DNA of 64,000 nucleotides from positions 148,430,001 through 148,494,000 of the forward strand of contig CM059431.1 of the NCBI GenBank assembly GCA_030390025.1. Direction: 5' to 3'. This document shows, one piece after another, positions 1 through 64,000 of this stretch (position 1 is its first letter; every line of letters starts with the position of its first letter). The notes under the pieces are model-generated. The model was not told the origin of the DNA. It saw only the letters and a list, made by a program, of their open reading frames with translations, and ran no database searches. Source of the DNA: Squalus acanthias (lineage: Eukaryota). The translations under genes were made by a program, and so were the position numbers.

Positions 1-383
1 TGTAACCTCCTCCAGCCCCTACAACTCACCCTATCTCTGTAACCTCCTCCAGCCCCTACAACCCCCCTATCTCTGTATCCTCCACCAGCCCCTACAACCC
101 TTCCTATCTATTTAACCTCCTGCAGTCCATAAAACCTTCCCTATCTCTGTAACCTCCTCCAGCCCTACAACCCTCACTATCTCTAAGCTCCTCCAACCCC
201 TACAGCCCTCCGTGATCTCTGCGCTCCTCCAATTTTGGCCTCTTGCGCCTCATCCCCCGATTTCCATCGCTCCACCATTGACGGCCGTGCCTTCAGCTGC
301 CAAGGCCCCTAAGCTCTGGCATACTCTCCCTAAACTCTCCGCCTCTCTCTCCTCCTTTGGGATGCTCCTTAAATCCAAACTGC
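1..383 (+). mobile_element. L2-type LINE 3' end with an internal ~37-bp unit tandemly amplified (1-~210)
   Basis: Repeats of TGTAACCTCCTCCAGCCCCTACAACCCTCCCTATCTC run directly into L2-like 3' sequence (GGCCGTGCCTTCAGCTGCCAAGGCCCTAAGCTCTGG...CTCCTTAAA). Confidence 0.7.
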
Positions 384-385
384 TT

Positions 386-1920
386 GAACATAGGAACATA
401 GGAACAGGGAGAGGCTATTCTGCCCCTTGTGCTTGTTACATCGGAGCAGGAGGAGGCCATTCAGCCTCTCGAGCCTTCCCACCATTCACTAAGATCATCG
501 CTGATCTGTATCCTACCTCCATCCTCCTGCCTTGGCTCCATATCCTTTTATACCCTTGTCCAGCGAAAATCTATCGCACTCTGATATAATCAGGGGGCAT
601 GATTTCAGAATAACGGGAAACCCTTTTAAATCAGAAATAAGGCGGAATTTCTTCTCTCAGAGGGTCGAGAATCTTTGGAATTCTCTTCCCCAGAGAGCTG
701 GGGAGGCTGGGTCATTGAATATATTTAAGGTGGAAATAGACAGAGTTTTGAAAGGTAAGGGAGTCAAGGGTTATGGGGAGCGGGCAGGGAAGTAGAGTTG
801 AGGCCAAGATCAGATCAGCCATGATCTTATTGAATGGCGGAGCAGGCTCGAGGGGTCAATTGACCTACTCCTGCTCCTATGTAAAATGATTAATTGAGCT
901 TCCATCGACTGTCTTTTGTGGGAGAGAGTTCCACACTTCTATCACCCTTTGCGTGAAGAAGTGTTTCCGAGCTTCTCTCCTGAATGGCCTGGCTCTGATT
1001 TTAAGGTTATGTCCCCTTGTCCTAAACTCCCCCCACCAGCAATAAATAGTTTCTCTCTATCGAACTCCATCAATTCCTTTCAAAATCCCTAAAAAATCTA
1101 AAGAATTGCTCATCCACTTTGGACCTACAAAGGACAGATCAAAGTATTTTCTAAATGGTGAAAAGCTACAAGCAGTGGAGGTCAAAAGAGACTTCGGGGT
1201 CCATGTACATAGATCATTAAAATGTCATGGACAGATACGGAAAATAATCAAAGGCTAATGGAATGCTGGCCTTTATATCTAGAGGACTAGATACCTGGAG
1301 ATAGAAGTTACAGAACAACTATACAGAACCTTGGTTAGACCACACCTGGAGTACTGTGAGCAGTTTTGGGGATCACACTTTAGGAAAGATGTGCAGCGTA
1401 GATTTACCAGAATGATACCTGGACTCCAAGGGTTCAATAATGAGGAGAGATTACACCAACTAGGGTTGTAGTCCCTGGAACTTCGAAGGTTAAGGCGTGA
1501 TTTGATCGAAGTGTTCAAGATCTTATGGGGAACTGATAGGGTAGGTAGAGAGAAACTATGTCTGCTGGTTGTGGGGAGTCTAGGACTAGGGGACATAGCC
1601 TAAAGTTTAGAGCCAGATCTTCAAGGAGTGAAGTTAGGAAACACTTCTACACACAAAGGGTGGTAGAAGTTTGGAACTCTCTTCCGCAAACAGCAGTTTA
1701 TGCTGGGTCAATGGTTAATTTTAAATCTGAGATTGGTAGATTTTTGTAAAGCAAAAGTATTAAAGGACATGGGGGCAAAGGCAGGTGGATGGAATTAGGT
1801 CACAGATCAGCCATGATCTCAATGAAATGTGGGAACAGACTCGATGGGCTGAATGGCCTCCTCCTGTTCCTATGTTCCTATATTGATCAAACCAACCTCT
1901 TAACCTTCGATATTCCAGGG
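386..1920. mobile_element. Nested CR1 LINE 3' fragments: a minus-strand copy interrupted by two plus-strand copies (~586-881 and ~1110-1880)
   Basis: CR1 ORF2 C-terminal motif RRNFFSQRVENLWNSLP / RKHFYTQRVVEVWNSLP; CR1 tails CCTACTCCTGCTCCTAT / GTTCCTATGTTCCTA in both orientations. Confidence 0.85.
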
Positions 1921-2017
1921 ACAACGTTCGATGTCAAGTAGAGAAGGTTGAAGGTACAACTCGATCTCGGGGCATCTAGTACAATCTCAGGGCTAGTTAG
2001 AACATTGAGATACTCAC

Positions 2018-2111
2018 AGATAAAGTCGGCAGGATTGTAGTGAGAGGCACAATGGAGGCCGATAGTAGCAAAGAATTCCAGGATTTTGGATGCGGCTCCG
2101 TAGTACGCGAT
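2018..2111 (-). CDS. Internal coding exon (94 bp, phase 0 to 1) of an ABCG-family (White-like) ABC half-transporter
   Basis: Reverse complement reads ctgattctctttattttgtag|ATC GCG TAC TAC GGA...GAC TTT ATC T|gtgagt = IAYYGAASKILEFFATIGLHCASHYNPADFI. It has a strong acceptor and donor, no stops, and the ABCG-typical NPADF motif preceded by Y-x-G...FF...G..C. Confidence 0.9.
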
Positions 2112-2184
2112 CTACAAAATAAAGAGAATCAGAAATTACTGGGAATTCCACTGGAACCCTCACTGTATCTCACCAGTGCCCGAG

Positions 2185-2429
2185 ACTGAGAGGATTGTCG
2201 TATGAGGAGAGATTGTTTAGAATTGGCGTATATTCTCTGGAGTTGAGAAAAATCTCATTGAAACGTGTACAATTCTGAGAGGGCTTGACAGGGTAGATGC
2301 TGAGAGGCTGATTCCCCCCTGGCTGGAGAGTTTAGAACTAGGGGTCACCGACCCAGGATAAGGGGTCGGCCATTTAGGACTGATAAGAGGAGGAATTTCT
2401 TCACTCAGAGGGTTGTAAACCTTTGGAAT
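2185..2429 (+). mobile_element. CR1 LINE 3' fragment
   Basis: YEERL...RRNFFTQRVVNLWN-like sequence that runs into the gap. Confidence 0.8.
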
Positions 2430-2929
2430 NNNNNNNNNNNNNNNNNNNNNNNNNNNNNNNNNNNNNNNNNNNNNNNNNNNNNNNNNNNNNNNNNNNNNNN
2501 NNNNNNNNNNNNNNNNNNNNNNNNNNNNNNNNNNNNNNNNNNNNNNNNNNNNNNNNNNNNNNNNNNNNNNNNNNNNNNNNNNNNNNNNNNNNNNNNNNNN
2601 NNNNNNNNNNNNNNNNNNNNNNNNNNNNNNNNNNNNNNNNNNNNNNNNNNNNNNNNNNNNNNNNNNNNNNNNNNNNNNNNNNNNNNNNNNNNNNNNNNNN
2701 NNNNNNNNNNNNNNNNNNNNNNNNNNNNNNNNNNNNNNNNNNNNNNNNNNNNNNNNNNNNNNNNNNNNNNNNNNNNNNNNNNNNNNNNNNNNNNNNNNNN
2801 NNNNNNNNNNNNNNNNNNNNNNNNNNNNNNNNNNNNNNNNNNNNNNNNNNNNNNNNNNNNNNNNNNNNNNNNNNNNNNNNNNNNNNNNNNNNNNNNNNNN
2901 NNNNNNNNNNNNNNNNNNNNNNNNNNNNN
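2430..2929. other. Assembly gap (500 N)
   Basis: Run of exactly 500 N, probably a fixed-size scaffolding gap. Confidence 0.99.
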
Positions 2930-3954
2930 ACATAAAAAACCTCAAGGGGACATAGACAGGCTAATTAAGTGGGCAGAGATTTGGCAGATGGATTACAACA
3001 CTGGAAGTGTAGGTGATGCACTTTGGGGCAGAAAAAGCCTAGAGGATATTTTATTATCTTAATGCAGGAAACTGGAGAGTACTGAAGTGCAAAGGGATCT
3101 GGGGGGTCCTGGTGCACGAATCTCAAAAGGTTAGTAGCAGGTGCAGCAAGTGATTAAGAAGGCAAATGGAATGTTGGCTTTCATTGCTAGGGGATAGAAT
3201 TAAAAAATAGGAGGTATTGCTTCAGTTGTACAAGGTATTGGTGAGACCGCACCTGGAATACTGCATACAGTTTTGGTGTCCTTACTTAAGGAAAGACATC
3301 CTTGCTCTCGAGGCAGTGCAAAAAAGGTTCACTTCGTAATCCCTGGATGAGGGGGTGGTCATATGAGAGAGGTTGGGTAGATTGGGGACTCTACTCATTG
3401 GAGTTCAGAAGAATGAAGGCGAATTTATTGAAACATATAAGATTGTGAAGGGGTTGATCGGTTGGATGCGGAGGATGTTCCCGATGACGGGTGAGACTAG
3501 AACTAGGGGACATAGTCTTAGAATAAGGGGCTGCTCTTTCAAAACTGAGATGAGGAGGAACTACTTCACTCAGAGGGTGGTAGGTCCATGGAATATGCTG
3601 CCACAAAAGCTGTAGAAGCTACATCATTAAATAAATTTAAAACAGAAATAAACAGTTTCCTAGAAGTAAAGGGCATTAAGGGTTACGGGGAGCGGGCAGG
3701 AATTTGGACATGAGTCTAGGTTCGGATCCGGTCATGGCCCTGTGGGTAGTGGAGCGGGCCCAGGGACCGTGTAGCCTGATTCTGCTCCTATTTCGTGTGT
3801 GCAATTCTGTTAGATGCAGGAGACGGTTCTGTGATAGATAGTAGATTGGCGGTTAGGATCAGTTCAGCCATGATCTTATTGAATGGCGGAGCAGGCTCGA
3901 GGGGCGATTGGCCTACTCCTGCTCCTATTTCTTATGTTCTTATGTTCTTATGTA
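2930..3954 (+). mobile_element. CR1 LINE 3' region (RT C-terminus and 3' UTR) with (TTCTTATG)n tail
   Basis: [13 protein letters not shown] and RRNYFTQRVV motifs; tail CCTATTTCTTATGTTCTTATGTTCTTATG. Confidence 0.88.
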
Positions 3955-4115
3955 GATGAACTGGTCGTTTATTTCAACACTGTTTGTGGGAACTTGCTGT
4001 GCACAAACTGGCTGCCGTGTTTACTACAGTACAACAACTGACTTCAATTCAACAGTACTTATTTGGCTGTGAAGTGCTTTCGGGACATCCCAAGTTCTGG
4101 AAAGGCGCTCTTTCT
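3955..4115 (+). mobile_element. SacSINE1/Deu-type SINE 3' fragment
   Basis: TGTTTGTGGGAACTTGCTGTGCACAAACTGGCTGCC...AAAGGCGCT matches the full-length SINE at 27066-27519. Confidence 0.75.
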
Positions 4116-4744
4116 TAGTAATACGTTTCAAAAGGTAATACGATATATACATGAAAAGGAGAAATTTTAAGGACTATGAGGAAAAGGTTTAATTTTTCAC
4201 TACCATTCACGAAATGATTAGACAGCTTTTAAATAATCATATCGTTTGCCTGAAGATGTGTTGATTCATCAGCTGAATGATGCGGTGGGTGGTAATCAGC
4301 AGGAAGAGCCCTTGCCCATGTCTGACTGCAAGCCATGAGACTTAATTATGTCCTTAGGCAAATTTGAGGCCTCGCAGGATCTCTCCCAGTCGACTGTATA
4401 CCCCTGTGCACCCAACTCTGGTGAGTCTGTACTACCTTTGGAACAGGATATATCCTGAGATGGTGATGGAGGAGTCGGGAATGTTGAATGATAGGTATGG
4501 TTCTGTGACTAGGATTGTGCGAGAATTCAATGTTTCCAGAGCGATTCATTGAGTATTGAGACAGTGACAGGGTATGTATGTAATTGGTAAATATTTTTAG
4601 CAGTTTCATTTGATTGCTTGGTGTAAAACCATTTATCGTTTTATTATTTTCACTCCCTCTGTAAAGCACCATTATAGGATTGGCTTTTTGAGGTCAATCA
4701 TTGGAAACACCTTGTTGTACTTGTTCTGGATTCAGGCAAATTGA

Positions 4745-5135
4745 ATGCCCGGGAATCAAATTGTTGGACAAAGACGGGAACATGAAACTTTTGCAGCCCA
4801 GGGAATTAAATTACTGGACTGTGGCAGGAACAGTGTTATCTCGGCAGCCCAGGAAATACATTCCTGTAATGAGGCGGGAACAGTGTAATCTTGGAGGCCG
4901 TGGGAATGAAATTCCTGGATTGGGGCGGGAGCTGTGTAATCTAGGCGGAAAAAGGAATTAAATTCCTGTTATGAGGTGGGAGCATTGTAATCTTGCTGGC
5001 CGTGGGAATGAAATTCCAGGATTTAGGTGGGGGCAGTCTAATATAGGCCTGTCTGGGAATTAAATTCCTGGACTGAGGCAGGAACAGTTTAATCTAGGCG
5101 TTGCTGGAAATTAAATTCCTGGACTGAGGAAGGTG
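4745..5135. repeat. ~54-bp minisatellite upstream of the GPCR promoter
   Basis: Unit approx. GGGAATGAAATTCCTGGACTGAGGCGGGAACAGTGTAATCTAGGCGGCC, about 7 diverged copies; orthologous array at 54605-55035. Confidence 0.85.
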
Positions 5136-5239
5136 AAATGTTGTGCATACGCTCACTTTTAATTTAAAGCTGTGTACAATAATGTGAGCTAGGTTGAGTT
5201 GCAGTGAAGTGTTGTGGTGACAATGGATAAATGAGACTG

Positions 5240-5398
5240 GGTGTTCAATGACTGTACATAATGCCAGTTGCAGTGAGGCCTAATGATGTCACTCGGGGAT
5301 TTCCCTCTGCTCTAAATAAGGATTTCCCTTCACTCTGTGACCTCACACAATCAGCGCGTTCCCTCCAGCACAAAGAGCACCCGCCTCTCAAAGAAGGG
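5240..5398 (+). promoter_or_regulatory. Putative promoter/5' UTR of GPR139-like gene copy 1 (kappaB-like and TATA-like motifs)
   Basis: GGGGATTTCC at 5295-5304 and TAAATAA at 5313-5319. The block is homologous to 25140-25311 (directly upstream of a recognisable exon 1) and to 55150-55308. Confidence 0.55.
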
Positions 5399-5467
5399 AT
5401 GTCGTGGGTTCGAGGATCTGGACGGGAAGTATTCTTGAACAGTGGCAGTTAACAAGAATACTTTGGA

Positions 5468-6144
5468 ATAACAACATAAAATGCATAAAAACACTCAGCA
5501 GTTCAGGCAGCATCCGTGGAGAGAGAACCATTGTTAAAATTTCTGGTCTGTGAACCTTCACCAGAACTGGAAACACTTAGAGATATATTAAATTTTAAGG
5601 CAGTGCAGGGTAGGTTGGAATAAACAAAATGAATCGTCTGTGATGGGGTGGAATGCAGGAGTGGTGAAATGGAGGGTCCTGAATCTGTATAAAGCTCTGC
5701 CCCAGAGAGCTGTGGAGGCTGGGTCATTGAATATATTTAAGGTGGAGACAGAAATATTTTTGAACAATAAGGTAGTGAAGGTTATGTGGAGCGGGCAGGG
5801 ATATGGAACTGAGCCCAAGATCAGATCAGCCATGATCTCATTAAATGGCGGAGCATGCTCGAGTGTTCAAATGGCCTACTCCTGCTCCTACTTCTTATGT
5901 TCTTATGTTCTTATACTAAATTGCAAGAATTACAAGTAAATCGTTGTTTCACCTCAAGGCCTGTTTGTGGCCGTGGACTGTGGGAAGGGAGGAGGTAAAC
6001 GGGCTGGTATTGCATCTCCTGCGCTTGCACGGGAAGGTGCTGTGGGGAGGGTAGGCTGAGGGGTTGCTGTTGGGGGTGATTGAGGAGTGGACCAGTCTGT
6101 TGTAGAGGGAGCGGTTCCTTCGGAATGCTGAAAGGGGAGGGGAT
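5468..6144 (-). mobile_element. Penelope-like element 3' part (GIY-YIG region and pseudo-LTR), partly replaced by a CR1 3' fragment (~5672-5913)
   Basis: The minus strand encodes ...VKQRFTCNSCNLV; the terminal CTCTCCACGGATGCTGCCTGAACTGCTGAGT motif is present; a fuller copy lies at 55378-56170. Confidence 0.75.
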
Positions 6145-6193
6145 GATATACAAAATATTTACTATCCCCTTCTCGCTCCTGTTAGTGTTCCTA
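6145..6193 (+). pseudogene. 3' half of GPR139-like exon 1 (copy 1); the 5' half (ATG 5399-~5467) is separated from it by the Penelope insertion
   Basis: GAT ATA CAA AAT ATT TAC TAT CCC CTT CTC GCT CCT GTT AGT GTT CCT A|gtaagt = DIQNIYYPLLAPVSVP. The phase-1 donor matches the exon-2 acceptor at 8085. Confidence 0.8.
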
Positions 6194-6639
6194 GTAAGTG
6201 TCTATGTTCAGTTATTAATTCTATAAGCCATGTTACACTGTAGTATTATTCTCGCTATTTACCGTCACATACTCAGTTATTAATGGTAATCTGTGTTTCA
6301 AGTTATTGCATCTTTATTAATGCAAGAGTTGTTGTTTAAAAAGACTGGCACATCCTCGCTGCTGTTGGTGTTCCCGATAAGTTTATATATCCAGCTATTA
6401 ATTATATAAATCATGTTTAAATGTATTACTGTTCTTGTCATACTACATCCCATCCCCACTGCTGTCGGCTGTTGATTCTGAAGGTGTTACCAAGATTCAA
6501 TTCTTCTGTAATTAACTCAGGAAACGATATTGGACGAGACTCTTTATTTAACGAATTTGCTACTGCTATCTACACTGAACATTTGTAACAGATCAGCAGA
6601 ATATTGTCTTGGTTGAGGAGAGTTGTCAGCTAATGGCGG

Positions 6640-6765
6640 AAGAACGTCGCCCTGTAACGTTAACTCTCTCTCTCTCTCCACAGATGCTGCCTTACCTGAT
6701 GAGTATTTAAAGCATTTTCAATTCTTATTTCAGACTTCCAGCATCCGCAGTAATTTGCTTTTCAC
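6640..6765 (+). mobile_element. Short Penelope pseudo-LTR-derived repeat (orthologue at 56525-56655)
   Basis: AACGTTAACTCTCTCTCTCCACAGATGCTGCC...TTCCAGCATCCGCAGTAATTTGC. Confidence 0.65.
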
Positions 6766-8085
6766 CAATGCTCGGTATGGTTACTCACACAGAAAATCCT
6801 GACAGATCACATCCACATTTTTAAATGTCTGAAATATCCGCTAATCATTCAGTTCCAGTCAGTGTCTCCTTTCCCACCATCTCCAGCTGTGCCTTAGTGG
6901 CACTGCTTCTGATGGTTGGAATAGGATTAGAAGGATCATTTACATCCTCAAAAGACGTTCAGTCCGCCGTATTTCGAGCGTTTATTTCCTATCTTTGAAT
7001 TGAATTTACAATTGGATCCCATGCTGGCCTGTCACAGTTCAGTGGATCTCTCAGTGACACCCAAAGTGGTTCTCTATTGCCACCTGCAGTACTGCAGAAT
7101 AAACAATCCCAACTGATTGTAACTGAATACTGAGGATAAGAAAATCCTTTCATATTTTCTCGACTAATATTCTCTGCACAAGTTGGAAACCAACAGGTAA
7201 AAAAGTGCAAGGATACATCTCTTCCATTTGAGTTCAGATACTTTACAAAAGCGTACCGCGGTTCGTTCCCTGTGTGATAAGTCGCGTGATTATGAAGCTA
7301 AAAAGTGTATTTCGTGGGTTATTACCTGTTCAAAGATAACTATTTATTTTAATTCAGAATCAATTCTTTGCAATGTTATTTGAAAAATATTCATTTCAAT
7401 GAGCTACAATTTGAGTATTTCAGCAAAACTGTAGAAAGTTCAAAGATCAAATCATTTCTTACAGCCCAGTTATCTTTATAACTCTAGTCACTTGTATTTA
7501 TTATCTCACATTTGCATTTACAGCCGTACATATTAAATACAATTGCCGGTAATTATTGCACGCAAGGTTGCAGTTTTTGTATTTTGTTGTTGCAATTATT
7601 TTCAGTTGTAACTATAGCCAGGAACATGAATCTAAGCGGGATTTCCCCCTCAGTAACACAGGGGCACAGAAGCGAATTGCACCGTTCCAAATGCGGACTG
7701 ATCCCGGGACACGAAGGCTTCCTGACAGGTTCTGGTCCTTTCTGTCCCTGGTACCTCGGGCGGAGCTTTTTGTCTGCTGCGCTAAAGTTATATCTACCAT
7801 TTAGTCTCTCATTGATCAAACATCTGTTAATTTCATGTTATATTTATCCCCGTTATATTTCTTAAGTCTGCATTGTATTCCCGATTATTCTTACAAAAAA
7901 CACTGTATTCAGCTCCACGGGTAATAGAATTAGATGATATAATAGAATGTCGGTATTGAGTTACAGATTTCTCCCCGAATTCCATCAAAATGCTATTCTT
8001 TCACCCAGCCTGATATATAATTTCCGTGTTATTTTCCGCTCCCAGCCTGATGTATAATTTCCGTGTTTTTTTCCCTTCCTCACAG

Positions 8086-8987
8086 TGAACTTAGTGACGA
8101 TTGTGATCCTGTCCCAGGGAAAGTGCGGTCTCTCCAAATGTGTCACTCGGTACCTGGTGGCCATGGCAGCGGCGGATCTACTGGTCGTTATCCTCGACCT
8201 GATACTGAGGCAGATTCCGATTGCTTATATGGAACAGTTTATTTTCTTGCAGTCATTCCCCGTGTGTAATATCCACGCCGTTCTGCTTTATGCAGCCACG
8301 GACTGCTCTGTCTGGTTCACCGTCTCTTTCACCTTTGATCGATTTGTGGCCATCTGTCGCCAGAAGCTGAAAACTAATTATTGCACCGAGAAATCGGCGG
8401 CTGTGGTTCTGGGAACAGTGACTGTGCTGAGCGGGTTAAAGAACATTTTCTGGTATTTTATGTTCAAAGATCGTTATATGCTTATGAACTTCCCCTGGTT
8501 TTGTGATGTAACAATACCTGTTCTGTTTTCACGGATCTGGGGAGCAATCGAGTTCCTTCATTATATTCTCAACCCGGGGGTCCCGTTTGTTGTGATTCTG
8601 CTCCTCAATGTTGTCACCGTCAGACACATTTTAGTGTCCAGCAGAGCCCGCAGGAGACTCCGGGGTCCCAGCAGTGGGGAGAGTCCCAGAGACCCAGAGA
8701 TGGAGAGCCGCAGGAAATCCATAATTTTACTGCTTGTTATCTCCGGCAATTTCATCCTGTTATGGGCAGCGTTTATGGTGTTTGCTCTTTGGAACCGCAT
8801 GCTTTTTGTGGGGTTTCGTAACATGGATCCACCTCTTTATTTACAGGAATTGGGATTGATGTTGCAGATGCTGAGTTGCTGCACAAATACTGGGATTTAT
8901 GCCTTGACCCAGACTAAGTTCAGAGAGCAGTTGAAGAACGTTGGGAAATATCTCTTCGCTCTGATTGTAAAATTCATTAAAGAATGA
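8086..8987 (+). CDS. Exon 2 (second half of TM1 to C-terminus) of a GPR139-like class A GPCR, intact
   Basis: Polypyrimidine tract then cacag|TG AAC TTA. The 300-codon ORF carries the TM segments and the motifs LVAMAAADL (TM2), TFDRFVAIC (DRY-like) and SCCTNTGIY (NPxxY-like); stop at 8985-8987. Confidence 0.92.
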
Positions 8988-9059
8988 TGAGAAGCGGAGA
9001 CTTTGTAGCCTGGAAGCTCCCAAGGCCACATATTGTGGCGACGCGCTCTCTCACGAACA

Positions 9060-9620
9060 AGCCAGCCCCCGGCGGGAAAATACATGTTACAAAGTTGACA
9101 CCACGGCGCTCCGCACAAATATTACGGCTCCGGCGCAACGCACAAATATAGCGGCTCCGGTACCACGCACAATGAAGGCGGCTCCGGGAGCGCCAAAAAA
9201 AATAGCGGCCCCGGCGCCAAGCACAAATTTGTCGTAACCAGCGCCCCGCAGAAAAATGGCGCCCCCCGGCGAAACGCACAAAGATGGCGGCTCCGTTGCT
9301 CCGCACAACGATAGCGGCCCTTGGCGCTCCGCGCAAAGATGGCGGCTCTGGCGCACCTGACAAAAAAGGCGGTGCTTGCGTACCGCAGAAAGATAGCGGC
9401 TCTGGGAAACTTGCGCAATAATGTCGACTGCGGCGCCCATAAAAAATATGGCGGCTCTGGCGTCCGGCACAAAGATGGTGGCTCTGGTGCTCCTAACAAA
9501 TATGCCGGCTCTGGAGCCCCTAACAAAGATGTCGGCCCCGGCGCCTCGCAGAAATAAATAGTGTCTCTGGTGCCCCGCAAAAAGATGGCGGCTCTGGCGG
9601 CACGCACAACAATCGCGGCT
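9060..9620. repeat. CpG-rich ~27-bp minisatellite containing YY1-type motifs
   Basis: Unit approx. CACAAAGATGGCGGCTCCGGCGCCCCG; perfect AAGATGGCGGC near 9281, 9337 and 9582. Confidence 0.85.
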
Positions 9621-9744
9621 AATTCTATGGTTTTATGATTGATACTACTCACACTTTTACAATTTCCCTATATTTTCAAGAGGTGCTTGATAAAGTTGCA
9701 AATATTACCAACACTGAAGCCCATGGAATTAAATTGGCAGTGGC

Positions 9745-11770
9745 CACAGTGAGTAGTGCGAGGTATATCAGTATTACAGTGAGTAGTGTGGGGTGGAACA
9801 GTCCAGAATGTGACATGTATCAGACGGTTACAGTGAGTGGTGTGGGTACATAAGATTATAAAAGTGAGGGGAGTGGGGTATTACAGTGTGTGTTACAATG
9901 AGTGGCGTGGGGTATATCAGAGTGTTACCGTGAGGGGTGTTGTGTATATCAGTATTACAGTGACTGGTGTGGGGTGTAACTGTCCAGAATGTAGCATTTA
10001 TCAGAGTGTTACAATGAGGGGTGTGGGGTATATCAGACTGTTAGAGTGAGGGGTTTGGGGTATATCAGAGGGTTACCCTGAGGGGTGTGGTGCCTATTTG
10101 ACTGTTAAAGTGAGGAGCGTGGGGTATATCAGAGTGTTACAATGAGGTGTGTGGGGTATATCAGAGAGTGTTAGAGTGAAGGGCGCCGGTATATCAGATT
10201 GATACAGTGAGCATTGTGCGAGAGTTCAGAGTGTTACCATGAGCGGTGTGTGGTATATCAGAGTGTTACAGCGAATGGTGTTGGATATCTCAGAGTATTA
10301 CTGCGTTGTGGGGTATATCAGAGACTTACAGCTAGTGGTGTGGGGTATATCACAGTGGTAAATTGAGGGGTGTGTGGTATATCAGAGTTTTACAGTGAGG
10401 AGTGTGGGGTGCTTCAGAATGTTACAGTGTGGGTTGTGGAGTATATCAGAGTGTGTCACAGTGAGGGTGGTGAAGTGTATCAGAGTGTGTTACAGCGAGT
10501 GGTGTGGGGAGTAACAGCCAGTGTGTGGCATATATCAGAGTGTTAGAGTGAGTGGTGTGGGGTATATCAAAGTGTTATAGTGAGGGGTGTGGGGTATATC
10601 AAATTGTTACAGTGATGTGTCTGGCGAATACGAGTGTGTTACAGTGAGGGGTATGGGTATATAAGTGTGTTACACTGAGAGGTCTGGGTCATAACAGAGT
10701 GTTACTGTGAGGGGTGTGGGTAATATTAGAGTTTTACAGTGAGGGTGGTGTAGTATATAAGAGAGATAGAGTGAGAAGTGTGGGTATATCAGATGTCGGC
10801 AGTGAGTGGTGTGGGTAACATCGGTATTACAGTAATGGGTGTGGTGTATGTAAGAATATTACAGCGAGGGATGTTGGATAAACCAGAGTGGTACAGTCAG
10901 GGAGTGTTGGTTATTTTAATGTTACAGTGAGGGTGTGAGTTATATCAGAACGTTACATTGATGGATGTGAAGTATATCATAGTAAGTTACAGTGTGGGGT
11001 ATATAAGAGTGTTACATTGAGTGGTGTGGGGTGTATTACAGTGTTACAGTGAGGGGTGTGGGATATATCTGAATGTTACAGTGAAGGGTGTGGAACATAT
11101 CAAACTGTCTTGTAGTGATGGAGTGGTGTTTATCAGAGTGTGACAGTGAGGGTGCCGGACTGTATCAGAGTGATGCGAGGCATATCAATACTACAGTTAG
11201 GGGTAAATGGTATATCAAAGGATTACAGTGAGAGGTCTGTGGTATATCATTTTTAGAGTGAGGGGTGTGTGGTATATCAGAGTGCGATAGTGAGTGATGT
11301 GGGGTATATTAGAGCGTTACAGTGAGAGGTTTGGGGTATATCAGAATGTTACAGTGAGGGGTGTGGGGTATATCAGATTGTTACAGTGAGAGGTGTAGGG
11401 TATATCAGAGCTTTACAGTGAGGGGTGTGGGGTATATCAGAGTGTTAAATTTTGGGGTGTGGGTTATATCAGAGTGTTATAGTGATTGTTGTAGCGGATA
11501 TCAGTGTTACAGCAGGAGTTGAGGTCCACAACTGAAATTTATTGTGCAGCGGGGGTCTATCAGGGCGTTGCACTGAGAGGTTTGGGGTATATCAGTGTGT
11601 TACATTAATGGGGTGTGGTATATCAGAGTTTTACAATGAAGAGTGTGGGGAATTGCAGTGTGGTACAGTGAATGTTTAGGGCATATCAAATTGTTACAAT
11701 GAGTGTTGTGGGGTATATTTGAGTGTTACATTGAGGGGTGTGGTGTATATCAGAATACTATACCGAGTGG
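9745..11770. repeat. ~30-bp minisatellite
   Basis: Unit approx. GGGGTATATCAGAGTGTTACAGTGAGGGGTGT, roughly 60 diverged copies. Confidence 0.92.
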
Positions 11771-11774
11771 TGTG

Positions 11775-12040
11775 TCCCGGAATCGCAAGGCGATCTCGGT
11801 GCCAGGCATCGCGAGTGGATCTCGGGGCCAGAGACCAGAGGCGAGCTCGGGGCCAGGAACCGCGAGGCGAGCTCGACGCGAGTAATGGTGAGTGGAGCTT
11901 GGGGCCAGGGATCAGGAGGCGAGCTCGGGGCCAGGAATCGCGACGCGAGTTCGGGGCAAGAGACCAGAGGCAAGCTCGGGGCCAGGAACCGCGAGGCGAG
12001 CTCGGAGCCAGGAACGGCGAGTGGGGCTCGGGGACAGGAA
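11775..12040. repeat. CpG-rich ~24-bp tandem repeat, probably the 5' end of the adjacent RTE element
   Basis: GAGGCGAGCTCGGGGCCAGGAACC repeated about 10 times. Confidence 0.75.
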
Positions 12041-15000
12041 TACTAATACAAATACAGGCACAAATACAAAAAACTGATGGGGCTCCACTAAGCTCCCCCG
12101 GGCTAAACTTCACCAGAATATCAGTGCTAATTTGATCTTGTGAGACGCAACATCATTCATGTCCGAGGCCGGGACACAGAAGCCAGCACGAGCGCAGCAG
12201 CGAGGTCAAGTCACAAGAGTTGCGCAGCGTGGAACAGCAGTGGGGTCGGGGCCCAGGGAAGTTGCGGCAACGGGCCAACAGCGAGTTCGGGAGTACGACA
12301 ATGCATGCTACGAAATCCAGGCAGAGAGGACCTGTGGGAAGCAGGGAGGAGGATTGTAGGAGTATGTTTGTGTGTGTGTGCTTGGCCGATGGTGCAGAGC
12401 ATTGTCTGCAATCGTCTTGTATCCCCTTGCCATTGGTCCAAGACATTGCTCTGTTAAGCTCGTGTGGTAGCTGGTGTGCAACGGCCAGCCCACGTTCAAA
12501 GAATTCACGCGCAGGCACTTCCATCCTTTAAAATGAAGTTCAGGACCTGGAACTTAAGGACCCTCATGGACAACACGGGGAGCTCAGAAGTTTCGACAAT
12601 GACATCGTCGCACTAAGTGAGACCCGGCGGGCAGGGGAAGGCCAGCTCAAGGAGCAAGGCGTTGGCTACACCTTCTTCTTGAAAGACAAACCTGAAGACG
12701 GATGCCACCACCATGGGATAGGCTTCACCATAAAAAATGAACGAGCTGGGCTTGTCAGAGACACCCCTTGCGGTATTAATGAGTGCCTCATGTCTCTTCA
12801 GCTCAACCTAGCCCGGAACCAGTGCGCTCCGGACATCAGTGCTTGCGCCACAACACTGGAAGCCACAGACGAGCCAAAGAGGAATTCTGCTCCAGCCTGA
12901 AAAAATCCCTGTCCCGAGTCCCAACAGGCGAAAAGCAAATCCTCCTTGGCGACTTTAACGCCAGAGTTGGAAAGGACATCGTCCTCTCGGGAGGTGTGAT
13001 CAGCAGAGAGCGGGTAGGGAATGCCTCCTCCTGAAAAAATGATTAGAACATGGCTTTGTCATAACCAACAACTTGTTCCCTCAGAGAGAATAGTGCAAAG
13101 CTTCATGGCAGCAACCTCGCTCCAAGCATTGGCATCTGCTGGACTACGTCAACGTCCGAGCGAGCGACTGCAAGTATGTCCGCATCACCTGCGCCATGAT
13201 AGGAACTCAAGCTTGCTGGACAGACCACCACCTAATCCGCTCTGTCAACTCCAACAACGTAGAGCCAAAACAACGGCTGCAACAGAAGCAATGCCATAGG
13301 AAAATCAAATCTGGAGCACTCTAAGACCCCGCTAAGAGATCCTTATTCTGACTGTGCCTCACAAACAATCTGATGACTCCCAGTGATGCAGAGACAAAGA
13401 GTGTCCACAGCGCCTGGGCTGCACTCAAGGCCTCCATAATCAACACCTGTTAAGAGACTCTACTCGCTCGACCAGTAAACACAAAGACTGTTAGGACGAG
13501 GACGAACAGGAGATCCAGGAGCTGATAAGCTGCAAGTGCAAGGCATTCGTGAACTGGAAGCAGCAGCACAACTCGAGAGCAATAAAGCAGCTCTACAAAC
13601 GTCTGAATGGGGAGGTCCAACAAAAAACTCACGACCTAAAGAACAAATGGTGGGTGGAGAAAGCGCAGGAGATCCAGCAGCTAGCCGACAACCACGACAT
13701 GCGTGGATTTAAGCGCAGTCAAGAGCACCGACGGCCCAAGTACCCAAGGTCCTACCCCACTGCGGGCCAAGAACGGAGAGATACTCATCAAGGACAGAGA
13801 CGCAGTCAGTTTGTCAATGGAAGAAGCACTAAGAAGATCTTCTTAACCGAGATTCTGTCTTTGACGTGAGTGCCCTCAAATCCATCCCGCAGCATGCTAC
13901 CCGCCACCATCTCAGCACAACCGCATGAGATAGAACAGGCCATCCAACAACTGAAGAATAACAAGGCCTCAGGAGCAGATGGAATCCTCGTAGAGGTGCT
14001 AAAACATGTCTGAGAAGCACTATTGGCACGAATACGTGAACTCATTTCTCTTATTTGGAAGGAGGAGAGCATGCCAGGGGATCTCAGAGAAGCGGTAATC
14101 GTGACCATCTTCAAGAAAGCTGACAAGTACTATTGTGGTAATTACAGAGTTGTCTCCCTGATGTCTGCCACAAGTAAAGTCATCGCAAGAATCCTCCTCA
14201 ATCGCCTTCTCCCAGTGACTGAAGAGATCCACCCAGAGTCGCAATGCGGATTACGCACACTAAGGGGCAGAATGGACATGATCTTCACCGTGAGTCAACT
14301 ACAAGAGAAATGCAGGGAACAGAACCAACCCCTGTGCATGGCCTTCTTTGACCTCAAAAACGCCTTTGATATCGTCAACCGTGATGGATTATTGACAGTC
14401 CTCCTCACATTCGGCTGCCCTCAAATATTTATCACCAACCTCCGCCTGCTCCACGACGACATGCAAGCTGTGATCCTGAACAACGGATCCACCACAAACC
14501 AGATTCGAGTACGGCCCGGGGTCAAGCAAGGCTGTGCAACCAAACCAACGCTCTTCTAGATCTTCTTTGCTGCAATGCTCCATCTCAACCTCAGTAAAAT
14601 TCCCGCTGGAGTGGAGCTAATCTGCAGAACAAACGGAACACTGTTCAACCTCTGTCGTCTCCAGTCTGGATCCAAGGACGTCCCATCCACTTTAATTAAA
14701 TTACAGTATGCTGAGGCCGAAATCCAAACCAAAGTCAACACCTTAACCGAAGCATACGGGAGCATGGGCCTTACACTAATCATCCCTCAGACAAAGGTCC
14801 TCCTCCAACCTACCCCCGCCACACAGTACTGCTCCCTGAATATCAAAATTCATGACGTGGCCTTCGACAACCTGGACCACTTTCCATACCTCGGGACCCT
14901 ACTGTTAACAAGAACAGACGTCGATGAGGAAGTCCAACACCGACTTCCGTGTGCCAGTGCAGCCTTCGGTCGCCTGAGGAAAAGAGTGTTTGAAGACCAG

Positions 15001-15580
15001 GACCTCAAACCCGGCACTAAGGTCATGGTTTACAGAACCTGTCCTGTATGCTTCAGAGACATGGACCATGTACAGTAGGCACTTTAAATCATGGAGAGGT
15101 ACCACCAACGCTGCCTCTGCGTTGGCAGGATAGGAGCACCAGCGACAGTACTCTCGCTCAGGCTCCGATGGACGGGTCAGATCGTCCGCATGCTCGATAC
15201 GAGATTCCCAAATCTTGCGCTCTACTCGGAGCTCCGACATGGCAAAGAGTCCCAGGTGGGCAGAGGACACCCTTCAAGGAGACCCTCAAAGCCTCCATGA
15301 AAAAATGGAACATCCCCACCGACAGATGGGAATCCCTGGCCCAAGACCGCACAGAATGCAGGAGAAACATCCGGGAAGGCAGGAGCAAGCGGAAGCCAAG
15401 CGCACCCAGTAAAATGAGCGCACCTCAATCCAAGCACCCCAACCACCCGCCCCTTCAAGCACCGTCTGCCCAACCTGTGACAGAAACTGTAGGTTCCGCA
15501 TTGGACTCATCAGTCACCTGATAACTCATTTTTTAGTGTGGAAGCAAGTCAAACTCGATTTCGAGGGTCTACCTAAGAGA
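12041..15580 (+). mobile_element. RTE-clade (BovB-like) LINE, near full length, decayed
   Basis: ORF starts MKFRTWNLRTLMD at 12533; APE endonuclease motifs (ALSETR, LLGDFNARVG); RT motifs (PESQCG, AFFDLKNAFD, GVKQGC); C-terminal CPTCDRNCRFRIGLISHL; many stops and frameshifts. Confidence 0.92.
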
Positions 15581-15694
15581 TAATAGAGTCTAGCATTTTC
15601 CCTACTGCTGATAAAAGGCTAACTGATCTGTAGTTCCACGTTTTCTCTCTCCCTACTTTCTTAAATAGTGGGGTTACATTTCCTCACTCTCTCT

Positions 15695-16150
15695 CGGACC
15701 AAGGGGTCGATGGACAATGATCAGTATCAGGAAACCTGGCTAATTTCCCCTCTCACTAAACCAGGGGTCCCTGGACAGGGCTCAGGAGCAGGAACTCTGG
15801 CTCAACCCCATCCTTTCAAACCCAGGGCACACTGGAAACTGACCAGGAGCAGGAACACTGGCTCAGTCCCACCCTCCCAAACACAGGCGTCACTGGAAAG
15901 TGATCAGGAGCAAGAAGCCTGGCTGATTTCAGCTTTCAATAAACCAGGGCTCAGTGGACAGTGATCAGTTTCAGGAACCCTGGCTAATTTCGCCTCTCTA
16001 TCTAACAGTTGTCACTGGACTGTGATTCGGAGCAAGAACCCTGGCGGAATTCCACTCTCTATAAACCAGGGCTCACTGGACAATGAACAGGCGCAGGAAC
16101 CATGGCTTGTTTCACCTCTATCTAAACCAGAGCTCACTGGACAGTGATCA
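15695..16150. repeat. ~61-bp minisatellite
   Basis: Unit approx. AACCAGGGCTCACTGGACAGTGATCAGGAGCAGGAACCCTGGCTGATTTC..., about 7 copies. Confidence 0.85.
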
Positions 16151-16229
16151 GATGGGTTTTTATAACAATCCGGTAGTTCCATGGTAACCGTTACCGCTTC
16201 CAGCTTTTTATTCCAGATTTATATAATTA

Positions 16230-18180
16230 ACGGCGCGGCTCCGTGAGATGTTGTGATGAGAACGGAGCTACATCTCCCAGCATGCCCAGCGAGTTGGACT
16301 CCTCCACATAGTCCAGGAAGCCGGCTCCAGCGGCACTATTTAAAGGGATCCTCACCAATATCTCGCCCCTATCAGTGTTTTGCAGTTTGAGTGGCTGTGT
16401 GCTATTTCCTGCCACTGCAAGAGCTTTCTTTAGTTATTTCACGTTTATTTAGTAATAGGGAGTATTCTGGAAACTAAAAAACTCCCTCATTATTTTTGAG
16501 GCGCTTCAAACTATAACACCTGCTATAAGTAATGGGGACTGTACTGGCAGTCGACCTCGCCCTCCAGCAAAAACAGTGGAGGGAGCGGAGGCAGCGAGAA
16601 AGATGGGACCATGTGCGCAGAGGGAGGAAGAAGAGGGCCATCAACAGGAGGGCTTACCCTCCTCGGGTCTTCCGACATCAGTGCACCTACCTTAAATTAA
16701 GTAAGGAGCAGTGTATTCGGAGGCTTCGTTTCACCAAGGAGTTCATCACAGAACTCTGCCCCCCTCCTGAAACCAGAACACCATTATCAGTCCAGGGAAA
16801 CCGCAGCTCTCCCAGTGTCTGTCAAGGTCACCGTGGCCCTCAATTTCTTGGCCAGAGGATGCTTCCAGTGTGCAGCAGGAGAAGTAGCTAACATCGCACA
16901 GTTCGCCGTCCATCGCTGCATCCTGGATGTCACTGAGTCTCTCTAAAACAGGAGAAGGGACTAAATTGGCGACCTCATTACCAGAGAGAAGCGGTACGAG
17001 CTTGCCTGTGGCTTTGCCAGGATAGCGGGCTTCCCCAAGGTGAAGGGCACCATCGACTGCAGCCACGTGGCTTTGCGGGCACCGCATAACAAACCTGAGA
17101 ATTTCCGTAACTGCAAAGTGAGACCACACACCGTGAATCCTCTATGTCAATGCCCGCTATCCTGGCAGCAGCTATTTTTCCTTCATTCTGCGCAAGGCCG
17201 GTGTGGAAACACTCTTCCAGCCACGACGTCAAGCTCGAGCATGGCTGCTCGGAGACACGCGCTAGCCACTCTCCACCCGGCATATGACTCCCCTCATCAA
17301 CTCCAACATTCATACTAAGCACTCATATAATGGAAGACGTACTACCACTAGCAACATCATCGAGCAGACCATCGGTTTATTGAAGTAACGGTTCTGCTGC
17401 CTTGGCAGCTCGGGAGGAGCTCTCCAGTACTCCGCTGAGCGGGTGTCCCATTTCGAGGTTGTCTGCTACATGCTTCACAACTTGGTATTCTTGACGGCGC
17501 ATCCTTTGCCGGCAGGGATTGCGGAAACTCTGCAGGAGGAGAACGAGGAAGAAGACGAAAGGAGGACGAGGAGGAGATGGAAGTGGAGCAGGAGGGAGGG
17601 TGGAGGCAGTGAGAAAATTGGTCTTTTGGATGGGCCGTCCGTGATCAGCTCATCAGACTCCGATTCACATGAATGAAAGCCCAGATCCCCGTATTTCACC
17701 ACATCCCCTTTCTCATGGCGGATCACAGCGTCCTCCTGGGCGCAAGGGTGAAAAGATTGAAACCACAAAAGATTCCAACACAATTAATAAATGTATCCAT
17801 AAATATATCACAAATACTTACATAAACACTATTACATAAATACAATAATGAATCGCCCTTGCACAATCCCTTAGTGCCTGTCGTTCGTGTGCATTTTCCG
17901 ACTCTGGTGCTCCTACGCAGTGCTACCCCATGTGGCTGAAGCACGGCTGGTGGAAGGCTGCTGAGTTGCCATGCTGGAGACTTCAGATGGCATTGCAGGA
18001 CGACCTCGACCAGCTGTGGACCTACAAGGCCCGGCTGCAGACTGCACCACCTCGGTATGGGCGACGGAACTCTGGGCTGGCTGGCTGATGGGCAAGGGCA
18101 AGGGCAAGGGCGGATTTGCAGAGGTGGGAGCAGGATTGCACTCAGCCTGAGAGATGACAGCAGGTTCCTGCTCCACTGAC
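16230..18180 (+). mobile_element. PIF/Harbinger DNA transposon remnant: HARBI1-like DDE transposase pseudogene (16532-~17680) plus the convergent 3' end of a second gene
   Basis: RAYPPRVFR...CIRRLRFTKE, VKVTVALNF, AGFPKVKGTIDCSHV, NARYPGS, IEQTIGLLK*RF, CYMLHNL; frameshifted. A minus-strand ORF tail (...ALRRSTRVGK...) faces it. Confidence 0.88.
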
Positions 18181-18224
18181 CAACTCCTGTTCCAATTTCT
18201 TATGTTCTTAAGTTCATATAATAC

Positions 18225-20310
18225 AGAAGGAGGAGAAAAAAGTGAGAGAGCGAGAGTTAGAGAGGCATAGAGCGAGGAACAGAGAGAGAGAGATAGACAG
18301 AGAGGGACAGCGAGAGATATTATGGAAAGCGAGAGAGACAAAGAGAGAAACATCCAGTGAGAGACAGAGAAAGCGATACAAAAAGAGACAGAGAGAGCTA
18401 AAGGCAGAGTGAGAGTCAGAGAGGAGTGAGTGAGAGAGAGAGAGAGACAGACAAAGATAGATAGAGATATCGAGGGAGGGAATGAGGCAGACATGCAGAG
18501 AATGGGATAGTAGAAAGTGATGGAGAGAGACAGAGACTTGGAGACATTGACACAGAAAGACAGAGAAAAGCAAAGAGATAGACAGGACCAGAGACAAGGA
18601 GAGAGTGAGAGGGAGAGATAAAGGGAGATAGGGAGAGGAGAGATAGACCGAGAGAGTGATGAAGAGAGACTTTAAAAAGGAGCGACAGGTTGTGAGAGAC
18701 AGAGAAAGTGAATTTGAAGCAGAGGGGGTGCGATAGAGGGAGGCAGAGACATAAATAGAGAGACATATTGTGAGAGGGAAAGTCAGAGCACAGGAGAGAG
18801 AGATGGAGTGACAGTGTGAGTGACAGCGACAAAGTTGGAGAGAGAGAGAGAGAGAGAGAGACGGAGAGAGAGGCAAAGTAAATAGAGAGTTACAGAGAGA
18901 GGGGGTGAGAATTAGATGGATAGATGGACAGAGTGAGACACAGAGTGAGACAGAGTGAGACGCAGAGTGAGACACAGTTTGAGACACAAAGTGAGACACA
19001 GAGAGACATAAAGTGAGACACAAAGTGAGACACAGATTGAGATGCAGAGTGAGACACAGAGTGAGACACAGACTGAGACGCAGAGTGAGACACAGAGTGA
19101 GACACAGAGACCACAGAGTGAGACACAGAGTGAGACGCAGAACGAGACACAGAGTGAGACACAGAGAGACACAGAGTGAGACACAGAGTGAGACGCAGAG
19201 TGAGACACAGAGTGAGACACAGAGTGAGACACAGAGAGACACAGAGTGAGACAAAGATTTAGAAGCAGAGTGAGACACAGAGTGAGACGCAGAGTGAGAC
19301 GCAGAGTGAGAGGCAGAGAGAGACACAGAGTGAGACAGAGAGTGAGACACAGAGAGACACGGAGTGAGACACAGAGTGAGACATAGCGAGACACAGAGTG
19401 AGACACAGAGTGAGACACACAGAGATACAGAGTGAGACACAGAGTGACACCGAGTGAGACACAGAGTGACACACAGAGAGGAAGATAAGGGTAGAGAAAG
19501 AGCGAGAGATATAGAGACAGAGATAGAAGGGCAGAGAGAGAGAGACAGAGGAAGTGAAACAGATAGAGCTAGAGAGACAGAGGGGGGAAAGTGGGAAAGA
19601 CCGAGAGACCGAGAGAGAGAGACAGGAGGGAGTCTGAGCTACAGAGTCAGAAAGAGAGAGAGAGGGAAAGAGAGACAGACAGAAGAGGAATGCGAGAGAG
19701 AAGAGGAGAGACAGAGAGAATAGAAGACGATAGATATAGAGAGGGAGAGGGAAAGACCGGGATAGATTGAAAGAGACAAAGAGCGAGAGAGGGACAGCGG
19801 GATGCATAGAGACAGAGAGAGAAAGGGATATTGCAGGCAGAGAGAAACAGAGGCTGGGGAAAACGGAGAGAGAGAGACAAAAAATGAGAAAAGGGGAAGA
19901 GAGAGAGACACACACACAGAGTGATCAATTGAAAGGGGGAGACTGAGAGCCAGATAGAGATAGAGAGCGAGGGAGACACAGAGAGAGACGGAAAAGAGCA
20001 GAGAGAGCGTCGGGAAATGTGGAGAGAAACAGAGTGGATGACAGAAAACAACATTGAAAGATTGAGAGAAAGATCGTGAGAAAATGAGAGAAAGATAGAA
20101 AGAGCAACGCAGTGAGATAAGCAGGGACAGAGGGAGTGACTAAGTGACATTCAGAGAGGGAGAGGCAGATAGAAGGAGGGAGACAGAGGAGGAGAGGGAA
20201 AGAAGGACCTGGAGAGTGCGAGGCAGAGAGAGAGAGTGTGACAGAGATAATGGGGAGATCGATGATAGCAGACAAACACGGAGTGAGATGCAGATTATAG
20301 AAAGAGAGAG
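18225..20310. repeat. GA-rich low-complexity tract with a 12-bp core array (CACAGAGTGAGA)n at ~18927-19478
   Basis: Direct inspection. Confidence 0.95.
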
Positions 20311-20974
20311 ATTTGTTTCCCTCTTGGTTCTGTAAAATTACGTGTGATGTGAGCCCTTTGAGCTGTTAATGATCAATTGACATAATGTGCTTTATTACTG
20401 GGAGTGATCCCAGATTTTTTATCTTCAAAAATGGCAGAGAACTGAACTATTGCCAGCTACCAAAATCTACTTGTTGGAAGCACAGTAGATTTATTCCAGG
20501 AAGAAAGTGGATTAATTTAAATACACTGGGAAGACGGAAGCAGGAATTGATATCTCGACACTGATCTGACAGAAAGACTAGAGCAGAGCATCCCAGGGAG
20601 GGGCATCACTGAGAGTGTGGGGAGGCAGTGATCATTGGGAAATGCCCAGGCTCCATTCCCAGCCTGTGTTGAGTTAGCCTTATCTCACACCTGATGTGGT
20701 ACTGAGCTCCCCCAATACACACACACAGAGTAGGAGAGACCCAGGCTTCATCCCCGGCAATTGCTGAGTGAGCTTATCTCACACACGCTGCGGTACTGAG
20801 CTCCCACAATACACACACACAGAGCAGGAGAGGCCCAGGCTTCAGCCCCGGCAATTGCTGAGAAGCTGTTCTCACACCCGCTGTCTTACTGAGCCCCACA
20901 CACGCACACAAACACAGAATGGGACCTTTTACCGGGAGCTTTGCTCTACATCTCACAAATGCTGTATATGCCAT

Positions 20975-21375
20975 GAGCGACTTTGATGGGACAGTATAGA
21001 GTGAGTTTTACTCTGTATCTAACCCGTGATGTACCTGCCCTGGATGTGTTTGATGGGTCAGTGTAGAGTGACTTTTACTCTGTATCTAACCTGGGCTGTA
21101 GCTGACCTGGATGTGTGTCATGGGACAGTAGAGAGGGAGCTTAACTCTGTATCTAACCCGGGCTGTACCTGCGCTGGGAGTGTTAGATGGGAAAGTGCAG
21201 AGGGAGCTTTACTCTGTATCTAACCCGTGCTGTACCTGCCCTGGGAGTGTTTGATGGGACAGTGTAGAGGGAACTTTATTCTGTATCTAACCCCGTGCTG
21301 TACCTGCCCTGGGAGTGTTAGATGGGACAGTGTAGAGGGAGCTTTACTCTGTATCTAAACCCGTGCTATACCTTC
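20975..21375. repeat. ~61-bp minisatellite
   Basis: GGGAGTGTTTGATGGGACAGTGTAGAGGGAGCTTTACTCTGTATCTAACCCGTGCTGTACCTGCCCT, about 6 copies. Confidence 0.9.
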
Positions 21376-21824
21376 CAGTGTAGCAGTTTAAACTAAGATG
21401 ATTGTCATTCCCCAATCCTCACATTCCTGAGCATTTATCTGAGACAGTGTTTCTTTTGGTCATCCTGTTATTACAAAAATCCTTCTGTTCACCCTGTAAG
21501 GTTATGTTTCTCGCTGGGGTCCGGGTTCCTCGGGCAGTTCATTGATTGGTCACTGCTGAGTGTTGCAATTTAGACGGTTGAGGCGTCGCGGTCAGTGTCC
21601 ATCTTGATTTCCGCTTCTGGAAAAAAAAAGTAATCTCCGCCCCTGCCTGAGCTCATCTTCTGCTGGCCATCTTATCCTCGTCTTGGTTACCTCTAGACAC
21701 GATATCCTGAGAACAAATAGATCTAAATAATGTAATAGGAATACAATCAATTATTTTTAATTCACTGATAAAAACCTGCACTGCCTGTGATCAGAGCGGA
21801 GTGTCATGCTCCTCTAAACAAATT

Positions 21825-24800
21825 ACATAGAATGTACAGCACAGAAACAGGCCATTAGCCCAACAGCTCCATGCCGGTGCTGATGCTCCACACGAACCTC
21901 CTCCCACCCCTTTTAATCTTACACTATCAGCATAACCTTCTATTCCTTTCTCCTTCATGTGTTTTTCACGCTTCCCCTTAAATGGATCAATGCCATTTAC
22001 TTCAAACAATCTCTCTGTGGTAGCGAGTTCCACATTCTCACCTCTCTCTGGGTAAAAAGGTTTCTCTTGAATTGCTAATTGTATTTATTGGTTACTATTT
22101 TATATTCATGGCCCCTATTTTTGGTCTCATTATTATTTCATGATTTCAGTATTTTTAAACTCTATTATGAATTTGTCAACACACCTTGCCGCACCATCAG
22201 ATTGTGTTTGCTTTTCCGCTGTCGACTTTATCAGAGTGCAAGTTACGATTAGAATCTGTCTCAAAAACTGCAGGACTCCGATTCTACACATGAGACAAAG
22301 TCTCAATGGAATCTTTTATCATAGAATCACAGAATCATACAGCGCAGAAGGAGGCCATTCAGTCCATCGAGCCTGTGCCGGCTCTTTGAAAGAGCTTTTC
22401 AATTAGTGCCCCTACCCCTGTTCTTTTCCCATAGTCCTGCAAATCCCTCACTTCCAGTATTGATCCCGTTCCCTTTTGGAAGTTATTATTGAATCTGCTT
22501 CTATGACATTTTCAGGCAGTGCATTCCCGATCATAACAACTCGCTGCATATATCAAATTCTCCTCATCATCACTTTGGTTCTTTTCCCAATTATCTTATA
22601 TCTGTGTCTTCTGGTTACCGACCCTTCTGCCAGTAGAAATATTTCCTCCTGATTTACTCTATCAAACCCATCATAATTGTGAACATCTCCAGTATATCTC
22701 CCTTTTATATTGCGTGCTCATTGGAGTACAATTCCAGCTTCTGTTGTCTCTTCGCATAAATTAAGTCCCACATCCTTGTTATCACTGTAGCAAATCTCCT
22801 CTGTGCCCACTCCAACTCCTTGACATCCTTCCTGAAGTGTACTGCCAAGAATTGAACACAATACTCCAGCAGGGGCCCAACCAGTGATTTATAAAGGTTC
22901 AGCATAACTTCCTGGCTCTTGTACACTTTCTCCTTTAATAATCTTTTGATATTGTCCTGCCATCTTCAAAGGCTTGTGTACATAAACTCCCAGGTGTCTC
23001 TTTTCCTGCACCCACTTTAAAATTTTACAGTTTAGTTTATATTGCCTCTCCTCAGTTTCCTCCCAGATTTATCCTTCACACCTCTCTGCATTAAATTTCA
23101 TCTGACTTTTTTACATTTTTATTATTTCATGGGATGTGCCATGGCTGGCACTGACAGCAATTATTGTCCATCCCTAATTGCACTTGTGAAATTGGAGTTG
23201 AGCCGCCTTCTAGAACAGCTGTAGTCCTTGGATCGTCGTTTCTCCCACAGTACTCTTCCGAAGGGAGATGCAGGATTTTGACCCAGCGACGATGAAGGAA
23301 CGGCGATATACTCCTAAACTAGGAAATTGTGTGACTTGGAAGGGAACTTGGAGGTGCTGATGTTTCCATGCGCCTGCTGCCCTTGTCCTTCTAGGTGGTA
23401 GAGGTCGCGGGTTTGAGAGGTTCTGTCGAAGAAGCCTTGGCGAGCTGGTGCATTGTATCTTGAAGATGTTACACACTGCAGCCAAGGTGCACCATCGGTG
23501 GAGGCAGTAAACTCTTAAGGTTATTGATGTGGTGCCAGTCAAGCGGGCTGCTTTGAACTGGATGATGTCGAGCATCTTGAGTGTTGTTGGAGCTGCACTC
23601 ATCCAGACAAGTGGAGAGTATTCCATCACACTCCTGAGTTGTGCCTTGTAGATGGTGGAAAGGCTTTGGGGTGTCAGGAGGTGAGACAATCGCCGAAGAA
23701 TATCCAGGCTCTGACCTGCTCTTGTAGCCACAATTTTTACGTGGCTCGTCCCGGTCCAGTTAAGTTTCTGGTGAATGTTGACCCTCAGGATATTGATGGT
23801 GATGGATTTGGTGATAATAAGGCCATTGAATGTCACGGGGAGGTGAGAATTGTTGGAGACCGTCATTGCCTGGCACTTGTGTGATTCGAGTGCTACTTAC
23901 CTCTTACAGCGCAAGCCTGAAAGTCGTCCAGGTCTTGCTGCATGCGGCACCGACTGCTTCATTATCTGAGGAGTTGCGAATGGAAGTGAAAACTGCAATC
24001 GTAAGCGAACATCTGCATTTCTGACCTTATGTTGGAGGGAGTTCATTGATGAAGCAGCCATCTTCCTTTGTGCAGGTTATGACTCCAGCCAATGGAGAGA
24101 CTTCTGCCTCATTCCGAATTACTTCAATTTTACGAAGGCTCATTGATGCCACACTTGGTCAAATGCTGCCTTGATGTCGAGGCAGTCACTCTTAGCTCAG
24201 CTCTCGAATTCAGCTCTTTGTCCATTTTTCGACCAAGGCTGTAATGAAGCTGGAGCCCAGTGGCCCTGTCTGAACCAAACTGAGCGTTCGTGAGTAGGTT
24301 ATTGGTGTTTAGGTATCACTTAATAACACTGTCGATGACACCTCTCATTACTTTGCTCATTTCAGCAGTTTGTTTATGTCCTCCTGAAGCCTACTCCGAT
24401 CCCAATCAGTGTTTACTACATTTCCTATTTTTGTGTCATCTGCAAACGTTCAAATTATGCCCTTTATATGTATACATATAAATATAACAATATGTTTAAT
24501 ATTTATCTAAATGATCAGTGGTCCGAATAGCGACACCTGGGGGACACCACTGTATACTTCACTCCACTCTGAATAACAACCTGTCACCACTACACTCTGT
24601 TATCTGTCCCTCAGCCAATGTCAGAGCCGCAAAGCCACTGCCCCTTTGTTCCTAACAAGTTTATTCAAAGACAGTTAATCAAATGCATTTCTAAAGTCAT
24701 GTACAAACGTCAATCACATTACGCTCATCAACCCTTTCCGTTACTTCATCAAAGAACTCAATCAAGATGGTCAGACACACTTTGCCGTTAACGTATCCGT

Positions 24801-25100
24801 GCTTGTTGTCATTTATTAATCCAGGTTTCTTTCCAAGTCACAGATAATTTTCTCCGGGTATATGGACTCTAGAAATTTCCCCACCGCCTACTTTACCCTG
24901 ACTGGCCCGTAGTTACAGGGTTTAACACTCCCTTCTTTTTTAAGCAGTTTGTAACATTGGCAACTCTAAAATCCTTTGGTCCCACTCCAATATCCAAGGA
25001 GGATTGAACGATTCTGGGCAGTTCCTGCGCTGTTTCCACCTTTACTTCTCTCAGCAACCCTCAGGCATCTCATCCGGACCGCGGAAATGTTCTACTTTAC
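21825..25100 (-). mobile_element. Nested minus-strand CR1-clade LINE fragments (a different CR1 family inserted at ~23105-24360)
   Basis: Minus-strand ORFs LYKSLVGPLLEYCVQF and IYKAQLRSVMEYSPLVW; CR1 tails CATAGAATCACAGAATC. Confidence 0.85.
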
Positions 25101-25139
25101 TGTGGTACAGAATGTGCTGGATTGAAATGGGTTAACTGA

Positions 25140-25311
25140 AGCTGTTTGTTCAGTGACTGTAATTAATGTCAGTCGCCATGGACCATAAATGCATCTATGC
25201 AGGGATTCACTCTTTTATTAATAAGGGACTCCTTTCAATGTATTATCCCATAGTGTCAGTGAGAGCATCTCCTCCGGCACTAACATTGATCAGTGAGCTG
25301 CTCATCAGAGA
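25140..25311 (+). promoter_or_regulatory. Putative promoter/5' UTR of an orphan GPR139-like exon 1
   Basis: GTTCAGTGACTGTAATTAATGTCAGT...AGGGATTCAC...TTAATAAGGGACTCC aligns with 5240-5330 and 55150-55240. Confidence 0.5.
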
Positions 25312-25576
25312 GTGAGTCAGAATCTGAGAACAGCAGATTAGAATGTTACCACATTCGGTTGGAACCTAAGAACAGTGGATTGGAATGTTACAACAATGGA
25401 TCAGAATCTGAGCTCAGTAGATTGGAACGTTACAACAATGGGAAAGGGTTTCTCCTAGGCGTTTGACATGTTTTCTGAATATTATGATTATCTATCATTA
25501 GCAAATAAGATCTATTACGCACTTCTGATTCTGCAATGCATTTAATTTCCCCTCCTTGCTGCTGTTGGTGTTTCTG
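25312..25576 (+). pseudogene. GPR139-like exon 1, pseudogenised (in-frame stops; no private exon 2 found)
   Basis: From ATG 25396: MDQNLSSVDWNVTTMGKGFS*AFDMFSEYYDYLSLANKIYYALLILQCI*FPLLAAVGVS G|gtaagt (phase 1). Four in-frame 7-codon repeats precede it from GTG 25312. Confidence 0.85.
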
Positions 25577-25850
25577 GTAAGTCTCTCTATCCAGTTATCA
25601 ATTCTATAAAACGTGATTAACTGCACTGCAGTTCTTGCCTTTTACATGCCCTTCCTTGTTGCGGTTGATGTTCCTGGTAAGTCTCTGTATACAGCTATTA
25701 AATCTGTAAACCTTTGCATACTGTATTACTATTCTCGGAAGTTACTCTCTCATCTGTGCTGCTGTTGGTCTTCCTGTTAAGTCTCTACATACAGCAATTA
25801 GATCTGTACACCACGTCTCACTGTATTACTGTGCTTATCATTTAAATCTT
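25548..25850 (+). repeat. 100-bp tandem repeat of the exon-1/intron junction (3 copies)
   Basis: GCTGTTGGTGTTCCTG|GTAAGTCTCT...; donor positions at 25577, 25677 and 25777 (the last mutated to TTAAG). Confidence 0.85.
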
Positions 25851-26330
25851 GGGAAGTCCAAAGACATTGTCGTCGGTCCTCGTCAAAAAACTCATTTTTT
25901 TATTGATCAATTCAGTCCCCCTCCCTGATCAACGTCCGAGGATGAACCAGATTGTTAGCAAACATGGCGTTCACTTTCAGCCTGTGCTGAGTTCCGACCA
26001 CATATCCTATGAACCATCAGTCCTGCCGACGACCGCCTCCATAATATCGACCGTCTCCGCACCTCCTCAGCACTTCCGCAGCATAAAACCTTCACCGTGC
26101 CTTTGTTAAACCTCACTCGACTATTCCAATACTCTTCTAGATGGCCTCCCAGTTACAAGCCTCCATCAACTAGAGCTGATCCAAAACTCCTAAGACGCAT
26201 CATGTCCCGTTCACCCATCACTCCTTTGCTCAAAGATCACCATTTGCTCCCGATCAGGAAAGGCCTCTATCTTAATATTCTCATCCTTAAGATCAAATCC
26301 CACCATGGCCTCACCACTCCAATTTGTCCC
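25850..26330 (+). mobile_element. Decayed L2 LINE RT C-terminal fragment
   Basis: CTCGACTATTCCAAT...GAGCTGATCCAAAACTC...CCCATCACTCCTTTGCTC, L2-like. Confidence 0.65.
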
Positions 26331-26499
26331 ATTTTCATGTTCTTTTTCCATTGTACTTCAAATTGTTACCCTTTAAGTATTTATACAATTCCCCTTTTAA
26401 TTTAATTTCTTCCCTGCTGTACCTCTCCTAGTCTTTCTGTCTCTAATTTTCTTTGTCTCCGTCTCTCACTCTCCCCCTTCTCTCTCTCTGTCTCTTGCT

Positions 26500-27609
26500 C
26501 ATAGTGTCAAAGAATGGTACAGCACAGTAGGAGGACATTCGGCCCATCGTGTCAGTGTCTTCTCTTTGAAAGAGCTGTCTCATTATTCCTACTCTTTAGC
26601 CAGAGCCCGGTAAAAAAAATTCCATTCAACTAATTATCCCACTCCCTTTCGATAGTTACTCCTGAATCTACTTCCACCACGTTCTCAGACAGTGCATTCC
26701 AGATCAGAGCAACTCACTGCAAAAAGTTAATTCTCCTCATCTCTCCTCTGGGTCTTTTGCCTATTAACTTAGTTCTGTGTACTCTGGTAACCCAAGTTTC
26801 TGCCACTGGAAAACAATTCGAATTATGCGCACTATGAAATCCAATCAACATTTTTAATATCTATATTAAATCTCCCCTTATGAAAAAGGGCAAAGATAGA
26901 CCAGGTGCAAACGTTTTCAATTGGGGAAAGGCCAATTTTACTAAGCTCAGCTGCTATTTAGCAAAAGTGAACTGGTAAGCAGCTACTTGAAGGTAAATCA
27001 GTGTCAGAGCATTCAAGGAGGAGATAGTGAGGGTTCAGAGCAAATATGTCCCCCCAAAGAAAAACAGAAAGGAAAGACTTGCATTTATATAGCGCCTTTC
27101 ACGACCACCAGACGTCTTAAAGCGCTTACAGCCAATGAATACTTTTGAAGTGTAGTCACTGCTGTATTGTAGGAAACGCGGCTGCCAATTTGCACACAAC
27201 AAGCTCCCACAAATAATAATGTGTAAATGACCAGATAATCTGATTTGTTATGTTGACTCAGGGATAAATATTTGCCAGGACACCTCACCTGCTCTTCATC
27301 GAAATAGTGCCATGGGCATTTTTACGTCCACCTGATGGAGCAGACGAGGCCGACGTTTAAAGTCTCATCCGAAAGACGTTACCTCCGACAGTGCAGCACT
27401 CCCTCAGCACTGCACTGGAGTGTCAGCATTGTTTTATATGCTCAGGTCCCTGGAATGGGACTTGAACCCAAACCTTCTGACTCAGAGGCGAGTGTGCAAC
27501 CAACCGAGCCACATCTGACAAAAAGGATGAGACTCTCAAATTTAGGGCCCACTGGATGTCAAAAAGCATACAGGGAAGAAGAATGTAAATAAGGGAAGCT
27601 TTTGTCTAA
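26500..27609. mobile_element. CR1 fragments (minus strand ~26500-26880; plus strand 26880-27609, resuming at 29593-29650)
   Basis: The plus-strand CR1 ORF2 is split by a SINE and by a solo LTR. Confidence 0.75.
27066..27519 (-). mobile_element. Full-length tRNA-derived SacSINE1/Deu-type SINE
   Basis: Minus strand: box A-like TGGCTCGGTTGG, box B GGTTCAAGTCC, central CAGTGCTGAGGGAGTGCTGCACTG / GGCACTATTTCGA block, L2-like tail AAAGGCGCTATATAAATGCAAGTCTTTC. Confidence 0.88.
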
Positions 27610-29592
27610 TGTAGAATTCGCAATATATCGCGATTTTATAAATAAGGAGAAAACACATAGTTTCGTTCAAACAGCTTTATTTCAGCAGAATGCTCTCAGG
27701 TTTTCAAAGTGGACACAAGCAGCTTGTAAAATGGCCGCCACGCCTCGTGGCAGAACATTCTAGACTTTTCGACAAGCAGACAAGATGGCGTTCCAATAAA
27801 CATTTGTGCAAGATCGATCAAGACTAAGCACATTTAAGATAATACACGAGACATCATGGGTTTGCAGTATACACATAAATACTGAAATCGGTCTCCCAGG
27901 TGCGAATAAGGGCTATTGTACCAAGTAATCAAGAACCCATCCAAAGACATTAATATGCAAAATCCCAACGACTCTACGATGAGAGAGCCGTTAGCGGGTA
28001 GTTACAGAAAACATTTGGGAGCCCCAAAACCCCTCCAGGGAGAACGCCGACCGATTAAACAATGGGAAAAATATTAACAGGTACTCAGACAGTTACGAGT
28101 ATCCCCGAAACCCATTAAAACGGAGATCACCCTATACAATAAATTTGAGCGCCAAACCCTAACAAAAGAAAAGACATTAAGGTTGGGCGGGAAAAGGAAG
28201 AGTTTTGCACTATAACTGCAAGCTCCAACCGTCCATCTTTCTCTTATCCTGCTGGCGTTTATCCTCGTGGCTGCTCTTGTGCTCTTATACTTTCGACTCC
28301 TTGCCGTTTGCCTCGTGTCTCTGCCTCTTGCAGCTTGAAAGACTGTTGAACTTTACGATCCGCTAGGATCTGCCTCGTGGCTTGCCGCGAAGATCTGTGT
28401 GGAACCGGGCTGTGAAGCCTTGAAACGGGCGCACCATCCCGAGAAGTCGGTAAACGGTGTTGGAACCGAAGGCCCGAGATGAGATGAGATGAGATGAGAA
28501 GAGAAGAAGATCATACGTATCGCCACGGTCAGTAAGCTCCGACCGCGCCTGTAGGTCGAATAGATACTTTCCTTGCCCAGGAAGACCATCTTTGAATTTT
28601 ACAGAACAGCCAGGAAGACTATTCTTCGAATTTTATCGCATCAGTGCGAGGGCACAGGAAGACTCTTTTTTTGAGTAGAGTCGGAACTCCGAGGACAACA
28701 CAGATCTTCATGACAGCAGACGGTCCAGCCTGCTAGCCGGAGCAGAAACGAGTAAACAAGTCCAAAAATGTGTGGGTTAGGTTGATTTGGCTATGATAAA
28801 TTGACCCTTAGTGTTAGGGGGGATTAAATATGTGGGGTTATGGGGATAGGATGGGATATGTTAGGGGGAATTAAATACGTGGGGTTGCGGGGGTAGGGTG
28901 GGATATGTGTACTGTGGGGATTAAAGCAGGGACAGGGTACTGGATTTGGATGATCAGCCATGATCGTATTGAATGGCGGAGCAGGCTCGACGGGCCGAAT
29001 GGCCTACTCCTGCTCCTAGATTCTATGTTTCTATGTTTCTATAAGTGGGGTACAGAGACCTCTGATCAACACGTGGGTGATCAGGTGCTGCGGTGAAAAA
29101 CATCCGATCAGAGTTTTCGGAATTCTCCGAGTTATCACGAGTGGTGAGCATGAGTCTCGATCCTACAAGTCTAGTTTAGAGCAGGTATTGATAGGGGAGG
29201 GTTTAAGTTTTAAGGATAATTGTAATGTGTGCCCCCATTTACGATGTGTCGTTCGTTCCTCGTTTCCCTGAAATTAGTTACATAACTGCGTGTAAGATTG
29301 TACTGTCATTAATCTGTGCTTATGACATGTATTTCGTAATCTTAAATAATATGCAATAAAGATTTTCCATTTCGTCCCGTTCAACCGGGTCTACCTGAGT
29401 TTTCTCTCCATTACTGCTCTCGCATCTAAGTCCAGTGTCAGAACCGTAAGGGCGAGTGGGTCGAACCACTCACAGGTGTTTAGTGCTCCCAGACTGGCTG
29501 GAGACCAGAACAGGCAATAAGGCCTAAACTCGCACTAGCATCCAGGCTGCACAGAGCCACACGAATCTCACAGGTTCAGAGAAACCCTTACA
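27610..29592 (+). mobile_element. Solo LTR (~2 kb including a nested SINE) with 4-bp TSD CTAA
   Basis: TGTA...TACA termini; CTAA at 27606-27609 and 29593-29596; the flanks rejoin into one CR1; GC box 28185, TATAA 28211, AATAAA 29355. Confidence 0.85.
28762..29042 (+). mobile_element. 5'-truncated SINE with CR1-like tail (HE1-like) nested in the LTR
   Basis: GGTTAGGTTGATTTGGCTATGATAAATTG...GGCCTACTCCTGCTCC...TTCTATGTTTCTAT; AAGT on both sides (possible TSD). Confidence 0.65.
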
Positions 29593-29654
29593 CTAATGCT
29601 GAGAGCCCACTACTGCAGAAAGCCTAGAGGAGTAAAGTAATTGCAAGGGTTTCA

Positions 29655-32600
29655 TAGGATTACATAAGATTATATAGGATAATCGGCACAGAAACATTCC
29701 ATTTGACCCAATCAGTCTAGACCGGTATTTATGCTCCACTCGAGCCTCCACCCGTCTTTCCTCATCTAATTCTATCAGCATTGCCCTCTATTCCCTTCTC
29801 ACTTTTAAGCTTATCTAACCGCCCCTTAAATGCATCCATACTATTCGCTTCAGCCATTACCAGTGGTAGCGTGTTCCACATTCTCACCACTTTCTGGATA
29901 AATAAGTTTATTCTGAATTCCCTATTTGATTTCTTTTTTGACTATCTTATATTGATGACCTCCAGTTTTCCTCTTCCCAAAAGTGGAAACATTCTCTCTG
30001 CGTTTATGCTGTCAAAATCTTTCATGATTTCAAGACCTCTATTGGGTCACCCCTCAGCCTTTTTTTTTCAAGTGAAAAGATATCCAGTGTGTTCATCCTT
30101 TCATGATATGTGTCCCCTCGCATTTCTGGTATCATCTTTGTAAATCTTCTCTGCACCCTCTCCAGTGCCTTCATGTCCTTTTTTTATAATAAAGCAATGC
30201 ATATAGTAATCCAATTTTGATCTAACCAAGTCCACACCATTGTTCGGTAGAAAGTTTCGCATAACTTCCCTACTCTACAATTCTATCCCTCTAGAAATAA
30301 ACCATAGTGCTTGGGTTGCTTTTTGTATGGCCTTTTTAACCTGTGTCGATACTTTTCAGCGATTTTTATATTTGTACTCCTGGATCCCTTTGCACCTCTG
30401 CCCCAGTTTGGAATCTTATTTTCCAAGTAATATGTGAACTCCCTATTTGGCATAACAAAATGTAATACCTCACATTTATCTGTGTTGAACGTCATTTGCT
30501 AATTATATGCCAATTCTGCAAGTTTATTAAAGTCTTCTTGTAATTTGTTGCTGTCCTCCTCAGTGTTAGCCATCCCCTCCAAATTCGTGTCGTCCACACA
30601 TTTTGAAATTATGTTTTTGGTTCTAAAAATCTAAATCGTTAATATAAGTTATGAACAACAGTGGTCCCAGCAGTGATCCTTGTAGAACACCACTACCCTC
30701 CTTCTGCCAGGCTGATAATCTACCCTTTATCCCTACTCTCTGCCAACTCTCTATTGCTGCCTGTGTTATTATCCTCTCCATCGCTTCGTGTCCCTATTCC
30801 GATCAAAACATACCTTTATCTATTGATATGCCTGTAACATATTTACCTTTTATTTTTTCCTTGATAATTTAATTTCCTCGTTCATGTTTGTCTTCCTAAT
30901 TGATTTTTTTTACTTCCCTTCTAAAGCCTTCATATTCTCCCTTACCATACTCTCCCCTGCTGTCCATGTAGTGAATGTATGCCGCTTTCCTTCAGCTCAA
31001 TTTTTACATTATGGCTTTATTCATACACGGTGACTCATTAGTGTTTAGCTTGTTCTTGTTTATTCGCAGAATATTCATTTCCTGGACTCTGTTGAACACT
31101 GATTCAAAAGTTTCTCATTGCCGTTCTACATCATTGCTTGCGAATGTTGTCCATTTTATTTCCTAAGGTTCATTCTCAGCCCCTCAATATCGGCTGCTCT
31201 ACAATCTATTGTTGTTGTCGTTGTCACACATGTGCCCTTCTCAATTATTATCTTAAAGCGTATGATATTATGTTCACTATTGCCTGTATGTTCCCCGACT
31301 TTAACTTTTGTTATCTGCTCCGTGTCATTTCACATTACTAGATCCAATAGTGAATACTTCCTTGTTGGGCTTACAAAGGAGTCTTGATCACATTGTAAAA
31401 CTTGATTCCCTTATTCCTTTTACCCGACTGTTTTGTCCAATTTATCTGTGGGTATTTGAAATCCCCCATGATTATTATTCTATTTTCTTCACTAACTTCC
31501 CGAATTTGTCTGCATTTTTCTTCCTCCAACTCTTTTCCAAATTAGGTGGTCTGTTGAATACGCCATTAGTGTGATTGATCATTTATTAACTTTCATCTCT
31601 ATACACAAGTAGTATATTTCTGTCTTGCTGATACCTGCGTCACTTTTATCTACTGCCATTATGGTATCCCTAATAAGTACGGCAACTCCACCTCCCCTTT
31701 TTCCCTCTCTCTATCGTTTCTAAATATGTGGGGAAAAAAATCCAAGTCCTGAATTTTCGGTAGGCATGTCTCAGTGAAAGCAAAGAGAGGGAATGGTAAA
31801 ATATTAACACGTTAAATCAAGGAAAGCCCAAAGATGTTTTGTAAATACATAAAGTGCAAGTCGATAACTGAGGAAAGAGTAGGGCCTTTTAGAGACCAAT
31901 AAGATAACATCTGTGTGGAGGTGGAAGACATGGATATGGTTCTTTCGGAATACATTTCGTCTGTCTTCACAGAAAAGAAGGATAATGCAGACATTGTAGT
32001 TACAGAGGAAGAATGTGAAATATTAGATAGGAAGAGCATAAAGAGAGAGGAACTATTAAGAGGTTTTTTTTCTTTGAAAATAGATATGTCACAAGGCCCA
32101 GATGAAATGTATCCCAGGCTGTTAAGATAGACAAGATAAGGTTGTATCTGTGTAACTTGATTTAATTTGATAGGGAGGTAACGAGGAGGATCGATGAGGG
32201 TAGTGCATTACATACAGTCCCAATAGATATTAGCAAGGCATTTTACAACATCCAAAATTACACGATGGTAAAAAAAAAGTAAAATCCCACGGGATCCAAG
32301 GGAAAGTTGCAAGTTGGATCCAAAATTGGCTCAGTGGCAGGATGCAAAGGGAAATGTCCGACAGATGTTTTTGTGACTGGAAGGCTGTTTCCATTGGGTT
32401 TCTGCAGGATTCTGTACCAGGTCCCTTGCTGTTTGTGGTATATATCAATGATTTGGACCTCGATGATTAAAAAGTCTGCGGATTATAAAAAAATTGGCCG
32501 TGTGGTTGATAGTGAGGAAGAAAGCTGTAGACTGCAGGGAGATATCAATGGTCTGGTCAGGTGGACAGAAAAGTGTCAAATGGAAATCAATCCGGAGAAG

Positions 32601-34359
32601 TGGGGAGGGCTAACATTGCAAGGGAGTCCACAATAATTAGTAGAATACGGAGAAATGTAGAGGAACAGAGCGAGTTGAAGTGCTTGTCCACAGATCCGTG
32701 AAGTAGCAGGACAGCTAGGTTGGTATTTAAGAAGGTATACAGGATAACCAATTATATTAGCCGAGGCATAGAATATAACAGCAGAGAGGTTATGCTTATT
32801 CTCTAAAATGCAGAGGAGGTTGAGGGAGTTTTTTAACCAAGCTGCATAAAATTATGAGCGGCCTAGATAGAGTGGCTAGTAAGCAGCTATCCCTTCACAG
32901 AGAGGTCAATAACCAGGGGCATAGATTTAACGTAATTGGCAGAAGAATTCGAGGAGAGTTGAGAATTCCATTTACCCAGTGTGTGGTGGGGATCTGGAAC
33001 TCACTGCCTGAAAGGGTGAAGGAGGCAGAAACCCTCATCACATTAAAAAGTACTTGGATGTGCACTTTAAGTGCCACAACTTGCAAGGCTACGGACCAAG
33101 AGCAGGAAAGTGGAATTAGTCTGGATAGCTCTTTTGCGACCGGCGCAGACACGAAGTGCCGAATGGCCTCCTTCTATGCTGCACATTTCTATGATTCTGT
33201 GATTCTATTTTCCTTAACCTTCGCTGCTCTAAAAAGAACAATCCCAGATGCTCCAGTCTCTCCATGTAACTGAAGTCCCAGATCACTGGTACCTTTCTGG
33301 TAAATCCCTACACCTTCTCTAATCCTTGATATGCTTGCAAAGTATGCTGCCCTGAATTGGACACAATGCTCCAGCTGCGGCCTAACCAGTGATTTAGAAA
33401 ATGTTAGCATTTCTTCCTGGATTGTGTTACTCTGTGTCGCTGTTTGTAAAGCCAAGGACTATGTCTGCTTTATTTGCAGCTGTCGCAATTTGTCCTGCCA
33501 CCTTCAAAACATTCTTTAGTACTCCCCACGTCTGTCTGATCGTGCACCCACTTTAAAATTGTACCGTTTAGTTTATATTGCCTCTGCTTATACTTCCTAC
33601 CAAAATGTATCACTTCACACTCCTCTGTGTTAAATTGTATCTGCCATGTAAGTCCCCATTTCATCAGTCTACCTGTATGCTCCTGAAGTCTGTAACTACC
33701 GTTCTCACTGATAATTAATATTTCCGAGTTTCCTATCAACTGAAAAATTTGAAATTATGTGCTGTATACAAAAGTCCATGGCATTAATATACATGAAAAG
33801 CGCAATTGACCAATACCGATCCTTGGGGAACCCCATTTTATACTGCCATCCTGTTTGAAAAATAACCATTTACCAGTACTTTCTGTCTTTTAGCCAATTT
33901 CCGAGCCATATTTCCACTGCCCCTTTAATCCCACGGGCTTCAATTTTGGTATTATGTGTTAGTTTATCAAAATCCTTTTGAAAAGATAGGGAAATTGGGA
34001 AAGTGTGCGTAGTATCAATCATAAAACCATAGAATTGATGAGCCATGTTACTTCTGACAAATTGTGTAGCAGAGCATGACGTCCACAAGGATCATAGGTC
34101 TCATCTGGTTTCAATCAATGAATTACAAAATCATTGATTTTATTGCCAGTTTATTATTTATATTTATTTGTTCTCAGAATATTGGTGCGGCTGTTAAGGC
34201 CAGTATTGCTTGCCCAACCCTAGTTACCTATGATAAAATGGTGGTCCTTCATCTTTATCCTCTGCAGTCCATGTGGTGAAGATGCTTTCACAATACTCTT
34301 ATGGAAGGAATTTCAGGCTTTTGACCCAGAGACGATGAAGGAACGGCGATATATTTGAA
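29655..34359. mobile_element. Array of decayed CR1 LINE fragments (minus 29655-31780, plus 31780-33205, minus 33205-33990 and 34150-34359)
   Basis: GPDEMYPRLL, FTQCVVGIWNSLPER and LVRPQLEHCVQF motifs; CR1 tails. Confidence 0.85.
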
Positions 34360-34555
34360 GGGTACGGTAGGATAGTTGTTTTGTTGCTGAACTAGTAAAC
34401 CAGATGCCGGGACGAAATATCCTGTAGTTCAAATCACACCAGCTGGGGAATTTAAATTAAATTAATTAAACAAATCTATAATAAAATGCTAGTGTCAGGA
34501 ATGGTAACCTTGAAACTACCGGATTGTAGTAAAAACACATCTGGTTCACGAATGT

Positions 34556-37500
34556 GAGTGCGGTTTGCACAGAGTGCTGTGAGTTGGGTGAGTCAGGGAG
34601 GAGGAGACAGAAGAGAGAGCAACGAAGGACAGAGTGGAGACCCTTTCCACCTCCACCACGCCTGCTGCTACAAGCTACAACTACAGCAACTTCTGCTGCT
34701 GATGTGCCAGAGGGGAGAGAGGAGAGGAGAGAGGAAAGGAGACCAATAACAACAACAGAGGGAGGCCATTCCATCACTGCCTCCCCAACTGGTCTCCATT
34801 ACGAGAGAGGGAGAGAGGAGAAACAAAACCTAATCCTGCTTGGAAGGAGGGAGAGCGAGCCATCGATGAGAATAACATCTAGAGGTGGGTGTTAAAAAGG
34901 GCACTCTCCAAAATACTTTGTATTTGAGGTGGGGGGGAGGAAATAAGAAGGAGAAGACCGGGATAACAAGGGGTGTGTGTTGCTGTGTGTGGCTCTTTCT
35001 AATATCTGGAAAACAAATAAAGCTGGAGCTGCCCAGGCAAAGTCATCAATCTATTTCCCCATCTACAACATCGTTAAGACGTGGTGGTTGACTGAGCCTG
35101 GGTATCTCCAGCTTTATTTGTTTTCCAGGTGAAGACATCTTCACCCCCCACCAGAAGATCATCAACAAAGACTATAATTAATATCGGAGAGTGCCCCCCT
35201 TGGAAGCACCCACCCACCCACTATCCTGAGTGGCGAACAGGCCCCTTCGGCCTCCCACCGTCCTTCCCCCTCTCTCTCTCTCTCTCTCTGCCTCTCTCTG
35301 CCTCTCTCTCTCTAACGAGGCACATCTAATTTTATTAATTACCCAATTGAGCAGAGGGGAGAAGGCCCCTCTCCCAATTCCAATCATCAAAGGGAGAGGT
35401 GTGCCTTCATTTTTAAAACAACTCCCTCTGCTCGGGGATGAGTAAAAAAAAACAAGGCCATTTCAAACATCACCCGGCCTGCAACTTGGGGTGAGTGTAG
35501 CCCTTTTACAACACCTTATGATGGCGAGCACATCTTCGCCGGCGACGAGGCCCGCAAGGTCGTACGTGGGTGTGGCAGCCACGGCCACAGCTGGTCCCGC
35601 TGCTTCTGCTGCCCCGTCGCATTTCAGGCTATTGACCAAAAAGCTGGGGGTGAAGAGCTACACTCACCCCAACATGACCATAGAGGCTTGCGTCAAAGCC
35701 ATGGCTGGGATAGTCAGCCCCTCAGCCATCGTAGCGGCCTCTAAAATGTACAGAAAGGCTGTGTTCTTCCTGGGGTCGGAGCGGGCGGTGGCCCTGGCCA
35801 TCACAAAGGGGCTTACCGTGGGCGGGACCTTCCTGCCGGTGGATCCGCTCGAGGCCAACGCGCAGCGAATCGTACAATCAAACGTCCCGCCCTTTGTTCT
35901 GGTTGAGCTCTTCCTTCCCCACCTACGTTAACTGGGGGAGGTGAGGTCGGAGATTAATATGATCCCGCTCGGCTGCAGGGAGGCCAGCCTCCAGCACGTC
36001 TTCTCCTTCCGGCGCCAGCTGTTTATCCAGCTGGTGTGGGAGGAGGACACAGAAGGCACGTTTAGCGTCCAACTCGAGGGGACTGCCTAGCGCGTCTTAT
36101 GTACATCGGACGGTGTGCGGTGCCACGCCTGTAAGGATGTGGGGCACATAAGAAAGAATTGCCACGCCTCCAAGGCCGCCAAAACATCTGAGGCGGCCAA
36201 GGCTGGCGCCGCCAACGCTCCTCCCCCTGTTTCGGTCCGCGCGTCCGCGACACCCGATGCGCGGTGAACGCCGGAGGTCGACGAAGTCGCGGCCTCCGGT
36301 GGAAGCGAGGGGGAGCGTCCGACCGGAAGGATGGCGCGGAGGAAAACTAAACACCTTCAGGCAGGTCCCCCAGATGTACATGATGATTTACCCGAGCTTA
36401 CATCCCCGTACATTGCGCGGGTGGTTGCGGAGTTCGAGAGTGTGAGGGGCCTCGTTCCCGGGCCTGCGGCTGCAACCGCCGAGGCGGCAAAATCGAGACC
36501 TGCGGCCGTGACCGAGCCCAGGCCCTCCCAAGCAAGCTGATCAACAGGGGAGAGCGGAGGAGGAGGTCTCGGTAATCACGGAGTTCTCCCAACCTCCGTG
36601 TTCCTCCACACTGAAAAGGAGGCGAGACGCCCTGCAGGATGAGGAGGACCGTGAGGAACAGGGTCCCCCCTCGCAAGGGGAGTCGTCGCTCGCCGCGGGT
36701 GCTGAGCCCCCCCCCCCCCCCGCCCGTCACCGACACAGACATCCGGCAGGGGTTGCCTGTCCACCGGGAGGGCACGACAGATGAGTCTGTCCAGCCTGTG
36801 CCTCCCGGGGATGGGGAAGAGACCCTGCTAGTGGGGTGGGGGGCCGCGGAATTATCCACTGAGGGACAATATATGGAACCGTTGTTTCTCGCCAGGTCGG
36901 GTGTCCTTCGGACCGGGGTGGGCGAGGCCGATGAGGATGAGCCCGCTGTATACGGTCAGGACTACTCCCAGGTGCTGCTCGACCTGGTGGAGCAAATAAA
37001 TCAAGATCCCCAGTCCGCTGGGTCAGTGGATGGTGGCGGTGAAGGGGAAGGCCCCCTGACTCCGTCTCCGACGCTGGCGCCGGGGGTGTTGGAGGTACTG
37101 GCATTAATGTACTACGCGGTTTCCCCATGCACCCCGGTGCTGGGGGTGGACGGGGGTCCTGAGCCGCCGCTGCTTCCTGACCCGGTGCCTCAGGGGTTGG
37201 GATAGGGGTAGAGGTAGGGCCAGCTGATGGTGACCCCCTGGAGGAGGACGCGGACCCGACGGAGGAAACTGAGGATGACATGGAATCCGTTGCCAACGAG
37301 GCGGCGGACACCCTCGTGCCCCCCTCCGGGACCCCCCTCTTCCCCATTGTGGAACTCCGGGACTTTGTGACCATGGGCCGGGGTCGCCAGGATATAATCC
37401 GGCTGGCCATTGATAAATGGTCGGATCTGGCGCTGCTCGTTTGCTCCGTCCGTGCCGCCGTCAAAACCATGGGCCCGGCCGAGCGACGTCGGATCCGGAA

Positions 37501-40500
37501 GTTCCTCGCTGGGATTAGAAGGGAGTGGCGGTCGAATACCGGCCGCGCTCCCTCCTCCCGTTAGAGTAAAGTAGAGGTTTCAGTATGCTCTTGTCATGAA
37601 GATAACATCAACGGCAGCAGAGAGGCACGCTGTAGATTTAATAACTTCTCATCACTTCAGGAAGTGAGGCATGCGGTGTGCTTCCTGCTGGAAACTCACA
37701 CCGTTCCGGAAGACGAGGCCACGTGGATCCTGGAGAGGCGAGGAGGGGTCAGCATGAGTCACCTCTCCAACATTTCCGGCCGGGTGGCTATCTTGCTGGC
37801 CCCGCATTTTCAGCAAGAGATCTTGGGAGTCAAGGAGCATGTGCCAGTCCGCTTGCTCCAGGTCACTGTTCGCCTGGGAGCGTACCGCTCCATTTAGTGA
37901 ATGTGTACGCCCCCCAGGCCGGCGTGCAGCAAGTGCGCTTCTTCGAAGCAGTGTCCGCTCTTCTGGGCACCATCGACGTCGGCGAGTGCGTCATCCTCGG
38001 GGCGATTTTAATTGTACCCTCGAGGCGAGGGACCATTCGGGTCCTCCGCGAAGCCTGGAGGCAATGGTTAAGTTGAGGGACCTGGTCGGGTCCTTCGACT
38101 TGTTGGACGTCTGGCGAAATCTCCATCCCGACTCCAGCGCCTTCACTTGGGTGGGGTCTGGAGGTGGAAGGTCCAGAATCGGCCGCCTTTATATTTCCCT
38201 GGCGTACATCTCCTGTATTCGGGCCGCTTCCATGAGGCCGGTGCCATGCACGGACCACCACATGGTATGGGCGGAGCTCGCTCCGTTGCGGGCACCGGGG
38301 GTTCCGCATACTGGCATTTTACAAACTGCTGCTGGAGGACGTGCGGTTCCAGGATTCGTTTCGCCGGTTCCGGGCCGACTGGTGAAGGAAGCAGGGGGGC
38401 TTCAACTCCTTGAGGCTATGCTGGGACGTGGGCAAGGCTCCCGTCCGTCTCTTCTGTCAAGAGTATGAGAGGGAGTCGTCCAAGAGGCGGTAGGCCCGGG
38501 TCGGGAGGTTGGAGAGGGAGGTGCTCGACCCGGAGTCCCGTCTCGGGCAAGTCGTCGAAGACCCGGCCCTGCGGAAGGTGTACGAAGAGAAGAAGGGCGC
38601 GCTGAAGGACCTGCAGCTCGTCGGGTCCCGAGGCGCATACGTGAGGTCGCGGATCCAGTTCCTCCGGGAACTGGACCGTGGCTCCCCCTTCTTCTACTCT
38701 CTGGAAAAAAGACTGGGGTCTGTAAGCAGCTCTTGGGGCTGCTGGCCGACGACAGATCTCTGGTCTCGGATCCAGAGGGGATCAGCGCGGAGACCCGGGC
38801 CTATTACGGGTTTCTTTTCTCTCCGGATCAGTCCAGCGAGGCTGCGCGCAGAGTTTTGTGGGAGGGTCTGCCGAGGGTCGGCCCGGAGGGCGTCGAAGAA
38901 TTGGACGCTCCGCTAAGCATGGCGGAGCTGACCGGCGCCCTCGGCCAGCTCTCGAGGGGAAAGTCCCCAGGGCTGGACGGGCAGACCGTTGAGATCCACA
39001 GGGCATTCTGGGAGATCTTGGGGGGCGACTATGCGCAGGTCCTGGGGGAACGTCTGGCGACCGGGGAGATGCCCCTCTCTTGGCGCAGGGCAGTCATCTT
39101 CCTGCTGCCCAAGAGGGGTGATCTCCGCCTTTTAAAAAACTGGCGCCCGTTCTCCCTCCTCAGCACGGACTATAAAATTTTTGCCAGGGCCATGTCTGCC
39201 CGACTCGGAAAAGTGCTGGCCCACACGTTCCACCCCGACCAGTCCTACACGGTCCCGGGCTGGACAATCCACGACAACATCCATCTGGTCCGGGACCTGG
39301 TCCACATTTCCCAGAGGGCTGGTCTGTCGGTCGCCTTCCTTTCCCTGGATCAGGAGAAGGCTTTCGACAGCGTGGATCATGAGTATCTGTTCGGAGCTCT
39401 GTTGGATTCAGGTTCGGGACGCATTTCGTTGCCCGGATCCGACTTATGTATGCCGCGGCGGAGTGTCTGATTAAAGTTAATGATTCTTTGTGGTCGCCCC
39501 TTCGCTTTGGGAGGGCGGTACGTCAGGGATGCCCCATGTCCGGCCAGTAATATGCCGTTTGCGTGGAGCCTATCCTGCGCCTCTTGGGGAAGAGGTTGAC
39601 GGGACTGGCTCTGCAAGTGCCGGGCGTGGAGGGCGTCCTCTCGGCTTACACCGATGACGTGCTCCTCATGGTCACGGATCCCATCGACTTGCGGAGGATG
39701 CGAGAATGCCAGCAGATTTACTCGGACGCATCCTCCGCCAGGATCAACTGGGAGAAATGTTCTGTACTCCTGGTGGGCCAGTGGCGGGTGGACACCCTGC
39801 CGGAGGAGTTCAGGCCCTTTGCCTGAAGCACAACGCACCTCCTCTACTTGGGAGTCTACCTCGGCCCGGCCAAGGACACCTGGTCGGCGAACTGGCAAGA
39901 GCTGGAGGCCAAAGTCACCGCTCGCCTAGGACGCTGGACGGGGTTGCTCCGAGTGTTGTCCTACAGGGGTCGAGCGCTGGTCATAAACCAGATGGTGGCC
40001 GCCATGTTGTGGTACCGGTTGGTCACTTTGATCCCGTCCCCTGCGTTTGTCGCCAAGATACAGAAGATGTTCATCGACTTCTTCGAGGACAAAAGGAAGC
40101 ACTGGGTCTCTGCCGCGGTTTTATTTCTCTCGCTTAGGGAGGGCGCTCAGGTGCTGGTGTGCCTTTGCACCCAGGCGGCGACATTCCGTCTTCAGATGCT
40201 GCAGAGGTACCTTTACGTCGAGAATCCTCCCAGATGGTGTGTGCTGGTGACGTATTTCTTCTGCCAGATGCACGGCCTCAACTATGACACGCAGCTCCTG
40301 TTTGTGGAATTGGACCTCACGCAAGCCTATCTGTGGGAGCTGCCTGTCTTCTACCAGGAACTGCTATAGGTCTGGAACCAGGTCGCCTCCAGGCGGAGTT
40401 CTCCCCCATCAGGAGTGGTGGCTCTCCTTCAGGAGCCGCTGCTCAGAAATCCGCACCTCCACGTCCGACGTATCGGGTGGCTGGCGGAGGGCAGGGCTGT

Positions 40501-41571
40501 GCCTGGTAAGGTGACCAGATTCGGGGACCTGCTCGATGGCGGAGCAGCGGGCTGGATGGCGCCAGAGCAGTTGGTGCGGCGCCTCTCCTGGGGCGACGTC
40601 TGGCGCGCGACCAAAGCCATCGAGTCGCTGAAAGTGGCACTGGGCCCGGACTCCACTATGTGTATCGAGGAGGCTCAAGCACGTGGGGCGATCCCGTCTG
40701 AACTGACCTCCGTTCGGACGGAATTTCTCATCGGCGCGCAGCCCTGAAACCCCTCTCGGGAACCGGCGCCTCACAACTTGAGCCCTCTCGGGGAAATGCC
40801 CTCCGTGCCCTTCAGTTCTGCATGGAGGGGTTTCCTGTACGAGCTGCTCCTGCACACTTTCCACTTTGTCATCTTCGCCTGCCGTTTGGACACGCCTTGG
40901 CGTGCCATCTTGCCTTCTGGCGGAGGCGAAGGTCCCCAGTAATGGCTCTCTACGCGGGGGTCCTCCCCTTTTCAATTGGGGACTTGGCCTGGAGGGTGTG
41001 CACGGAGCAGTCCCGTGCAGTCAGTTTTTAAGTAGGTTCACGGACTCCCAGGCCACCTGTCTTTTTTGCGGCCTCGAGGAGTCCGTGTCCCACGTGTACG
41101 AACAAGGAGAGAGGTTGCAGCCCCTCTTTGAATATTTGAAGGGCCTGCTCCTCGCTTTTTGGTTGCAGTTCAGTCCCACACTCTGATCTACGGTCACCCG
41201 GTGCGGAGGGGAGAGGGCAGTTCGGAGGACCTCCTCGTAGGACTGCTCCTGGGCCTGGCCAAAGTGGCCATTAACAGGTCCAGGCAGCGTGCGGTCGAGG
41301 GGGTCGTTCGGCCCAATTGCCTGCCTCTCTTCCACGGCTATGTTCGCGCCCGGGTGGCCCTGGAGATGGAGCACGCGGTGTCCGCCGGCACACTTGAAGC
41401 CTTCCGAGACCGGTGGGCACCGCAGGGACTGGAGTGCATCGTCTCCCCGGACAATGTTATTTTAGTTTAATGAGATAAGTTTCATTTGAAGTTTTGTTAA
41501 TTTACAGTCGTTTTATGTTGACTCAAAAAGAGTACAAGTCCTACAATTAAGAGCAGCTGAAGGCAGTTAAT
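34556..41571 (+). mobile_element. Full-length Tx1-like (L1-clade) LINE, GC-rich, decayed
   Basis: ~960-bp 5' UTR; ORF1 (35518-~37563) with CCHC knuckle CHACKDVGHIRKNC; ORF2 (37596-41470) with APE (LLETH, NVYAP, GDFN), RT (KSPGLDG, KNWRP, LDQEKAFD, AYTDD) and C-terminal CxxC zinc motif; multiple stops and frameshifts. Confidence 0.92.
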
Positions 41572-41578
41572 TAGGGAA

Positions 41579-44500
41579 ACAAGAATAAACTGGTTCTCCT
41601 GTAGCAGAACCCAGCAAGCTCCTTTGTTTGAGGGCCTATAAAAACAGGCTTTGAAATGCGATTTTGCACTGAGTGCGGTTTAAACAGAGGGCTGCGAGAT
41701 GGATGAGTCACAGAGTTAGGTGCGGTGTGGAAGGAGGTGCTCCCTTGCTTCGCCTTTGTTTTTCTGAAGGAACTGGTTCTTACTTTACACCAAGGAAAGA
41801 TTCCGAGAGCGGGAGCAATCAAAAAACAACAACTGCGAAACCACTGACGTGACGTCACAAGCAGGGAAGCAGCTGATTGGTCAGTGAGACCTGGTGATTA
41901 TTTCTACAGTCCAGTCGTTAAAGTAAAAGTAAGGACGCTAGTTTAGAGCTAGTATTGTTTCAAGGGCGGTAAGGTCCCTGGTGTATTTAGTATTCTTTAA
42001 TTTACAGGAACTAAATGGAGTAAATTAAGGGCTGGACATGGCAGGGCAGCTCGGCTGAGTGGAGTGCTCCTACTATGCTTTGTGGGAAGTCATAGACACT
42101 TTATGTGTCCAGGGCAAACATATGTGCAGGAAGTGTCTCCAAGTGCATCTACTCGAAATCCGCGTTTCGGAGTTGGAGCTGCTGCTGGAGTCACTGTGGA
42201 GCATCCGCGAAGCTGAGATCTTCGTGGATAGCCCGTTGAACGAGGTGGTCACAACGCAGGTAAAGAGTGCACATGCAGACCGGGAATGGTGACCACCAGA
42301 CAGAGTAAAAGAACTAGTAAGGTAGTGCTGGAGTCCCCTGGGTCCATCTCCATCTCCGACAGATTTTCCATTCTCGATACTGATGGGGGAGATGGTCTCT
42401 CAGGGGAATGCAGCAAGAGCCAAGTCTGTGGCACTAATGGTGGCTCAGCTGCACCGGAGTGGAGGTAAAAGAGTGGGAGAGCAAGAGTGATAGTGGATTC
42501 TATCGTAAGGGGAACAGATAGACGTTTCTGTGGCTACAGACGTGACTCCATGGTGCAAAAGTGAAGAATGTTACTGAACAGCGACAGGGCATTCTAAAGA
42601 GGGAGGGCAAACAGTCAGAGGGCGTGGTTTACATTGGCACTAACGACATGGGTAGAAAGAGGGATGAGGTCCTGTATCCAGAATTTAGAGGGCTAGGTAG
42701 CTCATTAACAAGCAGGACCTACAAGGTTGTAATCCCTGCTTTACACCTGGTGGCACGTGCTAGTGAGTTTAGGAATAGGAGGATAGAGCAAATGAAAGCG
42801 TGGCTAAAGAGTTGGTGCAGGAGGGAGGGCTTTAGTTTCCTGGATCACTGGGTCTGTTTCTGAGGAAGGCAGGGCCTGTACAAGTCGGAAGGGTTGCACC
42901 TGAACTGGAATGGGACCAACATCCTTGCGGGAGGTTTGCTGGTACTGTTACGGGGGTGGGGGGGGTGGGGGTGGGGGTGGTGGGGGAGCGGTTAAACTAA
43001 AATGGCAGGGGAATGGGATACGGAGTGCAGCTATAGTAGGGGTGATGCACAGCCAAATATAGAGGAAAAAACAAGTGAGCCTGGAATGCAGAGCAAATAT
43101 GTAACTGCACAATGGAGTATGGCTAGGCTGGATGGCATTTATTTTAATGCAAGGAGTCTTGCGAGTAAGGCAAATAAATTGAATGTGTGGATAAATACAT
43201 GGGAGTATGATATTGTTGCTATCACAGAGACATGGTTGAGTGAGGGGAAGGATTAGCAGCTCAATATTGCGGGATATAGAACCTTCAGGCGAGACAGAGG
43301 TGGGTGAAAAAGAGGTGGGGGTTTTGCAATATTAATCAATGTGTCAATTTCTGCTGTAAGAAAGGATGATATCTTAGCAGTTTCCTCTAATGAGGCCATA
43401 TAGGTAGAACTTAAAAACAAAAAGGGGGCAAGCACTTTGCTGGGAGTGTCTATCGGCCCCCAAAAATTCTGGGGGAGATAGAGGAACAGATATGTAGGCA
43501 AACCTCAGGGAATTGTGGAAATAATAGGGTAATAATAGTAGGGGATTTCATCTTTCCCAATATTAACTTGGAGAGCCAAAGTGTGAAAGCCTTAGAGGGT
43601 GCAGAATTCTTAAAGTGCATCCAGGAGAGCTTTTTGTGCCAGCATTTAGAAAGTCCTGCAAGAGAGGGGGCGGGACTGGACGTAATTCTAGGAAATGTAG
43701 CCGGGCAAGTGGTAGAAGTGTCAGTCGGAGAGCTTTTTGGTGACATTGACCATAATTCGCTGAGATTTAAGGTAGCCCTCGAAAAGGTCAAAAATGGACA
43801 GGAAATAAAAGTTCTAAATTGGGGGATGGTCGATTTTAATATGGTAAGGCAGGATCTGGCCAAAGTGGACTGGGATCAGTTATTTAATGGGAATTCCACA
43901 TAAGTGCAGTATGAGTCTTTGAGAAAGGAAATAGAGAGAAAACAACGCCAACATGTTCGCGTAGCGGTCAAGGGTGGGACCAACAAGCCCAGGGAATCAT
44001 GGATGTCAAGGGATATACAAGAATGGATTAGAAAAAAAGGGAGGCTTTTTGCAGATACAAAGTACTAAAAACATTCGAAGCCCTAGAGGAGAATTGAATG
44101 TGCAGGGGGGTAATTAAAAAAGAAATTAAGAAAGCGAAGAGGGGGGCATTAAAAAACACTGGCGTGCAAAATTAAGGACAATCCCAAGATGTATGATAAG
44201 TATATTAAGGGCAAGATGATAACCAGGGAAAGAGCAGGGCGTATTGGGGACCAACGTGGCAATATTTGTGTAGATCAGGAAGATGCAGATGATGTTCTAA
44301 ATGAATATTTTGCACAGTGTTCACTATGGAAAAGGAGATATAGGCATAGAAATCAGGTGGGGGTATTGTGATATACTTGAACAAATTATTATTGAGATAG
44401 AGGAGGTACTAGCGGTGTTAGCGAGCTTAAACGTGAATAAATCCCCACGCACAGACGGGATGTATCCCAGGCTGCTTTGTGAGGCAAGGGAGGAGATTGC

Positions 44501-45846
44501 AGGGGCTCTTGCACAAATTGTCAGAACCCCTCTGGCCACTGGGTACTTGTCAGAGGACTGGAGAACAGCTAACGTAGTACCATAGTTCAAGCAGGGTAGT
44601 TGGGATAAATCAGGGAATTACAGGTCAGTGAGCCAAACAGGAATGGTCGGGAAATTATTGGAAAAAAATCTGATTCTACATGGACTTCAGTAAGGAATTT
44701 GACAAAGTCCCACATGGGAGACTGGTCAAGAATGTAAGAGCCCATGGGATCCAGGGCAATTTGGCACATTGGATCGAAAGTTGGCTTAGTGGCAGGAGGC
44801 AGAGGGTGATGGTCGAAGTTTGTTTTTGTGGCTGGAATCCTGTGTCCAGTGGTGTACTACAGGGATCTGTGCTGGGTGCTTTGCTGTTTGTAGTTTACAT
44901 TAATGATTTAGATATGAATGTAGGAGGTATGATCAGTAAGTTCGCAGAAGACACGAAAATTGGTGGAGTGGTAAATAGCGAGGAGGGAAGCCTCAGGCCA
45001 GAGAACGATGTAGACGGGTTGGTTACATGGGCAGAACAGTGTCAAATGGAATTTAGCCCTGAAAAGTGTGAGGTGATGCATTTTGGGAGTACTAACAAGG
45101 CAAGGGAATACACAATGAATGGTAGGACCCTAGGAAAGACAGTGTATCAGAGGGACCTTATTCTGCATGTAGATCCCTTAAGGCAGAATGACAGGTAGAT
45201 AAGGTGTTTAAAAAGACATATGGGATAGTTGCCTTCATTAGCCGAGGCATAAAATATAAGAGCAGGGAGCTTATGATGGAGCCGTATTAAACGCTAGTTA
45301 GACCATTGTGTGCGGTTCTGGTCGCCACACTATAGGACGGATGTGATTGCATTTGAGAGGGTGCAGAGGAGATTCACCAGGACGTTACATGGGCTGGAGC
45401 GCTTCAGCTATGAAGATAAACTGGACAGGCTTGGGTTGTTTTCATTAGAGCAGAGAAGGCTGAGTGTGGACCAGATTGAGGTGTACAAAATTATGAGGGC
45501 CATAGATAGGGTTGATAGAAAGGAACGTTTCCCCTCTGTAGAGGGGTCAATAACCAGGAGGCATAGATTCAAGGTAAGGGGCAGGAGGTTTAGAGGGGAT
45601 TTGAGGAAAAACTTTTTCACCCAGAGGGTGATTGGAATCTGGAACTCACTGCCTGAAAGGGTGGTAGAGGCAGGAACCCTCACAAAATTTATATAGCATT
45701 TAGATGCGCACTTAAAACGCCATAGCATACAAGGCTGCGGACCAAGTGCTGGAAAATGGGATTAGAATAGACAGGGCTTGATGGCCGGCGCGGTCGCGAT
45801 GGGCCGAAGGGCCTCTTTCTGTGTTGTATAACTCTATGACTATGAC
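41579..45846 (+). mobile_element. Full-length CR1 LINE with 7-bp TSD (TAGGGAA), decayed
   Basis: ORF1 zinc finger/leucine zipper (CRKCLQVHLLEIRVSELE) and SGNH esterase (DSIVRG, YIGTND); ORF2 EN-RT (YFNARS, ITETW, FDKVPH, QGSVLG, SKFAED); tail ACTCTATGACTATGAC; TSD at 41572-41578 and 45847-45853. Confidence 0.93.
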
Positions 45847-46616
45847 TAGGGAAGCAAATCTGCCTTCGTTACCCATTCTGGACGAAATGTGCCTCCAGGC
45901 CCAAGCAATGTGATTGACTCATAACTGCTCCTCTGAAATGGCCGAGAAAGCCACTCAGTTCTATAAGGCTGCTCACCACCACCTTCTCCAGAGCAATTAG
46001 GTTCGGGCAATTAATGCTGGCCTCGCCAGCGGCGGCCTGATCCCAAGAATGTTATTATTAATTCAAAGTCCGAAAGATGTCTGATTTTAAGAGGTAAATT
46101 GGAGGTGTTGGTTTTTTGTGCTGCATTCGGGGGCGATTTCTACCCCCTCGCGTGAGCCTCGTCCCCCTGATGCCAATTGGAGGAATCCAACTGCTGACCT
46201 GGGGGTGAAAAGTAATTATGGCAAAATACTAAACATAAACAAACTAACGTTTGGCATTTTCAAGATGCAAATCCTTTACTGGACACTTGTCAATGAGTTG
46301 GGGCTGAAGACAATGATGAGAAATTTAAAATCGAGGGTTTGCCTAACGGGGAGACAATGTAGATCAGCGAACACGGCGGTGAAGGGTGAACGGGACTTTG
46401 TGCGAGTTAGGACACGTTCCGAACAGTTTTCGATCAGACAGAAATGCCGTTAATAATTTTAGACATAATTCTTGCATCTCCTCACCCTGGAGCAATCTGA
46501 CACGGAAGATAACAAATGACTTTGAATGGGTTAAAGCCGAGCATTTGAGAGGCAAATTCTAAGTCCAATTCGGCAGCACGCTTTGACATTTGATATCTGC
46601 CAATGTCTCTAGACAA

Positions 46617-46732
46617 GGGTCGAGAAATTCGTCTTGGGCGGTGGCGCTAAACGGGTATTCTCGGATCGGGCGCCCGCTACACGCAGCGCGTTATATTCAG
46701 TTCCACTTCAGTCAATGACGAATTTCTAAGAC
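46617..46732. mobile_element. Short MITE-like element
   Basis: AGAAATTCGTC...GACGAATTTCT inverted termini; internal similarity to 47925-47990. Confidence 0.5.
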
Positions 46733-46959
46733 TAAGTCTTCAATTCTTAACACTACTTTTACAGCAAAGGTTTCTCTGTAACTCTTTGAAGCTACTTCTG
46801 TGTCAAGGAACTAGTCTCAGTAATCCTGCACCATCAACACCACTGTGTTCCCAAAACGCATGGTCCCCTGTTTAAAAAAAACAAAATCCATTCCGGCTCT
46901 TCTTAACATGCAATTTTAACATCCAACAACAAGGCTTTTTAATGAGGTAGAACCCTTCA

Positions 46960-47910
46960 TACAGGCTTTCTAAAGAGACAGGTTCAGTCACACAGCCTGT
47001 AAAAGGAACAGGACCAGTCACACAAGCTTTTGAGAGAGACAGGACCAGTCACAGCGGCTTTTCAATGAGCCAGGGATAATCACACAGGCTATTTGTGTCC
47101 TGGCCAATATTTATCCCTCAACCAGCATAACAAAAACAGTTGATCTGGTCATTATTACATTGCTGTTTGTGGGAATTTGCTGTGTTGAAATTGGCAGCCG
47201 CGTTACCTCTATTACAACATTGCTTCACAAGTACTTCATTGGCTCAAAAGCGCTTAGAGACATTCGGTGGTTGAGAAAGGCTCTACATAAACGGTAGTCT
47301 TTCCTCTTTATTTTAAAGGGACAGATTCAGTCACACAGACCTTTAAATCAGATAGGGCCAGTCACAAAGGTTTTATAAAGAGACAGCAACAGTCATACAG
47401 GCTTTTTAAAGAGACAGAACCAGTCACACAGGCGTTTTAAAGAGACAGAACCAGTCACACAGGCTTTTTAAAGAGACAGAAACAGTCACACAGGCTTTTT
47501 AAAGAGACAGGACCAGTCGCAGAGATTTCTTAAAGAATCTGAAACATTATCGCAGTCTACTTAAAGAGACAGGACCAATCACACAATTTCTAAGGAGACA
47601 GGACCACTCACACAGGTTTTTTAAAGAGACAGGACATCTCGCAAAGTCTTGTTAAAGTGATAACACTAGACACATAGAATATACAAAGTTACAGGTCTAG
47701 ACTCACATGCTCTTTAAAGAGAACGGTCATAAAAGGCTTTATAAAGTTACAAGTCCATTCAGACAGTCTTTGTAAAGAGGCAGGACCAATCACACAAGCT
47801 TTTTAAAAGAGACAGCACAAGTCACACAGACTACTTAAAGAGACATGAACAGTTACACAGGCTTTTAACAGAGACAGAAACAGTCACACATGCTTTATAA
47901 AGAGAAAAAA
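46960..47910. repeat. ~30-bp minisatellite with a nested SacSINE1-type 3' fragment (~47095-47310)
   Basis: Unit approx. TTTTAAAGAGACAGGACCAGTCACACAGGC. Confidence 0.88.
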
Positions 47911-47924
47911 CGATGAAAGCTCAA

Positions 47925-47990
47925 GGGCCTGGAAATTCCTATCGAGCGACGGCACTAAACAAACTATTTCGGATCGGAAATTCTAGGCCC
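47925..47990. mobile_element. 66-bp MITE-like element
   Basis: GGGCCTGGAAATTCC...GGAAATTCTAGGCCC imperfect TIRs. Confidence 0.55.
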
Positions 47991-48089
47991 TCATATCGGT
48001 CCTTACCGATTCTTAGACCATTAATGTTCGTTCACAGATTGTAATCTTCACCTGAATCTGACACCTTAGAACCTGCTTATTTTGCAGAG

Positions 48090-50292
48090 GTGCAGTACTG
48101 AGGGAACGCTGCACTGTCAGAAGGTCAGTACTGACGGAGCACTGCACTAAGGGGCAGTACTGAGGGAGAGCTAAACAGTTGGAGGGTCAATACTGAGGGA
48201 GCACTGCACTGTCGGAGGTTCAGTACTGAGGAAGCGCTGCACTGTCGGAGGTTCTGTGCTGAGGGAGCGCAGCACTGTCGGACAGTCAGTACTGAGGGAA
48301 GACTAAACTGTCCGAGGGTCAGCACTGAGGGATCACTAAACTGTCGGATGTTCAGTAGTGAGCGAGCGCTGCACTGTCAGAGGGTCAGTACTGAGGGAGC
48401 ACTAAACTGTCAGAGGGTCAGTACTGAGGGAGCAATAAACTGTCGGAGGGGCAGTACTGAGGGATCGCTGCACTGTCGGATCATCAGTACTGAGGAAGCG
48501 CTGCACTGTCGGAGGTTCTGTACTGAGGAAGCGCTGCACTGTCGGAGGTTCTGTACTAAGGGAGCGCTGCACTGTCCCATGGGCAGCACTGAATGATCGC
48601 CGCCCTGTCGGAGTGGTAAAACTGAGGGTGCGCTGCACTGTCGGAGGGACAGTACTGAGGGAATGCTGCACTGTCGGACCGTCAGTACTGAGGGAGCGCC
48701 ACACTTTTGGAGGGACAGTACTGAGGGAGTGCTGCACTGTCGGAGGGGCAGTACAGAGGGAGCGCCACACTTTCGGAAGGACAGGACTGAGGGAAAGCTG
48801 CACTTTCGGAGGGTCAGTACTGAGTGAGAGGTACACTGTCGGAGGGTCAGTATTGAGGTACCGCTGCTCTGTCGGTGGCGCTGTACTGAGGGAGCATTGC
48901 ACTGTCTGATGCGCAGTATTGAGGGAGCGCTGCTCTGTCGGACCAGCAGTACTGAGGGAACACTGCACTGTCGGATGGTCAGTAATGAGGGAGCACTAAA
49001 CTGTCGTAAGGTCAGTACTGAGGAAGCGCTGCACTGTCGGTGGTTCTGTACTGAGGGAGCAGTGCACTGTAGGATGGGCAGTACTGAGTGATCGCCGCAC
49101 TGTCGGAGGGGTAATACTGAGGGAGTGCTGCACTGTCGGACGGTGAGTACTGAGGGAGTGCTGCCATGTCGGATGGTCAGTACTGAGGAAGTGCTCCACT
49201 CTCGGAGGGCCAATAATGAGGGAGAGCTGCACTGTCGGAGGGGCAGTATTGAGGGAGTGCCGTACTGTTGGAGGCGCTGTCCTGAGTGAGCGCTGCACTG
49301 TCAGAGGGGCAGCACTGAGGAAGCGCTGCACTGTCGGAGGGGCAGTACTGAGGGCGTGCTGCCCTGTCGGAGGGGCAGTACTGAGGGAGCGCTACACTGT
49401 CGGAGAGGCAGAACTGCGGGAGAGCTGCGCTGATGGATGGTCAATACTGAGGGACCGCTGCACTAACGGAGGGTCAGTACTGAGTTAGAGCTACACTGTA
49501 GAAGAGTCAGTATTGAAGTAGCGCTGCGCGGTCGGAGGTTCTGTGCTCAGGGAAAGCTGCACTGTCTGATGGGAAGCACTGAGAGATCGCCGCACTGTCG
49601 GAGCGGCAGTACTGAGGGAGAGCTGCACTGATGGAGGATCAGTACTGATGGAGTTCTGCATTGTCGGAGGGTTCGTAATGATGAAGCGCTACACAGTCAG
49701 AGGGTCAGTACTGAGGGAGCGCTACACTGTCGGAAGGTCAGTACTGAGGGAGAGCTGCACTGTCGGAGGGGCAGTACTGAGGGAGCGCTACACTCTCGGA
49801 GGGTCAGTAGTGACGGAGTGCTGCACTGTCGGAGGGGCAGTACTGAGTGAGTGCTGCACTGATGCAGAGTCAGTACTGAGGGACCACTGCACTATCGGAG
49901 GGCAATACTGAGGGAGCGCTGCACTGTCGGAGCTGCAGAACTGAGGGTGCACTGACTTCCCGGATGGGCCGTCTTTCGGATGCATCGTTAATCTGAGGCC
50001 ACGTCTGCTCTCTCTCAGCTGGATGTAAAAGATCACATGGCACTATTCGAAGAAGAGCAGCGGGGTTTTCCCCAGTGTTCTGGCCAATACTTATTTCAAT
50101 CAACATCACTAAAACTGATGACCTGGTTGTTATTGCAATGATGTTTGTGGGAACTTGCTGTGTACAAACTGTCTGCCGTGTTTCCTAAAGTACAACACTG
50201 ACTTCACTTCAAAAGTATTTATTTGACTGTAAAGTGCTTTGGGACATCCCAAGGTCGTTAAAGGCGCTCTGTAAATGCTAGTCTTTCTTTCT
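48090..50292 (+). repeat. 31-bp minisatellite (~48090-49950) amplified from inside a SacSINE1/Deu-type SINE, continuing into the SINE body and tail (49950-50292)
   Basis: Unit GCAGTACTGAGGGAGCGCTGCACTGTCGGAGG matches the single-copy segment of the SINE at ~27380-27420 (reverse complement); followed by GCCGTCTTTCGGATG...AAAGGCGCTCTGTAAATGC. Confidence 0.9.
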
Positions 50293-50925
50293 TAATAGTA
50301 ACTTGCAAAAGGTAATTCGATAAATACTTGAAAAGGAGCAATTTTCAGGACTATGTGGAAACATAATAATTGTTCACTGCCATTCACGAAAGGATATGAC
50401 AGCATTGAAGTAATCTGATCGGTTGTTTGTGGGATCGCTTGACACTGTTTAATTTCATCCCACTGAACACGATGGCAGTGCCACAGGATACGATGGATGC
50501 TGTCCTCAGTGTGAAGGCGAGACTCCTTCTCCACAAATATTGTGCAGTTGTCAGTCCTACCAATATCGTCATGGACAGATGTATATCCGATAGGCAGATT
50601 GGTGAGGACGAGGTCACACAGGCTATTTTCTCATGTTGCTTCTCCCACCACCTTCTGCAATCCCAGTCTTGCAGCTCTTCTTCAGTGCTCTGTTAATGCT
50701 GGTGCTTCTGAGTCACTCTTGGTGATGGTCATTGAAGTCTCCCCTCCCCACCCAGAGACTATATTTTGTGCACTTTTTGCTCTCGGCGCTCCAACCAACT
50801 GGTGTTCTGCATGAAGATGTGCTAATTCCTCAGCAGAATCAGGGTGGTCGTTGATAATCAGCAGGAAGTTACCTTGCCCATATCTGACTGGAAGACATGA
50901 GACTTCATTGTGTCCTTAGGCAATG

Positions 50926-53900
50926 GACAACCCCAACATCGATTGACCGGAACGCCATAGTGCTATCGTTGCCCGGGAGCTCAGACGTTTCGATGTAGAC
51001 ATCGCCGCCCTAAGTGACACCCGACGGGCAGGGGAAGGTCAGCTCAAGTTGCAAGGCGGTGGTTACACCTTCTTCTGGAATGGCAAAGCTGAAGAGGAAC
51101 GCTACCTCCATGGGGTAGGCTTCGCCATATAAAATGAGCTAGTTGGGCGTCTGAGACTCCCCTTGTGGAATAAAGGAACGCCTCATAATTCTACCACTCA
51201 CCCTAGCCAGGAACCAATGCGCCAAGGTCATCAGTGCGTGCGCCTCAACACTGGAAGCAACAGACGATGCCAAAGAGGAATTCTACTCCAGCCTCGAATA
51301 ATCACTGTCCCGATTCTCAACGGCCCACAAGCTAATCCTCCTTGACGGCTTTAACGCTAGAGTTGGAAAGGACAGAATTCTGGCGAGCTGTGATCGGCAG
51401 AGAGGGGGTAGGTGAACCCAACTACAACAGTAACCTCCTCGTTACGAAATGCTTAGAAAATGGATTTGTCATAACCAACATCTTGTTAAATCGGCTTTAC
51501 AAATACAAGAATTCATGGCAACACCCTCGCTCCAAGCACTGGCATCTGCTGAACTACGTCATGGTCTGAGCGAGGGGCAGCATGGATGTCCGCATAACCC
51601 GCGACATGACAGGAGCTGATGACTGCTAGACAGACCACCGCTAATCCGCTCTGTCATCTCCATTAATGTATCCCCAAAACAGCGGCGGCAACAGAGACAA
51701 TGCCGCAGGAAAATCAACGCTGGAGCACTCAAAGACCCCGCTCTCAAAGCTCTATTCAGCCTGTGCTTCACAAACAACCAGCTCTCGGTGTTACAATAAA
51801 CCTGTGCTCTGAATGAAGATGTGCTGATTCATCTGCTGAATCAGGGTGGTAGGTGGTAATCAGCAGGATTTACCTTGCCCATTTCCCACTGGATGAATGA
51901 GAACTCATTATGCGAATATACAAGTGATTCAGAGACACAGAGTGTCCACAGCGCCTGGTCTGCACTCAAGGTCTCCATAATCAGCACCTGTGAAGACACG
52001 CTTGGTCACTCGAACAGGAAACACCAAGACTGGTTCGACGAGAACGGCCAGGAGATCCAGGAGCTAATAAATCGCAAGCGAAAGGCATTCCTCATCTGGA
52101 AACAGCAACACAATTCGAGAGCAAGAAAACAGCTCTATAGACGCCTTAAGGCCGAGGTCCAACAAAAACTCGCGATCTAAAGAACAGATGCTGGGTGGAG
52201 GAAGCGCAGGAGATCCAGCAGCAAGCCGACAACCACAACATGCGTGGATTTTTTAGCGCAGTCAAGACCACCTACGGCTCAAAAACAATAGGTCCTACGC
52301 CACTGCGGACCAAGAACAGAGAGGTAATCATCAAGGAAAGAGAGGCAGCCAGTGCCCGCTGAAAGAAGCACTTCGGAGATCTCCTTTACCGAGACTCTGT
52401 CTTCGACGTGACTGTCCACAATTCCATCCCGCAGCATGCTACCTGCCACCACCTCAGCACAAACCCAGCCCGGCATGACTTTGAAAAGGCCACCTGTCAA
52501 CTGAAGAACAACACGGCCTCAGGAACAGATGGAATCCCCGCCACGGCGCTAAAACATGGCGGAGAAGCAATATTGGCGCGAATACATGAATTCATTTAAT
52601 TTATTTGGAAGGAAGAGAGCATTCCAGGCGATCTCAGAGATGCCATAATCGTTACCATCTTGAAAAAAGGTGACAAGTCCGATTGCGGTAATTAGAGAGG
52701 AGTCCCCCTGCTGTCTGCCACAGGGAAATTCATCGCAATAATCCTCATCAATTGCCTTCTCCCAGTGGCTGAAGAGCTCCTCCCAGAGTCGCAATGCGGA
52801 TTCTCCCCTCTAAGGGGCACAATGGACATGACCTTCACCGAGCGGCAAATACAAGAGAAATGCAGGGAACAGCACCAACCGCTGTACATGGCCTTCTTTG
52901 ACCTCACAAAGACCTACAACACATTCAACAATGAGGGATTAGGGAGTGTCCTCCTCAAATTCGGCTGCCCTCAAAGGTTTGTCATCATCCTCTACCTGCT
53001 TCATGACGACATGGAAGCTGTGATGCTGACAAACAGATCCCCCATAGACCTAATTCACGTATGGACCTGGGTCAAGCAAGGCTGTGTTATCGCACCAAAG
53101 CTCTTCTCGATCTTCCTGGCTGCAATGCTCCATCTCAGCATCAGTACACTCCCCGCTGGAGTGCAGCTAATCTACCGAAAAAACGGGAAACTGTTCAACC
53201 TCCCTCGCCTCCAGTCCAGATGCAAGGTCGTGCCTTCCTCTGTCATCGAATCACAGTATGCAGACATATGCGCACACTCGGTATTCGAACTCCAAACCAC
53301 CGTCAACACCTTCACCGAAGAGTACAGGAGCATGACCCATAACTAAACATCCATAAGAGAAAGGTCCTCGACAAACCTGCCCCCACCACATAGTACAGCC
53401 CCCCGATTATCAAAATCCACGACCATGCCTTTGACAACGTGAACCACGTTCCATACCTCGGGAGCCTATTGTCAGTGTGCCAGTGCAGCCTTCATTCGCC
53501 TGAGGAATAGAGTGTTTATTGACCAGGACGTCAAACCCGCAACCAAGCTCATGGTCTACAAGGCAGTAGTGATTACTGCCCTCCTGTACGCTTCAGCGAC
53601 ATGGACAATGTACAGTAGACACCTCAAAGCACTGGAGAGCTCCCTCCAACGCTGCTTCCTCAAGATCCTGCAACTCCATTGGCAGGATAGGAGCACAAAC
53701 GTTAGTGTTCTCGGTCAGGCCAACATCAGCAGCATCGATGCTTTGACCACAAAAGATCAGCTCCGATGGACGGGCCACATCGTCCTCAAGCCCGATACGA
53801 GACTCCCAAAACAAGCGCTCTATTCGATGCTCCGACACGGCAGGAGAGCCCTAGGTGGGCAGAGGAAACGCTTCAAGGACACCGTCAAAGTCTGCTTGGA

Positions 53901-54212
53901 AAAGTCCAACTTCCCCTCCGACAATTGTGAATTCCTGGACCAAGACCGCTCAAAGTGGAGGAGAAGCAGCCAGGAGGGCACCAAACACCTTGTGTCTCTT
54001 TGCCAGGAGCAAGTGGAAGCCAAGCACAAACAGTAGAAGGAGCGCACGTCAACCCAAGCACACACCCACCCGTCCCTTCAAACACCGTCTGCCCCACCTG
54101 TGACAGAGACTGTAGGTCCCGCATTGGACTCATCAGTCACCTGAGAACTCATTTTTAATGTGGACGAAAGCCATCCTCGCTCCCGAGGGACTGCCTAAGG
54201 AGAGAAGAACAA
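50926..54212 (+). mobile_element. RTE-clade LINE, 5'-truncated, TSD GCAATG
   Basis: Same family as 12041-15580 (PESQCGF, AFFDLTK, CPTCDRDCRSRIGLISHLRTH); GCAATG at 50920-50925 and 54213-54218. Confidence 0.92.
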
Positions 54213-54604
54213 GCAATGTTGAGGACTCGCGGGATCTCTCCCAGCCGACTGTATACCGCTGTGCCCCCACCTGTGGTGAATCAGTCCTGCCAGTGGAACA
54301 GGATACACCCTGGGATGGTGATGGAGGAGTCGGGAATATGGACTGATACGTTTGCTTCTGTGACTATGATTGTGCGAGAATTCAATGTTTCCAGAGAGTT
54401 TAATGGAGTATTCAGACGGTTACAGGCTATTTATCTCATTGATTAATTTTTTAAGCGTTTTGCTTTGATTCCTTGTTGTCAAACCTTTGCTCGTTTTATT
54501 ATTTTCGCAACCCTCTGTAAAGCACCATTACAAGATTGGCTGTTTGAGTTCAATTATTAGAAAAACCTTGTAGTTCTTGTTCTAGATTTAGGCAAGTAGA
54601 ATGC

Positions 54605-55035
54605 CCTGGGAAGCAACTTGCTGGACTAAGGCGGGAACATGGAACCTTGGCTGCTCTCGGAATTAAATTCGTGGACTGCGGCGGGAGCAATGTTATCTAG
54701 GCGACTCTGGGAATGAAATTCCTGGAATGCGGTGGGAGCAATGTTATCTAGACGGCCGAAGGAATCACCTTTCTGGAGTAAGGCGGGAGCAGTGTAATCT
54801 GGGCAGCACAGGGAATGAAGTTCCTGGACTGAGGCGGAAGCAGAGTTACCTCGGCGGCCCTGCGTTTGAAGTTCCTGGACTGAGGCAGCAACAGTGTTAT
54901 CTAGGCGTCCATGGGAATGAAGTTCCTGTTATCAGACGGGAACAGTGTAATCTTAGCGGCCCAGGGAATTAATTACCACGACTGAAGTGGGAGCAGTGTA
55001 ATCTAGGCGACCCTGGGAAATAAATTCCTGCACAG
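54605..55035. repeat. ~54-bp minisatellite (orthologue of 4745-5135)
   Basis: GGGAATGAAGTTCCTGGACTGAGGCGG...GTAATCTAGGCG units. Confidence 0.85.
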
Positions 55036-55149
55036 AGGAAGAGTGAATTATTGTGCATACACTCACTTTTAATTTAACGCTGTGCACAGTAATGTGAGCT
55101 AGATTGTGTTGTAGTGAAGTGTGGGGGTGACAATGGATCAATGAGTCTG

Positions 55150-55308
55150 TTTGTTCAATGAATGTAATTATTGCCAGTTACAGTGAGGCCTAATAATTTC
55201 ACTCGGGGATTTCCCTCTGCTCTAAGTAAGGAGATCCCTTCACTGTGTGACCTCACACAATCAGCGCGTTGCCTCCAGCACAAAGACCACCAGCCTCTCG
55301 CAGAAGGG
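55150..55308 (+). promoter_or_regulatory. Putative promoter of GPR139-like copy 2
   Basis: GGGGATTTCC at 55205-55214; homologous to 5240-5398. Confidence 0.5.
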
Positions 55309-55377
55309 ATGTCATGGGTTCGATGATCTCTATGGAAAGTATTCTTGACCTGTAGCAGTTAATAAGAACGCTTTGGA

Positions 55378-56170
55378 ATAAGAAAAGAAAATGTTGATTA
55401 CACTCAGCAGGTCAGGCAGCATCCATGGAGAGAGAAAGAGTTAACGTTTCAGGTCTGTGTCACTCCATCAGAACTGAAAAGTTTTAGAGCTGCAACTGAT
55501 TTGTAGCAGGTACAGGGGCAGGGAAATTGGGGCGGGTTGAATGAAAGAACAAAAGTGTCTGTCTGTGATAGGTTGGAATGCAGGAGTGGGTAAATGTTGC
55601 AGATGTGGCTGGGAGAAACATCAACAGCAGCCGCCTGAAACACACAGGGTCGGATGCTATCGTCCGAAATTGCGGAACTCAATGTTGTGTCCATTAGGCT
55701 GTAAAGTGCCTAATAGATAGATAAAGTGCTTTTCCTCGAGCTTAAATTGAGCTTCATTGGAACACTGTAAGACGCCGAGCACAGAGACGTCAGAGTGGGA
55801 TGGGAGCAGCGAAGTAAAGTCACAGGGGACCGGAAGCTCGGGTTCTCACTTACCGACTGAACATATGTGTTCCGCAAAGCAATCACCCAATCTGCGTTTG
55901 GTCTCCCCAGAGTAGAGGACACCGCATCCTGAGCAGCGAATACAGTATACTAAATTGAAGGAAATTCAAGTAAATCGCTGTTTCACCTGGAAGGATTATT
56001 TGGGGCTCTGGACAGTGGGAAGGGAGGAGGTAAAAGTGCAGGTGTTTCATCTCCTGCGCTTGCAAGGGATGGTGCCGTGGGGAGGGGAGGGGCTGTTGGT
56101 GGTGATTGAGGAGTGGACCAGGGTGTTGTGGAGGGTGCGGTTCCTTCGGAATGCTGAAAGGGGAGGGGAG
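55378..56170 (-). mobile_element. Penelope-like element 3' part (GIY-YIG endonuclease remnant and pseudo-LTR) inserted in GPCR exon 1
   Basis: Minus strand: ...FNLVYCIRCSGCGVLYSGETKRRLGDCFAEH, a GIY-YIG-like motif of PLEs; terminal degenerate hammerhead-like motif. Confidence 0.82.
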
Positions 56171-56219
56171 GATATACAAAACATTTACTATCCCCTTCTT
56201 ACTGCTGTTAGTGTTCCTT
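56171..56219 (+). pseudogene. 3' half of GPR139-like exon 1 (copy 2)
   Basis: DIQNIYYPLLTAVSVP T|gtaagt, phase 1. Confidence 0.8.
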
Positions 56220-57969
56220 GTAAGTATCTATGTCCAGTTATTAACTCTATAAACCATGTTACACTGTAATATTATTCTTGCTATTTACCGTGGCATACTG
56301 ATTTATTAGTGTTATTCTGTGTTTCGAGTTCTTGCATCTTTGTTGATGCAAGAGTTATTTAAAAAGACTGGCACATTCTCGCTACTGTTGGTGTTCCTGG
56401 TACGTCTCTCTATCCCGCTATTAATTCTATAAATCATGTTTAACTGTATTTCTCTCCTTGTCATTCTCCATCCCTTGCGCACTGCTGTCGGCTATTGATT
56501 CTGAAGGTGATACGGTATTACCGAATGGCGAAAGGTAATCGACCTGAAACTTTAACTCTCTCTCTCTCCACAGATGCTGCCTGACCTGCTGAGCATTTAA
56601 AACATTTCCTGCTCTATTTTAGATTCCCAGCATCCGCAGTAATTTGCTTTTGTTTTCACCGAATGGTCGATATGGTTACTCACACAGATTCACAGGAACA
56701 AATCCTGACAGATCACAAACTGATCTTTAAATGTCTGAAATATCCGCGAATCATTGAGTTCCAGGAAGTGTCTCGTTTGCTACCATCTCCAGTTCTACAT
56801 TAGTGATACTGCTTCTGATGGTAAGAATAGGTTTATACGGATAATTTAACTTCTCGAAAAACGTTCAGTCAGCCATATTTCAATGCGTTTATTACCAATT
56901 TTGTTTTGAATTTACAAGTGGGTCCCGTGCCTGTCTGTCAAAGTTCAGTGGATCTCTCAGTGAGACCCAGAGTTATTCTCTATCGCCTCCTTCTGTACTG
57001 CAGGATAATCAATCCCAGCTGATTGTAACTGAAGTACTGAGGATAAGAAAATCATTTCATATTTTCTCGACTAATATTCTCTGCACAATTTGGAAACCAA
57101 CAGGTGAAAAATACAATGAAAAATCTCTTCCATTTGTGTTCAGATACTTAACGAAAGCCTAATGAGGCTCGTTGCCTGTGGGATGAGTCGCTTGATTACG
57201 ATGCTAATACATGCATTTAGTGTGATATTACCTGGTCAATGATAACTATTTATTTTAATTCAGAATCCATTCCTTGCAATGTTATTTGAAAAATCTTCCG
57301 TTCAATGAGCCACAATTTCAGTCTTTCAACAAAACTACAGAAAGCTCAATCTTCAAAACATTTCTTACAGCCCAGTTATTTTTATAACTACAGTGCCCTT
57401 GTATTAATTATCTTAGCACTTGCATATTACAGTCGTACATTTTTAAGAGAATTGCCAGCAATTATTGCACGCCAAGATTGCAGTTACTGTATTTTGCCGT
57501 TACATTTATTTTCAGTTCTAAATATAATGGATATTCTAACTAGGAGCAGGAATACAAGCGGGATTTCCCCCTCCCTAACACAGGGGCAGGGAAGCGAATT
57601 GCACCGCTCCAAATGCTGACTGATCCAGGAACACGAAGCCTTCCTCCGAGGTGCTGGTCCTTTGTGTCACTGGTAATTCGGGTGGTGCTTTTGTCTGCTG
57701 GGCCAAAGGTAGATCTACCATTTAATCTCTCATTGATCAAACATCTGTTACTTTCATGTTGTATTTAGTCACGTTTCATTTCTTAATTCCACAATATATT
57801 TCCGATTATTCTTACAATAAAGGCTGTATTCAACTCCACGGGCAATAGAATTAGATTATATAATTGAATGTCGCTGATGAGTTGGAGATTTCTCCCAGAA
57901 TTCCTTCTATCTGTTGCTCTTGCTCCCAGCCTGATGTATAATTTCCCTGTTTATTTCCCTTCCTCACAG

Positions 57970-58860
57970 TGAACTTAGTGACGATTGTGATCCTGTCTCG
58001 GGGAAAGTGCGGTCTCTCCAAATGTGTCACTCGCTACCTGGTGGCCATGGCAGCGGCGGATCTACTGGTCCTTATCCTCGATCTGATATTGAGGCAGATT
58101 CCGATTGTATTTATGGAACATTTTCGTTTCGTGGAGTCCATCCCCGTGTGTAATATCCACGCCGTCCTGCTTTATGCAGCCACAGACTGTTCTGTCTGGT
58201 TCACCGTCAGTTTCACCTTCGATCGATTTGTGGCCATTTGTCGCCAGAAGCTGAAAACTAAATATTGCACCGAGAAATCGGCGGCAGTGGTTCTGGGAAC
58301 AGTGACTGTGCTAAGCGGTTCAAAGAACATTTTCTGGTATTTTATGTTCACACATCTGTATGCGCTTGCGAACCTGCCCTGGTTTTGTGTGGTAACAATG
58401 GATGTTGTTTATTCATGGGTCTGGGGGACAATCGAGCTCCTTCATTATATTCTCACCCCAGGGGTCCCATTTGTCGTGATTCTGCTGCTCAATGCTCTCA
58501 CCGTCAGACACATTTTATTGTCCAGCAGAGCCCGGGGGTCCCAGCAGTAGGGAGAGTCCCAGAGACCCAGAGGTGGAGAGCCGCAGGAAATCCATCATTT
58601 TACTGCTTGTTATCTCCGGCAATTTCATCCTGTTGTGGGCAGTGTTTTTGATGTATTATATATGGATCCGGATGAGGGATTTGGAGGCTATATCTGTTTA
58701 TGCACCTTTTTATGTAAGGGAATTGGGATTGATGTTGCAGATGCTGAGTTGCTGCACAAACACTGGGATTTATGCCGTGACACAGACTAAATTCAGAGAG
58801 CAGTTAAAGAATGTGGGGAAATATCCCTTCACTCTTATTGTAAAATTCATTAAAGGATGA
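57970..58860 (+). pseudogene. Exon 2 of a second GPR139-like GPCR with an 11-bp frameshifting deletion in ICL3
   Basis: cacag|TGAAC acceptor. Relative to copy 1, CAGGAGACTCC is missing at ~58534, giving TAG at 58548-58550; the downstream frame still reads TM6-TM7 to TGA 58858-58860. Confidence 0.9.
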
Positions 58861-58929
58861 TGTGAAGCGGACACTTTGCAGCCTGAGAGCTCCCTCGGCC
58901 TGGTATTGTGGCGAGCCGTTCTCCCCCGA

Positions 58930-59348
58930 TTCGCCCGCCGGCGGGGAAATTCACATAACAAAGATGGCCGCTCCGGTGCCCCGCACAAAGTTGCGGACCA
59001 GGCGCCCGTCACAAATATTGCGGCCCCGGCGCCTCGCAACAAAGTTGGCAGCACCGGGGACCGTCACGAATATTGCGGCCCAGGCGCTCCGCACATAGAT
59101 GGCGGCTACGGCGCCCTGCACAAAGAAAGAGGCACTGGCGGGCCTAACAAAGTTGGCGTATCAGACACCCCGCTGGAACATGGCGGCTCTGGCGCACCGA
59201 ACAAAGATGGTTACCGCGGCGACCCTCACAGTGATGGCGGAACCTGATGTACGCAAAAAATGCCGTCTCTGTCGCCCTAACAAAGATGGCGGCTCAGACG
59301 CTCCGCATAAGGATGGAGGCCCTGACGCCCAGAACAAAAATGGTGGCT
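58930..59348. repeat. CpG-rich ~27-bp YY1-motif minisatellite (orthologue of 9060-9620)
   Basis: AAGATGGCCGC, AGATGGCGGC, ACATGGCGGC and AAGATGGCGGC units. Confidence 0.82.
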
Positions 59349-59539
59349 CTCTCTCGCTCTCTCTGGCCTTCTCCCGCCGTTCGGTTGCCGCCATTAAGGT
59401 TTCCCTTTTTCCTAGAAGCGAGGCCGGGGAGTGGGGCGTGACGCGAGAATCTGGAGCGCCGGCAGCAGGTGGCCCGTTTACCGTTGGATCGGGCGGCAAT
59501 GGGAAGCAGCCCGACCTGGAGAGGATGAGGCCCGTCACC

Positions 59540-62500
59540 AGAATAACGGGAGAGAAAGATGGCCGCGTGGAGACAGCCAGACAGGGGAGACAGTCCGGGG
59601 GAGAAAGACCGGGGGTGCCAGACTGGGGGAGATATTTTGGGGGATACAGACCGGGGGATAAAGACAGGGGAAGACAGATTGTGTGTGGGGGGGGGGGGGG
59701 GGCAGACCAGGGGAGACAGATGGGTGGAGACAGACGGGGTGACAGATGGGCGGAGACAGACGCTGAGGAAGGTGGGGTGGTAGAAAGACAGCATAACACA
59801 GACGGGGCAGACAGGTAAATGCGTGACAGAGAGAGACAGACCAGGGGAGACAGAGAGAGAGACAGACAGACGGGGGGGGGAGGGGTTGTGGGGGACAGAG
59901 GGTGCGAGACAGACAGAGAGGAAGGTGGAGGAGAGAAATACGGCATGACAAAGTCAGGGAAGACAGGCAAGTGGGTGACAGAAAGAGTGTGACTGGGAGA
60001 TACAGACAGGGTGAGACAGAAGGGGGCAGACTGTACAGGGGAGACAGACGGGGTGAGGCAGATGGGGGCGATGCACCAGGGGAGACAGACGGGGTGGGGG
60101 AGACAGACGGGGTGAGACAGATGTTGAGGAAGGTGGGCGTGAAGAGAAAGACAGCGTGACACAGTCGGGGCAGACAGGCGAGGAGGTGACAGAGAGAGAC
60201 AGACCAGGGGAGACAGAGAGACAAACCGGCAGATTGGGGAGACAGATGGTGAGAGATAGACGGAGCAGAAGGTGGGGGTGGGGATGGCAAAGTCGCCGTG
60301 ACACAGTCAGGGCAGACAGGCGAAGCGCTGACAGACAGATACAGACTAGTGGAGAAAGACCAGGGGAGACAGAGAGAGGATGACCGGGGGAGGCAGACCG
60401 GAGAAGAACATGAGAGACAGACGGGGGGTGACAGACTGGGGTGACAGACCGAGGGAGGCAGACCCGGAGAGACAGACCCGGAGAGACAGAGAGAGACAGA
60501 TGAGGGTGGCGGGGCGATACAGACCAGGGGAGATAGTCCGGTACAAGCAGAGAGATACAGATAGCGGGGAGACAGATCGGGGGAGACAAACCAGAAGGGA
60601 CAGTGAGAGAGTGACTGACAAGGCGGGGCTGGGGTGGGGACAGAGATAGAGGGAGACATGTGGTGGGAGATAGAGAGTGAACGAGAGTCCGGGTGTGGGG
60701 GGGGGGGGAAACACATCGACAAGGAGAGAGATGGTTAGAGACAGACTGGGGAAGATAGATGGTGGGAGACAAATGGGCGTGACAAATGGGAGGTACACTG
60801 AGAGACAGACAGAAACGGGAGATACAGACTGTGGTGACAGAGGGAGAGATACAGACGGGGAGGCAAAGGGAGAGTGCGATAGACGGGGGAAAACAGCTGT
60901 AGGTAGACAGAGAGAGAGACAGACAATGGTAACAGATGGGGTGGAGACAGACGAGGAGGACAGGTCAGGGGGTCAGAGAGAGCAACGGGGAGAGAGATGG
61001 GGAGGAGAATGTCTAGTGGATACAGAGATAGATCAACAGGGGGACAGAGAGAGACATACGGTGTGAGACAGCGAGAGAGATAAACAAGGGGACAGAGAGA
61101 GACATAGGGTGGAAGATAGAGAGAGAGACGACCAAGGGGACAGAGAGAACATAGGGTGGGAGTTAGAGAGAGCAAGACCAAAAAAGGGACAGAGAGAGCC
61201 ATCGGGTGGGAGATAGAGGAGAGAAGAACAAGGGGAAAGAGAGAGACATAGGGTGGGAGATAGAGAGAGAGAGATCAACAGGAGGAGAGAGAGAGACATA
61301 GCATGGGAGCGAGAGAGAGACAAAGAGGGGAACAGAGAGAGAGACATACGGTGGGAGATAGAGAGAGAGAGAGACCAACAGGGGGACAGAGAGAAACATA
61401 TGTTGGAAGATAGAGAGCCAGACCATCAGCGGGAAAGAGAGAGAGAGAAAAACGGTGTGAGACAGAGAGAGAGAGACGAACAAGTGGGCAGAGAGAGACT
61501 TAGGGTGGGAGATAGAGAGAGAAAGACCAGAAGGAGGATAGAGCGAGAGACATTGAGTAGGAAAGAGAGAGACAGAGACCAACATGGGGACAGAGAGGGA
61601 CAAAGGGTGGGAGATAGTTAGAGAGAGAGAGAGAGACCTACAGGGGGACAGAGTGAGACATACGGTTGTAGATAGAGAGAGAGACCAACAGCGGGACAGA
61701 GTGAGAAATAGGCTGGGAGATAGAGATAGAGAGAGAGACCAACAGAGGGACAGAGAGAGACATACGGTTGGAGCTCGAGAGAGACCAACAGGGGGACAGA
61801 GAGAGGCATACGGTGGGAGATAGAGAGAGAGAGATAAACTGGGGGACAGAGAGAGAAATAGGGTGGGAGATAGAGGAGAGAAGAACAAGGGGAAAGAGAG
61901 AGACATAGGGTGGGAGATAGAGAGAGAGAGATCAACAGGAGGAGAGAGAGAGACATAGCATGGGAGCGAGAGAGAGACAAAGAGGGGAACAGAGAGAGAG
62001 ACATACGGTGGGAGATAGAGAGAGAGAGAGACCAACAGGGGGACAGAGAGAAACATATGTTGGAAGATAGAGAGCCAGACCATCAGCGGGAAAGAGAGAG
62101 AGAGAAAAACGGTGTGAGACAGAGAGAGAGAGACGAACAAGTGGGCAGAGAGAGACTTAGGGTGGGAGATAGAGAGAGAAAGACCAGAAGGAGGATAGAG
62201 CGAGAGACATTGAGTAGGAAAGAGAGAGACAGAGACCAACATGGGGACAGAGAGGGACAAAGGGTGAGAGATAGTTAGAGAGAGAGAGAGAAACCTACAG
62301 GGGGACAGAGTGAGACATACGGTTGTAGATAGAGAGAGAGACCAACAGCGGGACAGAGTGAGAAATAGGCTGGGAGATAGAGATAGAGATAGAGACCAAC
62401 AGAGGGACAGAGAGAGACATACGGTTGGAGCTCGAGAGAGACCAACAGGGGGACAGAGAGAGGCATACGGTGGGAGATAGAGAGAGAGAGAGAGAGAGAG

Positions 62501-63880
62501 ATAAACTGGGGGACAGAGAGAGAAATAGGGTGGGAGATAGAGAGCCAGACCTTCAGGGGGACAGAGAGAGAAACAAAGGGTGGGAGATATATAGAGAGAG
62601 AGAGACCAACAGAGGGACAGAGAGAGACAAACGGTGGGAGTTAGAGAGAGAGAGAGAGACGAACAGGGGGACAGAGAGATTCATACGCTGGGAGAAAGAG
62701 AGAGAGAGATCAACAGGGGGACAGAGAGAGACATACGGCGGGAGATAGAGAGATATACCACATAGGGACAGAGAGCGACATAGGGTGGGAGAGAGAGAGT
62801 GAGAGAGAGACCAACAGGAGGACAGAGAGAGACATACAGTGGGAGATAGAGAGAGAGAGAGACCAACAGGGGGAAAGAGAGAGACATAGGGTGGGAGATA
62901 CAGAGAGGCCAACAGGGGGACAGAGAGAGACATACGGTGGGAGATAGAGAGAGAGACCAACATGGGGACAGAGAGAGCCATACGGTGGGAGAGAGTGAGA
63001 GAGAGAGGGAGACCAGCATGGGGACAGAGAGAGACATAGGGTGGGAGATAGAGAGAGAGAGAGACCAACAGGGGGACAGAGAGCGACATAGGGTGGGAGA
63101 TAGAGAGAGAGAGAGAGAGAGAACAACAGGGGGACAGACTGAGACATAGGGTGAGAGTTAGAGAGAGAGCGAGAGACCAACAGGGGGACAGAGATTGAAA
63201 TACGGTGGGAGAGAGAGAAAGAGAGAGAGACCAACATGGAGACATTGAGAGACATACGGTGGGAGAGAGAGAGAAATCAACAGGGGGACAGAGAGAGACA
63301 TACGGTTGGAGAGAGAGAGAGCCCAACAGGGGAACAGAGTGAGACATAGGGTGGGAGATAGAGAGAGAGAGAGACCAACAGGGGGACAGAGAGAGGGAGA
63401 CATAGGGTGGGAGATAGAGAGAGCGAGATCAACAGGGGGACATCGAGAGAGAGTTAGGGTGAGAGATAGAGAGAGAGAGACCAACAGGGGGACAGAGTGA
63501 GACATATGGTGGGAGATAGACAGCGACAGGCAATATGGGGAGACAGACCGATGGGGATGGAGAGGGATGGAGACAGCCTAGGTCGAGTCAGATTGTGGGT
63601 GACAAAGAGAGAGACAGATAGGGCGGACAGAAGGGGGGAGGCAGACGGGGAGACAGAAAAAATCAGTCGGATTTGACGCAGAGAGAGATAAACAGACAGG
63701 GCTAGACAAATGAGGTGACACCGACGGTGGAGACCGACGGGGGAGAGAGTCGGGAATTCCAGACCAGTCAGGACGAGAGCTCTGGGAAGACAAAGAGAGA
63801 GTCAGACGGTAGTGGGCAGACGGGGAAGATTGGCGCGGGACACAGTGTAAGAGAGGTATATGGGGGAGTGTGAGCGGGAG
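59540..63880. repeat. GA-rich satellite: degenerate GACAGA-rich tract, then a ~48-bp unit array (61000-63530) containing a 657-bp near-perfect tandem duplication
   Basis: Unit approx. GGGAGATAGAGAGAGAGAGACCAACAGGGGGACAGAGAGAGACATACGGT; blocks starting at 61204 and 61861 are almost identical. Confidence 0.92.
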
Positions 63881-64000
63881 ACAAACGGGGCTAGAATGAC
63901 AGAGGTTGAGAGCAATATTGAAAGAGGCGGGGGAAGAGTAATAAGAATTCCTCTGGTTCCTCGCCATATATTTTCAGGATACTGAACCCCAGCTTTATTA

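Follow-up and report, generated by a model that had tools for sequence, protein, structure and literature searches.

A very large two-exon class A receptor family of cartilaginous fishes, possibly a diversifying chemosensory-type repertoire, with two damaged members in a Squalus acanthias locus

The window analysed in this study, a stretch of 64,000 nucleotides from Squalus acanthias, holds two copies, A and B, of a receptor gene composed of two exons with an intron within TM1. Exon 2 of copy A (8086..8987, + strand) is an open frame running from the second half of TM1 to the C-terminus of a class A GPCR, and exon 2 of copy B (57970..58860, + strand) is a pseudogene in which 11 bp are missing from ICL3 after about 58534, shifting the frame; L090, nearly identical to it, has its break at this point too. 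Exon 1 is split in both genes by the same dispersed repeat in antisense orientation. In copy A, the 5' piece (5404..5466, +), whose start codon is GTG in place of the ATG of uninserted relatives, is followed by 678 bp of repeat (5467..6144, - strand) and by the 3' piece (6145..6193, +), which encodes the start of TM1 and ends at a GTAAGT donor at 6194. In copy B, the 5' piece (55314..55376, +) retains ATG but contains an in-frame stop, the repeat spans 794 bp (55377..56170, - strand), and the 3' piece (56171..56219, +) ends at a GTAAGT donor at 56220. The repeat, which we take to be a Penelope-like GIY-YIG element, gave no Pfam match, and its junction in copy A is common to 14 C7 copies. A cryptic splice inside the repeat that might rescue the split exon 1, sought in 14 copies, would be in frame in 6 and out of frame in 4; none turned up in 2 others, and in the last 2 the search misplaced the junction. 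Three contig-level runs of unspecified type and tissue covered exon 2 and covered introns too. In one contig, sequence upstream of exon 1 of L204 is linked to the beginning of exon 2 across unspecified letters, a weak hint that we did not count as evidence. A further locus (25148..25578, +) is an exon-1-only remnant of a different subfamily, with a promoter element at 25148-25166, an N-terminal repeat coding with stops at 25312-25576, a donor at 25577 and no exon 2 of its own within the window.

Each copy lies downstream of a promoter-like block on the + strand. The block of copy A (5243..5321) consists of a family element (5243-5261), a kappaB-like site (GGGGATTTCCC, 5295-5305) and a TATA-like box (5313-5321), and that of copy B (55153..55231) of the element, a kappaB-like site (55205-55215) and a TATA-like box (55223-55231); the factor names given to these motifs, kappaB included, are our assumption. 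The element has 712 exact matches in the genome, is common to several subfamilies, and lies upstream of 86 of 140 loci on the gene strand versus 2 of 140 on the opposite strand. Its core has an identity of 0.85 versus 0.25-0.37 farther upstream (12 loci), and contains TAATTA, which we take to resemble homeodomain sites in sensory receptor promoters.

The peptides quoted in the initial annotation are all present at their positions, and the outer divergence that it described between A and B is real: 38 of 66 outer residues differ and 18 of 229 elsewhere, the differences falling at 7/15 residues of ECL1, 13/26 of ECL2 and 18/25 of outer TM6/ECL3/outer TM7. With loop limits taken from the AlphaFold model, 26 of 46 residues differ in the loops and 30 of 249 outside (Fisher p 3e-10). 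Both disulfide Cys are retained in both copies, as had been noted. The absence of indels, also claimed, holds for the extracellular segments but fails in ICL3 of copy B, where the deletion shifts the frame, so that the TM6-7 peptide quoted for this copy is out of frame. Damage had been overlooked: both copies look damaged, by the frameshift in B and the repeat-split exon 1 in both, and the two window genes themselves are probably non-functional. In the A/B pair, extracellular dN is 0.42 (CI 0.30-0.57), higher than intron divergence (about 15% mismatches), the opposite of the outcome that the annotation had set down as contrary to its view, and higher than dS elsewhere (0.17); it was not significantly higher than the extracellular dS of 0.32 (bootstrap P(dN>dS) 0.82).

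Copy A is a class A (rhodopsin-like) GPCR. Its sole Pfam match is PF00001 (7tm_1, E 2e-20), and its AlphaFold model (pLDDT 89) is a helical bundle with ECL2 strands. Among 116 intact members of the family, D2.50 and Y7.53 are each kept in 116/116 and R3.50 in 115/116, and the two residues of the Cys pair are present in 105/116 and 104/116; P6.50 is lost, and DRF stands in place of DRY. The nematode-type Srw family (PF10324) was rejected as an assignment, as copy A had no match to it and the profile search of the genome gave no family member, returning only three exons, presumably galanin-receptor-like, and the singleton L208.

The genes had initially been described as GPR139-like, but the tree and AU tests do not support their being GPR139/GPR142 copies and place the family as a separate orphan clade. 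The same genome has, apart from the family, one match each for the true GPR139 (L209) and for a GPR142-like gene (L223), and GPR139 and GPR142 are sisters at 100/98 in the careful 24-row tree that served for the tests, a 65-row tree being a quick one only. Joining the family and GPR139 as one clade was rejected (AU p 1.3e-6, and 2e-4 with the salamander gene added), and a clade of the family, the salamander gene, GPR139 and GPR142 was not rejected (AU p 0.18), with the three presumed galanin-receptor-like fragments as sole outgroup. The family's sister is the amphibian gene (99/99), which has the family's ICL3 motif, DPEM..RR.S; a 95/95 branch holds the family, the amphibian orphan, fish and coelacanth orphans, and the shark singletons L208, L211 and L212. 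These orphan relatives have few copies: the amphibian clusters number 20, no two of them named for the same species, and sturgeon gave a single match. The nearest outside relative appears to be a conserved amphibian/sturgeon orphan. The family groups with coelacanth, teleost and amphibian orphans in the tree, and these orphans may correspond to the non-mammalian 'GPR210A/B' (PMC6504862) and 'Orphan 139-like' (table of PMC5207463), both near GPR139; the accessible parts of these two papers describe no chondrichthyan expansion.

Human GPR139 (PDB 7vug, 9m42) is the best solved-structure sequence match (E 3.7e-9), and exon 2 of the GPR139/GPR142-like genes of this genome begins at the same TM1 position as that of the family. 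However, GPR139 is one gene whereas the family has thousands of copies, and the binding sites differ. The Trp/Phe pocket of GPR139 is formed by F3x33, H5x43, W6x48, R6x51 and N7x38 (PMC5430874). When these positions were transferred via alignment to GPR139 structures, W6x48 was found in 115/116 intact members and H5x43 in 88/116, 3x33 was F in 23/116 or Y in 61/116, 6x51 was mostly F/Y/N/T, with R not among the common residues, and N7x38 occurred in 1/116. The family does not share the GPR139 Trp/Phe pocket, and by this alignment the polar ligand residues of GPR139 are absent from it.

A degenerate TM3 29-mer had 2,150 exact matches in the genome and an 18-mer 890, with a control of 0 for each, although such copy counts may include uncollapsed haplotypes (clustering the 116 intact sequences at 99% gives 106); copies with an open exon 2 are estimated at roughly 1,200-1,500. 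Database searching gave 2,164 clusters at E<=0.001, all of them shark among the 120 matches listed, and the RefSeq label on family members is 'probable G-protein coupled receptor 139'. Members were also found in skate, ray and chimaera, and the family, common to sharks, rays and a chimaera, is old. The motif counts, database clusters and skate, ray and chimaera members bear out the large chondrichthyan family that had been proposed, and the paralogues, far from few, number more than 2,000. Heavy pseudogene turnover, likewise proposed, agrees with the sampled exon 2s, which were open in 51/100 and 18/30, about half being broken. A PHI-like recombination test was not significant in two sets (p 0.16 and 0.37), and therefore gene conversion is not demonstrated for those sets. 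In Atlas, from which the window protein itself is absent, a search with a homologue gave clusters named GPR139, generic 7tm_1/Srw clusters and nothing else. No description of the family came up in the literature searched, although bioRxiv 10.1101/2025.06.08.657570 may list it or its tissue expression in its figures or supplements, as may the supplement of PMC11979771.

For the selection tests we used a grid model of our own, run on a fixed tree, in place of PAML. They covered 63 of 74 sequences, after setting aside every broken copy, one duplicate, L139 with its shifted tail, and nine divergent sequences below 66% identity to A. The variable-dS site models gave 2dL 67.8, where the highest of 20 null simulations was 7.7, and 2dL 24-48 when double substitutions were allowed, and the signal persisted with segment-specific trees (9, 43 and 16). 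Variation in dS inflates the constant-dS statistic, which was 398 as observed and 123-249 in null simulations. The selected sites fall at 11/12 within the 46 extracellular loop residues predicted by the model (p 4e-9), and seven selected sites on the constant-dS lists are common to two independent subfamily sets (p 4e-5); with the 21 sequences of the C21 subfamily taken by themselves, the variable-dS test was not significant (2dL 2.8). Constant regions have dN/dS of 0.2-0.35. Among 22 representatives at 80% identity, entropy is 1.6-2.4 bits in the outer helix halves and loops, 0.4-0.8 bits in the inner helix halves and 1.0 in ICL and H8. Site models and entropy together uphold positive selection on the extracellular side and constancy of the inner face; the expectation of extracellular dN/dS above 1 holds for a minority of sites, but not for the whole region, whose family-wide average is 0.78.

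Thousands of copies, diversifying outer loops and a fixed inner side make a large, overlooked set of chemical sensors likely. Our best reading, to which we give about an even chance, is a very large two-exon class A family of cartilaginous fishes that would be a diversifying chemosensory-type repertoire, with the window genes as damaged members. The family is a large, clustered one evolving by birth and death, with positive selection on its ligand-facing sites. These features are shared with the OR, TAAR, V1R, V2R and T2R repertoires, as are the variable ligand face, the constant signalling face, the shared promoter and, in many subfamilies, a short N-terminus, and the family's size is on a par with that of the largest OR sets, which reach 2,399 complete genes (PMC10869828). 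It differs from them in stemming from another GPCR root, in its intron within TM1, and in that the rim and loops vary in the window's clade whereas the deep TM3 pocket is fairly fixed. In the mechanism that we propose, unequal crossing-over would multiply copies within clusters, and selection would vary the pocket rim (ECL1, the ECL2 hairpin and the tops of TM5-7), so that copies may differ in their ligands, with peptides or other larger molecules more probable than free Trp/Phe. All copies may couple to the same class of G protein through their conserved DRF, ICL3 and helix 8, and a single promoter may drive them in one cell type. The fuller proposal, a seventh vertebrate chemoreceptor family with more than 1,000 working genes, an independent GPR139-related peptide-receptor origin and sparse sensory expression from one shared promoter, is a tentative one that we place below even chances. 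A catshark sensory study had no GPCR among its 50 most specific brain/olfactory genes, and its main text does not name GPR139 (PMC11979771). We counted this study, the kappaB-like sites, the C21 null, the averaged dN/dS, the inflated constant-dS statistic, our use of a grid model of our own, the haplotypes that may enter the copy counts and the dead look of both window copies against the best reading.

The strong site-wise selection at the outer rim and the rapid turnover, in which some half of the exon-2 copies are broken, would also suit an innate-immune repertoire on granulocytes, mast-like or barrier cells, diversified in an arms race over microbial or parasite peptides by an FPR- or MRGPR-like logic. 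A strict kappaB consensus, as we presume it to be, stands immediately before the TATA-like box in 20 of 86 promoters, both window copies included; across subfamilies, however, this slot is less conserved (0.61) than the TAATTA-containing core (0.85). FPR and MRGPR are class A receptors with lineage-specific expansions, selection at ligand contacts, and expression in sensory neurons and immune cells, but they belong to a subfamily unrelated to this one, and their gene numbers are lower by one to two orders of magnitude; germline immune GPCR families usually comprise tens of genes, not thousands. We regard the immune explanation as rather unlikely, and the chemosensory role as more likely than it. 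It is improbable that the receptors recognise diversified peptides of endogenous or conspecific origin (reproductive, social or self-recognition cues) and co-evolve with them. Equivalents of 6x55, 6x58 and 7x31-35 are among the variable sites, and the fold search matched peptide GPCRs best, though only at the generic, non-discriminating class A level (TM-score about 0.7), but more than 1,000 receptors far exceeds known neuropeptide systems. The wider GPR139/142 group has also been called orthologous to invertebrate MIP peptide receptors in the accessible part of PMC6380545.

Largely neutral amplification in repeat-rich clusters together with assembly duplication, leaving the loops relaxed and most copies silent, would account for the many pseudogenes, the many near-identical pairs on unplaced contigs, the 22 of 40 unplaced loci that lack exon 1 within 6.5 kb, and a region-averaged extracellular dN/dS at or below 1. 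It is nevertheless largely refuted by the low dN/dS of the constant regions and by sites with omega above 1 that survive null simulation, and the 51 distinct clusters at 90% identity among the 116 sequences, the conserved promoter core and the age of the family also oppose it, which leaves it very improbable.

Cartilaginous fishes, thought to have the smallest smell-receptor repertoire of vertebrates (about 44 genes), average 43.8 olfactory receptor genes in published counts, although their olfactory neurons are many (PMC10869828). If the chemosensory reading is true, more than 1,000 open genes under the automatic label 'probable GPR139' would explain shark chemical discrimination; if the family is instead immune, it would be an unrecognised germline immune sensor system. 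Either reading is directly testable on existing catshark and skate RNA atlases, and the single-copy amphibian orthologue offers a tractable way to the ancestral ligand.

Each gene of this family of class A GPCRs consists of two exons, with a phase-1 intron within TM1. In the window, exon 2 of copy A (8086-8987) is an open frame, and that of copy B (57970-58860) is shifted by an 11-bp deletion in ICL3 after ~58534; a simple assembly error is unlikely, because L090, a near-identical locus elsewhere in the genome, is disrupted at the same point. The peptides quoted in the initial annotation were found in the window sequence, and the outward concentration of A/B differences that it described was confirmed, with 38 of 66 extracellular residues differing vs 18 of 229 others when gaps were set at the copy B deletion, and 26/46 in loops vs 30/249 outside (p 3e-10) when loops were taken from an AlphaFold model. 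Extracellular dN was 0.42 (0.30-0.57) and dS 0.32, the remainder gave 0.04 and 0.17, and introns mismatched at ~15%. Loop divergence thus exceeds the neutral level, as extracellular dN is above both the intron mismatches and dS elsewhere; that part of the earlier claim stood, whereas dN above dS is not proven by this pair alone.

An antisense dispersed repeat interrupts exon 1 of both copies, over 678 bp in copy A (5467-6144) and 794 bp in copy B (55377-56170). We take it to be Penelope-like; a Pfam search of the repeat gave no match, and a piece of it had 40 scored matches on many contigs (among 2,478 candidates). Copy A starts with GTG, copy B has a stop within the 5' piece of exon 1, and a further remnant, at 25312-25576, consists of exon 1 alone and contains stops. 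Because both window genes are damaged, they are poor examples of the family. Reverse-transcriptase fragments and tandem repeats lie between them, including degraded non-LTR retrotransposons with RVT_1 matches (12500-15600, 35400-41500 and 50900-54200), and a 500-N gap occupies 2430-2929.

The insertion is common to 14 copies on contig C7 (A, B, L072, L084, L085, L087-L093, L096 and L097), and trees of the insertion, intron and exon 2 recovered the same small groups. Exon 2 is open in 11 of the 14, the neutral expectation being 8-24% per tip (point mutation at 5-9% divergence, with tips that are not independent), and constant-region pN/pS is low among recent duplicates (0.013/0.052 for A vs L089; 0.004/0.063 for L096 vs L097). 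The open frames and low constant-region values argue that selection continued to act on these copies once the repeat had inserted. A predicted cryptic splice is in frame in six of the 14, so copy A may still work, and cryptic splicing, an alternative first exon or a donor role may be considered. At the copy A junction 6193/8086, A joins TG to form an in-frame ATG mid-TM1 (GTG in most subfamilies), probably too late for a full TM1. At five other loci (L172, L173, L174, L181 and L182) the exon-1 start has become ATA and a new in-frame ATG directly precedes TM1, so that receptors with almost no N-terminus are predicted. In some subfamilies (window 25312-25441, L099, L119 and the further sequences P0003 and P0008) the N-terminus is built of 14-residue repeats of varying number, each holding an N-x-T glycosylation sequon.

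A putative promoter-like block precedes exon 1 (5243-5321 in copy A, 55153-55231 in copy B), its motifs being, we assume, rightly called kappaB and TATA-like. Subfamilies have in common an element of 19 bases, with TAATTA as its core, ~70 bp before the TATA-like box; it had 712 exact genome matches (control 0), the 100 listed lying mostly in family clusters, and occurred at 86/140 loci on the gene strand vs 2/140 on the other. Its identity across 12 loci was 0.85 vs 0.25-0.37 further upstream, and in 20 of the 86, including A and B, a strict kappaB consensus stood in the position preceding the TATA-like box. Just upstream of the 19-base element lies a 51-bp tandem array (4796-5129 in A, 54603-55038 in B), different from the upstream arrays of other subfamilies.

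A large chondrichthyan family, as initially proposed, was indeed found. The degenerate TM3 motif had 2,150 genome matches and an exact 18-mer 890 (control 0 for both), and a protein search scored 131 of 4,646 candidates, all at least 79% identical. Matches listed cluster on contigs C1, C3, C6, C7, C17 and C21 and many smaller ones. Among the first 100 18-mer loci listed, 52 passed the open-frame filter (51 without L139) and 76 carried the TM3 motif; 18 of the first 30 TM3-motif loci listed were open. We estimate ~1,200-1,500 open exon 2s in the genome, a figure scaled from non-random locus samples that haplotype duplicates may inflate; clustering of 116 intact sequences left 106 groups at 99% identity and 51 at 90%. 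By a rough filter, exon 1 with ATG and donor accompanied an open exon 2 at 24/56 C21 loci and only 4/40 unplaced loci, exon 1 not being found within 6.5 kb at 22 of the latter. The protein database held 2,164 clusters at E<=0.001; the 120 listed came from Heptranchias, Heterodontus and Pristiophorus, and look-ups of 20 representatives named skate, stingray, manta, catshark, carpet-shark and chimaera members. A young subfamily (L224-L242, C1, 98.9-99.7 Mb) lacks the ECL2 and C3.25 cysteines, and its short TM3-top and ECL2 blocks are swapped patchwise among near-identical copies, which suggests local shuffling.

The GPR139-like label of the initial annotation was not supported where it implies copies of GPR139 or GPR142. 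GPR139 was the best PDB sequence match, but only at E 3.7e-9, and at E<=1e-14 the genome yielded two matches only, its true GPR139 (L209) and a GPR142-like gene (L223). A careful tree of 24 rows recovered the family as a clade (98/93) sister to a salamander orphan (99/99), with GPR139 and GPR142 apart; a family+GPR139 clade was rejected (AU p 1e-6), and one also holding the salamander gene and GPR142 was not (AU p 0.18). Frogs and a caecilian have relatives of the salamander gene at 66-74% identity, each named species contributing a single cluster, and a sturgeon gave one match. Of the GPR139 pocket described in the available text of PMC5430874, W6x48 is kept and H5x43 mostly, but the polar residues R6x51/N7x38 are not retained, and Trp/Phe sensing is therefore unlikely. 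Three singleton orphans, L208 (C9), L211 (C16) and L212 (C17), represent little-described fish/coelacanth GPR139-like lineages in this shark. Low-copy fish/coelacanth orphans near GPR139 are named GPR210A/B in PMC6504862, the available text of which lacks the word 'shark'; the parts available of PMC5207463 and PMC6380545 include an 'Orphan 139-like' table row and tie GPR139/142 to MIP receptors, respectively.

For the selection analysis we wrote an MG94 grid model and applied it to 63 intact sequences. The likelihood-ratio statistic 2dL was 398 with constant dS and 68-69 with variable dS; in 20 data sets simulated under the variable-dS null, the latter never exceeded 7.7 and the former was 123-249, so only the variable-dS figure is trusted. 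It remained 24-48 with double substitutions allowed, and segment-specific trees gave 9, 43 and 16. Posteriors exceeded 0.9 at 12 exon-2 residues (49, 53, 128, 134, 136, 144, 145, 148, 154, 245, 248 and 251), 11 of them in model-defined loops (p 4e-9), and variable ECL2 residues alternate with invariant ones. Against selection, the C21 subset alone gave only 2.8 with variable dS, and region-averaged dN/dS was 0.78 extracellularly vs 0.29 elsewhere; the expected extracellular ratio above 1 thus applies to a minority of sites and not to the regional average. When subfamilies are compared, TM2, 3, 5, 6 and 7 carry 1.6-2.4 bits of entropy in their outer halves and 0.4-0.8 in their inner halves.

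The size, structure, phylogeny and selection of the family are matters of observation; its function is read from sequence. We hold with roughly even confidence that it is a chemosensory birth-and-death repertoire with differing outer pockets and a common signalling face and promoter. An innate-immune role is a tentative alternative, recognition of endogenous peptides appears unlikely, and neutral amplification is very improbable.

A literature search covering few subscription papers found no description of the expansion. Cartilaginous fishes have a mean of 43.8 olfactory receptor genes according to the available text of PMC10869828; GPR139 is not named in the main text of PMC11979771, and '139' is absent from that of the Squalomix preprint (10.1101/2025.06.08.657570), which surveys tandem clusters in two batoids and whose figure labels and supplements could include the family. 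We conclude that this receptor repertoire is real, very large and apparently undescribed, and that automatic annotation has misnamed it GPR139. As a chemosensory repertoire, many receptors with different outer pockets would use a single signalling face, and a single putative promoter would drive the family members.
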